Below are positions 1 through 64,000 of a stretch of 64,000 nt of DNA, one piece after another. The stretch is from assembly GCA_977030845.1 (NCBI GenBank), contig OZ365115.1, positions 31,000,001 through 31,064,000 on the forward strand, given 5' to 3'. The first letter of the stretch is position 1. The number at the start of each line of letters is the position of its first letter. Position numbers and translations under genes: made by a program. The notes beneath the pieces were generated by a model that saw only the letters and a program-made list of their open reading frames with translations, did no database searches and had not been told where the DNA came from. Source of the DNA: Fimbriosthenelais zetlandica (taxonomy: Eukaryota).

Positions 1-1865
1 TTTACAAAATTGCAGTGCTACACTATATACCCCACTCTCTACCACCGTGTAACTATAGTATTAGGCTGAGAGGTTTTTAAACAATCCTTTGAATCTGTCA
101 CAAGAAGTCACCTTAGGCTTCAGTTGTCAGACTGAGAAGCATTGGGTATTGTTTTCGTTATAAGAAATGGAGCTTTAGTAAAGCAGTTGTTGGTAACTGG
201 TGGCAGATTTGTGGACATGATACTATATTAAAAAATGGGCTTGACCAACTTGCACACAGTTCCTGCAAATACGGTGAAAAATAAAAACTTGAGATTCTAG
301 TAATCCGGAAAAGCTTGATTTTATAAGTGTACTAAAAAGATAATATAGAATCTTGATGCTCGTCTACATGTTCTCAGTTAGCATCATGGAGGGCATTAAT
401 CGATTTTTATCATGAATTATCTCACCATGATTCGTATGGTCAGCGCAAAGACCTCCCATAGGTATTGAGTATTCACAAAGCTTTGAAATGTTCTATATCG
501 TTGAAACTGTCGCCTAATGTTTTAAGTCTCAATGACAAAATAAAATTTGAATTGCAATGTGTCATAAATAGAAATTGCATAATATTTTTAAATGTCAATT
601 GATGCTGGTAATTTCTTGATTTGAAATGCCGTCAGGGTTCTATCATAAGGCCTAATAACCATATTACTATTTTGATCTCTGTTAAAAATCAATGATTTTG
701 TGATAATGTTAAATGTTAAATAGCTTCCATTGTTATTACTATCGATATCATGAATTGGTGTTAATGAATTACAGCATTTTGATGCACTTTGGGGATTTTC
801 ATCAGTGATTTTGGGGCCAACCATTAAATGAAAGATTTCCAGAGAATTCAGTGAAAACCTGAGAATTGTGCACCAATTAATAATTAAATAGTAGGCCTAC
901 ATCTGTCCACGCATACTGCACCTTGAACAATTAATAGTCACCAAAATGTATTTCGAGGACGTCAAAAGAATCTTCAGAAATGATCGATGGCTTTTAAACT
1001 ATTCCAGTTGTTATAGCAATGGGGCAGCGTTCTCAAGTATTTGTTTTTATTTAAAAGCTTGGTACTTCAGAATAAAGTCAGCAGAGATTATCTGACAATA
1101 ATCGTAGTTGTTATTATTGAAGAAATGTATTCTTAATGAAGTATAAGGCTCAAACCATAACAGTATAACTGGGATATTTAAACCAACAGCTAGCCAGTTC
1201 CTGCTTGTTACATCTTGTGATCCTCACTTTTTCACTAGATGGCAGAAATGAGACATGGATAAATTTCGGAGTAACATGTACGGACGACTTGAATACACCA
1301 GGGTGCAGTGGAGTTGTAGTCAATAGTATGGGGTTTAACGTCACTCTCAACAAAGGTGCAGTGGAAGGCCATTACATGTTAAAATTGATGAATAAAATCA
1401 TCTTGCGCCAGTAGGTTGCGTAGCTGTTATATATTTGAAATTCGTGATACAAAAAGGACAAATATAACTTTGCTGATTCAAATTAATCTTTATTGCCATT
1501 ACAACAATGGGGGTCCTAGCAAAGTAACTGCACATCTACCACATAGCTACTGACCATTACATCAATATTGATATGTGTCCTCCGCAAAGTAAAGCCAAAT
1601 TTGGATGCAGTCTCACTTCATTGGATTATAGCTTTTGTGGAGACGAGGTATATATATAATACTGTCACCATATCTGTCTCTTACATAATATATACGTACT
1701 TTTCTGTACATTTTCAATACGCTTCTGATGAATATACATCGCCAGTGAATTTTAATGCGCTTTCAAAAATGAGCAATTAGGACGAAATAAACTATTTACG
1801 ACTATTAAAAGTAAATAGATAATAAGATATAATTTATTTTGTGCACCACGAGACGATTTAACTTT

Positions 1866-4800
1866 TTAAGCACGTGAATTGCTGACAGTTAACATTCTGT
1901 TACTGTTAGAAGCCATTGACGTAGTAGCTGTTGATGGTGCTACATGAGAAGTGCCGATAGTACCAGCAGTTTGAAACTGAATATCGTTTTCGTTTAAGAA
2001 ATAGATGCAGTAAATCTTGGGGAAATACAGGCACAGGAGAGTGATACTGGCGTTAATTATCAGACAACTCATCAACAATGCAATTTGGTGAACGGCATAA
2101 AATGCAGTGAAGTAGGCTGGAAGAAAGACAAGCCAGAGGAATGTTGTTGTGGCGACGGAAACGAAGATGTACCAAGACTCGTTGAAGTTCTCAGGTAGTT
2201 TTCGTGTGAGGAATCCATAAGCAGCACAGGTTAGGATGAAGAGTAGGTTGAGACATAATGGAGGTAATAGACCTGTCAAGGGGAGACTGCAGAGCACTTC
2301 AACATATTTCTCGGTGTGTACCTGCATCCGGTAGATTGGATCGGGTGGGGCCTGAATGGCTGACACAATGCAGACCAACATCTGAAAGAAGTGTCAAATA
2401 AAATAGATTTAGAAAAAACTTTGAGACATAAGTCGCCGAAAAAAACAATAAGCTGAAGTATTCTGTACAGACCATTGTAAAGTTCTGTATTCTAAAGCAA
2501 GCTCTTATTTCTGCCCTTCGTATTTAATTCAACTGTTTATCGAACAAATTAAGTAAAAGACACATTTCACACATTTTACAGAAAGTAATATAAGCTGAAA
2601 CGACAACTAAATTTACAGGTACAGTGAAGAACAGGTGCTTAAAGTCCATACAATACAAAGGTGAACTAGTTACTTCTCATATTATTCAGGTAACAAGGGC
2701 TAGGATGTCATCGATTTTCTTCACTTTTTTATGAGTGCATTACATTTGAAAACAACGTGAGATAACGTGAGAGATTAAGGGTTAGGTAAGATGTAAAAAC
2801 ACAGCCATAGTATTTGGCATTCTGGCTGGGGAATTCTGCACACAACACATTTATGTAGGGTACGTAGCTATTCCTTTACGCATTATAAGTGCATTAACAG
2901 GTATAGTGTTGCAGGTAAGACGAAGCATACAGTCATAACTAGCCACACTGGTTCAACTGCTGTCAAATATTCAAACCCAGAGTATAAAGACCCTTAGAAT
3001 TAGTACTAATTAATTATAAATGGAAAGTCGGGTAAATTACTCACCTCCAGGCTGATGCATACAATGACCATGACAAGTTGTGCCTTCGTTCCAGTAAGGG
3101 CTGGTCGGATCTTCCCTTGTTTTCCAGCAGAAAAAATTCGGTACACCCTGTTCGTCTTGATCATCAATGGAGCATAGATGAAACTCACAGAGAGGTTGAA
3201 TCCGAATCTACCAAAGTAGCATGATATGGCTGAAGGGTGAAAAAGGAAATCAACAACAGTAACGTAGGCCAAGATGATCCCCCAGAGAATTATTCCCATG
3301 AGTTGTCGACTTGAAGCTTTTATAAGTTTTGCCTCTCGATTTTTCACGAAAATGATTCCAACGACAATACATAAGAGAAAACCAAGGCCAGTGATTGCAA
3401 GAATGGTCAATGTCAATGGAGCGGTCCATGCAAGAAAGTCAGGTTCTATTGGGAGACAGACTGTGGCACTTTCGTTATCAGGCCATTTGAAAAGAGGACA
3501 CACTTCACAATTGGTTTTGTTCTTGACAATGATTTCATTGTTTCGACATTTGCGACATTCCCAGCAACATGGAAGTTCCTTTTGGATAAAGTACTCTTTC
3601 AGTTTGCATGGTTGGCTGCAAATAGCCTCAGGAATGACTCCTTTCTTGGTGTCATTTCCAGTACGTGAAAACCAATGGAAGTTTTCATAGATGACCTCCA
3701 TTGATCCATCGATTTTGTCCCAAGTTGCAACAGCTACCACTTTTTTGGTTGTATGTTGATATTGTCTGAATACATATTTCCCAAGGAAATCTCCTTTTTT
3801 ATCAAATTGAATTTTTCCACTGAATCCATTGAGACTAGAATTTAGCATGTATTCGTGAAGTTCGCGGCCCTTAACACATTGTCTAACCAGAGTTCTGTTC
3901 CCAAAGGCTGCTGGACACTTATCTAATAAGAGCCTGTGCAAAGCATCAGCAAAAACATTAACTCCATCCATTGGCTTTCCTTCCCCAGATGTTTCAGGAA
4001 ATTTGTACGCATGAGGTTTTTCTGCAAACTTTTGGCATGATCTTTCACCATAGCTCTCATTCCATCGACAGTCGTGTGTCATTTCCCAAAAGTATGGAAT
4101 CCATGGGTTGTCTGGGGTGTTCACTGGGTTGATGGTGGCAAAGTGTTCACGAAATAAAGGGTCATAACTTATGTCTGGATCCACAACGACTACTCCATCA
4201 AAAAATATGCCTTCGTCACCAAGAGGGAAAGAGTCACTCCCTAACCACATATAGTAAGTTTCTCTGTTGTATTGTTCCAAAATGGATTTGAATTGGTAAA
4301 CCGGTGTGCTAAACAAGTAAGATATGATGACCCGGATGTTGTCAAATTTCATCAGTCCATCAACAATTTCATCTACAGTGTCCAGTGATGATCCTGATGG
4401 TAACATTGATGAATACGCAATGCAGACTCCTTTCCTTTTAGCTTGTCTTTCCACTTGTTTCGCACCATTTTCTCCATATGAACCTTCCATGTACAATAGA
4501 GCGGCATAATTCCATCCCAACTCAATCATAAAGTCAATTATCGCTTCGGCAGCAAAACTGTCAGGTGGAACTAGTCGCATTGTGTAGGCAAAACGGGTTT
4601 TGTCACTCAATTCATCACTTGTTGCCCAAGTCATTACTGTTGGGAACTCATACAAGGAGGAGACTGCTCCAACCATGACACCAGCTGTACTAAAGCTAGG
4701 TCCCACAGCGCCAACAATATTGTCAAAACTCTTCATATCCTTTTCGCATGTAATCAGTTCATCATCTGGGAATCGTTCTTGGTCACCTGCGTTTGGTAGA

Positions 4801-5141
4801 GCATATAACAATGCAGCTAAAGCCGCCAAATCCTGAGTACATATATCAGCAACAATGAAACCCAGGGAGACATTTGGCAGCAAGTCCAATCGAGCATTAA
4901 CTTTGTCAATCTGGTATCTAAATGCTTCAATAGCAACTATTGGGAAATCTGCGCTGAGTTTGTTTTTTGGATCACATATGATGGCAGATCTACCTGGCTT
5001 TTGTCCACTTACAGATCTCAAATATAATAAGTTGAGGTCCCTTTGGTAACCGAAACAGAGAGTATTCCAACCTTTCACTCCTGGATTACAGAGTACAAGC
5101 CCAAAGGCCTGGAAAAGTACAAGCCAGAGTAGTTGATGCAT
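1866..5141 (-). CDS. Class C GPCR, metabotropic glutamate receptor-like (copy A), 2 exons, 870 aa
   Basis: Exon 1 5141-3045 (ends SLE|gtgagt) and exon 2 2381-1866 (ttcag|ATG TTG), both phase 0. Signal peptide; Venus flytrap motifs (LLPNVSLG, GAVGP, ATSDELSDK, EGSYG, GSD); nine-Cys domain (CSQPC..CCWECRKC); 7TM with KTNRVYRIF, RKLPENFNE, FPKIY. Confidence 0.95.
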
Positions 5142-7313
5142 TGTTAGCAGTCATATACTGACTGAACCATTGTTATTCCAAACGGCTGCTAATAACATAA
5201 TACTTCATCATTCCCCGGCAAAGAAATCAATTTAACATGGGCGGGTCTTTGAGACAAATCAGCATATCTGAGCATTCCCACTGTCTCATTATGTTAAATG
5301 TGGGTTTGCCTTCATATCTGAGTGGCCTGCAGTAGGCATTGAAAGCAATGGGTATGTCTGTATATATGGTACTTCTATACCATATGCGGATAATTATGTA
5401 CATCTGTATGTGGACAACATCACAACACACAATGCACATTCCAGGGAGAATCATATAGTCTTGAAAAACAAACAATTATAACATGTGTAATATGCCTAAT
5501 CATTAGTATTTAAATCATTATATTAAAATAGTTCGGAAAGGGCAATTAAGCTATGAACTGAAAGATACATTATAAAAACGCTATATGTTTCTGATTGAAA
5601 TTGGCAATTGTCCTTTTCTGATCGACCTCCATCTAAATAAATTAACGAGATATTGAATTTTCTGAACCACTCCCTGGGTTATATCAGATAGGACAATTTT
5701 GAAACAATTTATAACATAAAATATTCAAACTGACAATTTGGGTGAAAAAAGGTTGTATGTACCACGAATTTTAAAGTTTTAAACAATGTCCATGTATATC
5801 GCTGCACTTTGTCTTGATTTTAAATAGGTAGAAATTTGAACCTGTGATACAGCTCAGGTTGTAGTAAAATCCTTACAGGCTTTGACCACGCCTCCCATTA
5901 ATTGACAAGTCGACAAACTGTTACAAGTGAAAGTCTTACTCATCTTACTGCTGATGAACGTTTTTAGACAGTTTCAGTTGTTTTCCTGGGCGTGGCTCTT
6001 TTAAACAAAGTTCTCACAGCGATTACGGAAAAGCAACCTTACAGATTGGGTATGACTGTTGAATTTCGTGATGTATGAGTATCATATCTTGATAAATTCC
6101 ATACTAACATGGCACTTTATCTTAAACTTAAAGGTCTCCAGAAATAAGTGGCTCACCAAGTCTTGATGTATTGACAGCATCCAAGATTAAATTGAATGTT
6201 CAAGTTTATAGATCTAAATGATCACTATGAATAAATAAAAATGTTCAGATCTTTACAACGAATGTCAAAATAGTGTCATTTGCACTGTCACCATTATCTG
6301 GGTTTTATTGGTTTTAGTTCAAAGGAAACAGATCTGAGAGCATGGATCAGGAAACCGTTCAAACAAAAATGTCCTTCATTCACCAATAGTATACTTGACG
6401 GATCACCTGAAAGGAATGGTGGTCCAGTCTCCTCAGATGCCCTTGAAGCCTGTCTGGAAGTCAAACTTTTATACCTGACTGAAAGTTTTTGGCAAGTGAC
6501 ATACTCAAGGATTCATTTCAAGTCCTACAAAGAACTGTCACTTCTAAGCCCCAGAACATCAAACCAGCTGCTTTGGTTTCATCGAACATTTGATGGGCTT
6601 TGCTGCCTCTTTGATGTCAAAAAAGGCCATTTTAGCCTATTAGATATGTGATTCAAGATTTAGGATATTGGTTGCTTATTGATGGGTGTGAAGCAAAGCT
6701 TTCAATTGAAAATAATTGGATAAAAGTAGCCGGAAGAAGACACTGACTGGGGTTTTTATGGCTATATTAGAATTAACGATGAGAATAAACTACCTTGAAC
6801 TACCTGTAATACATGAAGTTCCAAGATGCTGACTTGAAAAGAATGTTTCAAATTTCTAATCCATTATATATCGAAAACTTTATTATATATTCCTAATTGT
6901 TTTTGATGCAACAGCACTATCACCACTATCGAGGATCAATGAGACCCAAATAGGGCATTCAATGGTATTGACGGCCCCAGAGGACCAATATGAATAAAAC
7001 ATCTGATACTTTTCCTCTATTAACCACTTTTTGTAACTTCTATCACGTTACTGTGCCTTCCTATAATAGCACACAGAGATGTGGAAAAGACACCTGAACA
7101 CCACAAGGCAAAGTCCTGGCACTACTTATACATGCAACTTTTTGCTGTTTGATCTGACGGCCTAGTTCTCTGATGAATTTGAAGATCAGAGCCTTAAGCC
7201 CATCCCATCCCCATGGCATATCACGTTAAAGCCTACTCAAATTCCTCTTTTAGGTTCTAGGAGTATAAAAGTCTTGGTTTCTATGAGCAAATTGTCACAC
7301 CCAGCAAACCACC
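5142..7313. promoter_or_regulatory. Probable shared (bidirectional) upstream region of the two class C GPCR genes
   Basis: 2.2 kb spacer between two divergent start codons. CCACGCC-type GC boxes in opposite orientations near 5885 and 5990. Positional inference only. Confidence 0.35.
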
Positions 7314-10098
7314 ATGATGCTAGGACTGGTAAGCACCTGCCTTGTCACTGCCATAATCGGAATTGTGACAAGCAGTCCTGACTTAGATTTGAAGCATCAA
7401 TTATGCTTTGCTCGACTTAGTGATTTAAATTTAATGCTCAATTTTGGCTTCAGCGACTACGATGGGTCACTTAAACCTTTGGCATGTGATCCCGATGAAC
7501 CCCTGTATGGAAGTCATATGTTTGTGTACATTGAAGCCTTCAGATATGCCATAGACATGGTGAACAAAAATGACAAATTGCTGCCCAATGTTTCACTTGG
7601 ATATATCATCATGGATAACTGCTGGCAAAGTATAGGAGCGCTGGCGACTGTCCTCTTCTCCTTGCCAGACAGAGATGATCCAGCCATTTTTCCAGACGAT
7701 GAGCTTGTCACATGCAAAAATGGATATAAAAGGTTCACGAATGTTTTCGGTGTGTTTGGACCTTCTTCAAGTTCACAGGCTGTCATGGTTGGAGGACTGT
7801 CAACATTATTCGAAATTCCGATGATTTTTGATACTGCAACAAGCGATGAATTAAGTGACAAGTCAAGGTACACCTACACAATGAGACTGATCCCACCTGA
7901 CCGGTTTGCGGCTGAGGCAATGATGGACATTATGATTGGATTTGGATGGAACTATGCATCAGTCCTGTACTATGAAGGTCCATATGGAGAAAATGGGGCA
8001 AAGCAAATTGACAGGAAGGCAAAGGAGACGGGAGTTTGTATTGGGTTTTCATTCATGTTTCCATCTGACTACAATGAACAAACTGCAGTCGAGGCGGCCA
8101 AACTCCTCTTGAGATTCAAACAGGCCAAAGTAATTCTTTCATTCATAGGATCAGGAGCAATCAGCATTCTCTTGCCTCTTCTTGAGGAAATGGGGCTTGC
8201 TGATCACTTTCTCTGGATTGGCAGTGACATTTTCCCCATCGGTGGGTATGGAGGAATAACAGATGGAAGCCTGAGGATAGATTTTAAATTAGGACATGAT
8301 CCACAATTCGATGATTATTTTGCGAAGCTGAACCCAGTCAACACGCCTGACAATCCATACATGCCCTACTTCTGGAAGTTGGCCCATGAATGTGACTGGA
8401 AGTCTACACATACAAACAATTCTTGTAATGACATCCAAGAAATTCCACATGGGCAAGAGATTTCTGAAAGAAGCCAGTATGGTAGAGTGTTGGATGGGGT
8501 GCAGGTTTTTGCAAGGGGGTTACATAACTTCATGATGGAAAAGTGCCCTGAGGCATTTGGAAACAGAAGGTTAGTGCGGGAATGCCTTGTGGGGAGAGAA
8601 CTTCATCAACACATGTTAAATGTGTCTTTTGTGGGAGTGACTGACGACATCAATTTTGATGAAAAGGGAGATTTGCGTGGGAAATTCCTTTTCAAACAGT
8701 ATCATGAGTACAACAAAGAATATGTCGTAGCAGCCACATGGAATAAGAATACACAAAAACTGGACATCATGTATGAAAACTTGCTCTGGCACTCTGGTGT
8801 ATATAATGACAGTAGGAGAGGAATGATACCTGAGGCTGTCTGCAGCAAACCTTGCAAGAATAAAGAATATTACATTCAGAAAGAGGTGGACTGTTGTTGG
8901 GATTGCAGAATCTGTCGCAACAATGAAATTATTGTTGATAACAAAACAAACTGTCTTTTATGTCCCTTGTATACATGGCCAGATGAAGAAACCAGCACAG
9001 TTTGTCAAAATATAAAACCAGATGTTCTTAAATGGACTTCTCCAATGACAATCACTATAGTGGCCGTCACAGGGACTGGTCTCCTTCTCTGTATCCTCAC
9101 AACAATTCTCTTTATACGACACAAAGACACCAAACTCATCAAGGCTTCAAGCAGAGAGCTGATGGCAATAATTCTGACAGGAATTGTACTCGCCTATATG
9201 ACTGTCTTTTTTATGTTAACTTATCCATCAGAAATCATCTGCTACATACAGCGATTTGGATTCAATCTTTCTGTTTCATTTATTTTCGCACCACTCATGA
9301 TCAAAACTAACAGAGTCTACAGGATCTTTACAGCAGGAAAGAAGGGAAGTAGGAAGCCTTTGTTCACAGGTATCCATGCCCAGATTTTCATCGTGGTGTT
9401 CTTCCTGCTGATTCAGGTATTTTCGATTTGTATTCTTATAGGAAAAGACTCACTTCGTTAAAGTTAAACAAGCAAAATATTTTCCACGTGATCCATCTTT
9501 TTTCACATTTTGCTCCGTGTCCATCCCATCAGCAATATACTTTCCATGTCAAAAAAGTATTTTTAAAATGATGTCTCTTTATTTCCAGGGGTTGTTGTGT
9601 CTAGTTTCTGCGATTCTCGCTGCCCCAAATCCAGTACTTCAGATGAGAGTGCACACAGTTAAGTACGTTGAAATATTATGCAGCCTGCCTTTGTCTGGAC
9701 TCCTGCCTCCTCTCTGCCTTAACTTGTTCCTCATCCTTATCTGTGCGGTATATGGTTTTCTGACCAGAAAACTGCCAGAAAACTTTAATGAGTCGTGGTA
9801 CATTTTCGTTTCTGTGGCAACAACAACGTTCCTTTGGCTGGTGTTTCTACCAGCATATTTCACAGCATTCTACGCCATTCATCAGGTGTTGCTGCTCTGT
9901 TGTTGTTTGATAATCAATGCTACAATGACACTTCTGTGCTTATATTTCCCGAAGATCTACTGTATATACTTTGTCAATGAAAGCGATATCCAGTTCCAAA
10001 CAGCAGGTACAATCGGGACGATGAAAATTGGACCAACAGTAGCGAACCTCAGCACATTACAGTCCAGTGCGACAACGGCAAGGTCATTTGAAACCTGA
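7314..10098 (+). CDS. Class C GPCR, metabotropic glutamate receptor-like (copy B), 2 exons, 870 aa
   Basis: Exon 1 7314-9416 (LIQ|gtattt) and exon 2 9589-10098 (ttccag|GGG TTG). Same intron position and same motifs as copy A; divergently transcribed from it. Confidence 0.95.
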
Positions 10099-12382
10099 AA
10101 ACTCTTACTAAAATGTGAATGACTCGATTATAAAAACTTAGATATTATATATTGACCAGTAATTACCGTGGACATTCTTAGACGATAAGACATTTCTCAT
10201 TGCGAAAGAAACATTCTAATGGAAAGAAAGGAGGGAAGGATAGCTACTTTCGTTATAGCATTGTCACGAAGTATGCAGATGATATGTAAAAATTAGGCCT
10301 AATATGAATTTTAATGTTGTAGAGCCGGATGTAGAGACTATTAGGAAGCTTAATTGTGTTCTAGAAGACCTCACAAAAGGTATCAAAGACAATGCTCTTG
10401 AAGACAAATAATACTGTATCAGATTTAGGGATGCATTTCCCTTATGATACGTCTTAATGTATATTGTAAAAAACATTCATAAGCTAATAAAATATGAACA
10501 GGTGGGGAAGTTGGATCATTTTTTGTTGTGCAGACGTTATGAGTCTCTTATCATGGTATTAATCAGACAGTAACCTTATATCAATCTCACGGATCTGAGG
10601 CTTTCTCAACAGCAATCTCGTCATTACGCCGAACTTTCTTGTAACAATGGTAGGCCTATATAGCCTAAAAATGAATAGCCTAAATATAGGACCATCCGCC
10701 ATTGATTCGTACAAATACTTTCATTCAGTAAGGCGTGGCTCTATTACCGGATTATAATGTATACTACTCAACAGGTACAAGCTGACGTATCAACTTGTAT
10801 ATTTAGCTCCTATATGATTGGCTGTGAACCCGCTAACAATGGTGGGTGCATGCTACAATAAAAGCTTATGAGAGCAATTTTAGACTTTGTCCATAATATT
10901 ATTTCAAACATTTGATTTTGTCCCCAGTTAGCCATTTGAAATGGCTCTTGAAAGCAGGTAAAACAGCTCATTTTAAAGGCATGGAAAGAGAGGATGCAGA
11001 TTTCAGTTTTTCAGATGAAACTCTCCAGTATCACACCTCCCCTTACCCATACTTCGACCCACCAACCTAAAAACACCCACGCAACTAAAATGCCGAGGGA
11101 AGCGAAGAAAAGTATAACGTGATGCAGATACTTGAACCAGAAAATAGACGCTCACGATTTAACACAGTTTTTAACCAATGCCACAGTTCGCTCCCCCTTT
11201 GGCTTGGAAAGTAACTCATAAACCATCAATAGCTATTATAGTATAGAGAGTGATTGGATTGGGTGCTCCTGAAATCCACTCATTTCTGACAGTGGGTGGG
11301 GTCTGCCCAATGAAAAGTGGGATTGGGTAAGCTTGCAACTCTTTGTACCTCTGAACACAAAATTCTCTTATACTTTAGACATCTTGACCAGAACTGGGAA
11401 AGAGACTTACCTGCGTTCCATCATTGTTGGTTGATCGTTGCCCCTGCCACTCCCACTGCTGACGGGTAGGCCTATTTGTTATGTATTTATTGTCCTTGGT
11501 CCTCCTCATATTGCTGGTCACTCTGCCTGACCAGTATAGTTATCCCGGCTCCTATTGACAGTCCCTCATTGAATCAATATCAGTACAGACACCTGGTGTT
11601 TTACATCTGAAGTAAACTGAAGAACTCTGGCAGGGCTCATTTTCCGATTCCAACAAAAGCCAAAGTATGACTTCGTCCAAACGTCAAACGTCAAACGTCA
11701 AGGATGGCTCCTATTAATGAAATTATAAAAAGATAAAGTAAATTATTCACTATGGACATTATAGCATTATGTTAGGCCTACTGTATAGTATATTATTATA
11801 GTTAGGACTATAAATATATTAAGCTACAATGGCTACACCGATATATAGAATTTTGTTGTTCATATACTGCCATATATTAAGTACATAGCCTAGCTACCAG
11901 AGGTAAATTCATGCATGCTTATTTTTATATAATTGTTATGTCATATAATTATGTTATAAATTGTATATTATGCCTGTCCATCCCATGCGGCACTTTCGGA
12001 TAAATCTTGTCATTTTAAATAATATTTCAAATTCACAAATCACTTAATCGTGTATTTCATGCGAGAAAATGCAGCCTATTATTTCTGTATCTATATATGT
12101 GTATCTTTTGTGATCCATGTCCTTATTTTAGTTTTATTTGTGTGCTATTCACAATCCCACATATATATGAAGAACTAGTTGGGAATTCATCCAGAACCGC
12201 AACAGCTTTAACGGGGTCATTCGCTCATCCATATCATGTATACAACATAGTACTTATATACCGTATAGGGTTCTTCATGATTTGTGTCCAAGTCCCGTCT
12301 TCACTCTTGTCCATTCAACAAGAATAGAAACATCTACCACCATGCTTACAGCCTTACATTCTTGAAAAACATCATAGTCTCA

Positions 12383-15025
12383 ATGAAACCGCTAGATGCC
12401 TTCAACATGTCTGATATATTCAGACACATCTTTCTGGGCATAGGATTGTTAGGATATCTCTGGATGTACACTCTATTACAAGTGGATACATATGAGGGTA
12501 CAGTTACAATTGTGAGCACTGGACAGCTAAGAATTAGGGATACTGTGGATGGGGGAAAGGATGTAGAGAAGGAAGATGAAGGGCCAGTATTGAGTAAATT
12601 TCAAGCCTTAGTTAGGTTATCAAATGGGGACATTAGAGAGGAGGATTTTAAAGCTGTACATCGCAAGAACAAAGTGTTTTTTCCTAATTTTATTCGAATG
12701 GATGATGGATGGCCTAGGAATAATCCATCTCGACCTAATGGTGCTGATCATAATGTGGACCGATTGGTAAGAGTTGGTTCCAATTTTGTTTTTTTTGAGA
12801 ATTCTCCCATTCTCGAAAATCCGACTGGTTCCGATTCACCATCAGCTGGCAAACAAAACACAGTAAACACATCCAAACCTTTACTTCAAATAAAATCACA
12901 GAAGAGCCTCGTGCAAAAACTTATAGATCAAACAAATGATCAGCCTCACTTACTTAGACCTGTTGTGGGAATTAATGAAGCAAACAGGTGGGGGCCTGTG
13001 AAGGAAGTCGATAGAAACATTCTAGCCATGGCAGCGGATAACCTACGCATGAAATCAACTGGATTCATTGGTAATTTATTTAATGAGGAGAAGGAAGACA
13101 TACCCATAGAAATTCAGAGAATTCAGAGATATGGATCATATATTGGACAAAGCAATGGAGAGAAGGTGGAAAATTCTCTTGGAAGTCGACAAGTACAGCA
13201 AAGAGTCCTACAGACTCAGAAAAAAGTGCCCAAACAACAAATACAAACAGCTTATAATATGGGCGAAAAAGTGGAGAGAGTACACACAGTTGTAGAAAGA
13301 GACCAGGCAAACATGAGGGATGGGGAGGTGGAGAATGATAAGAGCCACTTTAACGCTTATACAAACAACATGATTTCTAAAAATGCGATCATCAAAAATA
13401 AAATTATTACAAGTGCTGAAAAACACAGGGACGAAAGAGAGTTTGGGTACACTGCAATAAGGGGGAGAGCTGCAGTCAGCAAACCAGTCCAGGTAACCAG
13501 AAGCAGAGAACAAGGCAACGATTTAACCATATCAAAATCTGAAGAGAAAGTCGGATTCAAAAGGAGTAAAGAGAATGTTTGGTTAAAACCAATTTATGAA
13601 TGGAATACAGGGAGACATCTCAAAGCTTGGATTGTGAAAGAGGAATCCATGGACGTTCCACCTTCAACTAGTCACCTATTGTATAATGAAATCATAGTGG
13701 AAGCTTTCCGGTATTTCGGGTTTTATGTTATCATTTCACATTATCCCCCTGACGACTGGGACGTCAACTGGGGGGTACAAGAATCATATAACCCGCAGAA
13801 TACCCATTCTAGCGCGAATGGAATGTCAACTCCTGGCAATAAAATGAAAACGGTATATGGCTTACATGGGATGGAAAGCCTATGTTCAAAGGAATTGCTT
13901 CACGCCTACAGCGATATACCTAACATGAAAAAAGCGTTTAAACTCCCTGAACAAAAGGAGGCATTCTTTTCTCGTGCTCAAACTAATATCCAATATAACC
14001 CATATTGGTATGTTAAAAAATACTCCCATCCTCAATCATATTTGACTTCATTTAATGTGATGCTAGAAACAGTTCTAAATGAACCTTCGTTTGTCACTGA
14101 GTACTTGCCAAATCCATTATTGATGTATGGTAAGAGAGTTAGTGTAGGAATATATGTGATAGCAAGTAGAATTAATCCCTTAGTCGTCCATCTCTATACT
14201 AGAGAATGGCAAATACATTTATGTGAAAACGACTATCTACCTCTGACAAGAAAAAGTATGGAGGAAAAATGTGTTTTACCACTCCATACTGTGCCCAGAC
14301 TCAAAGAAGGATTTCAACGAAATCCAAAAACAACGGAGAAAATGTACTTCATTGATTTCCTAGAACAAAAAGGCCTCGGAGGAAGGTCTTTGGAATGGAG
14401 GATACAAAACGCAACTTCCCTTCTTTTCATGAATCATGAAAAACTAATAGCAAACCACAGTGAAACAAGGGGAAAACAAAACAATAATAGGAACAGGTAT
14501 GCCCTCTATAGGATAGATATAGAACTGGATCAGTCTGGCAAACCATGGTTTACAGCGATAGACAAAGATCCATTTAAAAATTGTTATTTGCAGACGAAGA
14601 GACAAATTGAAATGGTGCGCAACTTAGTCAAAGAGACTCTAATTTTGACGGGAGTCAGTTCGTTACACATCATATTAGATAAGTCACTGGAAGAACTAGT
14701 TCCAGAGGAGCAGTTGAACGCTGATATTGTTAATCGAGTCATGTGTTCGTCAGAAACCTGCAGAACTTGTCAAACATGGCAGTGTCACTTGTGCAGACAA
14801 TGTATGAATGAAGAAGAAAAGAACATGTTGAGACAGGAATGTCTAGAACACAGAAGGAAAGTTTCTTGGCTGAGAATATTGCCTCTGGCTTTTCGGGAGA
14901 GGAAATCAAATGTGAGATGGAGCTTTGAAAAAGACGCCAGATTTGAAAAATTGTCTCAAAGAAGCCAATGGTTGAGTGTATGGTACACCTGGAAATGTGC
15001 CATGGAGGACTCTTGGTGTATGTGA
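12383..15025 (+). CDS. Intronless tubulin-tyrosine-ligase-family (TTLL15-like) ATP-grasp protein with N-terminal signal anchor and long low-complexity stalk
   Basis: Single 2.6 kb ORF (first ATG 12383, alternative ATG 12407). Hydrophobic segment IFLGIGLLGYLWMYTLL. TTL-like blocks DWDVNW, EYLPNPLLMYGKRVSVGIYVIASRINPLVVHLY, YRIDIELD. C-terminal C-x4-C-x2-C-x4-C-x2-C-x2-C plus EHRRKVSWLRILP, which resembles invertebrate ttll-15 proteins as I recall them. Confidence 0.75.
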   Translation: MKPLDAFNMSDIFRHIFLGIGLLGYLWMYTLLQVDTYEGTVTIVSTGQLRIRDTVDGGKDVEKEDEGPVLSKFQALVRLSNGDIREEDFKAVHRKNKVFFPNFIRMDDGWPRNNPSRPNGADHNVDRLVRVGSNFVFFENSPILENPTGSDSPSAGKQNTVNTSKPLLQIKSQKSLVQKLIDQTNDQPHLLRPVVGINEANRWGPVKEVDRNILAMAADNLRMKSTGFIGNLFNEEKEDIPIEIQRIQRYGSYIGQSNGEKVENSLGSRQVQQRVLQTQKKVPKQQIQTAYNMGEKVERVHTVVERDQANMRDGEVENDKSHFNAYTNNMISKNAIIKNKIITSAEKHRDEREFGYTAIRGRAAVSKPVQVTRSREQGNDLTISKSEEKVGFKRSKENVWLKPIYEWNTGRHLKAWIVKEESMDVPPSTSHLLYNEIIVEAFRYFGFYVIISHYPPDDWDVNWGVQESYNPQNTHSSANGMSTPGNKMKTVYGLHGMESLCSKELLHAYSDIPNMKKAFKLPEQKEAFFSRAQTNIQYNPYWYVKKYSHPQSYLTSFNVMLETVLNEPSFVTEYLPNPLLMYGKRVSVGIYVIASRINPLVVHLYTREWQIHLCENDYLPLTRKSMEEKCVLPLHTVPRLKEGFQRNPKTTEKMYFIDFLEQKGLGGRSLEWRIQNATSLLFMNHEKLIANHSETRGKQNNNRNRYALYRIDIELDQSGKPWFTAIDKDPFKNCYLQTKRQIEMVRNLVKETLILTGVSSLHIILDKSLEELVPEEQLNADIVNRVMCSSETCRTCQTWQCHLCRQCMNEEEKNMLRQECLEHRRKVSWLRILPLAFRERKSNVRWSFEKDARFEKLSQRSQWLSVWYTWKCAMEDSWCM

Positions 15026-15902
15026 TAAATACAAAGACGATTTTCGTGTTAAAAAGTAATGTTACAAAAAACAATTCTCCAGTTATTGAAAGTATGTGTT
15101 ACGACTAGGCTACTACCTAAAGGTGTGAATGTTGGATAGAGAACATTATAAACTTTACATTTAGACCTATAAATTTATAATCATTAATTTTGGACAAAAC
15201 TGACTCATGATATTAAATATTAGGCTATGTAGGCCTATATTGCAACGGAAGACTGCATCAAAAGACCTCAACTCATACAAGTACATATATGTCTACTTTA
15301 CATTATTTTCGTTGGATACAAATCTAACTTGCGAATAAAATGTGGGCTATTAAGTGTTATAAAAATACTTCTGCCATTTACTCTTGACCACACCCGTAGC
15401 AACACCGTAATTAAGCCTAAGTTATTCTTTTCTTGTGAGGGGGCACCACCATTTTAGAGCAGCATCCTGTAAATTTTTCTATTTTCACTGGTAAATTCGT
15501 AAAAATTCTGTAGTGTAGCGTGAGGTAAGAGGCCCCCGGGGTAAGGCCCTTTTCCCCTGGTGGCTAAAATATGAACCATAGACCTATATCTGCGTTACAC
15601 TACCCCTTTGGATATAGGCCTAGAACGCTGATGTGAATGACGTCACTTTGCAAAGTGGCTACTTACTGTCGTGGGAGTTGAACGTGAGTTAGAAGCTGTC
15701 ACTTTGTCAGTGTTTATAATATGATTTAGTTAGTAGGCCTACCGGTATGAGGCGGAGATGCTCACGTACACGGGTCTGTCACAGTGTCAGCTGGTCAACT
15801 GATCAGAGGGAAGGGGGATGTTCTGCATGAATGACTCAGGGGAATGACCGAACTACTACACTATTCATGTATGCCTACATAGACATAAATAGAAATACTA
15901 AC

Positions 15903-16115
15903 TTGTAGAAGTGCTTGTAGATTAGGATAGCAGCCAGCAAGAGTTGCAGCTAGGATAACAGCATGAGCTGCTGCCCCACACGGAGGTGAAGCGAACTGCA
16001 TCTCGCAGTAGAACTCTCCAGTCGAAGGTAAAAAGTCACTTCCGGTGACTGAGTAAGTTCCGCCACACTCCGCAAAGTGGCGCTCCAGTCGTTCCTCCCA
16101 TTCTGTGCGGAGCAT
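15903..16115 (-). CDS. Possible first coding exon of an unidentified gene, head-to-head with aph-1
   Basis: ATG at 16115 opens 71 codons ending CAA|gttagt (plausible donor). No homology recognised. The region is GC-rich, so the ORF may be spurious. Confidence 0.3.
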
Positions 16116-16316
16116 GTAAGTTCCGCATCAGGTTTTTCACTATAATTCTTGGCTTAAAAATAATGTTTGGGCATTAATTACACATTAAAACTACATGAGG
16201 GGCGTCTTGTTATGTTTTACATACTAAAAGCTCTCTCCTGATATTTCACTTCGGAGCCGAGTCTTTTGTCTGCGGAACACCGGAAAAGGCATCATCGGCG
16301 AGGAAAACATCGCACG
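16116..16316. promoter_or_regulatory. CpG-rich housekeeping promoter and 5' UTR exon of aph-1
   Basis: CpG-rich patch with ETS-like CTTCCG/CCGGAA motifs. Donor cacg|gtgagt after 16316 and acceptor tttcag| at 17233, just upstream of the aph-1 ATG. Confidence 0.5.
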
Positions 16317-17260
16317 GTGAGTGTAATAAGGTGTTTCCTGCCTCTGAGTACGATTTTAGCCGTTAAATTCCACTTGGAATATATGAGACATTAGTTTTAA
16401 GGAAGGTCCCTTTTCATATGGACTCCAAAATAGCATAGATTAGCTGTTGTATGGTATTTTGTTGACGATCTATTGCACAGTCTGTGTCGGTGACTCAACC
16501 AGTTTTCCTCCCCCGGTCTGTCTATCACCTGTGTCACTGGGTCTCTAATCATGAAATACTTGTCAAACTGGTCTTGACAGAAATAGGATTGAATAGCTTT
16601 AATTGTCATCACTCCGGTGACCGGAGTGTCTCAAGTTCTTTGCTTATGACTTATGTCTTAGTCATTGTGTCTATGCTCGAGTCAATATCAAATCTAGCAC
16701 AAGTGCCACAAGTAGCACTAGCAGGGTTAGACTCGAGCCTAGGCTACATGTAGTATAGGCTAGCCTAGGCCCTACATTAATTCAGCAACTAAGTGACTAA
16801 GTCTTAAGTTTAGCAAGGCCAATGATATGGCTCCATCTATCTAGGGCTAGTACTAGTAGTAGGGACATTGAACATTAGGTACTGTCAATGCAGCCTACAG
16901 TTTCCCAAGTCCAAGATTTGTGTATTCAGAATTTCAGTGTCCATATTTATTTTATAATATATATATTCATATACCGTAATTTATATGGACCTGTCCCTTT
17001 TTCTTGTCGTTTAATAGTACTAATTAGACCAGATTTAAAAGCTTAGACTGACAGATCCAATAAGCAACCAAAATCACCTAGACCTAGGCCTAATGATTTG
17101 AATGCAATCAGCAGAATATTTACGGATACCGGTAGATCCACCATCTTAATGATAATGAATGAAGTTAAAATTTCTCAATTTTGGGGGGATCCTGAGACTA
17201 ATAATATTATTATCTGTTATTTTTTAATTTCAGAGAGACCATTTTATCTTCGGGGTCAAG

Positions 17261-19364
17261 ATGACTGTGATGGAGTTTTTTGGCTGTGGCTTTATAGCCT
17301 TTGGACCAGCTATTGCCCTATTCATATTCACTATAGCCACAGACCCCCTTAAAGTAATTGTCTGTATAGCTAGGTGAGTACAAATTTTGTGTAATAACAA
17401 AACTTTGTGTAATAATTTATCATTAAATGTAGTGTACCGATAAATATAATTTGAATTTTGGAAATGATCTCTTCATAGTTTTATTGAGTCTCATCCTAAT
17501 TAAATAGAAACACTTTTTCTACAATTTCTAGTGGTTTCTTCTGGCTGCTCTCCCTACTGCTATCGTCTTTATTATGGTTTGCCGTCGTGCCATTGCGGGA
17601 TCAACTAGCATTTGGTCTCGTCTTTTCTGTCCTATTCCAAGAGGTCTTTAGGCTATTATTCTACATGTTATTAAAGTAAGTATAATTGCCATCATTGAGG
17701 AACCATGATACATTATGGTGATTTCTTTAAATTTGAAAGATTATTGAAATGGTCATTACCAGGGTATCTGGGTTATGATAATATGTAATATTTTCAATGG
17801 CTCATAAACATTATATAGATATGGAATTGAATCAATTATATAAGTAATTTTCAAAGAATATTTTTCCAAATTGAATAAATAACCCAGATGATCACTTTAT
17901 AAATTTATTCGTGTGTTTTTTTCAGGATGGCAAATCAGGGACTTCAAAAGATGACGCAGCAAGAAGGTGGCAGTGGCATACAGCTGGCCAATAATTCACA
18001 CTTAATGGCCTACGGTAATTCTACTCAATATTCTGTCCTATTACAAATCATTTTAAAATCGTATAAATCAGAATTACAATTATGTGAATAATTTTAGTCC
18101 ATATTATTATGACACTATTGTAAGCCTTGTCCTCACATAACCCATTCCACGGTGAAATGTTTTTCTCATATTGATGTCACTTTTCGTACTATTCTTTTTA
18201 ACAGTAACATTGCCAGTTTTGTGGGCTATCACATTGACAGTTGTATTATTCTTTATTCCACAGTTGCTGGTCTAGGGTTTGGACTGCTGAGCGGAGCTTT
18301 CTCCCTTGTTAATGTACTAGCAGACAGCACTGGGCCAGGCACTATCGGCATCCATGGCGACTCGGACTTATTTTTCATCACCTCAGGTAAGGGTCCTACA
18401 ACACATCCTGCCATCTCCTTCATTCACCTCAAACTATGTTACCAATGTCACAAGCAAAAACTTTGAAAATTAACTCAAAAATTTCAACCCATTATTATTT
18501 ACTAAAACTATTCGTCCATTTACCTCAAAGCTTATTACAATGTTCCCCAATCAACTCCGAAAATAAACCATTATTTAGAACAACCAGATTTTTTCCCGAC
18601 TATTAAAAACGAAGAAAATGATCTCCTTTTCAGCCTTTTTGACATTGTGCTTCATCCTCCTACACACATTTTGGGGCATTATATTCCACGCGGGAATGGA
18701 CCAGAAAAAATACGGTCTGGTGGCCCTGGTCGTCTGCAGCCATATGCTCGTATCGTGTCTTGTAAGTAGCAGAATTTTCATAATTCCGAGTCAACTTTTT
18801 CTTTGCAGTAAAATCCATTCTTAATTCTGTTTCCATAGAGACCATGTTGCAGTGGAAACTTTGTATTCTTCCTGATAAATATTCTAACAAAGTGTATTCG
18901 TGGAACACCTTATCCATGCACATGTATGCATTGTAGATTGCCCCCACCAATTCATCCATCTACTTATGTGTACATGCATGTTCCCATTTCCATTCTTCCT
19001 CCATTCATTCTTTCATTCATGCATGTCTTATCTATGTATCCTTACTTTCCTTCCATTCATTCACACCATTACTCTTTTCACACCATTCACACCATAACCA
19101 GTCATCCTTTTTAGATCCCAGCCATTGTAAGATGGCCTTGATTTGATCCTTGATATTCTCTCGTGCACACTAATTTATCCTTGATGTAGTCCTTCATTTC
19201 CTTTGTTACAGACTTTGTTGAACCAGAGTAAAGAACCAAAATATGCCGCCACTCTCGTACCACTCTACCTTGTCATGCTTGCCATGGCTATACTCGCCTT
19301 CCTTTTAGCTGGTGGCCGAGTCCGCAAAATCCCCACAGCTTTCAGGCTCCGCCAACTCTCATGA
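17261..19364 (+). CDS. aph-1: Gamma-secretase subunit APH-1, 6 coding exons
   Basis: Exons 17261-17373, 17532-17675, 17926-18014, 18264-18386, 18634-18761, 19212-19364 splice in frame: MTVMEFFGCGFIAFGPAIALF..., FWLLSLLLSSLLW, QEVFR, GLGFGLLSG (GxxxG), GPGTIGIHGDS, LLHTFWG, HMLVSCL. Confidence 0.96.
18900..19100. repeat. Cryptic (TCCA/TTCA)-rich simple repeat in the last aph-1 intron
   Basis: Degenerate ttcatccatc / ccattcattc / ttcattcatg runs. Confidence 0.5.
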
Positions 19365-22300
19365 AAATCTCTTGTAAATTCATCTACCATTGTTATGCAT
19401 GTCAAACTCTTGACTGTTGCACTACTAGGACTCACTGCAAAAATCTTTTTGACAGTTTGAGGAATTCTGGACTTGGCTGAGTTGCATCTCGAGACTAATT
19501 CGTTATTAACTCAATTCTGCCTCAGAGCGAAGTTCTTTTTTCTGAATAGTTAGCTTGGAACTAACTTGGAACTTTACCTGCAATTTTCATCGCCCAATGA
19601 ACATTAATCATTTTAATGTCACCGGCATTGCGTTGTGATTTTAACGATCTATACAAATTGGCGGCTTGAGACCAAGATGGTTAATTTAGCTAAAAGCTTT
19701 GATATACGATTTTTAGCCATCAGTGGTTGCTTCCAACGCGCTAAAATACGCCTGCAAACCACTGAATGCTTACTATAAAATATAGTCTAATATAATGCCT
19801 CCCAGTCACTGACACCCAGTCACACTTTTCTGGTTTTGCGTTTAGTAATTTAACTTTGAAAATTATTAAATGTGAAATCATTAGACCCAAAGTGATTAGT
19901 GATCCAAAGTCTCTAATGTGCATGTCCATTGGAACTAGCACCTTTGTAAGCAAAACTCCCACCACCAAGTTTTCCTTACCTAATCATAATAATGATGTAA
20001 TAAGGGACCATTCTGTTACATTGTTAAGACTGTTTCAAATTAATTGCTTAATTGATGTTTACGTTTTCAGTTAGCCACCATTCAATTCCTTACTATATAA
20101 TTATAAATGGTTTTGAGTCAATTGGCGATATTTATTAGAATATTTTAGTCCAAATTCATAGATGGATTTTTATGTCTTTTTAGCAAAGCTACATATTAGA
20201 TATAATTCCCCTATTTAAGTATTTTAGTAGCGATAGTACTGCTTCTTTCCCACTGGCTACATTTATTTAAGAATGAAATGAAAAATAAGTTGGTTCAAAT
20301 ATAAACTTGTAGACCCTCATTTAATCATAATGTAAAATTAAGCCACCCACACCTGATGCTATTTATAATTTTACCCTCTATTCCAGACACTACTTAATCA
20401 AGGCTCCAACCCTGTATACCTAGGCACCCTCCTTCCCGCATTTACTGTAATGATTACAATGGCTTGGTTGGCTTACTTCTTGGCTGGGGGCTCGCTACGT
20501 AATCTCAAGTCCTGCTTGTGTACCCGCCAGCGTGCTTACACCCTCGACTGACAGTGCTACCAGCAGGTACGGTGGTAGGAGATGGGGGGGATACAAGTTT
20601 AGTTATTAAAAAAATAATAATTATGCGAACAGTCAACTGAATATATGTATGTGAGAGGGGTTTGGTAAGTATTCTGTCAAGGGGCAGTTTATTCATTTAT
20701 GCTGGGTCATAAATGATTAGGTTGTAAAGGGATGATTGGTTTCTGATGATTTGCACAGTTTTGTAATAGTTAGCTTGAATGTTAACTAAAAAGGATATAA
20801 TGTCTTCAAAATGGGAATATCCAAGTCTGATTCAGATGTGTATCTGAGGAATGGACGGAATCCTTGGTATTGTCATAATTATATATACACGATGTATCAA
20901 AATGAAGTGTATATTTCTGGAGTGGTATCATGATTTTAGAAAATACGGGTCCATCTCATCAATTTTGCACCATGGGGCTATATGAATAGATATATATTTG
21001 GACATACGATCCCTCCTACTGTTGTAAACTGAACCCAAGAATGAATCGCTATTATCGAACATGGTAGGCCAAAAACTTGTTGCGTCCAGGCACCAGAAGC
21101 ATAAAGATATCCTATTTATAAAATAACTACTTGAGTGGTTCTATAATTTTCGAAATAAGACAGCAATGTATTAATGAAGATTGAACAACTCCATAATCAT
21201 ATCTGGGCCGTTGGAAATTACTAGAAGAATTCCCATTGGCTCATTTTACGGCCTGCTATTTTAATCGATGATTCTCTACCCAGAAGTATTCACTAACACC
21301 ATTCTCCACAACCTCAGGCCAAATGAAACTCACTCAAATGGATAACCAACCCATGCCATGAATTTTAATAATGAATAAAATAGGAATTACATTGCTGAGC
21401 GTTTAGCTGAGTTACGTGAACATAATTAATGACATTTTAATGTCATAAGATTAAAATAACTGATCCGCCCCAGATATTGGGGGTTTTCATTGATCCATGC
21501 ATGTATGGAATGTTCTAGATAAGTACAAAGCTCGAACCCGGCTTGTAATATGTGTAAAATTACCATCCCATATCATTTAAGTTTGACTGTACAAACTTGG
21601 AATTTATGACCACTTCCTAAGTGAGCATTGCAATACAAATATTATACATTTCCTGCTGCAAAACTTGGACGCAACGAAAATTATTCCACTTTCTTCTAAG
21701 AACTTATGTTTACATATAGATGTGCGAATGTTTGTTTAAACCTGTTATCTTGATCACCAAGTTTCCTTAGAAATTCAAGTGGACGGCTAGTTACATGATT
21801 TGTTTAATGTTTTGTCACAAGTAGAACACCCAGATTAGCTTTCAAAATCCCTTTGAATAGCCTGAAGCCTATCTGTCTGACTCTTATCATCGAAACATTA
21901 ATTATATCATATAATTGAAAATCAAGGGCATTTTAATACATTATCCCTCTAGGGGTGTATATAGGGTATTTATTTTTTTAAATGATGATAATGCGCTGTA
22001 CAGTAATGTATGAGTCTGTAATTGCATTAACGTAAGTGGCCTGAACGTGGAGAAATGATATTGTTAGCTTCTGAAAGTGTAATAAATACGTGCAATAATG
22101 TGATGGAATAAATCTTTCACAAATGGAATTTTGTCTTAAAGTGAAAGCATTATCATAATATTCTGCTAGTTCTCCTGGGGGAAATAATAATTTAAAACAA
22201 ATTTTATTTTGATTTCAAAAGTACTTGTTCTGCTCATTAAATATTGCGTGGTATGATATGGTATAAGGAATTCATGGAAAACACTATCAGACCAACTAAA

Positions 22301-24908
22301 CATTTGTGCAGATTCCCCCAAATTCAGTGTCAATATAAGTAATTTATGTATTAAAGTGACATTGATTCATTGCCATTCATTCCTGGCACACAATATTTAA
22401 GATAGTGTGAAAGGCATATCCATACAGTTTATATAATGACTTGTTCATTATGTCTGTACTTCTAAAATGGTGTATATGTTGGGTTCCTAAGTTAAAACTC
22501 GTGCAGATTGTATATATGTGTATATTCTAGATTTGAGGCAAAGCAGTGAATGGAAAAATATGACTTATTTTCTTCTCATCCATTCACCTAAATTCCGCTA
22601 TAGTATTTGTTTCAAAGGCGTTGGGAGTGTTTAGGAAAGATCTAAATTCCCTAAAGATAAAAATCAATGTCAGAAATGATGAAAGACATGGCAATATATT
22701 ATTTTTAAATCGTGACTTTTTGGGCCTAGGCTGATGATGTGTTACATGAGGGTATAAATGTATTGGTATGACCTCAAGACTACGCTGTTGAAAAAAATTA
22801 AATCCTTTAAAATATATTTCCACGTCATCCAATCTGTGGCACATACTTCCATCCCGATCCTGTTTAATCCTACAGTTATGATATTGTTATGATTTGTACT
22901 TATTGCCTAATATTTGTACATTATTTCTCAATAAACGAGGAATATTTCAACCATGTACTTCTCCATAGTTTTGTTTTGAGTGTAGATCATTATGGAATTT
23001 TAGTGGGAGAAAGTGTTAAGTTGGCAGTTGTGTCATAATGATAGACACCAATGCGATAGGCGTTTGATTGTATTTTAATTGGAAAGCTTGACTATTATGA
23101 GTGGAAGTCACACACATCTGGAGAGCACAGAAAAAAGTCACAAAATTAACAATTCGGTCATGCCAGTGAAAAGGTCTTTGGGGGTATTTGCCTAGGCACA
23201 CAGTGGTGCAAAGGAAGTTTAAGCCTACCAGACTGTACTCTCGTTGGATCAGGGGTCTATTGGCTTTACTATAGAACTGTGCTATAAGGCATGAGAACTA
23301 CAATGGTAATCCAATATAACCTCCTGACATTACTGCTTACTATTCTCAAATCCATAACTTGAACATAACTGCTTGGTATCAAAACTGCTTGAGAGAATGT
23401 AAATTGAAATGTAATAATTACATTATTCAATTTATAATAATATAAAACTTCGCCTTCTGCTGGTTACTGCTGTATCCCATATAAATGTAGAAAATGGAAT
23501 AGGCAATTCACCACCAATAGGTATAAAATATACTTATTTTGATTTTCAGATTGTTTTTCCTAGTAGGATATTGACAGTTCCTATGACCTCTAGTGTTAAT
23601 TCTGAGCCAAGGAAGCTCTGGGTGTAGTGTTCAAGTTGCCCATACATGCATCATACTTGAGCCACGCCTGTTGAAATGCCGCTCAATATGGCTTTTGAAA
23701 AGGTCAAACTTTGGAGTCAAGTAAATATGTATTGAGTTTACCTATTGGTAGGTTTAGGTCATTCCAATCGACCTTCCGAGAGTTAGGTCATAGGTCAGGT
23801 TAAATCATGACTTTCCATCATATTTTGCATTGTATACCATGATCTCCTCTCCCTACGTCCCTCCCCTCCCCTCTCCCTTCCCTTCTCACTGTAGGAACTC
23901 CAACCAATCCTTTTCCATCTGAACTATTTCACTTTCTTCTATTCTAACAAATTTGACGGTATGTTAAATTATAAGAATATAAAATTTACTACAAAGAAGA
24001 GAGAGAAAATACAGTTGAAATGAGTTACTTCATGTAATTTTGGTCTAATTACTCTGCGCATATATAATCTTTAGAAGAAATTACATTATAAACAATGATT
24101 TTGCCACGGTGAGGAGGTATCATTTTAACTAAAATACTACAATTCCTATTCATACTGAGCTATAATAAATCTATGAGCAGTCATCCCCATTATTTTTAGT
24201 ATAATATTCCACGACCCAAATGCACCCCCGGAACTCTGCAAGCCCTCTCACTAGATGTACGCTGGTAAATCGAAGAAATGAATTTCACAATGTAAACTGC
24301 AGTATTTGCAAAGGGTGTCACTTCTTGTCGACCTTTCGAACCACAAGCAGAGGAGCTGGAATCATGACTTGGGACGAGGAACCGTCCAAACATTATAGAA
24401 TAGACCTAGCTGGGAGGGGTAGATGTCTAAAATAAAACAGGGAAGGGACCGAGATATCGATAGCTATTTCAACATGCCAATGCACTAATCTTAAGATAAA
24501 AAGTGAGATAACATTATCCAATATAACACCCATTATAGTATGATTGTGAAGAATACAATGTTACATATCATTAGGTATATGTCACAATAATAGTTTAGTG
24601 GTCAGGTAGGCCTAGATATGAACATTTTACAAAATGGTCTTAAGCAGTTAAAAGGCCTATAGTCCGTATGCACGACTGGTTGGAGGAGGGATTAATATGG
24701 CTCTCAAAATAATAATAGGGACAACGAAAAATAAATTCCATTGGATTCGAAAAGTTTGTGTAATTCCAACAGATACATATAAAAGCAGTCTCAAGCCATC
24801 GATTTGATGAGAACCACGCCTATGTGCCTGATTATGTTAGGGGCAGGGAATACGTTCCACATTTTAGAGTATGTCCCCTAGCCTGCCCAACTAGTAGCGG
24901 CACCTGAA

Positions 24909-25037
24909 TATAAAGGGCGGGGATCTATGTATATTTGAGATGGAGCCCTTTTTGTGTGCCCTCTTCGCTCCCTGTCTTTTATATATCTTAGGATCAAGGG
25001 GGTTCCTGAAGAACTGTGGCCTACACCTTACCTCGTA
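24909..25037 (+). promoter_or_regulatory. Candidate TATA/GC-box promoter and non-coding first exon of the orphan membrane-protein gene
   Basis: TATAAAGGGCGGGG at 24909 and strong donor cgtaag|gtaagc near 25037, about 180 bp upstream of the ATG at 25221. Confidence 0.3.
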
Positions 25038-25220
25038 AGGTAAGCAGAGGCATACTTTGGATGTGAGAGGGGCAGGGTGGAGAAGTCCCAAATACAGCGC
25101 GGAATATACCATATACCTGTGTGAGGTGGGAGGGAGTCATTACCCTCATTATGGTGGGTTAAAATAACCACTATTGTTATTTTTCCATCCATTTGAGGAT
25201 TTTAAACTTTTCGGAACACC

Positions 25221-28200
25221 ATGACGTCATCGAGGATCATTGGGCTCATTTTGCTGATAAGCTTTGTCGCATCAGTAGGTTAGTATGGAACTTTTCTCTT
25301 CATCTACTTCAGAACTATGAAGATTTTAGCTGTATAGATTTTGGAAATATAAATTACCCAGATGACTTCCCTCAGCAATGCATTTCTCAGATACTTTATA
25401 TTCGTTAAGACTTTTGTTTTGGCCAACAGAATGATCTAAAATGACTTAATTCAATGCAAAAATATCTTATATTTTTCCTTGGGCAGACGCTTGCATATTT
25501 GAATGTTTGATGATAGCAAAAATGCATACTTGATCCAGATATTAAAACATCAGAAATGTTCTGTTTTTATCCAAGCATAATGCATAGCTATTTGTAATGA
25601 AATGAAAGTATGAATATAATTGCTTATCGGATCACAAACGTTACATTTTCGAAGGCACACAGACCGAAATGATGAGTATACATAATGGGCGGGTTGGAAA
25701 ATGGTGTGAACAGATTTTAGTGTTTGGTGACACTCTCCAATGAGGCCCTATTCCCCTATGACATTATTTCCTATAGTGCAGCCACTATTCTCTCAAATAA
25801 TCCTATGTTTGGTTATAGGGTTTACACACAGCAAAACTCGGGTGGCAACGCATTTAAACGGGAGGCTTGGTCGCTTTCTATATGGTAGCCTAACCAAATA
25901 TATGATATAGTACTCGGGTTTCAGTGACCTTAGATCTACTTTTTTACTTCTAATAGTTTTACAAATAGTTTTTATATGAAATCCATCAAATAGATGGAAC
26001 TTTTCACATTAAAGGATCACTGTTCATGGGGTTTCGGGATCTTCAGAATCTTTTCAATTACAGGGCGAATACATATTAGGTAGGCTGCCATTATAAAATC
26101 TTTTTGTCGTGGAAATTAGGTCATATTTGTGTCATGCCCTTATGGAAATATAGCTATATAAAGATATCTATTCACTTATTACACACTTTTAAATCAACAA
26201 TGTATAATTATGATAAATATACCATGCAATCTGTACATTTTTCAATGGTACCTGTTGATGGCATGACACTGAGGATGACAAAATCCACTTTATATTTACT
26301 TATCGGGTGGGGGACTCCACCAACGCCCGCTTCTTGTATTTACTTTTCTGGGAGTGAGGTATATAAATCATAATTTGAAAAGGGACTTCCAGATATAGAT
26401 TAAAGATAATGTTAAAAAAAAGTATCATTGCATGTCTACGCATCGTGAAAAAAAAATTATTGTTTTGCATCTATTCTATATCTATCGACATTAGCAGAAG
26501 CCGCTGAGACAGGCCTACAATATAGTTGTAAACGCTGTCATAATGATCTTATAATTTTTACTATCTGCCCATCATTTTTTCAGATAGCCAAACGGAGTCG
26601 ACCATTGTCAGCTTTCCTAGAACAAGAGCATTCCCGCAGCCAACTGGTGGTAGTGATATAATTTTGCACGCATTCAATTCAGAAAATGTATAAAAGCAAT
26701 GAACATGAAACTTAACCTTTTTTCATTTAGAATATTTTCCTAATGCCAACTTTCATTTGTTATGAAAATCGGATTTAGATTATATACCACCTCAAATCAC
26801 TGACAAAAATCTCCCGAAATGTTTTATAGTAAGTCGAGCAGTTAACAGAGGAACCCAGAATCCAACTAGATTCAGTAGTACTGACAGCAACACCATAGCA
26901 CGGGGGAGAACGGCAGCAACACAAACCGCACCTGGTACACATCACTTTTATAATTAAATGTTATTCTTTTTACATAACATAATGCAATTTCATTTGAAAC
27001 CCTCCCCAAAATTCCACATTGACCCACCCGTTTTTAACGAAAAAAAACCCAGCTCCATTCTCAAAGGGAGTTGGGAGTTAGATGATATTCCAACTAAAAA
27101 TTACTGACAAAAATCTCCTGAAATGTTTTAGTAACTCGTGCAGTTATCACAAGGACTCCTCCCAGATTCAGAACTACTCCCAGCAACACCCAGCGAAGAA
27201 ATGAAGCAACACAATCTGCACCCGGTACACTTTATAATTACATGACTGTAATTTCTTTTTCATAAAACAAAGCAATTTCATTTGTAAACCTCTGAAAATG
27301 CCACATTGACCCATACATTTTTAAACTGTTAACGAAACAAGCTCCAGTTTAATTAATCTGAAGCATGGGGTTTAGATGCCTTTTCATCTGAAATTACTGA
27401 CAACAATCTCCTAAAATGTTTTAGTAACTCAAGCAGTTATCAGAAGTACCCAGAATCCTCCCAGATTGAGAACTACTCCCAGCATCACCATAGCACAGGG
27501 AAGAACGACAGCAACGTCGGTCATTCAAACCTCACTCGGTACACATCATTTTCATGTTACATGTCATAAACCATCAGATTTCCTTTGAGAATCTTTGAAA
27601 ATTCACCAATATCCCAACTAATTACCATAATGATTGTTTAGATGTAGTACAACATTTCAAAGAACAATTTCCATGTTCAACAACGTAAAGGTTTACCTAC
27701 AGGTTACAATATTATTTGCAGCACCCCGAGCAACTGAAAGGGCCCAGCCAACAGCTGTCATAGTTAGGACAGGTCCAGCAGGTGCCATTAGAACAACTGG
27801 TAGTCACACTTCTGCCTTCATATTTAATACTCAGATGTAGAACATTTAATAGCAGAAGTCCTCTATTTTCAAACAATACGTCCATAAGAACATCATGCCA
27901 ATCGAAAACAGACAGAGTAAAATAATGCAGAAACGCAGAGGAAAATATAAGAGAAATCTTAATTTCTTAAAATGGATCAAATGAATTAGGCCTGTCAGAG
28001 CTCACTGTAAATGCTGCTTAATTCTCGCATGGCTTTATGTGCTCTGTGCCGTCAGGCCTATCCCTTTGACATTTAGCATCCCACAATATCCTGATGCGTT
28101 AAAATATATCATCTTGATTCTCCTACACATACCAATATACACATGCGCTAAGCCTAAAAAACCAGGCTGTACATACTATGCAATCAGAAAACAACCAGAT

Positions 28201-31200
28201 CCATACAAATTAATATAAATGTATGTGTTCAAGTGTAATTTGCATGAAATATCTTTGCTTGCTGTACAAAGTCCTTTTGTAATTCTAAGTTTTCAAATTC
28301 CGATTTTGCTGCTTACAACCTTTTACCCATAAAGTCGTTATATTTGAACTTGCAGGTAATTTAGAAAACCCCTGAAATATCCTTCAGCTTGGTCGATCCT
28401 TCCAAGTTCCATGTTTGCTTTTGACGGAAATTGTTTTGGTACCAGTATCGTTGTATATATCATTGCATTCATCAACTAACTCACAGTCTCTTGCAGCTAT
28501 GCCTAATGCCATAAGCCAGCTTCTTAATAGAAAGGCTGATATTGTTTAATGTCCCCAATATAATAAAACGATGGCATAATAAAGATTAACACTTTCAGAA
28601 AGCCAGGGACCAAGACAAGGACAGACAACCCCTCAACGTACAAATGCAGGTAGTCCTTTAAAACATCCCCTCTCACTTCACACATACTATCAGTTTACAT
28701 GTGCGCAAAAGTCAGAATGTTCAGCATTCAAAATGTGCAGCAGCTGCCACAATCCCTTTGTATCCTCTCTGTTGAATGTCACAAAGGGAGGCCAAAGAAT
28801 TAGCAGTTTAAGCAGCAAATGAAGCAGACCCGCATCATAAACCAACAACGAAGGTCTATAAGAAAATCTTTCATTATAACATTAATTGGTAGACTACTAG
28901 ACTACTAGATTTTTTTTTAAATTGTTTTTCCAGGGGGCCAAGGTGGTACCGCTACTCGACCTCGTGTTTCTGCTACTCCCCAAATAACAGGTTGTCTATT
29001 GCTTCATTATTGCTAAGAAATTTATTTATTTATTTATTTGTACATATGCGTGGATCTCTCTCGGCATAAAAAAAGTTTTCTGAGAACCCCTAAAATCAAG
29101 AATTAGCATGAAGAGTATAGTAAGGTCATCAAGATCATGTATGACAAAATCCTTTACCAGTAAGATATCACTTTGTAACAATGTCCTTTCACACTCATGA
29201 GGACATTCAGACTAACGCCTTGCCCTAAAATTAGTAATGAATATAGAGCATTAATTATTAACATTAATCAAATAACATTAATTATTATCATCACCTTTGT
29301 TATTTTCCTGGGGCACTAGGTTTTGGGACTTCCCCTCGAGTTTCTTTCTCAGCATCAGCAGGACCACGAACAGGTTAGGCCTATTTCATTGTGACTAAAC
29401 AATGTGTAATTTTTCCTATTAGGGTAAATATTTGTGGTGATTGTACACTAGACAATACTTATTATACTTGGTGAAACGTTGATTCAAATCATCGATCGTT
29501 TGCTAATTTCCAATTTAATTAAATTGAAACAGACAGCCAAGCAAGATCTACTCCCGCAGGAACTCCATTCCGGACTGCTGATGGTACATTTTCCAGAACA
29601 AGACAAAATACACCACCAAGAGCTCAAACAAGTACCATTCGAACAACACCCCAAAGGACAAATCCACGGCAGACAGTGTCACAGACAGTTTTTAGACAAA
29701 CTTCAACAGAGTCAGTTCGGAGTACTCCAAGGCAGTCGTCGCCAGCTGTCAGTAGCACTCCGAGAAGGACTCCAAGAATCACGACTCCAAGAGTGACAGT
29801 TCGTCGAACCACGCTACCCAGGATTGTGTCGTCATCAAGACCAGAACCCATAGAAGGTAACCCAAAATATTCATTGGTAATGTATCTGAAGTTAATATGG
29901 GTTTTCAATGCACTTACCATGCAAGATCCCGAGACCCAAGACTGATGAGTCTCAATTTTCTTTCATGTGGTTGACATCCTATAACACAATTATTGAGCCT
30001 TGAAGAATGTCAAGAAAGCGTCAGATTAAGCTAATAGACCTAAGGAAAAGTTTTGTCATTTAATATTTGTCCTCATTACAGATTCTGGACTAACATGGTT
30101 ACTTATTGCGCTTGGGGTACTGGCTGGCATTGTACTTCTTGGGTTACTACTCTTCTGCTGCATTCCGTTATGTCGTGATGGTTGTGGTGACTGTTGTCAA
30201 GATTGCTGTGGTACAGAGGATGGATGTAAGTAACATCACGTGACATTAATTTACATCAGAATTTAAGTGCAAATCATCCAGATGCATCAGTCAGTTCCTG
30301 GGGATAGCAACAGTATTTGATAAGGGGTCATGGATGTCTTCTGTCCGTACCTTCAAGTCATAATATATATGCATGGAGGTTTTGTAAACATAATACACTT
30401 ATCAAAAGTATATATATGATCAGATCTACAATCAGATTTGTTTTCATTTTACTCTCCAGATGAGAAAACTGTTGTCGAGAGCGTCGAGGACACACCAAGT
30501 GAGAAAGAGATAGAACCTGTCATCAACATCGTCACCACCCCAGCTCCACCACCAGACCCGGTCATCATCCCCGTCACGGTTCCACCTCCACCTCCTCCAC
30601 AAATTTTTGTGGAAACTGTTGCTCCTCAACCAACTCCTCCACAAATTTTTGTGGAAAATGTTGCTCCACTGCCACCTCCTCCGCCAATTATTGTTGAGGC
30701 TGTTGCTCCTGCTCCGCCTCCTCCTCAGCAAATTTTTGTTGAGACTGTTGCACCACCTCCACCTCCTCCTCCGGAAATCTTTATTGAACAAACATTTCAA
30801 CCACCGCCTGAAGTCCAGTTTGTCCAGCCAGTCCAAATTATCCAGGAACCGACGACAATTGTGCAGCAGCCAGAACCTGAAATTCAATTTCTTGAACCAA
30901 TCACCATAACACAACCAATGCCAGTGCAATATGAGGAAGTCCCAATTGTAGAATATCCAGTGGTGGAATATCCAGTGGTGGAATATCCAGTGGTTGAATA
31001 CCCAGTGGTTGAATATCAACCACCTCCTCGACCTCGACCAAGACCACCACCACCACCTCCACCACCTCCTGCTTTTTACGAGACAGTAGAATATGTCTCT
31101 GAACCAGTCTACTCTATGGAATACGTGCCAGAGCTCGTCCCTGTAGAGATAGATGAGAGGAAACCACCTGTCATGTATGACGACTTCTTCAGCGATTATT

Positions 31201-31505
31201 CCTTCCGAGACAACTACAGGAGAGGGCCACGGTACCCGAGACGACCAAGGAGGGACGATGCACCACCCTACGTCCCATTGGAAAATACCATGGGCTACTC
31301 CACAAGTCCTTACTACTGGAATGGTCCAATGGGCGGTAAGCCTGACCCAAGGAATCTTCCATCGTTCCGTTATCCTGCATTCAGCAGTGCTCTTGCTTCA
31401 TCGCCTTCTTATTACGGCTCCACGTATGAACCAACAAATATGACGTACAGAGATCAAGCAGATATGATATATGATCGGCCCTACAGCACACAAATGTGGA
31501 TCTAA
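25221..31505 (+). CDS. Orphan type I membrane protein: mucin-like R/T/S/P ectodomain, TM, Cys cluster, Pro/Val/Glu/Tyr-repeat cytoplasmic tail (about 728 aa, about 12 exons)
   Basis: Exons 25221-25278 (signal peptide MTSSRIIGLILLISFVASV), 26584-26646, 26830-26934, 27132-27224, 27425-27538, 27722-27799, 28599-28649, 28934-28990, 29320-29373, 29533-29856, 30082-30225 (TM WLLIALGVLAGIVLLGLLLF then CCIPLCRDGCGDCCQDCCG) and 30460-31505. All junctions are phase 1 and the join is stop-free. The small middle exons are less certain. Confidence 0.75.
26794..27570 (+). repeat. Three tandem approximately 300 bp intron+exon modules
   Basis: Each unit has aaatYactgacaaMaatctcYYRaaatgtttt..ag, then an exon of the type V(S/T)(R/Q)AV...R(F/L)..T.S.T..., then g|gtacac. 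Units 1 and 2 also share downstream intron text (gcaatttcatttg..aaacc..aaaat.ccacattgaccca). Confidence 0.85.
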
Positions 31506-32694
31506 CTATCATCAAGCAGATAAAAATCAAAAGAGGTGATGAGACAGGAATGTAATAAAGAAATCTTCTACAAAAGTGACGTACAGAAGGGAAACACTAG
31601 AGACTGACAAGAAAACACTTAGGCAGCGATGGTACGATGGTAGAGACAAAAATGTCTTTAAAAATATCAAAAGATACTAATTAATAAAAATTTCAAGACT
31701 GATTAGCATGATCGGGAAGGTTGCTGTTGACAGAGGAGGGTATATTCCACAGCGAGATTAAGGAAATATAATATAATTATGTGTATTTAAATGATAATGA
31801 TAACCAAAGTTTTTACAAAAATAACCAAAACATTATAGTTATCAATGTTGGTTACTAACCACTGGCAAATAACTATCTGCTATACATATCGTTTCTATTT
31901 AATACAAGGTAGGCCCTATAGATACTATTATATAAATATATATATATCATTTATGATTGCTTCAAAATGTTTAATGTTCCGTTCCCCAACAAAATTTAAT
32001 ATCATTGTTACACCAGCTAAAGTGGATCATCTAATAATCGTCAGTTGAATAAATTAGTAACATCAGTCTCAGAACAACGTTTGTTTGTTTTTTAATTGTT
32101 ACAAACAGCTAATAATGAGAATTTGGGATAGGTAACAAGAATATTTTTCAAAAGTTGCAAAAAGTCCCCCTTTTAACTTCAAGATATTTTGCCAATTCTT
32201 GTGACCGTCACTCTGGCCTCCACTTAGATTCATGATTGTCTCCTTCAGGAGATTAATGCAAATATTAATAACTTATGGTCTAAGATAAGTCACTTATTAT
32301 GATTAGGGAAACAGGCCAGCAAAAACCAGAAAATGTATCAATTACACCTATACTACTATAGGTGTATACACAGGCAAATGCGTAGTTTCCATGGTTCAAA
32401 TCCTACTTATGATACTTTATGATGTCGTTGAGGGGCGATTTATGCAAATTATGTTTTGCAAGTAAAACTTTATAATAAAAGGTATAAAATAATTATGCAC
32501 TATGTATAAATGCACTACCGAATCAATAAAATTATTTTAAGACCGATGGATTAATACAATGAAGAAGCGAAAATAGAACTATAGTTGCCTAACCACGGAT
32601 CATAAAGATAAGCCCTATAACAATAAGATATGAACTTCCTTATAATAACCATATACGTTTGGCAATAAGACTACTTCGTCAATCAGTGTGCACA

Positions 32695-35219
32695 ATGATC
32701 CTCACCCAAGTTCTGCTGATGGTGCTGGCCAATCTATACATTTGGCAACCTGCCTTGGGAGCATCTGAGTACGGTATATCTTTGAATATCCCTAACAGTA
32801 TGAATTTATACAACATTTGTCTTTTTTTAAATATCTAAAATTGTTTAATTTGTATAAAGCTACTAGAGACATAGATGGCAATTCATAGTGTTGTTGAGTT
32901 TGATTCCATTCTTAAAATAACTAGCAAGTCTCCAATTTCTATAAGTTATTTTTTCTCAGCCTGGTATGTGAGGATTTCACCCTTACGAAGTCTGAGTTCT
33001 GTAAGCCATATAGAGGGGACCTTAAATGCCCAGAACAAATGAATGTCTTTTACCAACTACACACCAAGGAACTTGATGAACGAATTAACAAGACCAATAT
33101 TCCGTAAGTTCCATGAACCGTTAATTTTTTTACTTAGAGTTACTGACATATCTAATACATTAATTATCATGTATTGTAATAGTACGTCATAATAAATTTT
33201 AGAATGAATACTTTGAAAAAACAGAGGACATTGTTCATCGTGCATGGATTTAACACCAATACCACGACAGAATGGATTCAAAAGATGAGGGATGAATTAC
33301 TTGCCAAGGTACGTCTCATAGGTCATGTAAAATATGGCCGTTCATTTTTCGAGGGGAGAATTCTGAATAGACAACTGTATTCAAACCCATGAACCTTTGG
33401 ATTCATTTCATATCAACTATAAAAAAAGACTATTAAAGTTTCCTAATTAAATATACCTTATAAGACTAATAAGTCACAATGAAGAATAAGTACCCCATGC
33501 TACCCATGGGGAATGAAATTTAGTTTCTCATGGGTATACAAGGTGGAATGAAAGCCTATTATAAAGTTTATCTTATCAGATGATTTCTGTATCAGATAAT
33601 ACATATAATTGTATTTCTTTCAGGTGGATGGAAATGTTATCTTGGTGGATTGGCACTATGGGGCTGAGGCTGACAAAATATTGCCTAATTATAATAAAGC
33701 TGTTAAGACTGTCCAACCAATCGGATACGGCATTTCGATTTTGATGGCTGCTCTGGCTGAAAAAGGAGTTCCCTACAGGTATCACCCACAATCAATAATA
33801 ATTTCTGAATTATTTTGCATTCGTGGAATGAGCCGGTTCCATAAAAAAAATCCCACTAATTTACATTCCACAGTTCCATGTGGTGTATTGGCCATAGCCT
33901 TGGAGCTCATATCTGTGGACATGCGGGTCGGAATCTAAAGACATATAACAACAGCATAGGGAGAATAACAGGTAAGAAAGGACATGTCGGCTACACCATT
34001 GTGTTCTTTGCAGGCCCAAGTCACACCCTGGGTAATATTTCTATAGGTGCTTCATATCAAGAGATATCAACGAGTTCTGATAACATTATGATTATCTCGT
34101 TAACTTATCATATGATAGCTGAGGTATTATCTCTCTCCATTCCTTACAATAGCCATCGTCTCAATAGTAGCCGAGCTAAATGGATTTCAATAATGTCCGA
34201 GATCCCACCAGATCCCATTTTGAACATACATGTATAGGCCTACAGGCCAGATTAAATTTTATAATATAGGGCTAATTCGGATGTGCCATTCGTTTCCTTT
34301 TTTGAACAGGATTAGACCCAGCTGGTCCATCTTTTCGCCAGGAATCAGATGCTGAATGTACGCTTCAGAAGGAGGATGCTGACTTTGTAGATGTCATTCA
34401 CACTAATGGAGCAGATGCGATTGTCACACCTCATTTTGGTAAACTGGCTCCAATGGGAACCATTGATTTCTATCCTAACGGTGGCATGAGACAACCAGCC
34501 AGTGAATGCGAGATATCTGACTCCTTGGAATTGCGTAAGTAAGCCTATGTCAGGTAGCCTAATTTATTGGCCATTCAAGATACATTGTACAAGAAACTCG
34601 ATAAGAGAATGGAGTATGGATTAAATGTATTTCAGCACATATCTGCTGGCACTCTAAATCTCACGAGTACTTCACAAGAACCATCAGAGACGAATGCAAG
34701 TTCTGGACAAAGGAAAAATGCTGTGACTACACAGATATGACTGTGAGTTTAGAATACGGTAAACTAAGTCCATAATCTTATCTTGTACCCTTTCATGACT
34801 AGACATTTTATTGCTAAAAGGCTTAAAACTGAGAGTTATCTCCAGACAGCAATAGGCCTATTTCAGCTATCTCAGGAAGCCTAATTCCGGATGGGATCCC
34901 ATCTAATTTATGCAATGAATGATAGGCCTAAAGTCATTTTACAGATATGTAGGAGCAAATATATATGATGATAGACCTGTGTATTTTAATTAAGAACTAC
35001 TGCCATTATTTTTAGGACTCTTGTTCAATCCTTGAGAATAAGGCTATCATGGGATACCACGCTGACTTAGCCGGACTTCTCCACCATGGCAACTTCTTCG
35101 TCAATGTCACCTTGGACACTGTGCCAGACGGATGTGGGGAAACGCCCAGCAATGGAAATATTCCACAGGCATCACTTCTCATCACTATGCTAGTCCTGAT
35201 TGTATTCAACTTCAAATGA
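32695..35219 (+). CDS. Pancreatic-lipase-family alpha/beta hydrolase, 8 exons, no PLAT domain, GPI-signal-like C-terminus
   Basis: Exons 32695-32768, 32960-33103, 33203-33308, 33624-33778, 33874-33971, 34310-34534, 34636-34742, 35016-35219. Motifs IVHGF, NVILVDW, GHSLGAH, RITGLDPAGP, DADFVDVIHTN, IDFYPNGG.QP, C-W-H (catalytic His). Confidence 0.92.
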
Positions 35220-36911
35220 TATGGAACAAAGTTCCATCAAACCACGTGGAATCTTTGTCTTGCCCTATAGGCCTATAGCCTAAGGACTTCGATGAAATTA
35301 CCTTCATTTGAAATCAATTTAAAATTTGTGTCAAAAGGGACATTAAGCCCTTTAAATTCTAATTTATATATATTCTATATTATTATAAAGTATAATACTA
35401 TCATTAAATACCGGTATGTAGCCTACTATAGGCCTAAAATGCCTACAACATGGTTATTAAATGTAAAATTTGCAGAGAAGTTATTGAATTGTTTTGGGGT
35501 TGGCCTGGGCCAGTATAGGAAAGTCAAGCCCTATATGCCTACTAGCATTAGGGGAGGGGGTCTAGATTACACCACAAAAGTCATTAGGCCTAATATGCTC
35601 TGGGATTGGAGTGATGACTTGAGAAGATAAGATAAGCTCCTCCAGGGAAGTACTAATATGCTAGGTAGGTCTACTCCTCGTGACGTCTGCTAAAACGTAT
35701 GACGTATGAGGTCATGTGGGGAAATCCACATTTAGAAGGGAATCCCCCATCTACACGGCAAGACATTAATGTTGGCAGGTACGTGCTGGTTAATACCCTA
35801 ATAATTCTATAGAGGATCCATCTGCGGGTCCATCTATTATAAATCCCTGATCTCTGACAAGAAACAATAATCAGGGTAGAACAACATGATCTATAGCCTA
35901 TCTATCAAAAGTGTTCTAAATCACCGTTTATTCCAGTATTCAAACAGATATTCTTTCTTCATCGGAGTGGGTACTGGCAGGCCTAGCCTACTTCAGTCGG
36001 CTTCTCTCCATAAGGCGGCTATGGGAAGTCAAATGTGAACCACAAATCCCAAACACATTCGTCCAAGCGATATAGCTTTCGATTCTTCCTTCGTACAAAA
36101 GTGCCAATGAAAACAATTTAAATTCCCTGGCTTGAGTTGAAGGCCAAATATAACTTAAAAATCAAAAATTGGGCTTAAAATACCTCGGCTTCCGGTACCG
36201 TAGGCTATTTATTATGGGGCAGGCTATGGAGTATGATGATTCACGTGAAACCTGTCAAGCTGGGGTTTATGGAGTGGCTAGGAACATACATGTACACATG
36301 GTTCTAAGGTTTAAAAAACTTTAAAATGATCTTTAGGCTATTTCACCATGAGAATAACTAAAGTTGTAAATTCCTAAACTTGAATACCACCGTCGAGTAT
36401 ATTTCATGCTCGTTGCTACCACCAAATCTATAATTAATAACGATAAGCCTATTTCAAACAGGACAGAATCTACTCGAGTATATATTAGAGGGCTATACAT
36501 TTTACATTGGACACGTGCACAGAAGTTCATTCTAAAGGCACATTGAAGTCTGGACCTGCCTCTTTACTCATGTTGTCAATATAATAGAAGTTGATTTATG
36601 GTGGCTTTTGTGTCTGGACGGCCTTTTTAGGCCACTGGGGCACGATTTGTTTAATCAACATCGTTGGTGTTAAAAATATTATTTGTTTAGGTGGGGAAAG
36701 TGCAGTCCTAACATTGGTGTCTATTTCACCCAGTCTAGGTGGAGATAACCGTTACATGTATAGGTACCGTCTACATATATAATCAGACTAGGTTAATATT
36801 GGGTTGGAGCTTAAATGATAAACCTAACTGCTATCGTTTTGGGTTTTGACCTAACCATAACCTCAGGCCTTTAGACTGTTTTCAATTCATAAGGATTCAA
36901 TACTTCCAGAG

Positions 36912-38985
36912 ATGATCAAGCAAAGTGAGGAGGCAGTACCTATACAGGACGTCCATGATACCCGGGATAATGTGGACACACAGAAGCAAAGTAGAGTGCA
37001 ATGGATCAAAGAGCACCGGCGCCAAATTACCCAGACTCTCATCCTCTATTTTGCATTCTTTGCGTTGGTGAGTGGCTTATGTTTTAGGCCTAATATAAGA
37101 TTCCATGGGTCATTATACAATGTTATTGCCTTTTTGTTCCAAAACTGATCCCTAGGGACATCAGTTCTATACATTCTCATTATCAGTCGAACATAATAGT
37201 CCCTTAAATGAGATGGTAATGAAGCACTTACGAAAGTTTATATTCTTCAGGGATTGGGATTTTCTGTAGTAGGACCAACGTTACTGGATTTAGGACGGAT
37301 CACCAATTCTGACACTCAAGCAGTCTCCTTCGTGTTCCTCTCTCGTTCAGTGGCTGGTCTTTCTGGTGCTATTTTGGCTGGAGCACTCATCCCACGTCTG
37401 AACCATTGGTTTCTACTTGCTCTCTCACTCCTGCTGATGGGGTCTACGAGCATAATTGTACCTCACATTACAATGTTGCCTCTCATGTGTATCCTCTTTG
37501 CATTTGGTGGACTGTCAGGAGGGTTTTATGATGCTGGTAAGTTTTTGTTATATCTCGATTTTCCATTATGATTTTTGTTAGCTTTGCTAGTCTGCCTTAA
37601 CCAATCTATAGCCAATTGAAAAATTGATGATTCTTTTTAAGTGCAGCATGGTAATGTCTTCAAGTTGATCATTCATTCATTTCTTCAGGAGGGAACATGG
37701 TCCTGCTGAAGGTTTGGGGCAAAGAGAACGGTCCATGGATGCAAGCTCTTCACTGTATTTTTGGTCTTGGTGCCTTGCTGGGTCCTCTCATTGCTGAACC
37801 TTTCCTGTCCGAGTCACGTGTCACAGAAGTAAGCACCACAGGAAGTTCCTTAATAGAGAACCTCTCAGCTGTTGTCACACAAGATCCTTCTGGTGCACTT
37901 AGAATGGTCTCCAACTCGTCTGACCCTGCCCATCCAGGTTACAATATGACATCTGATGAAATGAACAGATCCATGACCAATCAGACCCAAAACAAGCCAG
38001 TCAATCCAGTCCCATACAAGACTGACATAATTTGGGCCTACCTGATCATTGGGCTAGCCTGCATAACAGCCGGTTTACTTCTCATGTATGTCATGTTCTT
38101 CTGCAGTGAAATCAAGCTCTCCTGTCTGAACAAACTCAAGAAGGAATCCAAAGAAGAAAGGAATGAGGGTGATAGCAAACTTAAAAAGAAGAATCTGACC
38201 ATCACACTGATCGCTTTGCTGTTTGCTTTCTATCTGACATACTGTATACTCGAGATGAATGTTGGCAATTATCTCACGGCCTTTGCTGTCAAAGCATTAG
38301 GGTGGAGTGAGAGAGACGGTGCAAAAGTGACAGCTGGGTACTGGGGTACGTTTATGGCTGGTCGAGCATTAGGCATCCTAATAGTTAATTACATCAGTCC
38401 CGCCAAAATCATCATTTCTGATTTAATTATCAGTGTTCTGTCTCTGGGAACACTCATGTTCTTGGCACATGCACACACTGCTGTTTTGTGGGTTACTACT
38501 CTGGTCCTCGGCTTCGGGATATCCACTGTCTTTGCTACAGGTTAGTATTATTTTGCCTATTATGCAATTCCAAGGAAAGAATAATGTTATTCAAACGAGT
38601 GGATGGGTTCCCTGTTCCCTTCTTTCATCAATGTCACATAATAAATCAGAATAGAATGAAATGTTATCTTTTTGCAGGAATTACATGGGCTGAGATGTAC
38701 ATGAACATAAGTGGAGGTATCGGAGCTGTATTTATGATAGCTGCAGCTGGAGGTGAATTGGTAGGACCTCTCGTCATTAGTGCCTTATTTGAAAAGCTGG
38801 GGCCCCAAGCATTTGTTTACGTAATGTTCACTGCCGCATGTACATTGGTGGTTCTGTTTGGTGTAATGTTACTCGTAGCCAGGAAACTGGGCAGACGACA
38901 ACCAGACAACGAAGCTGAGAACCCTGAAGAAGTGGAACTCCAGAATCCTGTCACTGAAGACAGAACTGCAGTTCAGTTAAATTGA
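36912..38985 (+). CDS. MFSD4-like: MFS transporter, MFSD4/sodium-dependent glucose transporter 1-like, copy 1
   Basis: Exons 36912-37067, 37251-37536, 37689-38540, 38678-38985. GPTLLDL, GPWMQALHCIFGLGALLGPLIAEPFL, WGTFMAGR; about 12 TM segments. Confidence 0.88.
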
Positions 38986-40483
38986 GTTCTTTCAAATGTA
39001 TTTCAATTTTTATCAAAGGTTGTTACAAATGACAATGAGAAAAAGGCACGCATGTTTGGCCTTACCATTGACAGGCACATCTGCTATATCCTGATCAAAA
39101 TCCTGAATAAAGACTCACAATGTCATAAATGGACGTCCTGGTTCATATATCTATTATAAATCCCTAATCTCTGACAAGAAAACAATAGTTAAGAAATAAC
39201 AACAGAATATATCATTAATTTTAACAAAACAGGTCTAAATCATTGTTCATTAAAACAGATCTAGTGTTCCTTCTACTATTATCAGCTTTTTAGCTTCTCT
39301 CGAGTAGGGCTGCTCTCGCACAAAAAGTGCTCTCGAAAAAAAAACCCTTACTTGATTTGAAGGCCTGGTATATTCAATATAGTGGTCTATGGTTATTCAC
39401 ATTGAACAGGTCTGCCATGATTGCCACTTGTCACATTTTTTGCGGTATGATAGGTATACTACATATAATATTAACATTATTAGTCATGGTCATAAAAATT
39501 GAATAAAAGAACTTTTTATTCGATTAGATACTGATATGATTGTATTGGTCTTGCCTTATCCCCTCGGTTATATATAACTATGCTTAAAGGTAGCTTCTTA
39601 ATGTCCAAATGAAATACTGTATTGAATGTTATCTGTGCATATGTGTGTATATATAATATTTTTATGTACATTTTAATTTTCGAACATGTTTGAGAATATA
39701 CAATATGAGTGAAACTTAATTGAAATTGAATGTACCATATTCATCACCCGACACAAATTGTAAAAATTTCAGGTATGAGTACAAGTGATAAGAATTGTTA
39801 AGCTTAAAGCAAAGGTGTGCGGTTTCTATGTAAATTGTTGTGTTAAGCCAGGTCTATACTCAATCTGCAACCTGATATTACATCAACATTACGAATGTCA
39901 TTCTCTCTTAACAATAAGCTGCTGAGAAGTACTTTGTATGTCTATATGAACTGCTATATATATCAGATAATACGGGAGGCACTGATAGGCCAATAACAAG
40001 GCCAGTAAAAAGGCCCACAAGTTGTTTAAATACTCAATAAAAAAAAATAAAAGAATTCCTACACTTACAAGACTACCACTGACACCATTGCGTGACAAAT
40101 CTATCATACAGACTGCCCTATTTTAAAGGGGACAGACCCAAATTTAATATTAGAGGGCTATAATACATTCGGATTACAATGGACACCCGAGATTGCACAC
40201 GTGCACAGACGTTTTATCGCGGCTTTTTCTGGGGGCACAATAATTATTATTTAATCATTATATTTGCGTAGACCTATGGGGAAAACACTGATTAGCATGT
40301 GCTAATATCGTTGTATATACCCATTACATTTATTAGACAAGGTCAGACGAGGCTAACTATTATATTGATTTGGGGCTTTGATCAATGACAAACCTGTTAT
40401 GATTTTGGGTTTAGGTACAACCATCGTGCACTTGGGAGGTTTCGGCTGTTCTCAATTCATAAGGATTACAAAAACATCCAGAG

Positions 40484-42543
40484 ATGGACCAAAGTGAGGA
40501 GGCAGTACCTGCCATACAGGTCGTCCATGATACCCGGGATAATGTGGACACACAGATGCAAAGTAGAGTGCAATGGATCAAAGAGCACCGGCGCCAAATT
40601 ACCCAGACTCTCGTCCTCTATTTTGCATTCTTCGCTAAGGTATGTAGTTTATAATCTAACCCTTTCCAGAAGGCAAAAATGCCTTTTGCATTGTCAGAAA
40701 TGGCGTACTGATTATTATAGTCATGCTGTATCGGTACTTCCTTCAATGATGCGTCTCTATGGTGCACTTATGAAAGGTTATATTCTTCAGGGATTGGGAT
40801 TTTCTGTAGTAGGACCAACATTGCTGGATTTAGGACGGATCACCAATTCTGACACTCAGGCTGTCTCCTTTGTGTTTTTCTCGACTTCACTGGCTGCTGT
40901 TTTTGGTGCTATTTTAGCTGGGGCACTCATCCCACGTATGAACCATTGGCTTTTACTTGCTATCTCACAATTTTTGAGGGGGATTGCCACCATACTTGTG
41001 CCTCATACTTCAATGTTGCCTGTCCTGTGTGTAGTCTTTGCATTCAGTGGAATGTCTGGGGCGGTTTACGATGCTGGTAAGTAATTAGTATATATCTTGA
41101 TTTTCCATTATGAATTTGAATAGCTTTGTTGGTCTGCCTTATCCAAATTATGGTGAACTGAAGAATTGATGAGGGACAAAGTTTCTTCGTAACTGATAAG
41201 AATTTAATTAACATATGATTAATATCCAATGTGAATGTCAAATTCAGATCAATTCAGTCAATGATTTCATTCACTTCCTCAGGAGCGAACATGGTCCTGC
41301 TGAAGGTTTGGGGCAAAGAGAATGGTCCATGGATGCAAGCTCTTCACTGCATTTTTGGTCTTGGTGCCTTGCTGGGTCCTCTCATTGCTGAACCTTTCCT
41401 GTCCGAGTCACGTGTCACAGAAGTAAGCACCACAGGAAGTTCCTTAATAGAGAACCTCTCAGCTGTTGTCACACAAGATCCTTCTGGTGCACTTAGAATG
41501 GTCTCCAACTCGTCCGACCCTGCCCGTCCAGGTTACAATATGACATCTGTTGAAATGCACAGATCAATGACCAATCTGACCCAAAACATGCCAGTCAATC
41601 CAGTCCCATACAAGACTGACATAATTTGGGCCTACCTGATTATTGGGCTAGCCTGTATAACTGCCGGTTTACTTCTCATGTATGTCATGTTCTTCTGCAG
41701 TGAAGTCAAGCTCTCCTGTCTGAACAAACTCAAACAGGAATCTAAAGAAGAAAAGAAAGATGGTAGCAAACTTAAAAAGAAGAAGCTGACCATCACACTG
41801 ATTGCTTTGCTGTTTGCTTTCTATCTGACATACTGTATACTGGAGCTGAATGTTGGCAATTATCTCACGGTCTTTGCTGTCGAAGCATTAGGATGGAGTG
41901 AGAAAGACGGTGCTAAAGTGACAGCTGGGTACTGGGGTACTTTTATGGCTGGTCGAGCATTAGGCATCCTAATAGTTAATTACATCAGTCCCGCCAAAAT
42001 CATCATTGGTGATTTAACTATCAGTGTTCTTTCACTGGGAACACTCATGTTCTTGGCACATGTAGACACTGCTGTTTTGTGGGTTACTACTCTGGTCCTC
42101 GGCCTTGGGATATCCACTGTGTTTGCTACAGGTTGGTATTATTTTGCCTTTTATGTAATTATGCCTTTCCCTGTGCCTTCTCTCATGATTCATCAATGTC
42201 GCACAAGAAAATCTGAATATATGTAAAGGAAACTTTTTTTGCAGGAATTACATGGGCTGAGATGTACATAAACATAAGTGGAGGTATTGGAGCTGTATTC
42301 ATGATAGCTGGAGCTGGAGGGGAATTGGTTGGACCTCTCGTCATAAGTGCCTTATTTGAAAAGCTGGGGCCCCATACATTTGTTTATGTAATGTTCACTG
42401 CCGCATGTACACTTGTGGTTCTGTTTGGTGTAATGTTATTCATAGCCAGGAAGCTGGGCAGACGTCAACCAGACAACGAAGCTGAGAACCCAGAAGAAGT
42501 GGAACTCCAGAATCCTGTCACTGAAGACAGGACTGCAATTTAG
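40484..42543 (+). CDS. MFSD4-like: MFS transporter, MFSD4-like, copy 2
   Basis: Exons 40484-40639, 40791-41076, 41283-42131, 42245-42543; same structure, intact frame. Confidence 0.88.
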
Positions 42544-43195
42544 TTAAATTGAGTTCTTTCAAATTTATTACAATTTTTACCAAAGGTCGTTACAAATGAA
42601 AAATGAGAAAAAGGCATGCGTAATTGGCCTTACGATTGACAGGCACATTTGCTATATCCTGATCAAAATCCTGAATAAGCAGTCACAATATCACATTTAC
42701 CTATTGCAACTTGTCACAATTTTATGTGGTATGATAGGAATACTATATATAATATTAACATTATTAGACACGGTGATAAAAATTGAATAAAAGAATTTTT
42801 TAAAAAGTTGCGTTTTATATCACCAGGGTGATAACCTAAAGTTGCCAAAACCATAGAATTCCTGCATGACTACCACTGACCCCATTGCATGGTATATAGA
42901 TCTATCACACCGACTGGTTGATTTATTGCGGCTTTTTCAGGCCACTGGGGGCACAGTAATTATTATTTAATAATTATATTTGGTTCGGTGGGGTAAATAC
43001 AGAGTAGCATGTGCTAATATGGGTGTATAGACTCATTACATTTATTAGACAAGGTCAGACGAGACGAAATATTATATTAAGTTGGGGCTTTGATCCATGA
43101 CAAACATGTTATGATATTGGGTTTAGGTAAAACCATCGTGCATTTTAGACAATTAGACTGTTCTTAATTCATAAGGATTACAAAAACATCCAGGA

Positions 43196-45945
43196 ATGGA
43201 CCAAAGTGAGGAGGCAGTAGGCCTACCTGCCATACAGGACGTCCATGATAACCGGGATAATGTGGACACACAAAAGCAAAGTAGAGTGCAATGGGTCAAA
43301 GAGCACCGGCGCCAAATTACCCAGACTCTCGTCCTCTATTTTGCATTCTTCGCTATGGTGAGTGGCTTATAGTCTAGGAATTTCTAATTTAACCCTTTTC
43401 CCAGATGGCAATAAGCCTTTTGCATTGACATTGAAAAACGGCACAATACTTTCCTTGAGGCATTCCGAGTGAAAAACGGCACAATGCCTTTAGTGCATTA
43501 GGTGTTGACATTTGTCATAGAAAACCCTATAGCCTACACTTGGCAGTCTGGCCTTCTGGGAGGTCAAAATGTGCCAGGTGGTTAAAGTGAAAAACCTGCC
43601 ATCTATTTGGGAACATATATACGTAGAAATCTGCCGCCTGGATTGGGTTATGAGTTTTATATAGGCCTAGGGACATCAGGACTATGTGTACAGGTTCTTT
43701 TAAATGGTTGATTATTGTATATAGTTATGCAGTACCGGTATTTCCTTAAATGAGATGTGTATATGTATGATGTACTTATGAAAGTTTATATTCTTCAGGG
43801 ATTGGGATTTTCTGTAGTAGGACCAACGTTGCTGGATTTAGGACGGATCACCAATTCTGACACTCAATCAGTCTCCTTTGTGTTCATCTCGAATGCAGTG
43901 GCTTCTCTTGGAGGTGCTATTTTAGCTGGAGCACTCATCCCACGTCTGAACCATTGGCTTGTACTTGCTATCTCACAATTGTTGAGGGGGATTGCCACCA
44001 TACTTGTGCCTCATACTTCAATGTTGCCTGTCCTGTGTGTAGTCTTTGCATTCAGTGGAATGTCTGGGGCGGTTTATGATGCTGGTAAGTAATTGTTATA
44101 TATCTTGATTTTCCATTATGATTTTGAATAGCTTTGTTGGTCTGCCTTATCCAAATTATGGTCAACTGGAAAATTGATGATGCACAAAGTGTCTTTGTAA
44201 CTGATAAGAATGTAATTTACTTACGATTAATCCAATGCTAATGTCAAGTTCAGAATCATTCACTCAGTCAATAATTCATTCATTCATTTGCCTCAGGAGT
44301 GAACATGGTCCTGCTGAAGGTTTGGGGCAAAGAGAATGGTCCATGGATGCAAGCTCTTCACTGTATTTTTGGTCTTGGTGCCTTGCTGGGTCCTCTCGTT
44401 GCTGAACCATTCCTGTCCGAGTCACGTGTCACAGAAGTAAGCACCACAGGAAGTTCCTTAATAGAGAACCTCTCAGCTGTTGTCACACAAGATCCTTCTG
44501 GTGCACTTAGAATGGTCTCCAACACGTCTGACCCTGCCCGTCCAGGTTACAACATGACATCTGATGAAATGCACAGATCCATGATCAATCAGATCCAAAA
44601 CAAGCCAGTCAATCCAGTCCCATACAAGACTGACATAATTTGGGCCTACCTGATCATTGGGCTAGCCTGTATAACAGCCGGTTTACTTCTCATGTATGTC
44701 ATGTTCTTCTGCAGTGAAATCAAGCTCTCCTGTCTGAACAAACTCAGGAAGGAATCCAAAGAAGAAAAGAAAGATGGCGGTAGCAAACTTAAAAAGAAGA
44801 AACTGACCATCACACTGATTGCTTTGCTCTTTGCTTTCTATCTGACATTCTGTATAATTGAGGTGAATGTTGGCAATTATCTCACGGTCTTTGCTGTCAA
44901 AGCATTAGGGTGGAGTGAGAAAGACGGTGCTAAGGTATCTTCTGCATGCTGGGGTACCTTTACGGCTGGTCAAGCATTAGGCATCCTAATAGTTAATTAC
45001 ATCAGTCCCGCCAATATCATCATTTGTGATTTAACTATCAGTGTTCTGTCTCTGGGAACACTCGTGTTCTTGGCACATGTACACACTGCTGTTTTGTGGG
45101 TTACTACTCTCGTCCTCGGCTTCGGGATATCCACTGTATTTCCTACAGGTTGGTATTATTTTGCCTATTATGTAATTCCAACGAAAGAATAATGTTATTC
45201 CAACAAGTGGGTGGATGGCCAAGTTGGTTCGGGCCCAGGTGGCTATTTTGGGCCTCCTTTAAACCCAACTTCAACTTGCATTAGGTCATCTCCCTCCCTC
45301 CCTCCCTCTGCCCTCATACTACCCACCTATACCTCCTTCCCCCTCCCTTTGCCCTTCTCTTCCACCCCCCCCCCCCCTCTCCAATCTAGCCTTCTTTAAT
45401 TTGTCTCCCATCATTTCCCCTCTCCCTTAGCTCCTTTTCCTCTTCCTTCTATTTTTCCTCCACTCTATATTTATAGAGCCCATCTTTTATAGCATAAGAT
45501 CTTATTTTGTGCTCTATAGTTTCCAAAATACACCAGATTTCACCAAATAATGGGGTGGATCCCGAGTGGTTATATATTTTGCTTTTCCCTGTTCCCTTCT
45601 CTCATCATTCATCAATGTCGCACAAGAAAATCAGAATATATGGAAAGGAAATGAAATCTTATTGCAGGAATAACATGGGCTGAGATATATATAAACATAA
45701 GTGGAGGTATTGGAGCTGTCATTATGATAGCTGCAGCTGGAGGTGAATTGGTTGGACCTCTCGTCATTAGTGCCTCAATTGAACAACTTGGGCCCGATGC
45801 ATTTGTGTATGTAATGTTCACTGCCGCATCCACATTGGTGGTTCTGTTTGGTGTAATGTTACTCGTAGCCAGGAAACTGGGCAAACGCAACGAAGCTGGG
45901 AACCCTGAAGAAATGATCCTACTGTCTGGAGAGTCCTATCATTGA
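43196..45945 (+). CDS. MFSD4-like: MFS transporter, MFSD4-like, copy 3
   Basis: Exons 43196-43357, 43799-44084, 44297-45148, 45668-45945; intact frame; introns 1 and 3 are longer than in the other copies. Confidence 0.87.
45211..45583. other. Approximately 370 bp insertion with a long polypyrimidine tract in intron 3 of MFS copy 3
   Basis: Absent from the homologous 100-140 bp intron of the other four copies; C/T-rich from about 45288 to 45465. Confidence 0.7.
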
Positions 45946-46026
45946 GGACAGGACGGTTTAGTTAAATTTCCATTTTTATCAAAAGTCATTACAAATGGAA
46001 AATGAGAAAATGGCACCCATGTTTGG

Positions 46027-46110
46027 CCAGACATCAACCAGACAATGATGCTGAGAACCCTGAAGAAGTGGACACCCAGAGTCCTATTCTGTTAACCTGA
46101 ATCCTTTCCA
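46027..46110 (+). pseudogene. Remnant 3' end of an MFS paralogue (copy 1/2/4-type C-terminus)
   Basis: agacatcaaccagacaatgatgctgagaaccctgaagaagtgg matches the RQPDNEAENPEEV coding segment but lies in the 3' flank of copy 3. Confidence 0.75.
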
Positions 46111-46149
46111 ATGTATTTCAATCCTAAGGCACCAAGCTATATATGAACT

Positions 46150-46292
46150 ATAGTGACACAACGTTGGCAAAAGGTATTATTGTTATTAGTAGGCTATTAT
46201 GCTTAATGTCGCCTTGCACAGATGTGATGTACCTATGCTCTATGTAAAGATCAATATTACAGATGGAGGGAGATGGACCCCGGTCCACTACC
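46150..46292 (-). pseudogene. Duplicated fragment of a NAD kinase exon plus adjacent intron
   Basis: 46201-46292 aligns with 56318-56409 at about 87% by eye and translates [28 protein letters not shown]. The donor GT is mutated and the 5' end of the exon is missing. Intron words (gttggcaaaag) are retained near 46163. Confidence 0.88.
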
Positions 46293-46704
46293 CTACTGAG
46301 ATACAAGATAGCATACACACTAACCTATTTCCAAGGAGGACAGACTCATTTTTTTTCTATATTACAGAGCTAGTAATAATACATTGGAAACCTGAGATTG
46401 GACACGTGCACAGAAGTTAACTTATTGCGGCTTTTTCAGGCCACTGGGGGCACGATTAGTGTCATAATTATATTTGCTTAAGTGGGGAAAGGTACAATGT
46501 TACATGTGCTAATATGGGTTCATATTTCACCGAGATAACCAATTCATTTATCTGACAAGATCAGATAGATCAGACGAGGCTAACTATTACATGGAGTTTG
46601 GGTTTGATCCACAACAAACCTGATTTTGGGTTTAGGTCTAACCATCGTGCACCATAGACGTTAGAACTGTTCTCAATTCATAAGGATTACAAAAACATCC
46701 AGAG

Positions 46705-48899
46705 ATGGACCAAAGTGAGCAGGCGGTAGGCCTACCTGCCATACAGGACGTCCATGAGGACACACAAAAGCAAATTAGAGTGCAATGGATCAAAGAGCAC
46801 CGGCGCCAAATTACCCAGACTCTCGTCCTCTATTTTGCATTCTTTGTTGGGGTGAGTGGCTTATAATATAAGAATTCCTAATTCAACCCTTTCCAAATGG
46901 GATATGCCTTTTGCAATCTCGGTGAAAAGCACAATACTTTCCTAAAGAACATATGCCTAGACATCTGCCGCCTGGATTGGGTTATGAGGTCTGTAAAGGG
47001 ACATCAGGTCTACGTGTACAGGTTCCTTTAAAGGGTTGATTATTATAGTCAGGGTGTACCGGTACTTCCTTAAATGAGATGTTAATTAACGTATGTAATA
47101 TGATACACTTAGATTAACGTACATTCTTCAGGGATTAGGAGCTTCTGTAAAAGGACCAACGTTGCTGGATTTAGGACGGATCACCAATTCTGACACTCAG
47201 TCAGTCTCCCTTGTGTTCCTTGCTAATTCAGCGGCTGCTCTTGGAGGTGCTATTTTGGCTGGGGCACTCATCCCACGTCTGAACCATTGGCTTGTACTTG
47301 CTCTCTCACTATTATTGAAGGGGATTGCCACCATATTTGTGCCTCGTATATCCATGTTGCCTGTCCTGTGTGTAGTCTTTGCGTTCAGTGGACTTGTTGG
47401 GGCGGTTTTTGATGCTGGTAAGTAATTGTTATATCTGGATTTTTCATTACGAATTTGAATAGCTTTGCTGATCTGCCTTTTAAAAATTATTATCAGTTGG
47501 AAAACCAATGATACCAGTATTTTTGTAACTGATCAGAATGTAATTTGCTATAATTAATATCAAAATATTAAAGTCAAGTTCAGAATCATTCATTCAGTCA
47601 ATGATTCCATTCATTTCCTCAGGAGGGAACATGGTCCTGCTGAAGGTTTGGGGCAAAGAGAATGGTCCATGGATGCAAGCTCTTCACTGTATTTTTGGTA
47701 TCGGTGCCTTGCTGGGTCCTCTCATTGCTGAACCTTTCCTGTCCGAGTCACGTGTCACAGAAGTAAGCACCACAGGAAGTTCCTTAAAAGAGAACCTCTC
47801 AGCTGTTGTCACACAAGATCCTTCTGGTGCACTTAGAATGGTCTCCAACTCGTCTGACCCTGCCCATCCAGGTTACAATATGACATCTGATGAAATACAC
47901 AGATCCATGACCAATCAGACCCAAAACAAGCCAGTCAATCCAGTTCCATACAAGACTGACATAATTTGGGCCTATCTGATCATTGGGCTAGCCTGCATAA
48001 CAGCCGGTTTACTTCTCATGTATGTCATGTTCTTCTGCAGTGAAGTCAAGCTCTCCTGTCTGAATAAACTCAGGAAAGAATCCAAAAAGAAAGATGGGGT
48101 TAGCAAAGTTAAAATGAAGAAACTGGCCATCACACTGATCGCTTTGCTGTTTGCTTTCTATCTGACATACTGTATAATTGAGGCGAATGTTGGCAATTAT
48201 CTCACGGCCTTTGCTGTCAAAGCATTAGGGTGGAGTGAGAAAGACGGTGCTAAGGTATCTTCTGCATACTGGGGTACCTATACGGCTGGTCGAGCATTCG
48301 GCATCCTAATAATTTATTACATCAGTCCCGCCAATATCATCATTTGTGATTTAACTATCAGTGTTCTGTCACTGGGAACACTCATGTTCTTGGTATATGC
48401 ACACACTGCTGTTTTGTGGGTTACTACTATGGCCCTTGGCTTCGGGATATCCACTATATTTGCTACAGGTTGGTATTATTTTGCATATCTAATGAATTTC
48501 AAAAGCCTGTATTGCCTTTATGATTCATTAATGTCACATATTTAATCTGAATATACATGTATAAAAATGAAATTGAATCTTTTTGCAGGAATTACATGGG
48601 CTGAGATGTATGTGAACATAAGTGGAGGCATTGGAGCTATATTTATGATAGCTGCAGCTGGAGGTGACATGATAGGACCTCTCGTCATAAGTGTTTTATT
48701 TGATAATCTGGGGCCCCATACATTTGTTTACGTAATATTCACTGCCGCATGTACACTTGTGGTTCTGTTTGGTGTAATGTTATTCATAGCCAGGAAGCTG
48801 GGCAGACGTCAACCAGACAACGAAGCTGAGAACCCAGAAGAAGTGGACCTCCAGAATCCTGTCACTGAAGATAGGACGGTTGCACATGAACTAAACTGA
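46705..48899 (+). CDS. MFSD4-like: MFS transporter, MFSD4-like, copy 4
   Basis: Exons 46705-46851, 47132-47417, 47623-48468, 48589-48899; intact frame. Confidence 0.88.
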
Positions 48900-50200
48900 T
48901 ATAAGTACTACAGTCTCTTGTCATTTGTTTTAAACATTATCAGTACAATATACTGAAAATAAACGAGAAAATGCACCCTGTTCACATGGAATCCAGAGTT
49001 GCATCCACAGATAAAGCGTTGTGTTTATCGACAATAGACAACTTATTCAGATAGGCTATTTACGACACCTATGTGGGGTGGAGAGGGTGGGTAGGGTTCA
49101 TATAGCCACATTGATCCTATTGTCTACTCCATCAAGCCAGGCAGGGAAATTTAATGGCTTTAAAGTAGGGATTGTAATCCTTACTAGAGATTTGGCTTTA
49201 AAACTAGAGTAGAATAATTTCATTCATTTTTGTTGTGAATTGATTCATGAACTACTAAAGAGATAAATCCGTTTAAATTATTGTCAATATTTTGTGACTA
49301 GCCCCTATAATAAATTTATATGTTTTGACTGATTTAACCTTCCAGAATTTATTTTAGTCGGCATAGACTATTGAAGTTGAACCCGCCCCTATTGTTAGCT
49401 TTTAGCTTCTGTCAAGTAGGGTTATCCTCGTACAAAAGTACCAGGGGAACAATTTGCTGGCTAAAGTTGAAGGCCTTATACCTCCACACTTGGTGAACCT
49501 ATCCTTAACCATTGACCCAGGGAGACTCATTCTGATGCAGATCGAGTCTGGAGGGAAGGGCTTGGGAGGACTCAACATTTTTAGCAGTCAGTTTGGGAGC
49601 GCATGCATAACAATGGCATAGTGGATAGAGTGTGGCACTCTTACCACTACACCATGAGGACTCAGGTAAGTACAGCCAGCGACAGTATAGTACATAATCA
49701 TCAAATGTAAGAAGGATGTTTGAGACGAGAAGGTTTGAGAGGGATACATCATCAGTCTCCTGATAAAATCTGCTCACCACCATTTTGGCGAAAATCTTTT
49801 TATGGGAAAATTTAGTAGAGACGCGTCATGTGCACATCTGGTTAAATTCCCTAGTGCCCTAAATATATTACTTTAAATGGTAATATAAATGCTAGGGCAC
49901 CACAGGCTCCACCTAGCGGAGCAAACGGATTGATACTCTATTTTGTTATCATCATTATCTGTTCATTATGACTGTTTTCAACAAGCTATTTCGTGATGAG
50001 ACCAGCTATCTGGTCATAAGATGCACTCATGAAACCCTACCACTACAGCATGAGGTCTGATGTGATCGAGTTGGGAGGCTTACTATACAGAAGTGTGCCA
50101 ATTGTCAATGTAGGACATAAGGTAATAACAATCACGATAAAATAATTAATTAACCTTTATAAATTGTAGAAGAAGGATGGAGAGTGTAGGATAAGTAATG

Positions 50201-50289
50201 AGGAGTCCTCGGATGAGGCCTCTTAGAAGTTTAGAGGTCATCAGCATATGAGACCTCTAAATTTCTAAGAGCCTTCACCTTAAGACTCT
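50201..50289. repeat. 89 nt imperfect inverted repeat (hairpin)
   Basis: 39 nt arms with a roughly 11 nt loop; 31 Watson-Crick pairs, 4 G.U and 4 mismatches on the + strand. Confidence 0.85.
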
Positions 50290-50525
50290 TTTCCACACTA
50301 ATTATATTTGGTTAGCTGTTAGTAGGGCAAAAGTGCAGTGTCTCATGTGCTAACATTTGTGTATATTTCACCCAGATCAGACGAGGCTAACTATTATGGT
50401 CTATTAATTATACTTAGTTGGGTATTTGATGCATGACAAACCTGTTATGATTTTGGGTTTAAGCCTAACCATCACCTTAGACGTTTGGACAATTCATAAG
50501 GATTATAAAAACAATACTTACAAGG

Positions 50526-52639
50526 ATGGACCAAAGTGAGGAGGCAGTACCTATACAGGACGTCCATGATACCCGGGATAATGTGGACACACAGAAGCAA
50601 AGTAGAGTGCAATGGGTGAAAGCGCACCGGCGCCAAATTACCCAAACTCTCGTCCTCTATTTTGCATTCTTTGTTGTGGTGAGTGGCTCATAATTCGATT
50701 TGCTTTTGCAATCTCGGTGAAAAACGGCACAATACGTTCTTAAAGAACATAGGCCTAGACATCTGCCGCCTGGTTTGGGTTACGAGTTCTGTATAGGGAC
50801 ATCACGTCTATGTGTACAAGTTCCCTTAAAGGCCTGATTATAATAGTCATTGTGTACAGGTATTTCTTAAATGAGATGTTAATTAACGTATGTAATATGA
50901 TACACTTAGATTACCGTAAATTCTTCAGGGATTAGGAGCTTCTGTAAAAGGACCAACGTTGCTGGATTTAGGACGGATCACCAATTCTGACACTCAGTCA
51001 GTCTCCCTTGTGTTCCTCTCTAGTTCATCGGCTGCCCTTGGAGGTGCTATCTTGGCTGGGGCCATTATCCCACGTCTGAACCATTGGCTTGTACTTGCTC
51101 TCTCACTATTATTGAGGGGGATTGCGAGCATACTTGTGCCTCGGACATCAATGTTGCCTCTCCTGTGTGTAGTATTTGCGTTCAATGGATTTTTTGGGGC
51201 GGTTTATGATGCTGGTAAGTAATTGTTATATCTTGATTTTCCATTTAGAATTTGAATAGCTTTGCTGGTCTTCCTTATCCAAATTATGGTCAATTCAAAA
51301 ATCAATGATGCACAAAGTCTCTTTGTAACTGATCAGAATGTTATTTGCTATCATTAATATCAAAAGTCAAGTTCAGAATCATTCAGTCAATGATTTCATT
51401 CACTTCCTCAGGAGGGAACATGGTCCTGCTGAAGGTTTGGGGCAAAGAGAATGGTCCATGGATGCAAGCTCTTCACTGTATTTTTGGTATCGGTGCCTTG
51501 CTGGGTCCTCTCGTTGCTGAACCTTTCCTGTCCGAGTCACGTGTCACAGAAGTAAGCACCACAGGAAGTTCCTTAATAGAGAACCTCTCAGCTGTTGTCA
51601 CACAAGATCCTTCTGGTGCACTTAGAATGGTCTCCAACTCGTCCGACCCTGCCCGTCCAGGTGACAATATGACATCTGATGAAATGCATAGGTCCATGAC
51701 CAATCAGACCCAAACGAAGCCAGTCAATCCAATCCCATACGAAACTAACATAATTTGGGCCTACCTGATCATTGGGCTAGCCTGCATAACAGCCGGTTTA
51801 CTTCTCATGTATGTCATGTTCTTCTGCAGTGAAGTCAAGCTCTCCTGTCTGAACAAACTCAAACAGGAATCTAAAGAAGAAAAGAAAGATGGGGTTAGCA
51901 AACTTAAAAAGAAGAAGCTGACCATCACACTGATCGCTTTGCTGTTTGCTTTCTATCTGACATACTGTATAATTGAGGTGAATGTTGGCAATTACCTCAC
52001 GGCCTTTGCTGTCAAAGCATTAGGGTGGAGTGAGAAAGACGGTGCTAAGGTATCTTCTGCATACTGGGGTACCTTTACGGCTGGTCGAGCAATAGGCATC
52101 ATAATAGTTAATAACATCAGTCCCACCAATATCATCATTTGTGATTTAACTATCAGTGTTCTGTCACTGGGAACACTCATGTTCTTCGTATATGCACATA
52201 CTGCCGTTTTGTGGGTTACTACTATGGTCCTCGGCTTCGGGATATCCTCTGTATTTGCTACAGGTTGGTATTATTTTGCCTATCTCATGAATTTCAAAAG
52301 CCTGCATTTGCTTTGCGATTCATCAATGTCACATAATAAATCTAAATATACCTTTTTGCAGGAATTACATGGGCTGAGATGTATCTGAACATAAGTGGAG
52401 GTATTGGAGCTATATTTATGATAGCTGCAGCGGGAGGGGAAATGGTAGGACCTCTTGTCATAAGTGCTTTATTTGAAAAGCTGGGGCCCCATACATTTGT
52501 GTATGTAATGTTCACTGCCGCATGTGCATTGGTGGTTCTGTTTGGTGTAATGTTACTCGTAGCCAGGAAACTGGGCAAACGCAACGAAGCTGAGAACCCT
52601 GAGGAAATGGTCCTACTGTCTGGAGAGTCCTATCACTGA
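50526..52639 (+). CDS. MFSD4-like: MFS transporter, MFSD4-like, copy 5
   Basis: Exons 50526-50678, 50929-51214, 51412-52263, 52362-52639; intact frame. Confidence 0.88.
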
Positions 52640-54287
52640 AGAGAGTCCTATCATCACGAGGACTGGACGTTCCGGTTTATGTGTAATCGTTTTTAGTTTT
52701 GCCTTTGTGGCTATATAGCCACAGTTCAGCAAGGGCCTAGTTTTTATTTCTTTTACGTCTTCTTCATTTGGTGGGTGGTGAGACGTTGCTGATACGTAAA
52801 GGCAACTACGAACTACTGGGCTGAAAAAAGGACTTTAGAAGGCAGTTAAAGAGTTGCAGTAATTTAATTGAATTTGAACAATAGAAATGAGATATAAATG
52901 TTCGGAGATGTAGGAATCAAGATATTCACACAGGAATATTTGATGATCAGAGCAAAATAAGTTTCAAGACAAAACCTATTACACTTTCGTTACTAAAGGG
53001 AATGAAAAGCTACATTGTCAGCTCTCAATTTGGCACTGAATATTTCCACATACTAGGCACTCTAGGCACAGTCTTTGCCATTATACAAAGAGTGTTAAAT
53101 AGAAGGCCATTCTGGGAAGGCACTATAATAAATACTTTGGATTTAAGAACAGTGAAAAGACCTGGAATGAGCGAAATCGATAGTAGCAAGGAAACCACTA
53201 AAACGGCACATTAAATAGAAAAACCTGTGCCGTGAAAATTCAGCACAATATATTGAAGCAACAGGATCCGAATTTAATGCATTTTTTTTCAAAGAAATGA
53301 AATATCCTGCCATAATAATATTATACTGGTCACTGAACGGACCTGAAATGCGTCACTTCCGTCAAGTTAGGAATAAAAGTACTCATCAATAATTATTGAG
53401 AACAACCAAAATGTAAAAGAATACATTTAGAAGAGATTTATACATGTCATGCAAACAAACATGGAAGTTACAAAACTCCAATATATAATTGTAGAATTCA
53501 ATAAATAAATTCAAAACGAAAATGTGATAAAGGTCAATGCCAGCTAGCAGAATTTGGTCCATGTTACATTCTACTGTGTATTTCAAAGAAAAAATACGAG
53601 AAATTTGGATAAATCTTGGGGGATGGCTAACGTAAGGTTCCTTCGACAACAATGACATGCTAATATTATAGGTTCCTTAGATTATTGTAGACATCTATGC
53701 TATGAGTGCCTTATAGTTGAGCAAGCATAGTCTCCCAACAACTTAAAAAAAATTGGATATATTGGGAAAATCATGTATTACTTACAATGCATAAACAGCC
53801 TTCAACAATTGACAATATCATATTGGAACTCCACTATATTGTTCATATGCAAACATTGAAGGCTATACTACCCGTGCTTATAACATAGAACTGTTCTATG
53901 TTTATATTAAGTCACTCGGCAGTACACAGTACATGATACAATCATGTAGATAGAATAATGAATGATAAGAGTATTTAATGTCAACGAATAATAAATGCGT
54001 GCAGAAGAGAGCTTTTAGAGGTAGTCCACTTGACTGTACTCTAGTTCCATCCAGTTACAAGTTCATCTACTTATCGTCTTGTAATATCATTCACATATAT
54101 AACATCGTTACCTCGGTTTTCCCTATTGGCCTATATCACATGCAACACTTTCCCTCATCAATGAAGCTAACATAATGATTACGTTACTTAATATCTCAGG
54201 CTCCCCAAAGTGTTTTGTTCCATCCATTGAAGATTCTTCCCTAAACTCACTAATAAAAGGAAAATAATATGCATTGATATTCATTAA

Positions 54288-55031
54288 TGGGGTAACTCCA
54301 CTAGGCTTTTTTGTGGTGCGGTAGGCGCGATTTTTATTAGCGATTTGTTGATGCGGCATACGGCTACCTTCATGCGGTAGTGGAGTTATACAATCGCGGC
54401 TACCGCATGAGCCGCGCCTGCCCCCCACGCCTGCCGCGCCATATCAAAACATTTTAATATTACCGCATGAAAATAGGCCAAGCGCGGTACGCGCGGTTGA
54501 TGCGATTGTAATGGAGTTATCTTGCGCGGCAAATCGCGTGTACCCAGCCAATGGGAGGGCTTATATTGATCACATGACCGTCACTTCCGGTAAGGTCAAC
54601 ATAGCAACAGAGCTATTATAAGAAAAGGCTTAAAGAGTTCACATATTTGTGAATAAGTGAGCAAAGGCCCATTTAACCTCCATCTATTACTTAAATTTCA
54701 GGCAACTCCTGGTTATATTTTGATCTCTGGAAGCAAAAATGTAAGTTTCCGACCTGCAAACCGCACATCTCTTCCAAGATCTCACCGAGAATTATCAAAG
54801 AGTAGAGTGAATATCACCCTGTAATGCATTCATGAAAAACTAAAGCCCTAAATGTACAAATGCCATCCCTGTCTGAGTCAGGCGCGGCAATAACCGCACC
54901 TGCCGTATGAAACCTCTAGTGGAGCTACTGATGAGGTATGTGCGGCAGTTACCTCCCCCACCGCGCAAAAACATACCGCCCCAAGATATCGCACCAATCG
55001 CACCACACAAAAGCCTAGTGGAGTTACCCCA
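54288..55031. mobile_element. Non-autonomous DNA transposon (MITE), 744 bp, TAA target duplication, PIF/Harbinger-like
   Basis: TAA|TGGGGTAACTCCACTAGGCTTTTTGTGGTGCG ... CGCACCACACAAAAGCCTAGTGGAGTTACCCCA|TAA. About 32 bp TIRs, internal repeats of (A)GTGGAG(T/C)TA, CpG-rich, no transposase ORF. Confidence 0.85.
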
Positions 55032-55211
55032 TAAACAAATCATAATCTTAACGATATATACATTAACATATAACAACACCACCTCCCATAAGTACTGACC
55101 AATAAAGGTAAACTTCAGTACACATAAATACACGGCTCTCTCACTAAGGCTATTATCCTTGCTCTCACTAAGCTATTGTCCATCAAGTGATTATTATGGC
55201 CTGCACATAAG

Positions 55212-58200
55212 TCACTCTTTGCCATTGGAATGTTGGTCTGAGGCTGAGTCGAGAGAATCCTCCGACGTTCCATGCTCCATGAAGGCACGCTGTTGTTTAC
55301 GGACATTCCAGTGGAGGCATCCTGCAAGCGACTCAAACCAATCTGCAATTTGGTCCTGACTACATATAGATGGCACTGGGTATATGGATGTACTGATCCT
55401 CAAACTGTCAAAAAGAAAAGATTATAAAATGAAAAAATATATTTTTAAGACTGAAGTGATGAAGGTTGTAAGCAATTGGAATCTGGATCTCTGACGCGAC
55501 ATTTGTCCCAAAACCCATACAACATAATTTTAGTTCAATCCTATAATCCCACATAGAAAATACATAAGAAGCATCCATGTATCATTTCATGACTGAATCA
55601 TAGATTCAGACAATGATTCATGACTTACACATCTCCTTTGAGTAACTGCTGTCGCTTTCTGCCATCGAAGGAAACCCATACTCCACCCCTTGCTTCTGGT
55701 GAGACCATGATCTGAAGGGAAAGGTTCTTTATCATTTAGAAGATAATTAGCTTTAAAAATTAGGGATTTATTTAAGAGCAGTTAAAAGATAAAGCTTGAA
55801 TAGTCAGACTTTGATATAAACAGAAAATCAGCCGTTAGCAAATCAAATTAAAATGTGATTGTCAATTTTCATGGTTCCTTTTATTGAGAACTCTGAACGA
55901 ATTTGCGCCTGGATTACCTTGACTTCCACCCCGGCCGGTACGACGATGGGTCGGAATGAGAGTGAATGCGGACACACAGGAGCTATGAGTATAGCTGGAA
56001 CATTAGGGTGAATCATAGATGCGCCTGCTGCCGCAGCGTAAGCCGTGCTTCCAGTAGGCGTAGAGATGATCAAACCTGAAACCAAATTAAAATCTTTAAC
56101 TAAATCTACTTTTCTCTTACTATATTTTATTCTCAACAGCGTTTGGAGCACATCTTTGTGGAATTTACGCCATACAAAATAAATTATTATATTACTACCA
56201 TTATAAATAGATGTTGCTCGGCAACTAAACCAAGCCCTGCTGCAATACCCTCATGTCCAAGTCAGGCAGCAACCTAGGAAGAGTATAGACATAAAGTTGG
56301 CAAAAGACGATGTTTCTACTTACCGTCACCTTGCACCGAGGTGATGTACCTATGCTCTATGTAGAGATCGACATTACAGATGTAGGGAGACGGACCCCGG
56401 TCCACCACTACTTCATTAAGCACCTAAAACATAACCAACAATATATTGCTACTCAGATATAAACTTTAGAAAATTCATAAGAATATGCTCAAAATGTCCC
56501 TGGATGAAGATCATCTCAATAAACTAATGTTGGCTTAAGAAGATCGCATAATAGTTATAGTACTTAGACTAACCAAGATATGTTGTTTGCTTTCAATATT
56601 TTTAATTGAGCATGTGTCCACGCCGTTACCATCCACCTGGGAACACACTGTTCCACTCTTGTTCACTACACATTTTAGGCGAGTACGCAGGGTCAACGCT
56701 GCATTGCCTGAAAGAAAAACACACAAAGATAAATATCTCAATCCTACATGAAAGATTCTTGACCACAGTTCTAGCGATAGTTTAGGGCTGGGGTTAGGTT
56801 AGGTTCGTCATATAACTTAAAATGTAAAATCATGCGCCCTTGTAAGCTATTCTCTTGAAATTAGTCCCCCATTGTTAGGCGACATATATCGCGAGATTTG
56901 GCCGCCATCTTACATTAGTTCAGCGGGTCCTTCAAGTGCAGTTTTAACTTTTTTTAATTGTTATGGAATTTTAACTCACCTTCAAGCACTTGTGTGACTT
57001 TTTCCCTGAAATTTGAGAAATCAAACGGACCGAGGAAACCAAGCGACCCAAGATGGAAAGCCATAACAGGAGGCACGCTTTCCTAGTGACAAGAAAGGGG
57101 AAAGTGTGATAATATTATGTCATTACATACCATTAAATAAGTGATTTTTATGCAACTAAAGCTTCGGTTCGGATAAAGTGTGGATAAGTAATGGATAAGA
57201 TGAGACCAACCTGGAAAAGGGAGGAGGCATAGAGGAGTGTACCATCCCCTCCTAAACATATGATGAAGTCTATTTTGTCCGTAAGATCATCCTTTCCTGA
57301 AACATTTTTAAACGTACATTTATTATACGGTATTACCGGTACGTACTATTACCTCATGGAATGTCTGTGTACAATAGCTGATTATCTCTGAATACATGAA
57401 CAAAATAAGAAAAATATTGTTACCTTCCTGAAAGCTGCGAAGCTTTTTCTTGATTTTGGAAAAGGATGAACTACTTTTCAATTGTGGTTCCTCCATTGTC
57501 TTTGCCTCCACAAACACAACCATGTTTCTCTTTAAGTAAAAGAAACAGAATAAAAAATAATATTCCAGAACGAGGATAGAAATTCTTAATAAAATTAATG
57601 TTTTAGATTGAAAAAAGATGCAGCTTGAAAAGTGTGTCAATAGACCAAATAACTGGGACTAGAAAACGGATTGGGCATACAAAATAAAGAAAAACAGAAA
57701 TAGAGACAATGAGATAAATAAAATAGATATTTCAGTACCTCCACTAGCCAGGTGACCATTTCAATGAACGGGTTGATGACAAGATCATCAAGAATCTTCT
57801 TGATGATGAGAACGCTGAGCGGCGGTTTGTACCACGTTAATCTCTGACTCCCCGGATCCTGTATCGTCCTGACCGATTAAAAACCACTCCATGTTCTCAA
57901 TACAACAATATTATTCCCAATACAAAAACCTAATGAACTCTACGAAACAAGTCTATACTCCAATAGAATCATTTTTGCCGATGTCTTATGTTTACTCAAT
58001 CTAAATGAAACATGGACAGGTTAAATGGCAAATAATAGTCGTTTGTAGAATTGTGATACAAAATGTCAGACATCAAAGAATGTGAAGTCTAGATTATGTG
58101 AGTCCCCTGGGACTCGGAGGAGGGTGGGGGCAGAGGGGAGTGGGAACGTAGGGAATATAGAGGGAGGCAGACTCAGATAGGACAGAGGGTAACATACAAG

Positions 58201-61200
58201 AAGACATCTTGACAAAGCACGTGACTATCATATTAAATTTTCTCAGTGGAGATGGATTCAACGAAGTAAGTCACAGGTGTGTGTAAACGATAAAAAAAAC
58301 TATAAAAAAAAACTTCCTCATAAATTTTGTCCCATGTGGCCTAGAAATAGCAACTTTCAATTTGAACAGTACGATTTATCGTAGCTCTCTTGGATCCGTC
58401 CTTGAAAAGTACCAGCAGACACCAATGCTTACCTTTTTATAATATCCGCATAAGGCATAATATTGTTATTATCATCCTTTTGTCTCATTAACACAGAATC
58501 TCTTAGGTCTCCATAAGAGTGGGATGACAAAAGTTTTCCTGTCTTATGAGTAACTACAGCCTCCATGCTGAAGAGTTATGTAATCGATTTTCAAATAAAT
58601 AATTTCCTTGCAGAAATATCCACCTGAAAGAGTCATCGCCCCTTCCGTGCATAGCCACTGTCACAGGAGCACTGAGACAGCGGGCAAATTAGAGGAGGGG
58701 CTTGGTTCAGGACTTCCCATGGGGGCATGAGAAATACATAATTCACTCAGTCCATTCGCAATGTCAGACTTGAAAGTCTCCAAAGTCTCTGTCATGCTTG
58801 ATGGATTTTATATTATCCTTCGACCTCTCAGACCTAGGGGCTGGATGAAGGTAGGAAATGTATGGTAAATAGGGCCTACCTGTATTATTAAAACAGGAAA
58901 AAACTAAATGGAATTGAAACTCAAGGATTTATACATTATATTGAACTTCCCAGACCAGGTGTTGGTGGAGTGGTATGGAACAACTGCAAGGTATGTAATG
59001 GATGGGATACTTCATAAAATCACGGATTTATGGATGAAGGTATCACAAATCCACTAGTGTGAACATCAAGCACACCTCTGTATACAATGTTTTAATGTTA
59101 TGGTGCCGACCATCGTCGATGTTCGATCATGATGGGAAGCTCCAATGAGTCAGGTTAAGTGATAGGGCATCAAGTTCCACCGATTATCAAGTTCCACCTT
59201 GGCTTATGATATCCCAACTATCCATGTCCTAGATCTCCGTGGTATTTTCTTATCCCCAAAGCTTGATACTCCATTGAAAGTTATGTTAATATCTCAAGTT
59301 ATTTCAACACCTCCATTCTATGGAACAGGGGTCTTAAACAGTGTTCTGCTTTCTTGCTTCAACCTAGAAAGACAGCCGCATAACATAAACAAACCGGTCT
59401 TGCGTGAAATATATGTCATAACCCTGCCTTCAGAGTAGAGGTATGTACCGTATAGTGGTCCCTGAGAACCTGTAAACACAGGCTAAATAGTTGGGGGTTT
59501 GTCAACTTATATTTTGTATTTGTTAATTTTCTTTTCATCATATATTTCGCTATATAGCTTTAGAGAGGGATCCGTTCAGTTTTAAAATTTGGAGTTATAT
59601 TTTTTTTCTTTCCACATGCCGTGAACAAGCTCTCGCACATTTTTTCTCAGCAGAGTCATTTCTATTATCCCAGTTATATCACATTGCCCTTTATGCAAGC
59701 AGTATTGAAAGGCAATGTGTGGTGAACTAAAGTTTGCACTAAACAGGCAGCAAAAATATCTCAGGGTTTGGACACATGTCCCCTATGGTTTGAGGGATCC
59801 ATACAAGCTGAGCTAATTCCCCTGCAGACACAATACAAGATTATCCTTATTCTGTGCCGCAAGGACCATGAATAAACCAGCAAGATAATTACAGGTCATT
59901 GTAAATATCAGGATAATATGGACTTGTAACAAAGGTACGCTTAATAAATATTACAAACATCTGAGTTTTTCTGGATTAACACAGGAGGTATATTAAGTCT
60001 TAGTAGATCTTCCGTTAGATTAGATTGTAGCAGAAGATTATAAAGCTGAAGATCTAGGTTTTCAAATGTTATATATCACTTACTGATGGAAAGCAGGCAA
60101 TTAGCACAAAGTATTTATACTATTTAAAAGATTAGGCCCGAAACCTTGCCTGTGACCTCAATGTTGGCAAATTATGACTCATATATATATATATCTCCAA
60201 ACCAGTATACATGTATGGTTGTTAGTACCCAGCACGCTTATTCGTGACTCTAGTTAAGGTAACATCAACCCAGGCATGGACATCAGCCATTATGACCATA
60301 ATATACAAAATGCTGACACCAACAGAATCAAGGAATGAAGTGGACCATAGACAGTTTTGAAAACATTGGGATGGGCTTTATGGCTCACGAACCTTCAATG
60401 GATATGGGAGATGCTACATTGAAAGGCTCATGTGATTTACTGTAATAAAATTGTTTTTAATGCCATACGGGGATATTAACCCTATGTATTATAGTATCAT
60501 CTTTCAAGATGTCTATGCTGAACATAGGCAAGATATTCATATTCATAATATTGTGCAGTGTAATAAATATTAATCATTTCAACGCCGGTTGTAGGTTAAC
60601 CGTTAGTATTGGTTCTTCAAATAAATGGAGATCACAATACATGTCAAATGTATTGAATGTACGAGAGATGAGCATATCAGGGTATATAGGAAGAGATGTA
60701 TGTCTTTTTTCAATTAGTTTTCCATGGAGGTGTATTTTATCACACCTGTATGTATCTAGGCTGTCAATAGTAAACCTTGGGACTATAGTAGTGAGCAAAT
60801 AGACTAGGTCCTTCTTCATGGTGGATTGATATTATTGTTACAAACAGAGCATGTCCTAAAGTAAAACGATGATATCACTAAAGCAGGCAGTGTGTTCACC
60901 CCCAGAAGTACAATCAATGGATTTACTGATGATTTATCTAACTTTACAGCTAGGTCACAGGGCCAATGAAATAATAAAAATATGCATGGCACTAATAAAG
61001 TTATAAGTTAAACTTCGATTTGAAAGTGCATTATTGCATGCGGGACTTTCCCTGAATATTCCTTTGAAAGATTTTTTTCATGGAATAGTCTGTAGAGTTG
61101 AAATAAATAATCCCATTTCCTGTGAGGTTTTCCTTACTTTCAGACTTCCTTTTAAATACATGTAGATTGTTCCATGTCACAGAGACAATGTGAAGAAGGT

Positions 61201-63408
61201 CCATGTGTGTACAAGGTGCTGATTTCTACATCCTTTGGCAGAATGATCCCTCTTTATTCCAATAGAAAGAGTATCAGACGTTCTCTATCTCTGTGAATAA
61301 TATTTCATTTCAAAGACTGCTATAATAGAATTATATCTATGTCATTGACAGTTTACACTCAAATGACAATGGGTCTTTCGTTTGTAAACACGGAGATATG
61401 CGATATGACACTAAATCAAACTTTCACAGAAGCAAGTTGGCGAATATGTGAAAACAAGCAATACTAAAATATTACTCAACTCTAATGGGAAAGGGATTAT
61501 TTTCATTACCCTCCCCATTTCAAACCAGCTGCAGGTAAGAAAGTACTTGTCTACAAGGCTGACCACAGGTCACCAGACTACTGTACTAAGCCTCACCTTG
61601 AAGGTAAGAGATTATTTTAGCCTAAGGTTAACAAGAGAGGCATTATAGGGTTTTAAAGTGTGGGTTCCGAGAAAAGGTACCATTGGAACTGTAGGAAAAA
61701 ATATTGAATGATTGTAAGCCTTCATGTTATATTTGAAATCCAAGAGTAATGTGGATAACTCCACATAAAATTCCGATTTTTCAGGTCAAACACGTGCACG
61801 TGAATAAACAAAATACCTGATGCTTTTAACTGGCATATAAACTTCCTGCAAGCTGTTGATTGCTTATAAACTTCTTGTTCAAGGTTTAATTCTGTAAGTT
61901 ATACTGTCATCATTCTAACTGAAACCATATTGTTAAGATTGCTTCAACGGGGAACGGTACAGTTAAGGACAATGATTACAGGGATCGGGATGAACAATGA
62001 AGGGATGAGAGGATGTCATAATTACACAGGGAGTATCAAAGTTGGTGCGCTGCTGATACAAGATTTTCAGCCGAAATTCTGTCAGAGGCCACTGCAGCAA
62101 CAGAGGTGGACAACCTAGTGGACATCAGGTGGGAGGGGCCAACAGATATAAGGCATTATCCACAAGAGATTGTTAGAAACATAATGTATTTCAAAACTAA
62201 TGAAGTTAATGTTAGTAAATAATAAATCAGTTTTTACTTACAGGACGGAGACTTGGTTTTGCATAATGCTTGCCTTGGGACCAAACTTGCAGCTCGGACT
62301 GGCGCCATAGAGGGACCGAGTTCTTCTGAAAATACAAATTAGCCAATTTAATGCAACAATGAACTTAAAGATCCCTCGGCTGATCCCTAGAAATAATTCA
62401 CAATTCAGAAAGCACATTGAACCAAAGCCCAACACCTGTGTACAAGAGAGAAACGAAATGTGATGTCTAGCAACAAGGACACTCAATGAGTCAAAGACCG
62501 AAGGTACTCGGCAGCAAGGACATCTTGTACAAAAATGAAATGACAAATTAATGGAAAATAATTTCATAATTAAATAAATTCACAAACAGCGAGTGAATGA
62601 TGAAAATCATATAATTCAACATGCGATTTACCGGTAACAGAATATTATCTATAATAAGTAAGATTTATTTTGTTAAAAAATAGTTAGTGCAATAAATTAT
62701 ACCCCAAACCCACTATGTCAACTGGCCTAAATTTGCAAAATTACAAACATATGATGCATTTTGTCTGGAAAATAGCCTGAAAGAATTCTTTTACAGTGAA
62801 GAATGCGACTATTTACAAAAGCCTTTCTGAAAAGTTTTAATTAGCTGGAAAACTAGACTGAAATCGACACTTAGAGAAAAAAGTCCAAGACAAAACATAT
62901 CTGTATACAATTTCATTTTCAGATTCTGCTCTACACATGCAAAGTACTCTAATATTATACACAATAACAAGGACTCAGTCTGGTACGCATTTGCCTAACA
63001 AAAATTTGTATTGAAATGAAATATTTAAATCAAGAAAACTAATCATGCAAGAATGACTGATTCCTTCAGGTTTACTGGCTTGAATACAGGCCTATATACA
63101 GTATTGCCACAGAAACCAACGTTTATAAAATGTTTGGCTCTTCAGACCCTGTACATACAATCAATCAATGTAAATTTTTCACATTTTTCGAAGCAAAAAT
63201 CATTAGAATATTTTACTCTGGGACCCTGTACTTATTATAAGGAAGGCAATGGATTTCAAGGCAGCTCTTGAATTATACGCTTGAAAAAAATCTGTACAAG
63301 TTACAAGCATAAGCACAAGTAACTAGAACTAATATTTTCCCTGCACCACATGCGACTCACAGCAACTGGGGTCTTGGAGGAACAGGTTTTTCCTGGGCCA
63401 AGTCTTCC
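55212..63408 (-). CDS. NADK: Cytosolic NAD kinase; the 5'-most coding exon was not located
   Basis: Exons 63408-63361 (probable), 62325-62242 (RTRSLYG..FGPKA), 57868-57739 ([11 protein letters not shown]), 57529-57424, 57296-57211 (GGDGT), 57082-56980 (FHLGSLGFL), 56707-56574, 56423-56324 (LNEVVVDRG), 56075-55918 ([18 protein letters not shown]), 55711-55629 (SFDGR), 55404-55212. Confidence 0.95.
58433..58567 (-). CDS. NADK: Candidate alternative (cassette or alternative N-terminal) exon of NADK
   Basis: cttcag|C ATG GAG ... ATA AAA AG|gtaagc: 135 nt, stop-free, phase 2 at both ends, matching the flanking NADK exons. Encodes [44 protein letters not shown]. Confidence 0.6.
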
Positions 63409-64000
63409 CTGAAAGTCAAAGAGGCAGCGAATAAAGATAGAAGATGCAGGTAGCCAGGAAAGATGCATCACAAGCATGGGAGAAGTGCCACACGATTGGA
63501 AAATACATCACATGCATGGAAATACAAGACCTAAGGCATGCAGTATAGGGATAGTCAGCAAGAACCAAGTGTTGGCAGAATAGGCCGCTGCACATTATGG
63601 CAAATTTTCCATGAATCCCAAGGCAACTCATATCAAAATGTTTATCCAGATCTGTTTATCCTTCGATTACTTTCTGTACCTAATATAAACAAGTCAGCTG
63701 TAAGATTAAATCCATTAACTGTGTTAGTCATCCAAAACTAAACCCATGAGAAAATGGCCGCAATGAAAAACAAAATATGAACCTGTACAAGCAAGCCATA
63801 GGCGGACCTCCAAAGATAATGAACATGAGCAAATTTTTTATGGAAATCATGGTTCTAACACAGCCGACTCTCACTATTCTGGTCACCCAGCTTTCTGAGC
63901 AAAACCGACCATTGTTCAGACCACTGTAGGGACAGTAGGTAAATACCTATAGGACACACCACCGAAACTTACCATAATTATGATCAGACAAGGGACTAAG

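Follow-up and report, generated by a model that had tools for sequence, protein, structure and literature searches.

Genes and repeated words of the locus

The DNA analysed here is a single 64-kb window, the term being used for the whole stretch, and carries a TTL-like ORF, an Aph-1 gene that was identified exon by exon only, and five tandem copies of an MFS transporter gene. The TTL-like ORF encodes 913 amino acids and has a single relative in the protein collection, with 42% identity. The most over-represented 8-mer of the window (z about 25) is TAGGCCTA, present in 22 exact copies (Table 1), compared with 0.58 expected from 100 dinucleotide-preserving shuffles (largest shuffle count 3) and 0.72 expected under a dinucleotide model. 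An initial annotation of this DNA had reported at least 22 copies where fewer than one would be expected, and all 22 are present where it placed them, against an expectation of 0.6-0.7. The word AGGCCTA lies inside TAGGCCTA in 44 of its 51 occurrences, indicating that the full palindrome is the unit, and a comparison of all flank combinations of NN-GGCC-NN words confines the enrichment to the TA..TA form. The sequences flanking the copies are unrelated and share no common sequence, and TAGGCCTA is therefore not a dispersed repeat. Because the copies at 43218 and 46727 are paralogous and represent one event, the number of independent sites is 21.

TAGGCCTA is accompanied by related 7-mers with either centre base, TAGGCTA and TAGCCTA (22 occurrences versus 6.3 expected). 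A second family, consisting of TACCGGTA (7 versus 0.33 expected) and TACCGTA/TACGGTA (9 versus 2.9 expected), is built in the same way around a CCGG core, and the ratio of 8-mer to 7-mer excess is similar in the two families (about 58:42 for GGCC and 52:48 for CCGG). This spectrum of one 8-mer and its 7-mers is what the 3-nt overhangs of mariner/Sleeping Beauty-type excision would be expected to produce. In the case of TACATGTA, which chains with TAGGCCTA, the enrichment is mild (7 versus 1.8 expected), and its 7-mer sisters TACAGTA/TACTGTA are not enriched (13 versus 9.3 expected). Candidate further words, GGCTAGCC, GGACGTCC, GGGGCCCC and CCGGCGCC, were rejected, as their apparent excess arises only from their presence in the five MFS copies.

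Words of different families, hereafter scar words, chain on shared TAs, and 12 pairs lie within 12 bp of one another versus about 2.8 when local density is controlled, with all families sharing hot spots at a scale of <12 bp. The clustering of the sister 7-mers with TAGGCCTA, to which the initial annotation had drawn attention, is evident in the chains at 10651-10682, 15221-15237, 16740-16774, 35268-35282 and 35409-35436.

Distribution of scar words relative to genes

None of the 67 scar words falls within a long ORF (P about 1e-5), and 38 of the 67 are found in three intergenic stretches that precede gene starts. These zones hold 13% of TA sites and were defined post hoc, after the data had been seen. 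The same zones contain 13 of the 22 TAGGCCTA octamers, scattered from 0.2 to 2.7 kb upstream with no fixed distance to the gene. Across the window, scar density shows no relation to GC content or to the CpG observed/expected ratio. A literature search found no paper in which TAGGCCTA, or TA-N4-TA words in abundance, are interpreted as the scars of transposons, and the avoidance of ORFs, the clustering upstream of genes, and the chaining at 12 bp or less beyond chance are new here.

Table 1. Positions in the window of the putative scars, the zones in which they are concentrated, and a candidate element remnant.
Position	Feature	Context
892..899	TAGGCCTA	
10099..12283	Hot zone 1, intergenic	Upstream of TTL-like ORF (12284-15025); 8 scar words
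10294..10301	TAGGCCTA	Hot zone 1
10651..10682	Compound: TAGGCCTA + TA + TAGCCTA + second TAGCCTA	
11467..11474	TAGGCCTA	Hot zone 1
11773..11780	TAGGCCTA	Hot zone 1
15026..17260	Hot zone 2, intergenic	Upstream of Aph-1 exon 1 (ATG 17261); 13 scar words
15221..15237	Compound: TAGGCTA + TG + TAGGCCTA	Mirrors 10651 compound
15615..15622	TAGGCCTA	Hot zone 2
15734..15747	TAGGCCTA + TACCGGTA overlapping on one TA	Two families chained
16740..16774	Chain: TAGGCTA + TACATGTA on common TA, then TAGGCTA + TAGCCTA + TAGGCCCTA	
17079	TAGACCTA variant	Overlaps TAGGCCTA of 17085
17085..17092	TAGGCCTA	176 bp upstream of Aph-1 ATG
24607..24614	TAGGCCTA	
27987..28060	Weak candidate element remnant, 74 bp: TA/GGCCTG..CAGAGC ... 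GCTCTG..CAGGCC/TA	Hairpin fold (z -3.4)
29376..29383	TAGGCCTA	
34227..34242	TACATGTA, then immediately TAGGCCTA	
34238..36911	Hot zone 3	Upstream of MFS copy 1 (ATG 36912); 17 scar words
34853..34860	TAGGCCTA	Hot zone 3
34923..34930	TAGGCCTA	Hot zone 3
35268..35282	TAGGCCTA, then immediately TAGCCTA	
35409..35436	Chain: TACCGGTA, TAGCCTA, TAGGCCTA	Within 28 bp
35585..35592	TAGGCCTA	Hot zone 3
37085..37092	TAGGCCTA	MFS copy 1, intron 1 start
43218..43225	TAGGCCTA	MFS copy 3, exon 1 (43196-43357); in frame, +Gly-Leu
43662..43669	TAGGCCTA	MFS copy 3, intron 1; clean 6-bp insertion
43733..43740	TACCGGTA	MFS copy 3; also in copy 4 (47057)
46727..46734	TAGGCCTA	MFS copy 4, exon 1 (46705-46851); paralogous to 43218
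50750..50757	TAGGCCTA	MFS copy 5, intron 1

Filled and empty sites among the MFS paralogues

Filled and empty sites can be compared by aligning the five MFS genes, which lie in tandem. Two clean 6-bp indels of TA versus TAGGCCTA were found, and these are the only TA-N4-TA indels among all paralogue gaps of 5-7 bp. In exon 1, copies 3 and 4 carry TAGGCCTA (43218 and 46727) where copy 2 has TA (about 40506), and the octamer is in frame, adding Gly-Leu to the products of copies 3 and 4. In intron 1, the TAGGCCTA of copy 3 (43662) corresponds to TA in copy 5 (50794) and to AA in copy 4, an alignment that bears out the filled and empty pair recognised between copies 3 and 5 in the initial annotation. 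TAGGCCTA is formed by the insertion of GGCCTA at a pre-existing TA.

Other sites record the subsequent decay of these words. For instance, the TAGGCCTA at 50750 in copy 5 aligns with a decayed TATGCCTA in copy 4 (46952), and is therefore old, and the TACCGGTA of copies 3 and 4 has an altered CCGG core in copy 2 (TATCGGTA) and copy 5 (TACAGGTA). In the window, 41 words differ from TAGGCCTA by one mismatch versus 18.6 expected, an excess of about 22, close to the figure of about 25 that a steady state of neutral decay would give; the hot zones likewise hold roughly as many decayed copies as such decay would produce. On the + strand, the decayed variants are asymmetric between the left and right halves of the palindrome (17 versus 2).

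A proposed origin by transposon excision

Insertion at TA, the word families, their clustering, their avoidance of ORFs, and the in-frame insertion in an exon are seen directly, and we infer the transposon itself, its end sequence, a 3-nt stagger and a repair route. Taken together, TAGGCCTA is probably the scar of a TA-targeting cut-and-paste transposon with Tc1/mariner-like chemistry and the ends 5'-GGC...GCC-3'. Insertion of such an element would duplicate the target TA, and excision would cut the non-transferred strand 3 nt inside either end, leaving two identical GGC-3' overhangs on the donor. Pairing of the overhangs by their last two bases (GC with GC), followed by gap filling, would create TA-GGCC-TA, and full overlap of the overhangs with a central G-G mismatch would create TA-GGC-TA or TA-GCC-TA. 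By the same route, TACCGGTA and TACCGTA/TACGGTA would derive from a second element, the ends of which read CCG...CGG. Such scars would drift and decay as neutral DNA, would be purged from coding sequence unless in frame, and would build up at the preferred landing sites of the element, here upstream of gene starts.

A Tc1/mariner-type scar with GGC...GCC ends had been put forward in the initial annotation. The insertion of GGCCTA at TA, the 7-mers and the CCGG family fit the form of such a footprint, whereas no element with these ends was found by four scans of the window, and the source of the scars is a matter of inference. To our knowledge, the well-known TA-targeting families start with CA or similar and not with GGC, which counts against an excision origin, as does the unexplained left/right asymmetry of the decayed variants. 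The chaining of scar words within 12 bp also needs an extra assumption, either re-insertion at the TAs of existing scars or compound repair products, and clustering upstream of gene starts would fit a promoter motif as well.

Alternative explanations

A promoter motif is the substance of one rival, in which TAGGCCTA is a promoter-proximal palindromic site for a dimeric DNA-binding protein and its excess reflects selection, whatever mutation made the copies. We consider this unlikely, a minority explanation kept alive by promoter-proximal clustering, with more than half of the octamers and of all scar words in the three upstream zones, one of them at the housekeeping gene Aph-1, and by the occurrence of a perfect palindrome in multiple copies per zone. 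The new copies, however, are 6-bp insertions at TA and not point changes, and the 7-mers lose one centre base, which breaks the half-site spacing, and yet are equally enriched and co-clustered. In addition, second and third TA-N4-TA families co-cluster with TAGGCCTA, the decayed copies are near the neutral expectation even in the hot zones, the spread upstream of genes follows no fixed distance, and copies are found in introns and in an exon as well.

It is quite unlikely that the words were written by break repair without a resident transposon, whereby TA sites in open chromatin would break repeatedly and receive short templated or enzyme-specified insertions through a domesticated transposase-like nuclease or polymerase-theta-type synthesis. 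The 8-mer with its two 7-mers is the exact prediction of identical 3-nt overhangs, the distinct cores (GGCC, CCGG and CATG) are most simply distinct element ends, and we know of no repair route that writes a fixed GGCC or CCGG at TA untemplated. On the other side stand the resemblance of compound scars to templated repeats of the same few letters and the common hot spots of all families, both of which, with the absence of the element from the window, speak for repair. That absence would also follow if the elements were missing from the assembled genome, either as germline-limited, TA-bounded DNA with GGC/GCC ends or with a host-kept transposase-type nuclease cutting and re-sealing TA sites in open promoter chromatin time after time, a pair of possibilities we judge very unlikely. 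More narrowly, it is highly improbable that germline-limited, TA-bounded elements are cut from somatic DNA during development, such that a somatic assembly contains scars and never elements. Here the high uniformity of the scars, as well as the missing element, would be accounted for, but the scars are heritable and decay as any DNA would, one being common to paralogues and mutated derivatives aligning to intact copies, and from the rate estimate given below an ordinary low-copy element accounts for the absence equally well; moreover, programmed DNA elimination is not known to us from annelid- or mollusc-like animals. It is scarcely credible that the words are remnants of linkers or adaptors, or some other artefact of sequencing or assembly, as nothing but their uniformity suggests it, and TAGGCCTA is always at TA, is common to diverged paralogues, has decayed derivatives, and is excluded from ORFs save for one in-frame case.

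Relation to known systems

The canonical Sleeping Beauty footprint has 'cag' or 'ctg' between TA copies (PMC5224488). As with Sleeping Beauty and mariner (Tc1/mariner superfamily), two TAs here enclose the presumed terminal nucleotides and the empty site is a single TA, and there is a 7-bp form with either centre base, in this case GGC or GCC. The core, however, is GGC/GCC (and CCG/CGG) and not CAG/CTG, the 8-bp palindrome dominates, which we attribute to self-pairing of the overhangs over 2 bp, the scars rank first among the 8-mers of the region, and the donor element is a presumed one. Tc1/Tc3-type footprints take the form TA-CA-TG-TA. Such footprints resemble the present words in being 8-bp TA-N4-TA palindromes derived from both element ends, but TACATGTA is far more weakly enriched than TAGGCCTA and lacks enriched 7-mer sisters.

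In the PHIS superfamily (PIF/Harbinger and ISL2EU), TIRs usually start with GG, and the targets are AT for ISL2EU and TWA for Harbinger (PMC4482050). The GG-starting ends are a point of likeness, and one AT-flanked, GG-ended MITE is present in the window. A PHIS footprint was nevertheless rejected, since AT- or TWA-bounded scars are not enriched, with no copies of ATGGCCAT (1.7 expected), AATGGCCATT or TTAGGCCTTA, and one of TAAGGCCTAA. The Drosophila DRE, TATCGATA, is a palindromic promoter motif. It is likewise a TA-N4-TA palindrome found in multiple copies upstream of housekeeping-type genes; in contrast, the copies described here are created by insertion of 6 bp, their 7-mer deletion variants are enriched, their decay is neutral-looking in rate, and they extend to introns and an exon. 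Internal eliminated sequences of Paramecium are TA-bounded and of Tc1/mariner ancestry (PMC3464196), and are comparable in that elements of this kind are removed from DNA. Their excision in the ciliate macronucleus is precise and restores a single TA, whereas the insertions described here stay behind as a scar that the germline of an animal passes on.

The search for a source element

The initial annotation had noted that the source element was absent from the window and had proposed a search for TIR elements with GG(C)/(G)CC ends flanked by TA. Four independent scans of the 64-kb window agree, recovering no TA-flanked GG(C)...(G)CC element and no repeated TA/GG terminus, a result that applies to the window and cannot show genome-wide absence. 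No 14-nt TIRs in excess of the null emerged when every TA...TA pair was scanned, a short-range TAGGC...GCCTA scan and clustering of all TA/GG termini recovered only paralogues, and the internal letters of the scars were not matched to the terminal 2-3 nt of any identifiable element within the 64 kb. A scan for TAGG...CCTA TIRs yielded 54302-55017, where the inverted repeat extends outward to GGGGTAACTCCAC ends with AT flanks, and this segment was set aside as an ISL2EU-like MITE (about 54290-55034). An 18-bp mirrored pair at 10651 and 15237, around the TTL-like ORF, was also considered as TIRs, but the similarity stops beyond the scar words, so we read the pair as two compound scars. Telomere fusion (TTAGG joined to CCTAA) was rejected as a source of the octamer, the flanking bases of which are not enriched for T/A. 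The sole candidate for an element remnant in the window, a weak one, is the 74-bp unit at 27987-28060 (Table 1).

At steady state, the words would correspond to about 0.035 scars per TA per substitution per base. The initial annotation had called for a 'very active' element, which is not required, since an element of low copy number would satisfy this rate if active for long enough.

What the scars would record

If an excision origin is correct, the genome would hold a readable and datable log of transposon traffic, with a uniform scar at each vacated site. One could then measure, as is seldom feasible when the element is missing, where a DNA transposon prefers to insert (in this case upstream of gene starts), and the predicted end of the still-unlocated element would be TA/GGC...GCC/TA. 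The span of activity would likewise be measurable, since some scars predate the gene duplications and others postdate them, as would the share of indel mutation due to excision, represented here by the two 6-bp differences between paralogues. Such scars can also add codons, as with the Gly-Leu pair in two MFS transporter copies.

A palindrome over-represented in the window

The 8-letter palindrome TA-GGCC-TA (TAGGCCTA, hereafter the octamer) is present at exactly the 22 positions listed for it by the initial annotation, and the accompanying estimate of fewer than one expected copy agrees with dinucleotide-preserving shuffles of the window (0.58 expected, shuffle maximum 3) and with a dinucleotide model (0.72). 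The octamer is the top over-represented 8-mer of the window, and its excess is a real and strong feature, comprising 21 independent sites once those at 43218 and 46727, paralogous copies that go back to a single event, are counted together. Because 44 of the 51 occurrences of AGGCCTA in the window fall inside it, the unit is the complete palindrome. Among all NN-GGCC-NN words in the window only the TA..TA form is enriched, and GGCC alone is not (140 versus 119). The 40 bases on each side of the copies have no sequence in common, and no flank preference was found outside the TA, ruling out a dispersed repeat.

The sister words TAGGCTA and TAGCCTA, which had been grouped with the octamer, are likewise enriched in the window (22 observed versus 6.3 expected). 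Another family is built in the same way, with TACCGGTA seen 7 times versus 0.33 and its 7-mers TACCGTA/TACGGTA 9 times versus 2.9, and TACATGTA is mildly enriched (7 versus 1.8). The ratio of 8-mer to 7-mer excess is alike in the two main families, at about 58:42 and 52:48. The mariner/SB stagger is 3 nt and, if it applies here, two identical 3-nt 3' overhangs would be the source of both word lengths. For GGC-3' overhangs, pairing of the last two bases followed by fill-in would yield TA-GGCC-TA, and full overlap with a central mismatch would yield TA-GGC-TA or TA-GCC-TA. The latter two have an exact analogue in the canonical footprints of Sleeping Beauty, 'cag' or 'ctg' between TA copies (PMC5224488).

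Birth and decay of the putative scars

Five tandem MFS transporter gene copies, 74-92% identical, lie at 36.8-52.6 kb. In their alignment, copy 2 has TA where copies 3 and 4 carry TAGGCCTA (43218/46727), and the octamer at 43662 in copy 3 stands opposite TA in copy 5 (50794) and AA in copy 4. In a survey of all 5-7 bp gaps across the ten pairwise alignments, only two TA-N4-TA events were recovered and both were GGCCTA; the word is therefore written by the addition of six letters at a TA, and the proposal of the initial annotation to this effect is supported. The 43662 scar is private to copy 3, the 43218/46727 scar arose before copies 3 and 4 diverged, and the octamer at 50750 in copy 5 is aligned with a decayed form, TATGCCTA, at 46952 in copy 4. 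Given these mixed ages, the process was active across a span of at least 10% neutral sequence divergence. At the TACCGGTA scar common to copies 3 and 4 (Table), copy 2 has TATCGGTA and copy 5 has TACAGGTA; because both changes fall within the CCGG core with its CpG, this scar may decay faster, perhaps via CpG methylation.

The only coding scar is that at 43218/46727, in exon 1 of copies 3 and 4. This exon is open in all five copies, has a length divisible by three and ends at a GT donor, and the six letters keep the frame and add Gly-Leu. Intron 1 of copy 3 also contains some 180 bp (43400-43640) absent from copies 4 and 5, which include a locally duplicated GTGAAAAACGGCACAAT-like segment and a TAGCCTA at 43530.

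One-mismatch neighbours of the octamer number 41 in the window versus 18.6 expected, an excess of about 22 that is close to the roughly 25 predicted by constant production and neutral decay. Under a steady-state model, the scar rate per TA would be about 8 x 22 / 5055 = 0.035 of the substitution rate per base, which would scale genome-wide to about 0.003 x the number of new point mutations in each gamete. This would be sustained by a few element copies excising at ordinary rates, so that the "very active element" originally invoked is unnecessary, and a low copy number would account for the element being unseen in 64 kb. The one-mismatch variants have a + strand asymmetry that is unexplained: left-half decayed forms number 17 (TAAGCCTA 6, TAGACCTA 6, TATGCCTA 5) versus 2 for their reverse complements (0, 2 and 0), at independent sites such as 15412, 23220, 28149, 34540, 36444 and 50460. 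GCCTA is also commoner than TAGGC in the window (89 versus 67).

Placement relative to genes

None of the 67 pooled occurrences of seven scar words lies in a long ORF, although 15.6% of the TA sites are within long ORFs (P about 1e-5). Three intergenic hot zones (Table), with 13% of TA sites, contain 38 of the 67 scar words and 13 of the 22 octamers; because their limits were chosen after inspection of the data, the associated P value is descriptive only. Scar density was not found to track GC or CpG observed/expected in the window.

Table. Positions of hot zones and other features in the window
Feature	Position	Strand	Description
Hot zone 1	10.1-12.3 kb		5' of TTL-domain ORF
Hot zone 2	15.0-17.3 kb		5' of Aph-1 first exon
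Hot zone 3	34.2-36.9 kb		5' of MFS copy 1 (ATG 36912)
Aph-1 first exon ORF	17261-17377	+	
TACCGGTA scar common to MFS copies 3 and 4	43733, 47057		From paralogue alignment
MITE, roughly 745 bp	54290-55034		77-nt imperfect terminal inverted repeats starting GGGGTAACTCCAC; AT flanks both sides

The exons of Aph-1, a gamma-secretase subunit, were searched one by one. The product of the first is presumably a typical Aph-1 N-terminus, and a later exon at 18152-18466 (+) matches Pfam PF06105. The 2.2 kb 5' of Aph-1 is the densest mixed-family scar field bar that at 34-37 kb. Two adjoining ORFs at 33609-34237 (+) match Pfam Lipase weakly (E 6e-3 and 1e-5, each under the gathering score) and are possibly exons of a lipase-like gene that stops just short of hot zone 3. 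A divergent pair of family-C GPCR genes (ANF_receptor + NCD3G + 7tm_3) lies at 1866-5141 (-) and 7314-10098 (+), with 65-70% DNA identity and each split once in the 7TM region; the ORFs of both contain no scar words.

Search for a source element

The initial annotation had envisaged a TA-flanked element with GG(C)...(G)CC terminal inverted repeats and had seen none in the window, which four scans of the 64 kb bear out. No source was found there among TAGG...CCTA pairs with 16-nt terminal inverted repeats, among short-range TAGGC...GCCTA pairs or by clustering every TA-GG terminus, and all TA...TA pairs with 14-nt repeats gave no more matches than the reversed-sequence null. In the case of 54302-55017, the unit is internal to a MITE (Table), its inverted repeat reaching out to the AT-flanked ends, and was rejected. 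This MITE carries internal GTGGAGTTA-like subterminal repeats and fits the pattern of ISL2EU, with an AT target and terminal inverted repeats starting GG (PMC4482050). Scars of the ISL2EU/Harbinger type are unenriched in the window (ATGGCCAT 0, TTAGGCCTTA 0, TAAGGCCTAA 1), on which basis these GG-ended families were dismissed as the source.

The window contains a single, weak candidate remnant, a 74-bp unit at 27987-28060. Its left end reads GGCCTG..CAGAGC after a TA, with the mirror sequence before the right TA; it folds as a DNA hairpin (z = -3.4), and a solo end resembling it lies at 26503-26517. Four matches occur within three mismatches, a number reached by 4 of 100 shuffles.

Alternative explanations

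The words are probably excision scars of a putative TA-targeting element with GGC/GCC ends. A promoter binding motif would also fit the location and palindromic form of the octamer, but does not account for its origin as a 6-bp insertion, for the enrichment of the 7-mers, for the CCGG and CATG families that cluster alongside, for a one-mismatch halo that looks neutral or for the presence of copies within introns and in an exon. Scars common to diverged paralogues, together with the exclusion of scars from ORFs, rule out an artefact.

The missing element would be accounted for if a repair process made the scars without any transposon, or if they were somatic scars of germline-limited elements; neither idea has positive evidence behind it, and the scars are clearly heritable and subject to decay. 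Taken as excision scars, the set stands out because it is abundant, clusters close to promoters and has a missing element, and no description of TAGGCCTA, or of abundant TA-N4-TA words, as scars was found in the literature.

Fine-scale chaining

Twelve scar pairs lie no more than 12 bp apart, versus 0.94 expected, or about 2.8 with local density fixed. For instance, TAGGCCTA and TACCGGTA overlap on one TA at 15734-15747, and further mixed-family chains occur at 16740-16774, 34227-34242 and 35409-35436. Chaining implies either a target preference for scar TAs or the formation of some chains as compound products in a single repair event. Two compound scars (10651-10668 and 15220-15237), each consisting of an octamer, two bases, a 7-mer and an A, are mirror images at 15 of 16 bases and flank, 4.6 kb apart, the intronless 913-aa TTL-domain ORF, whose nearest protein relative is 42% identical; the mirrored pair is read as a probable coincidence between two scar clusters.
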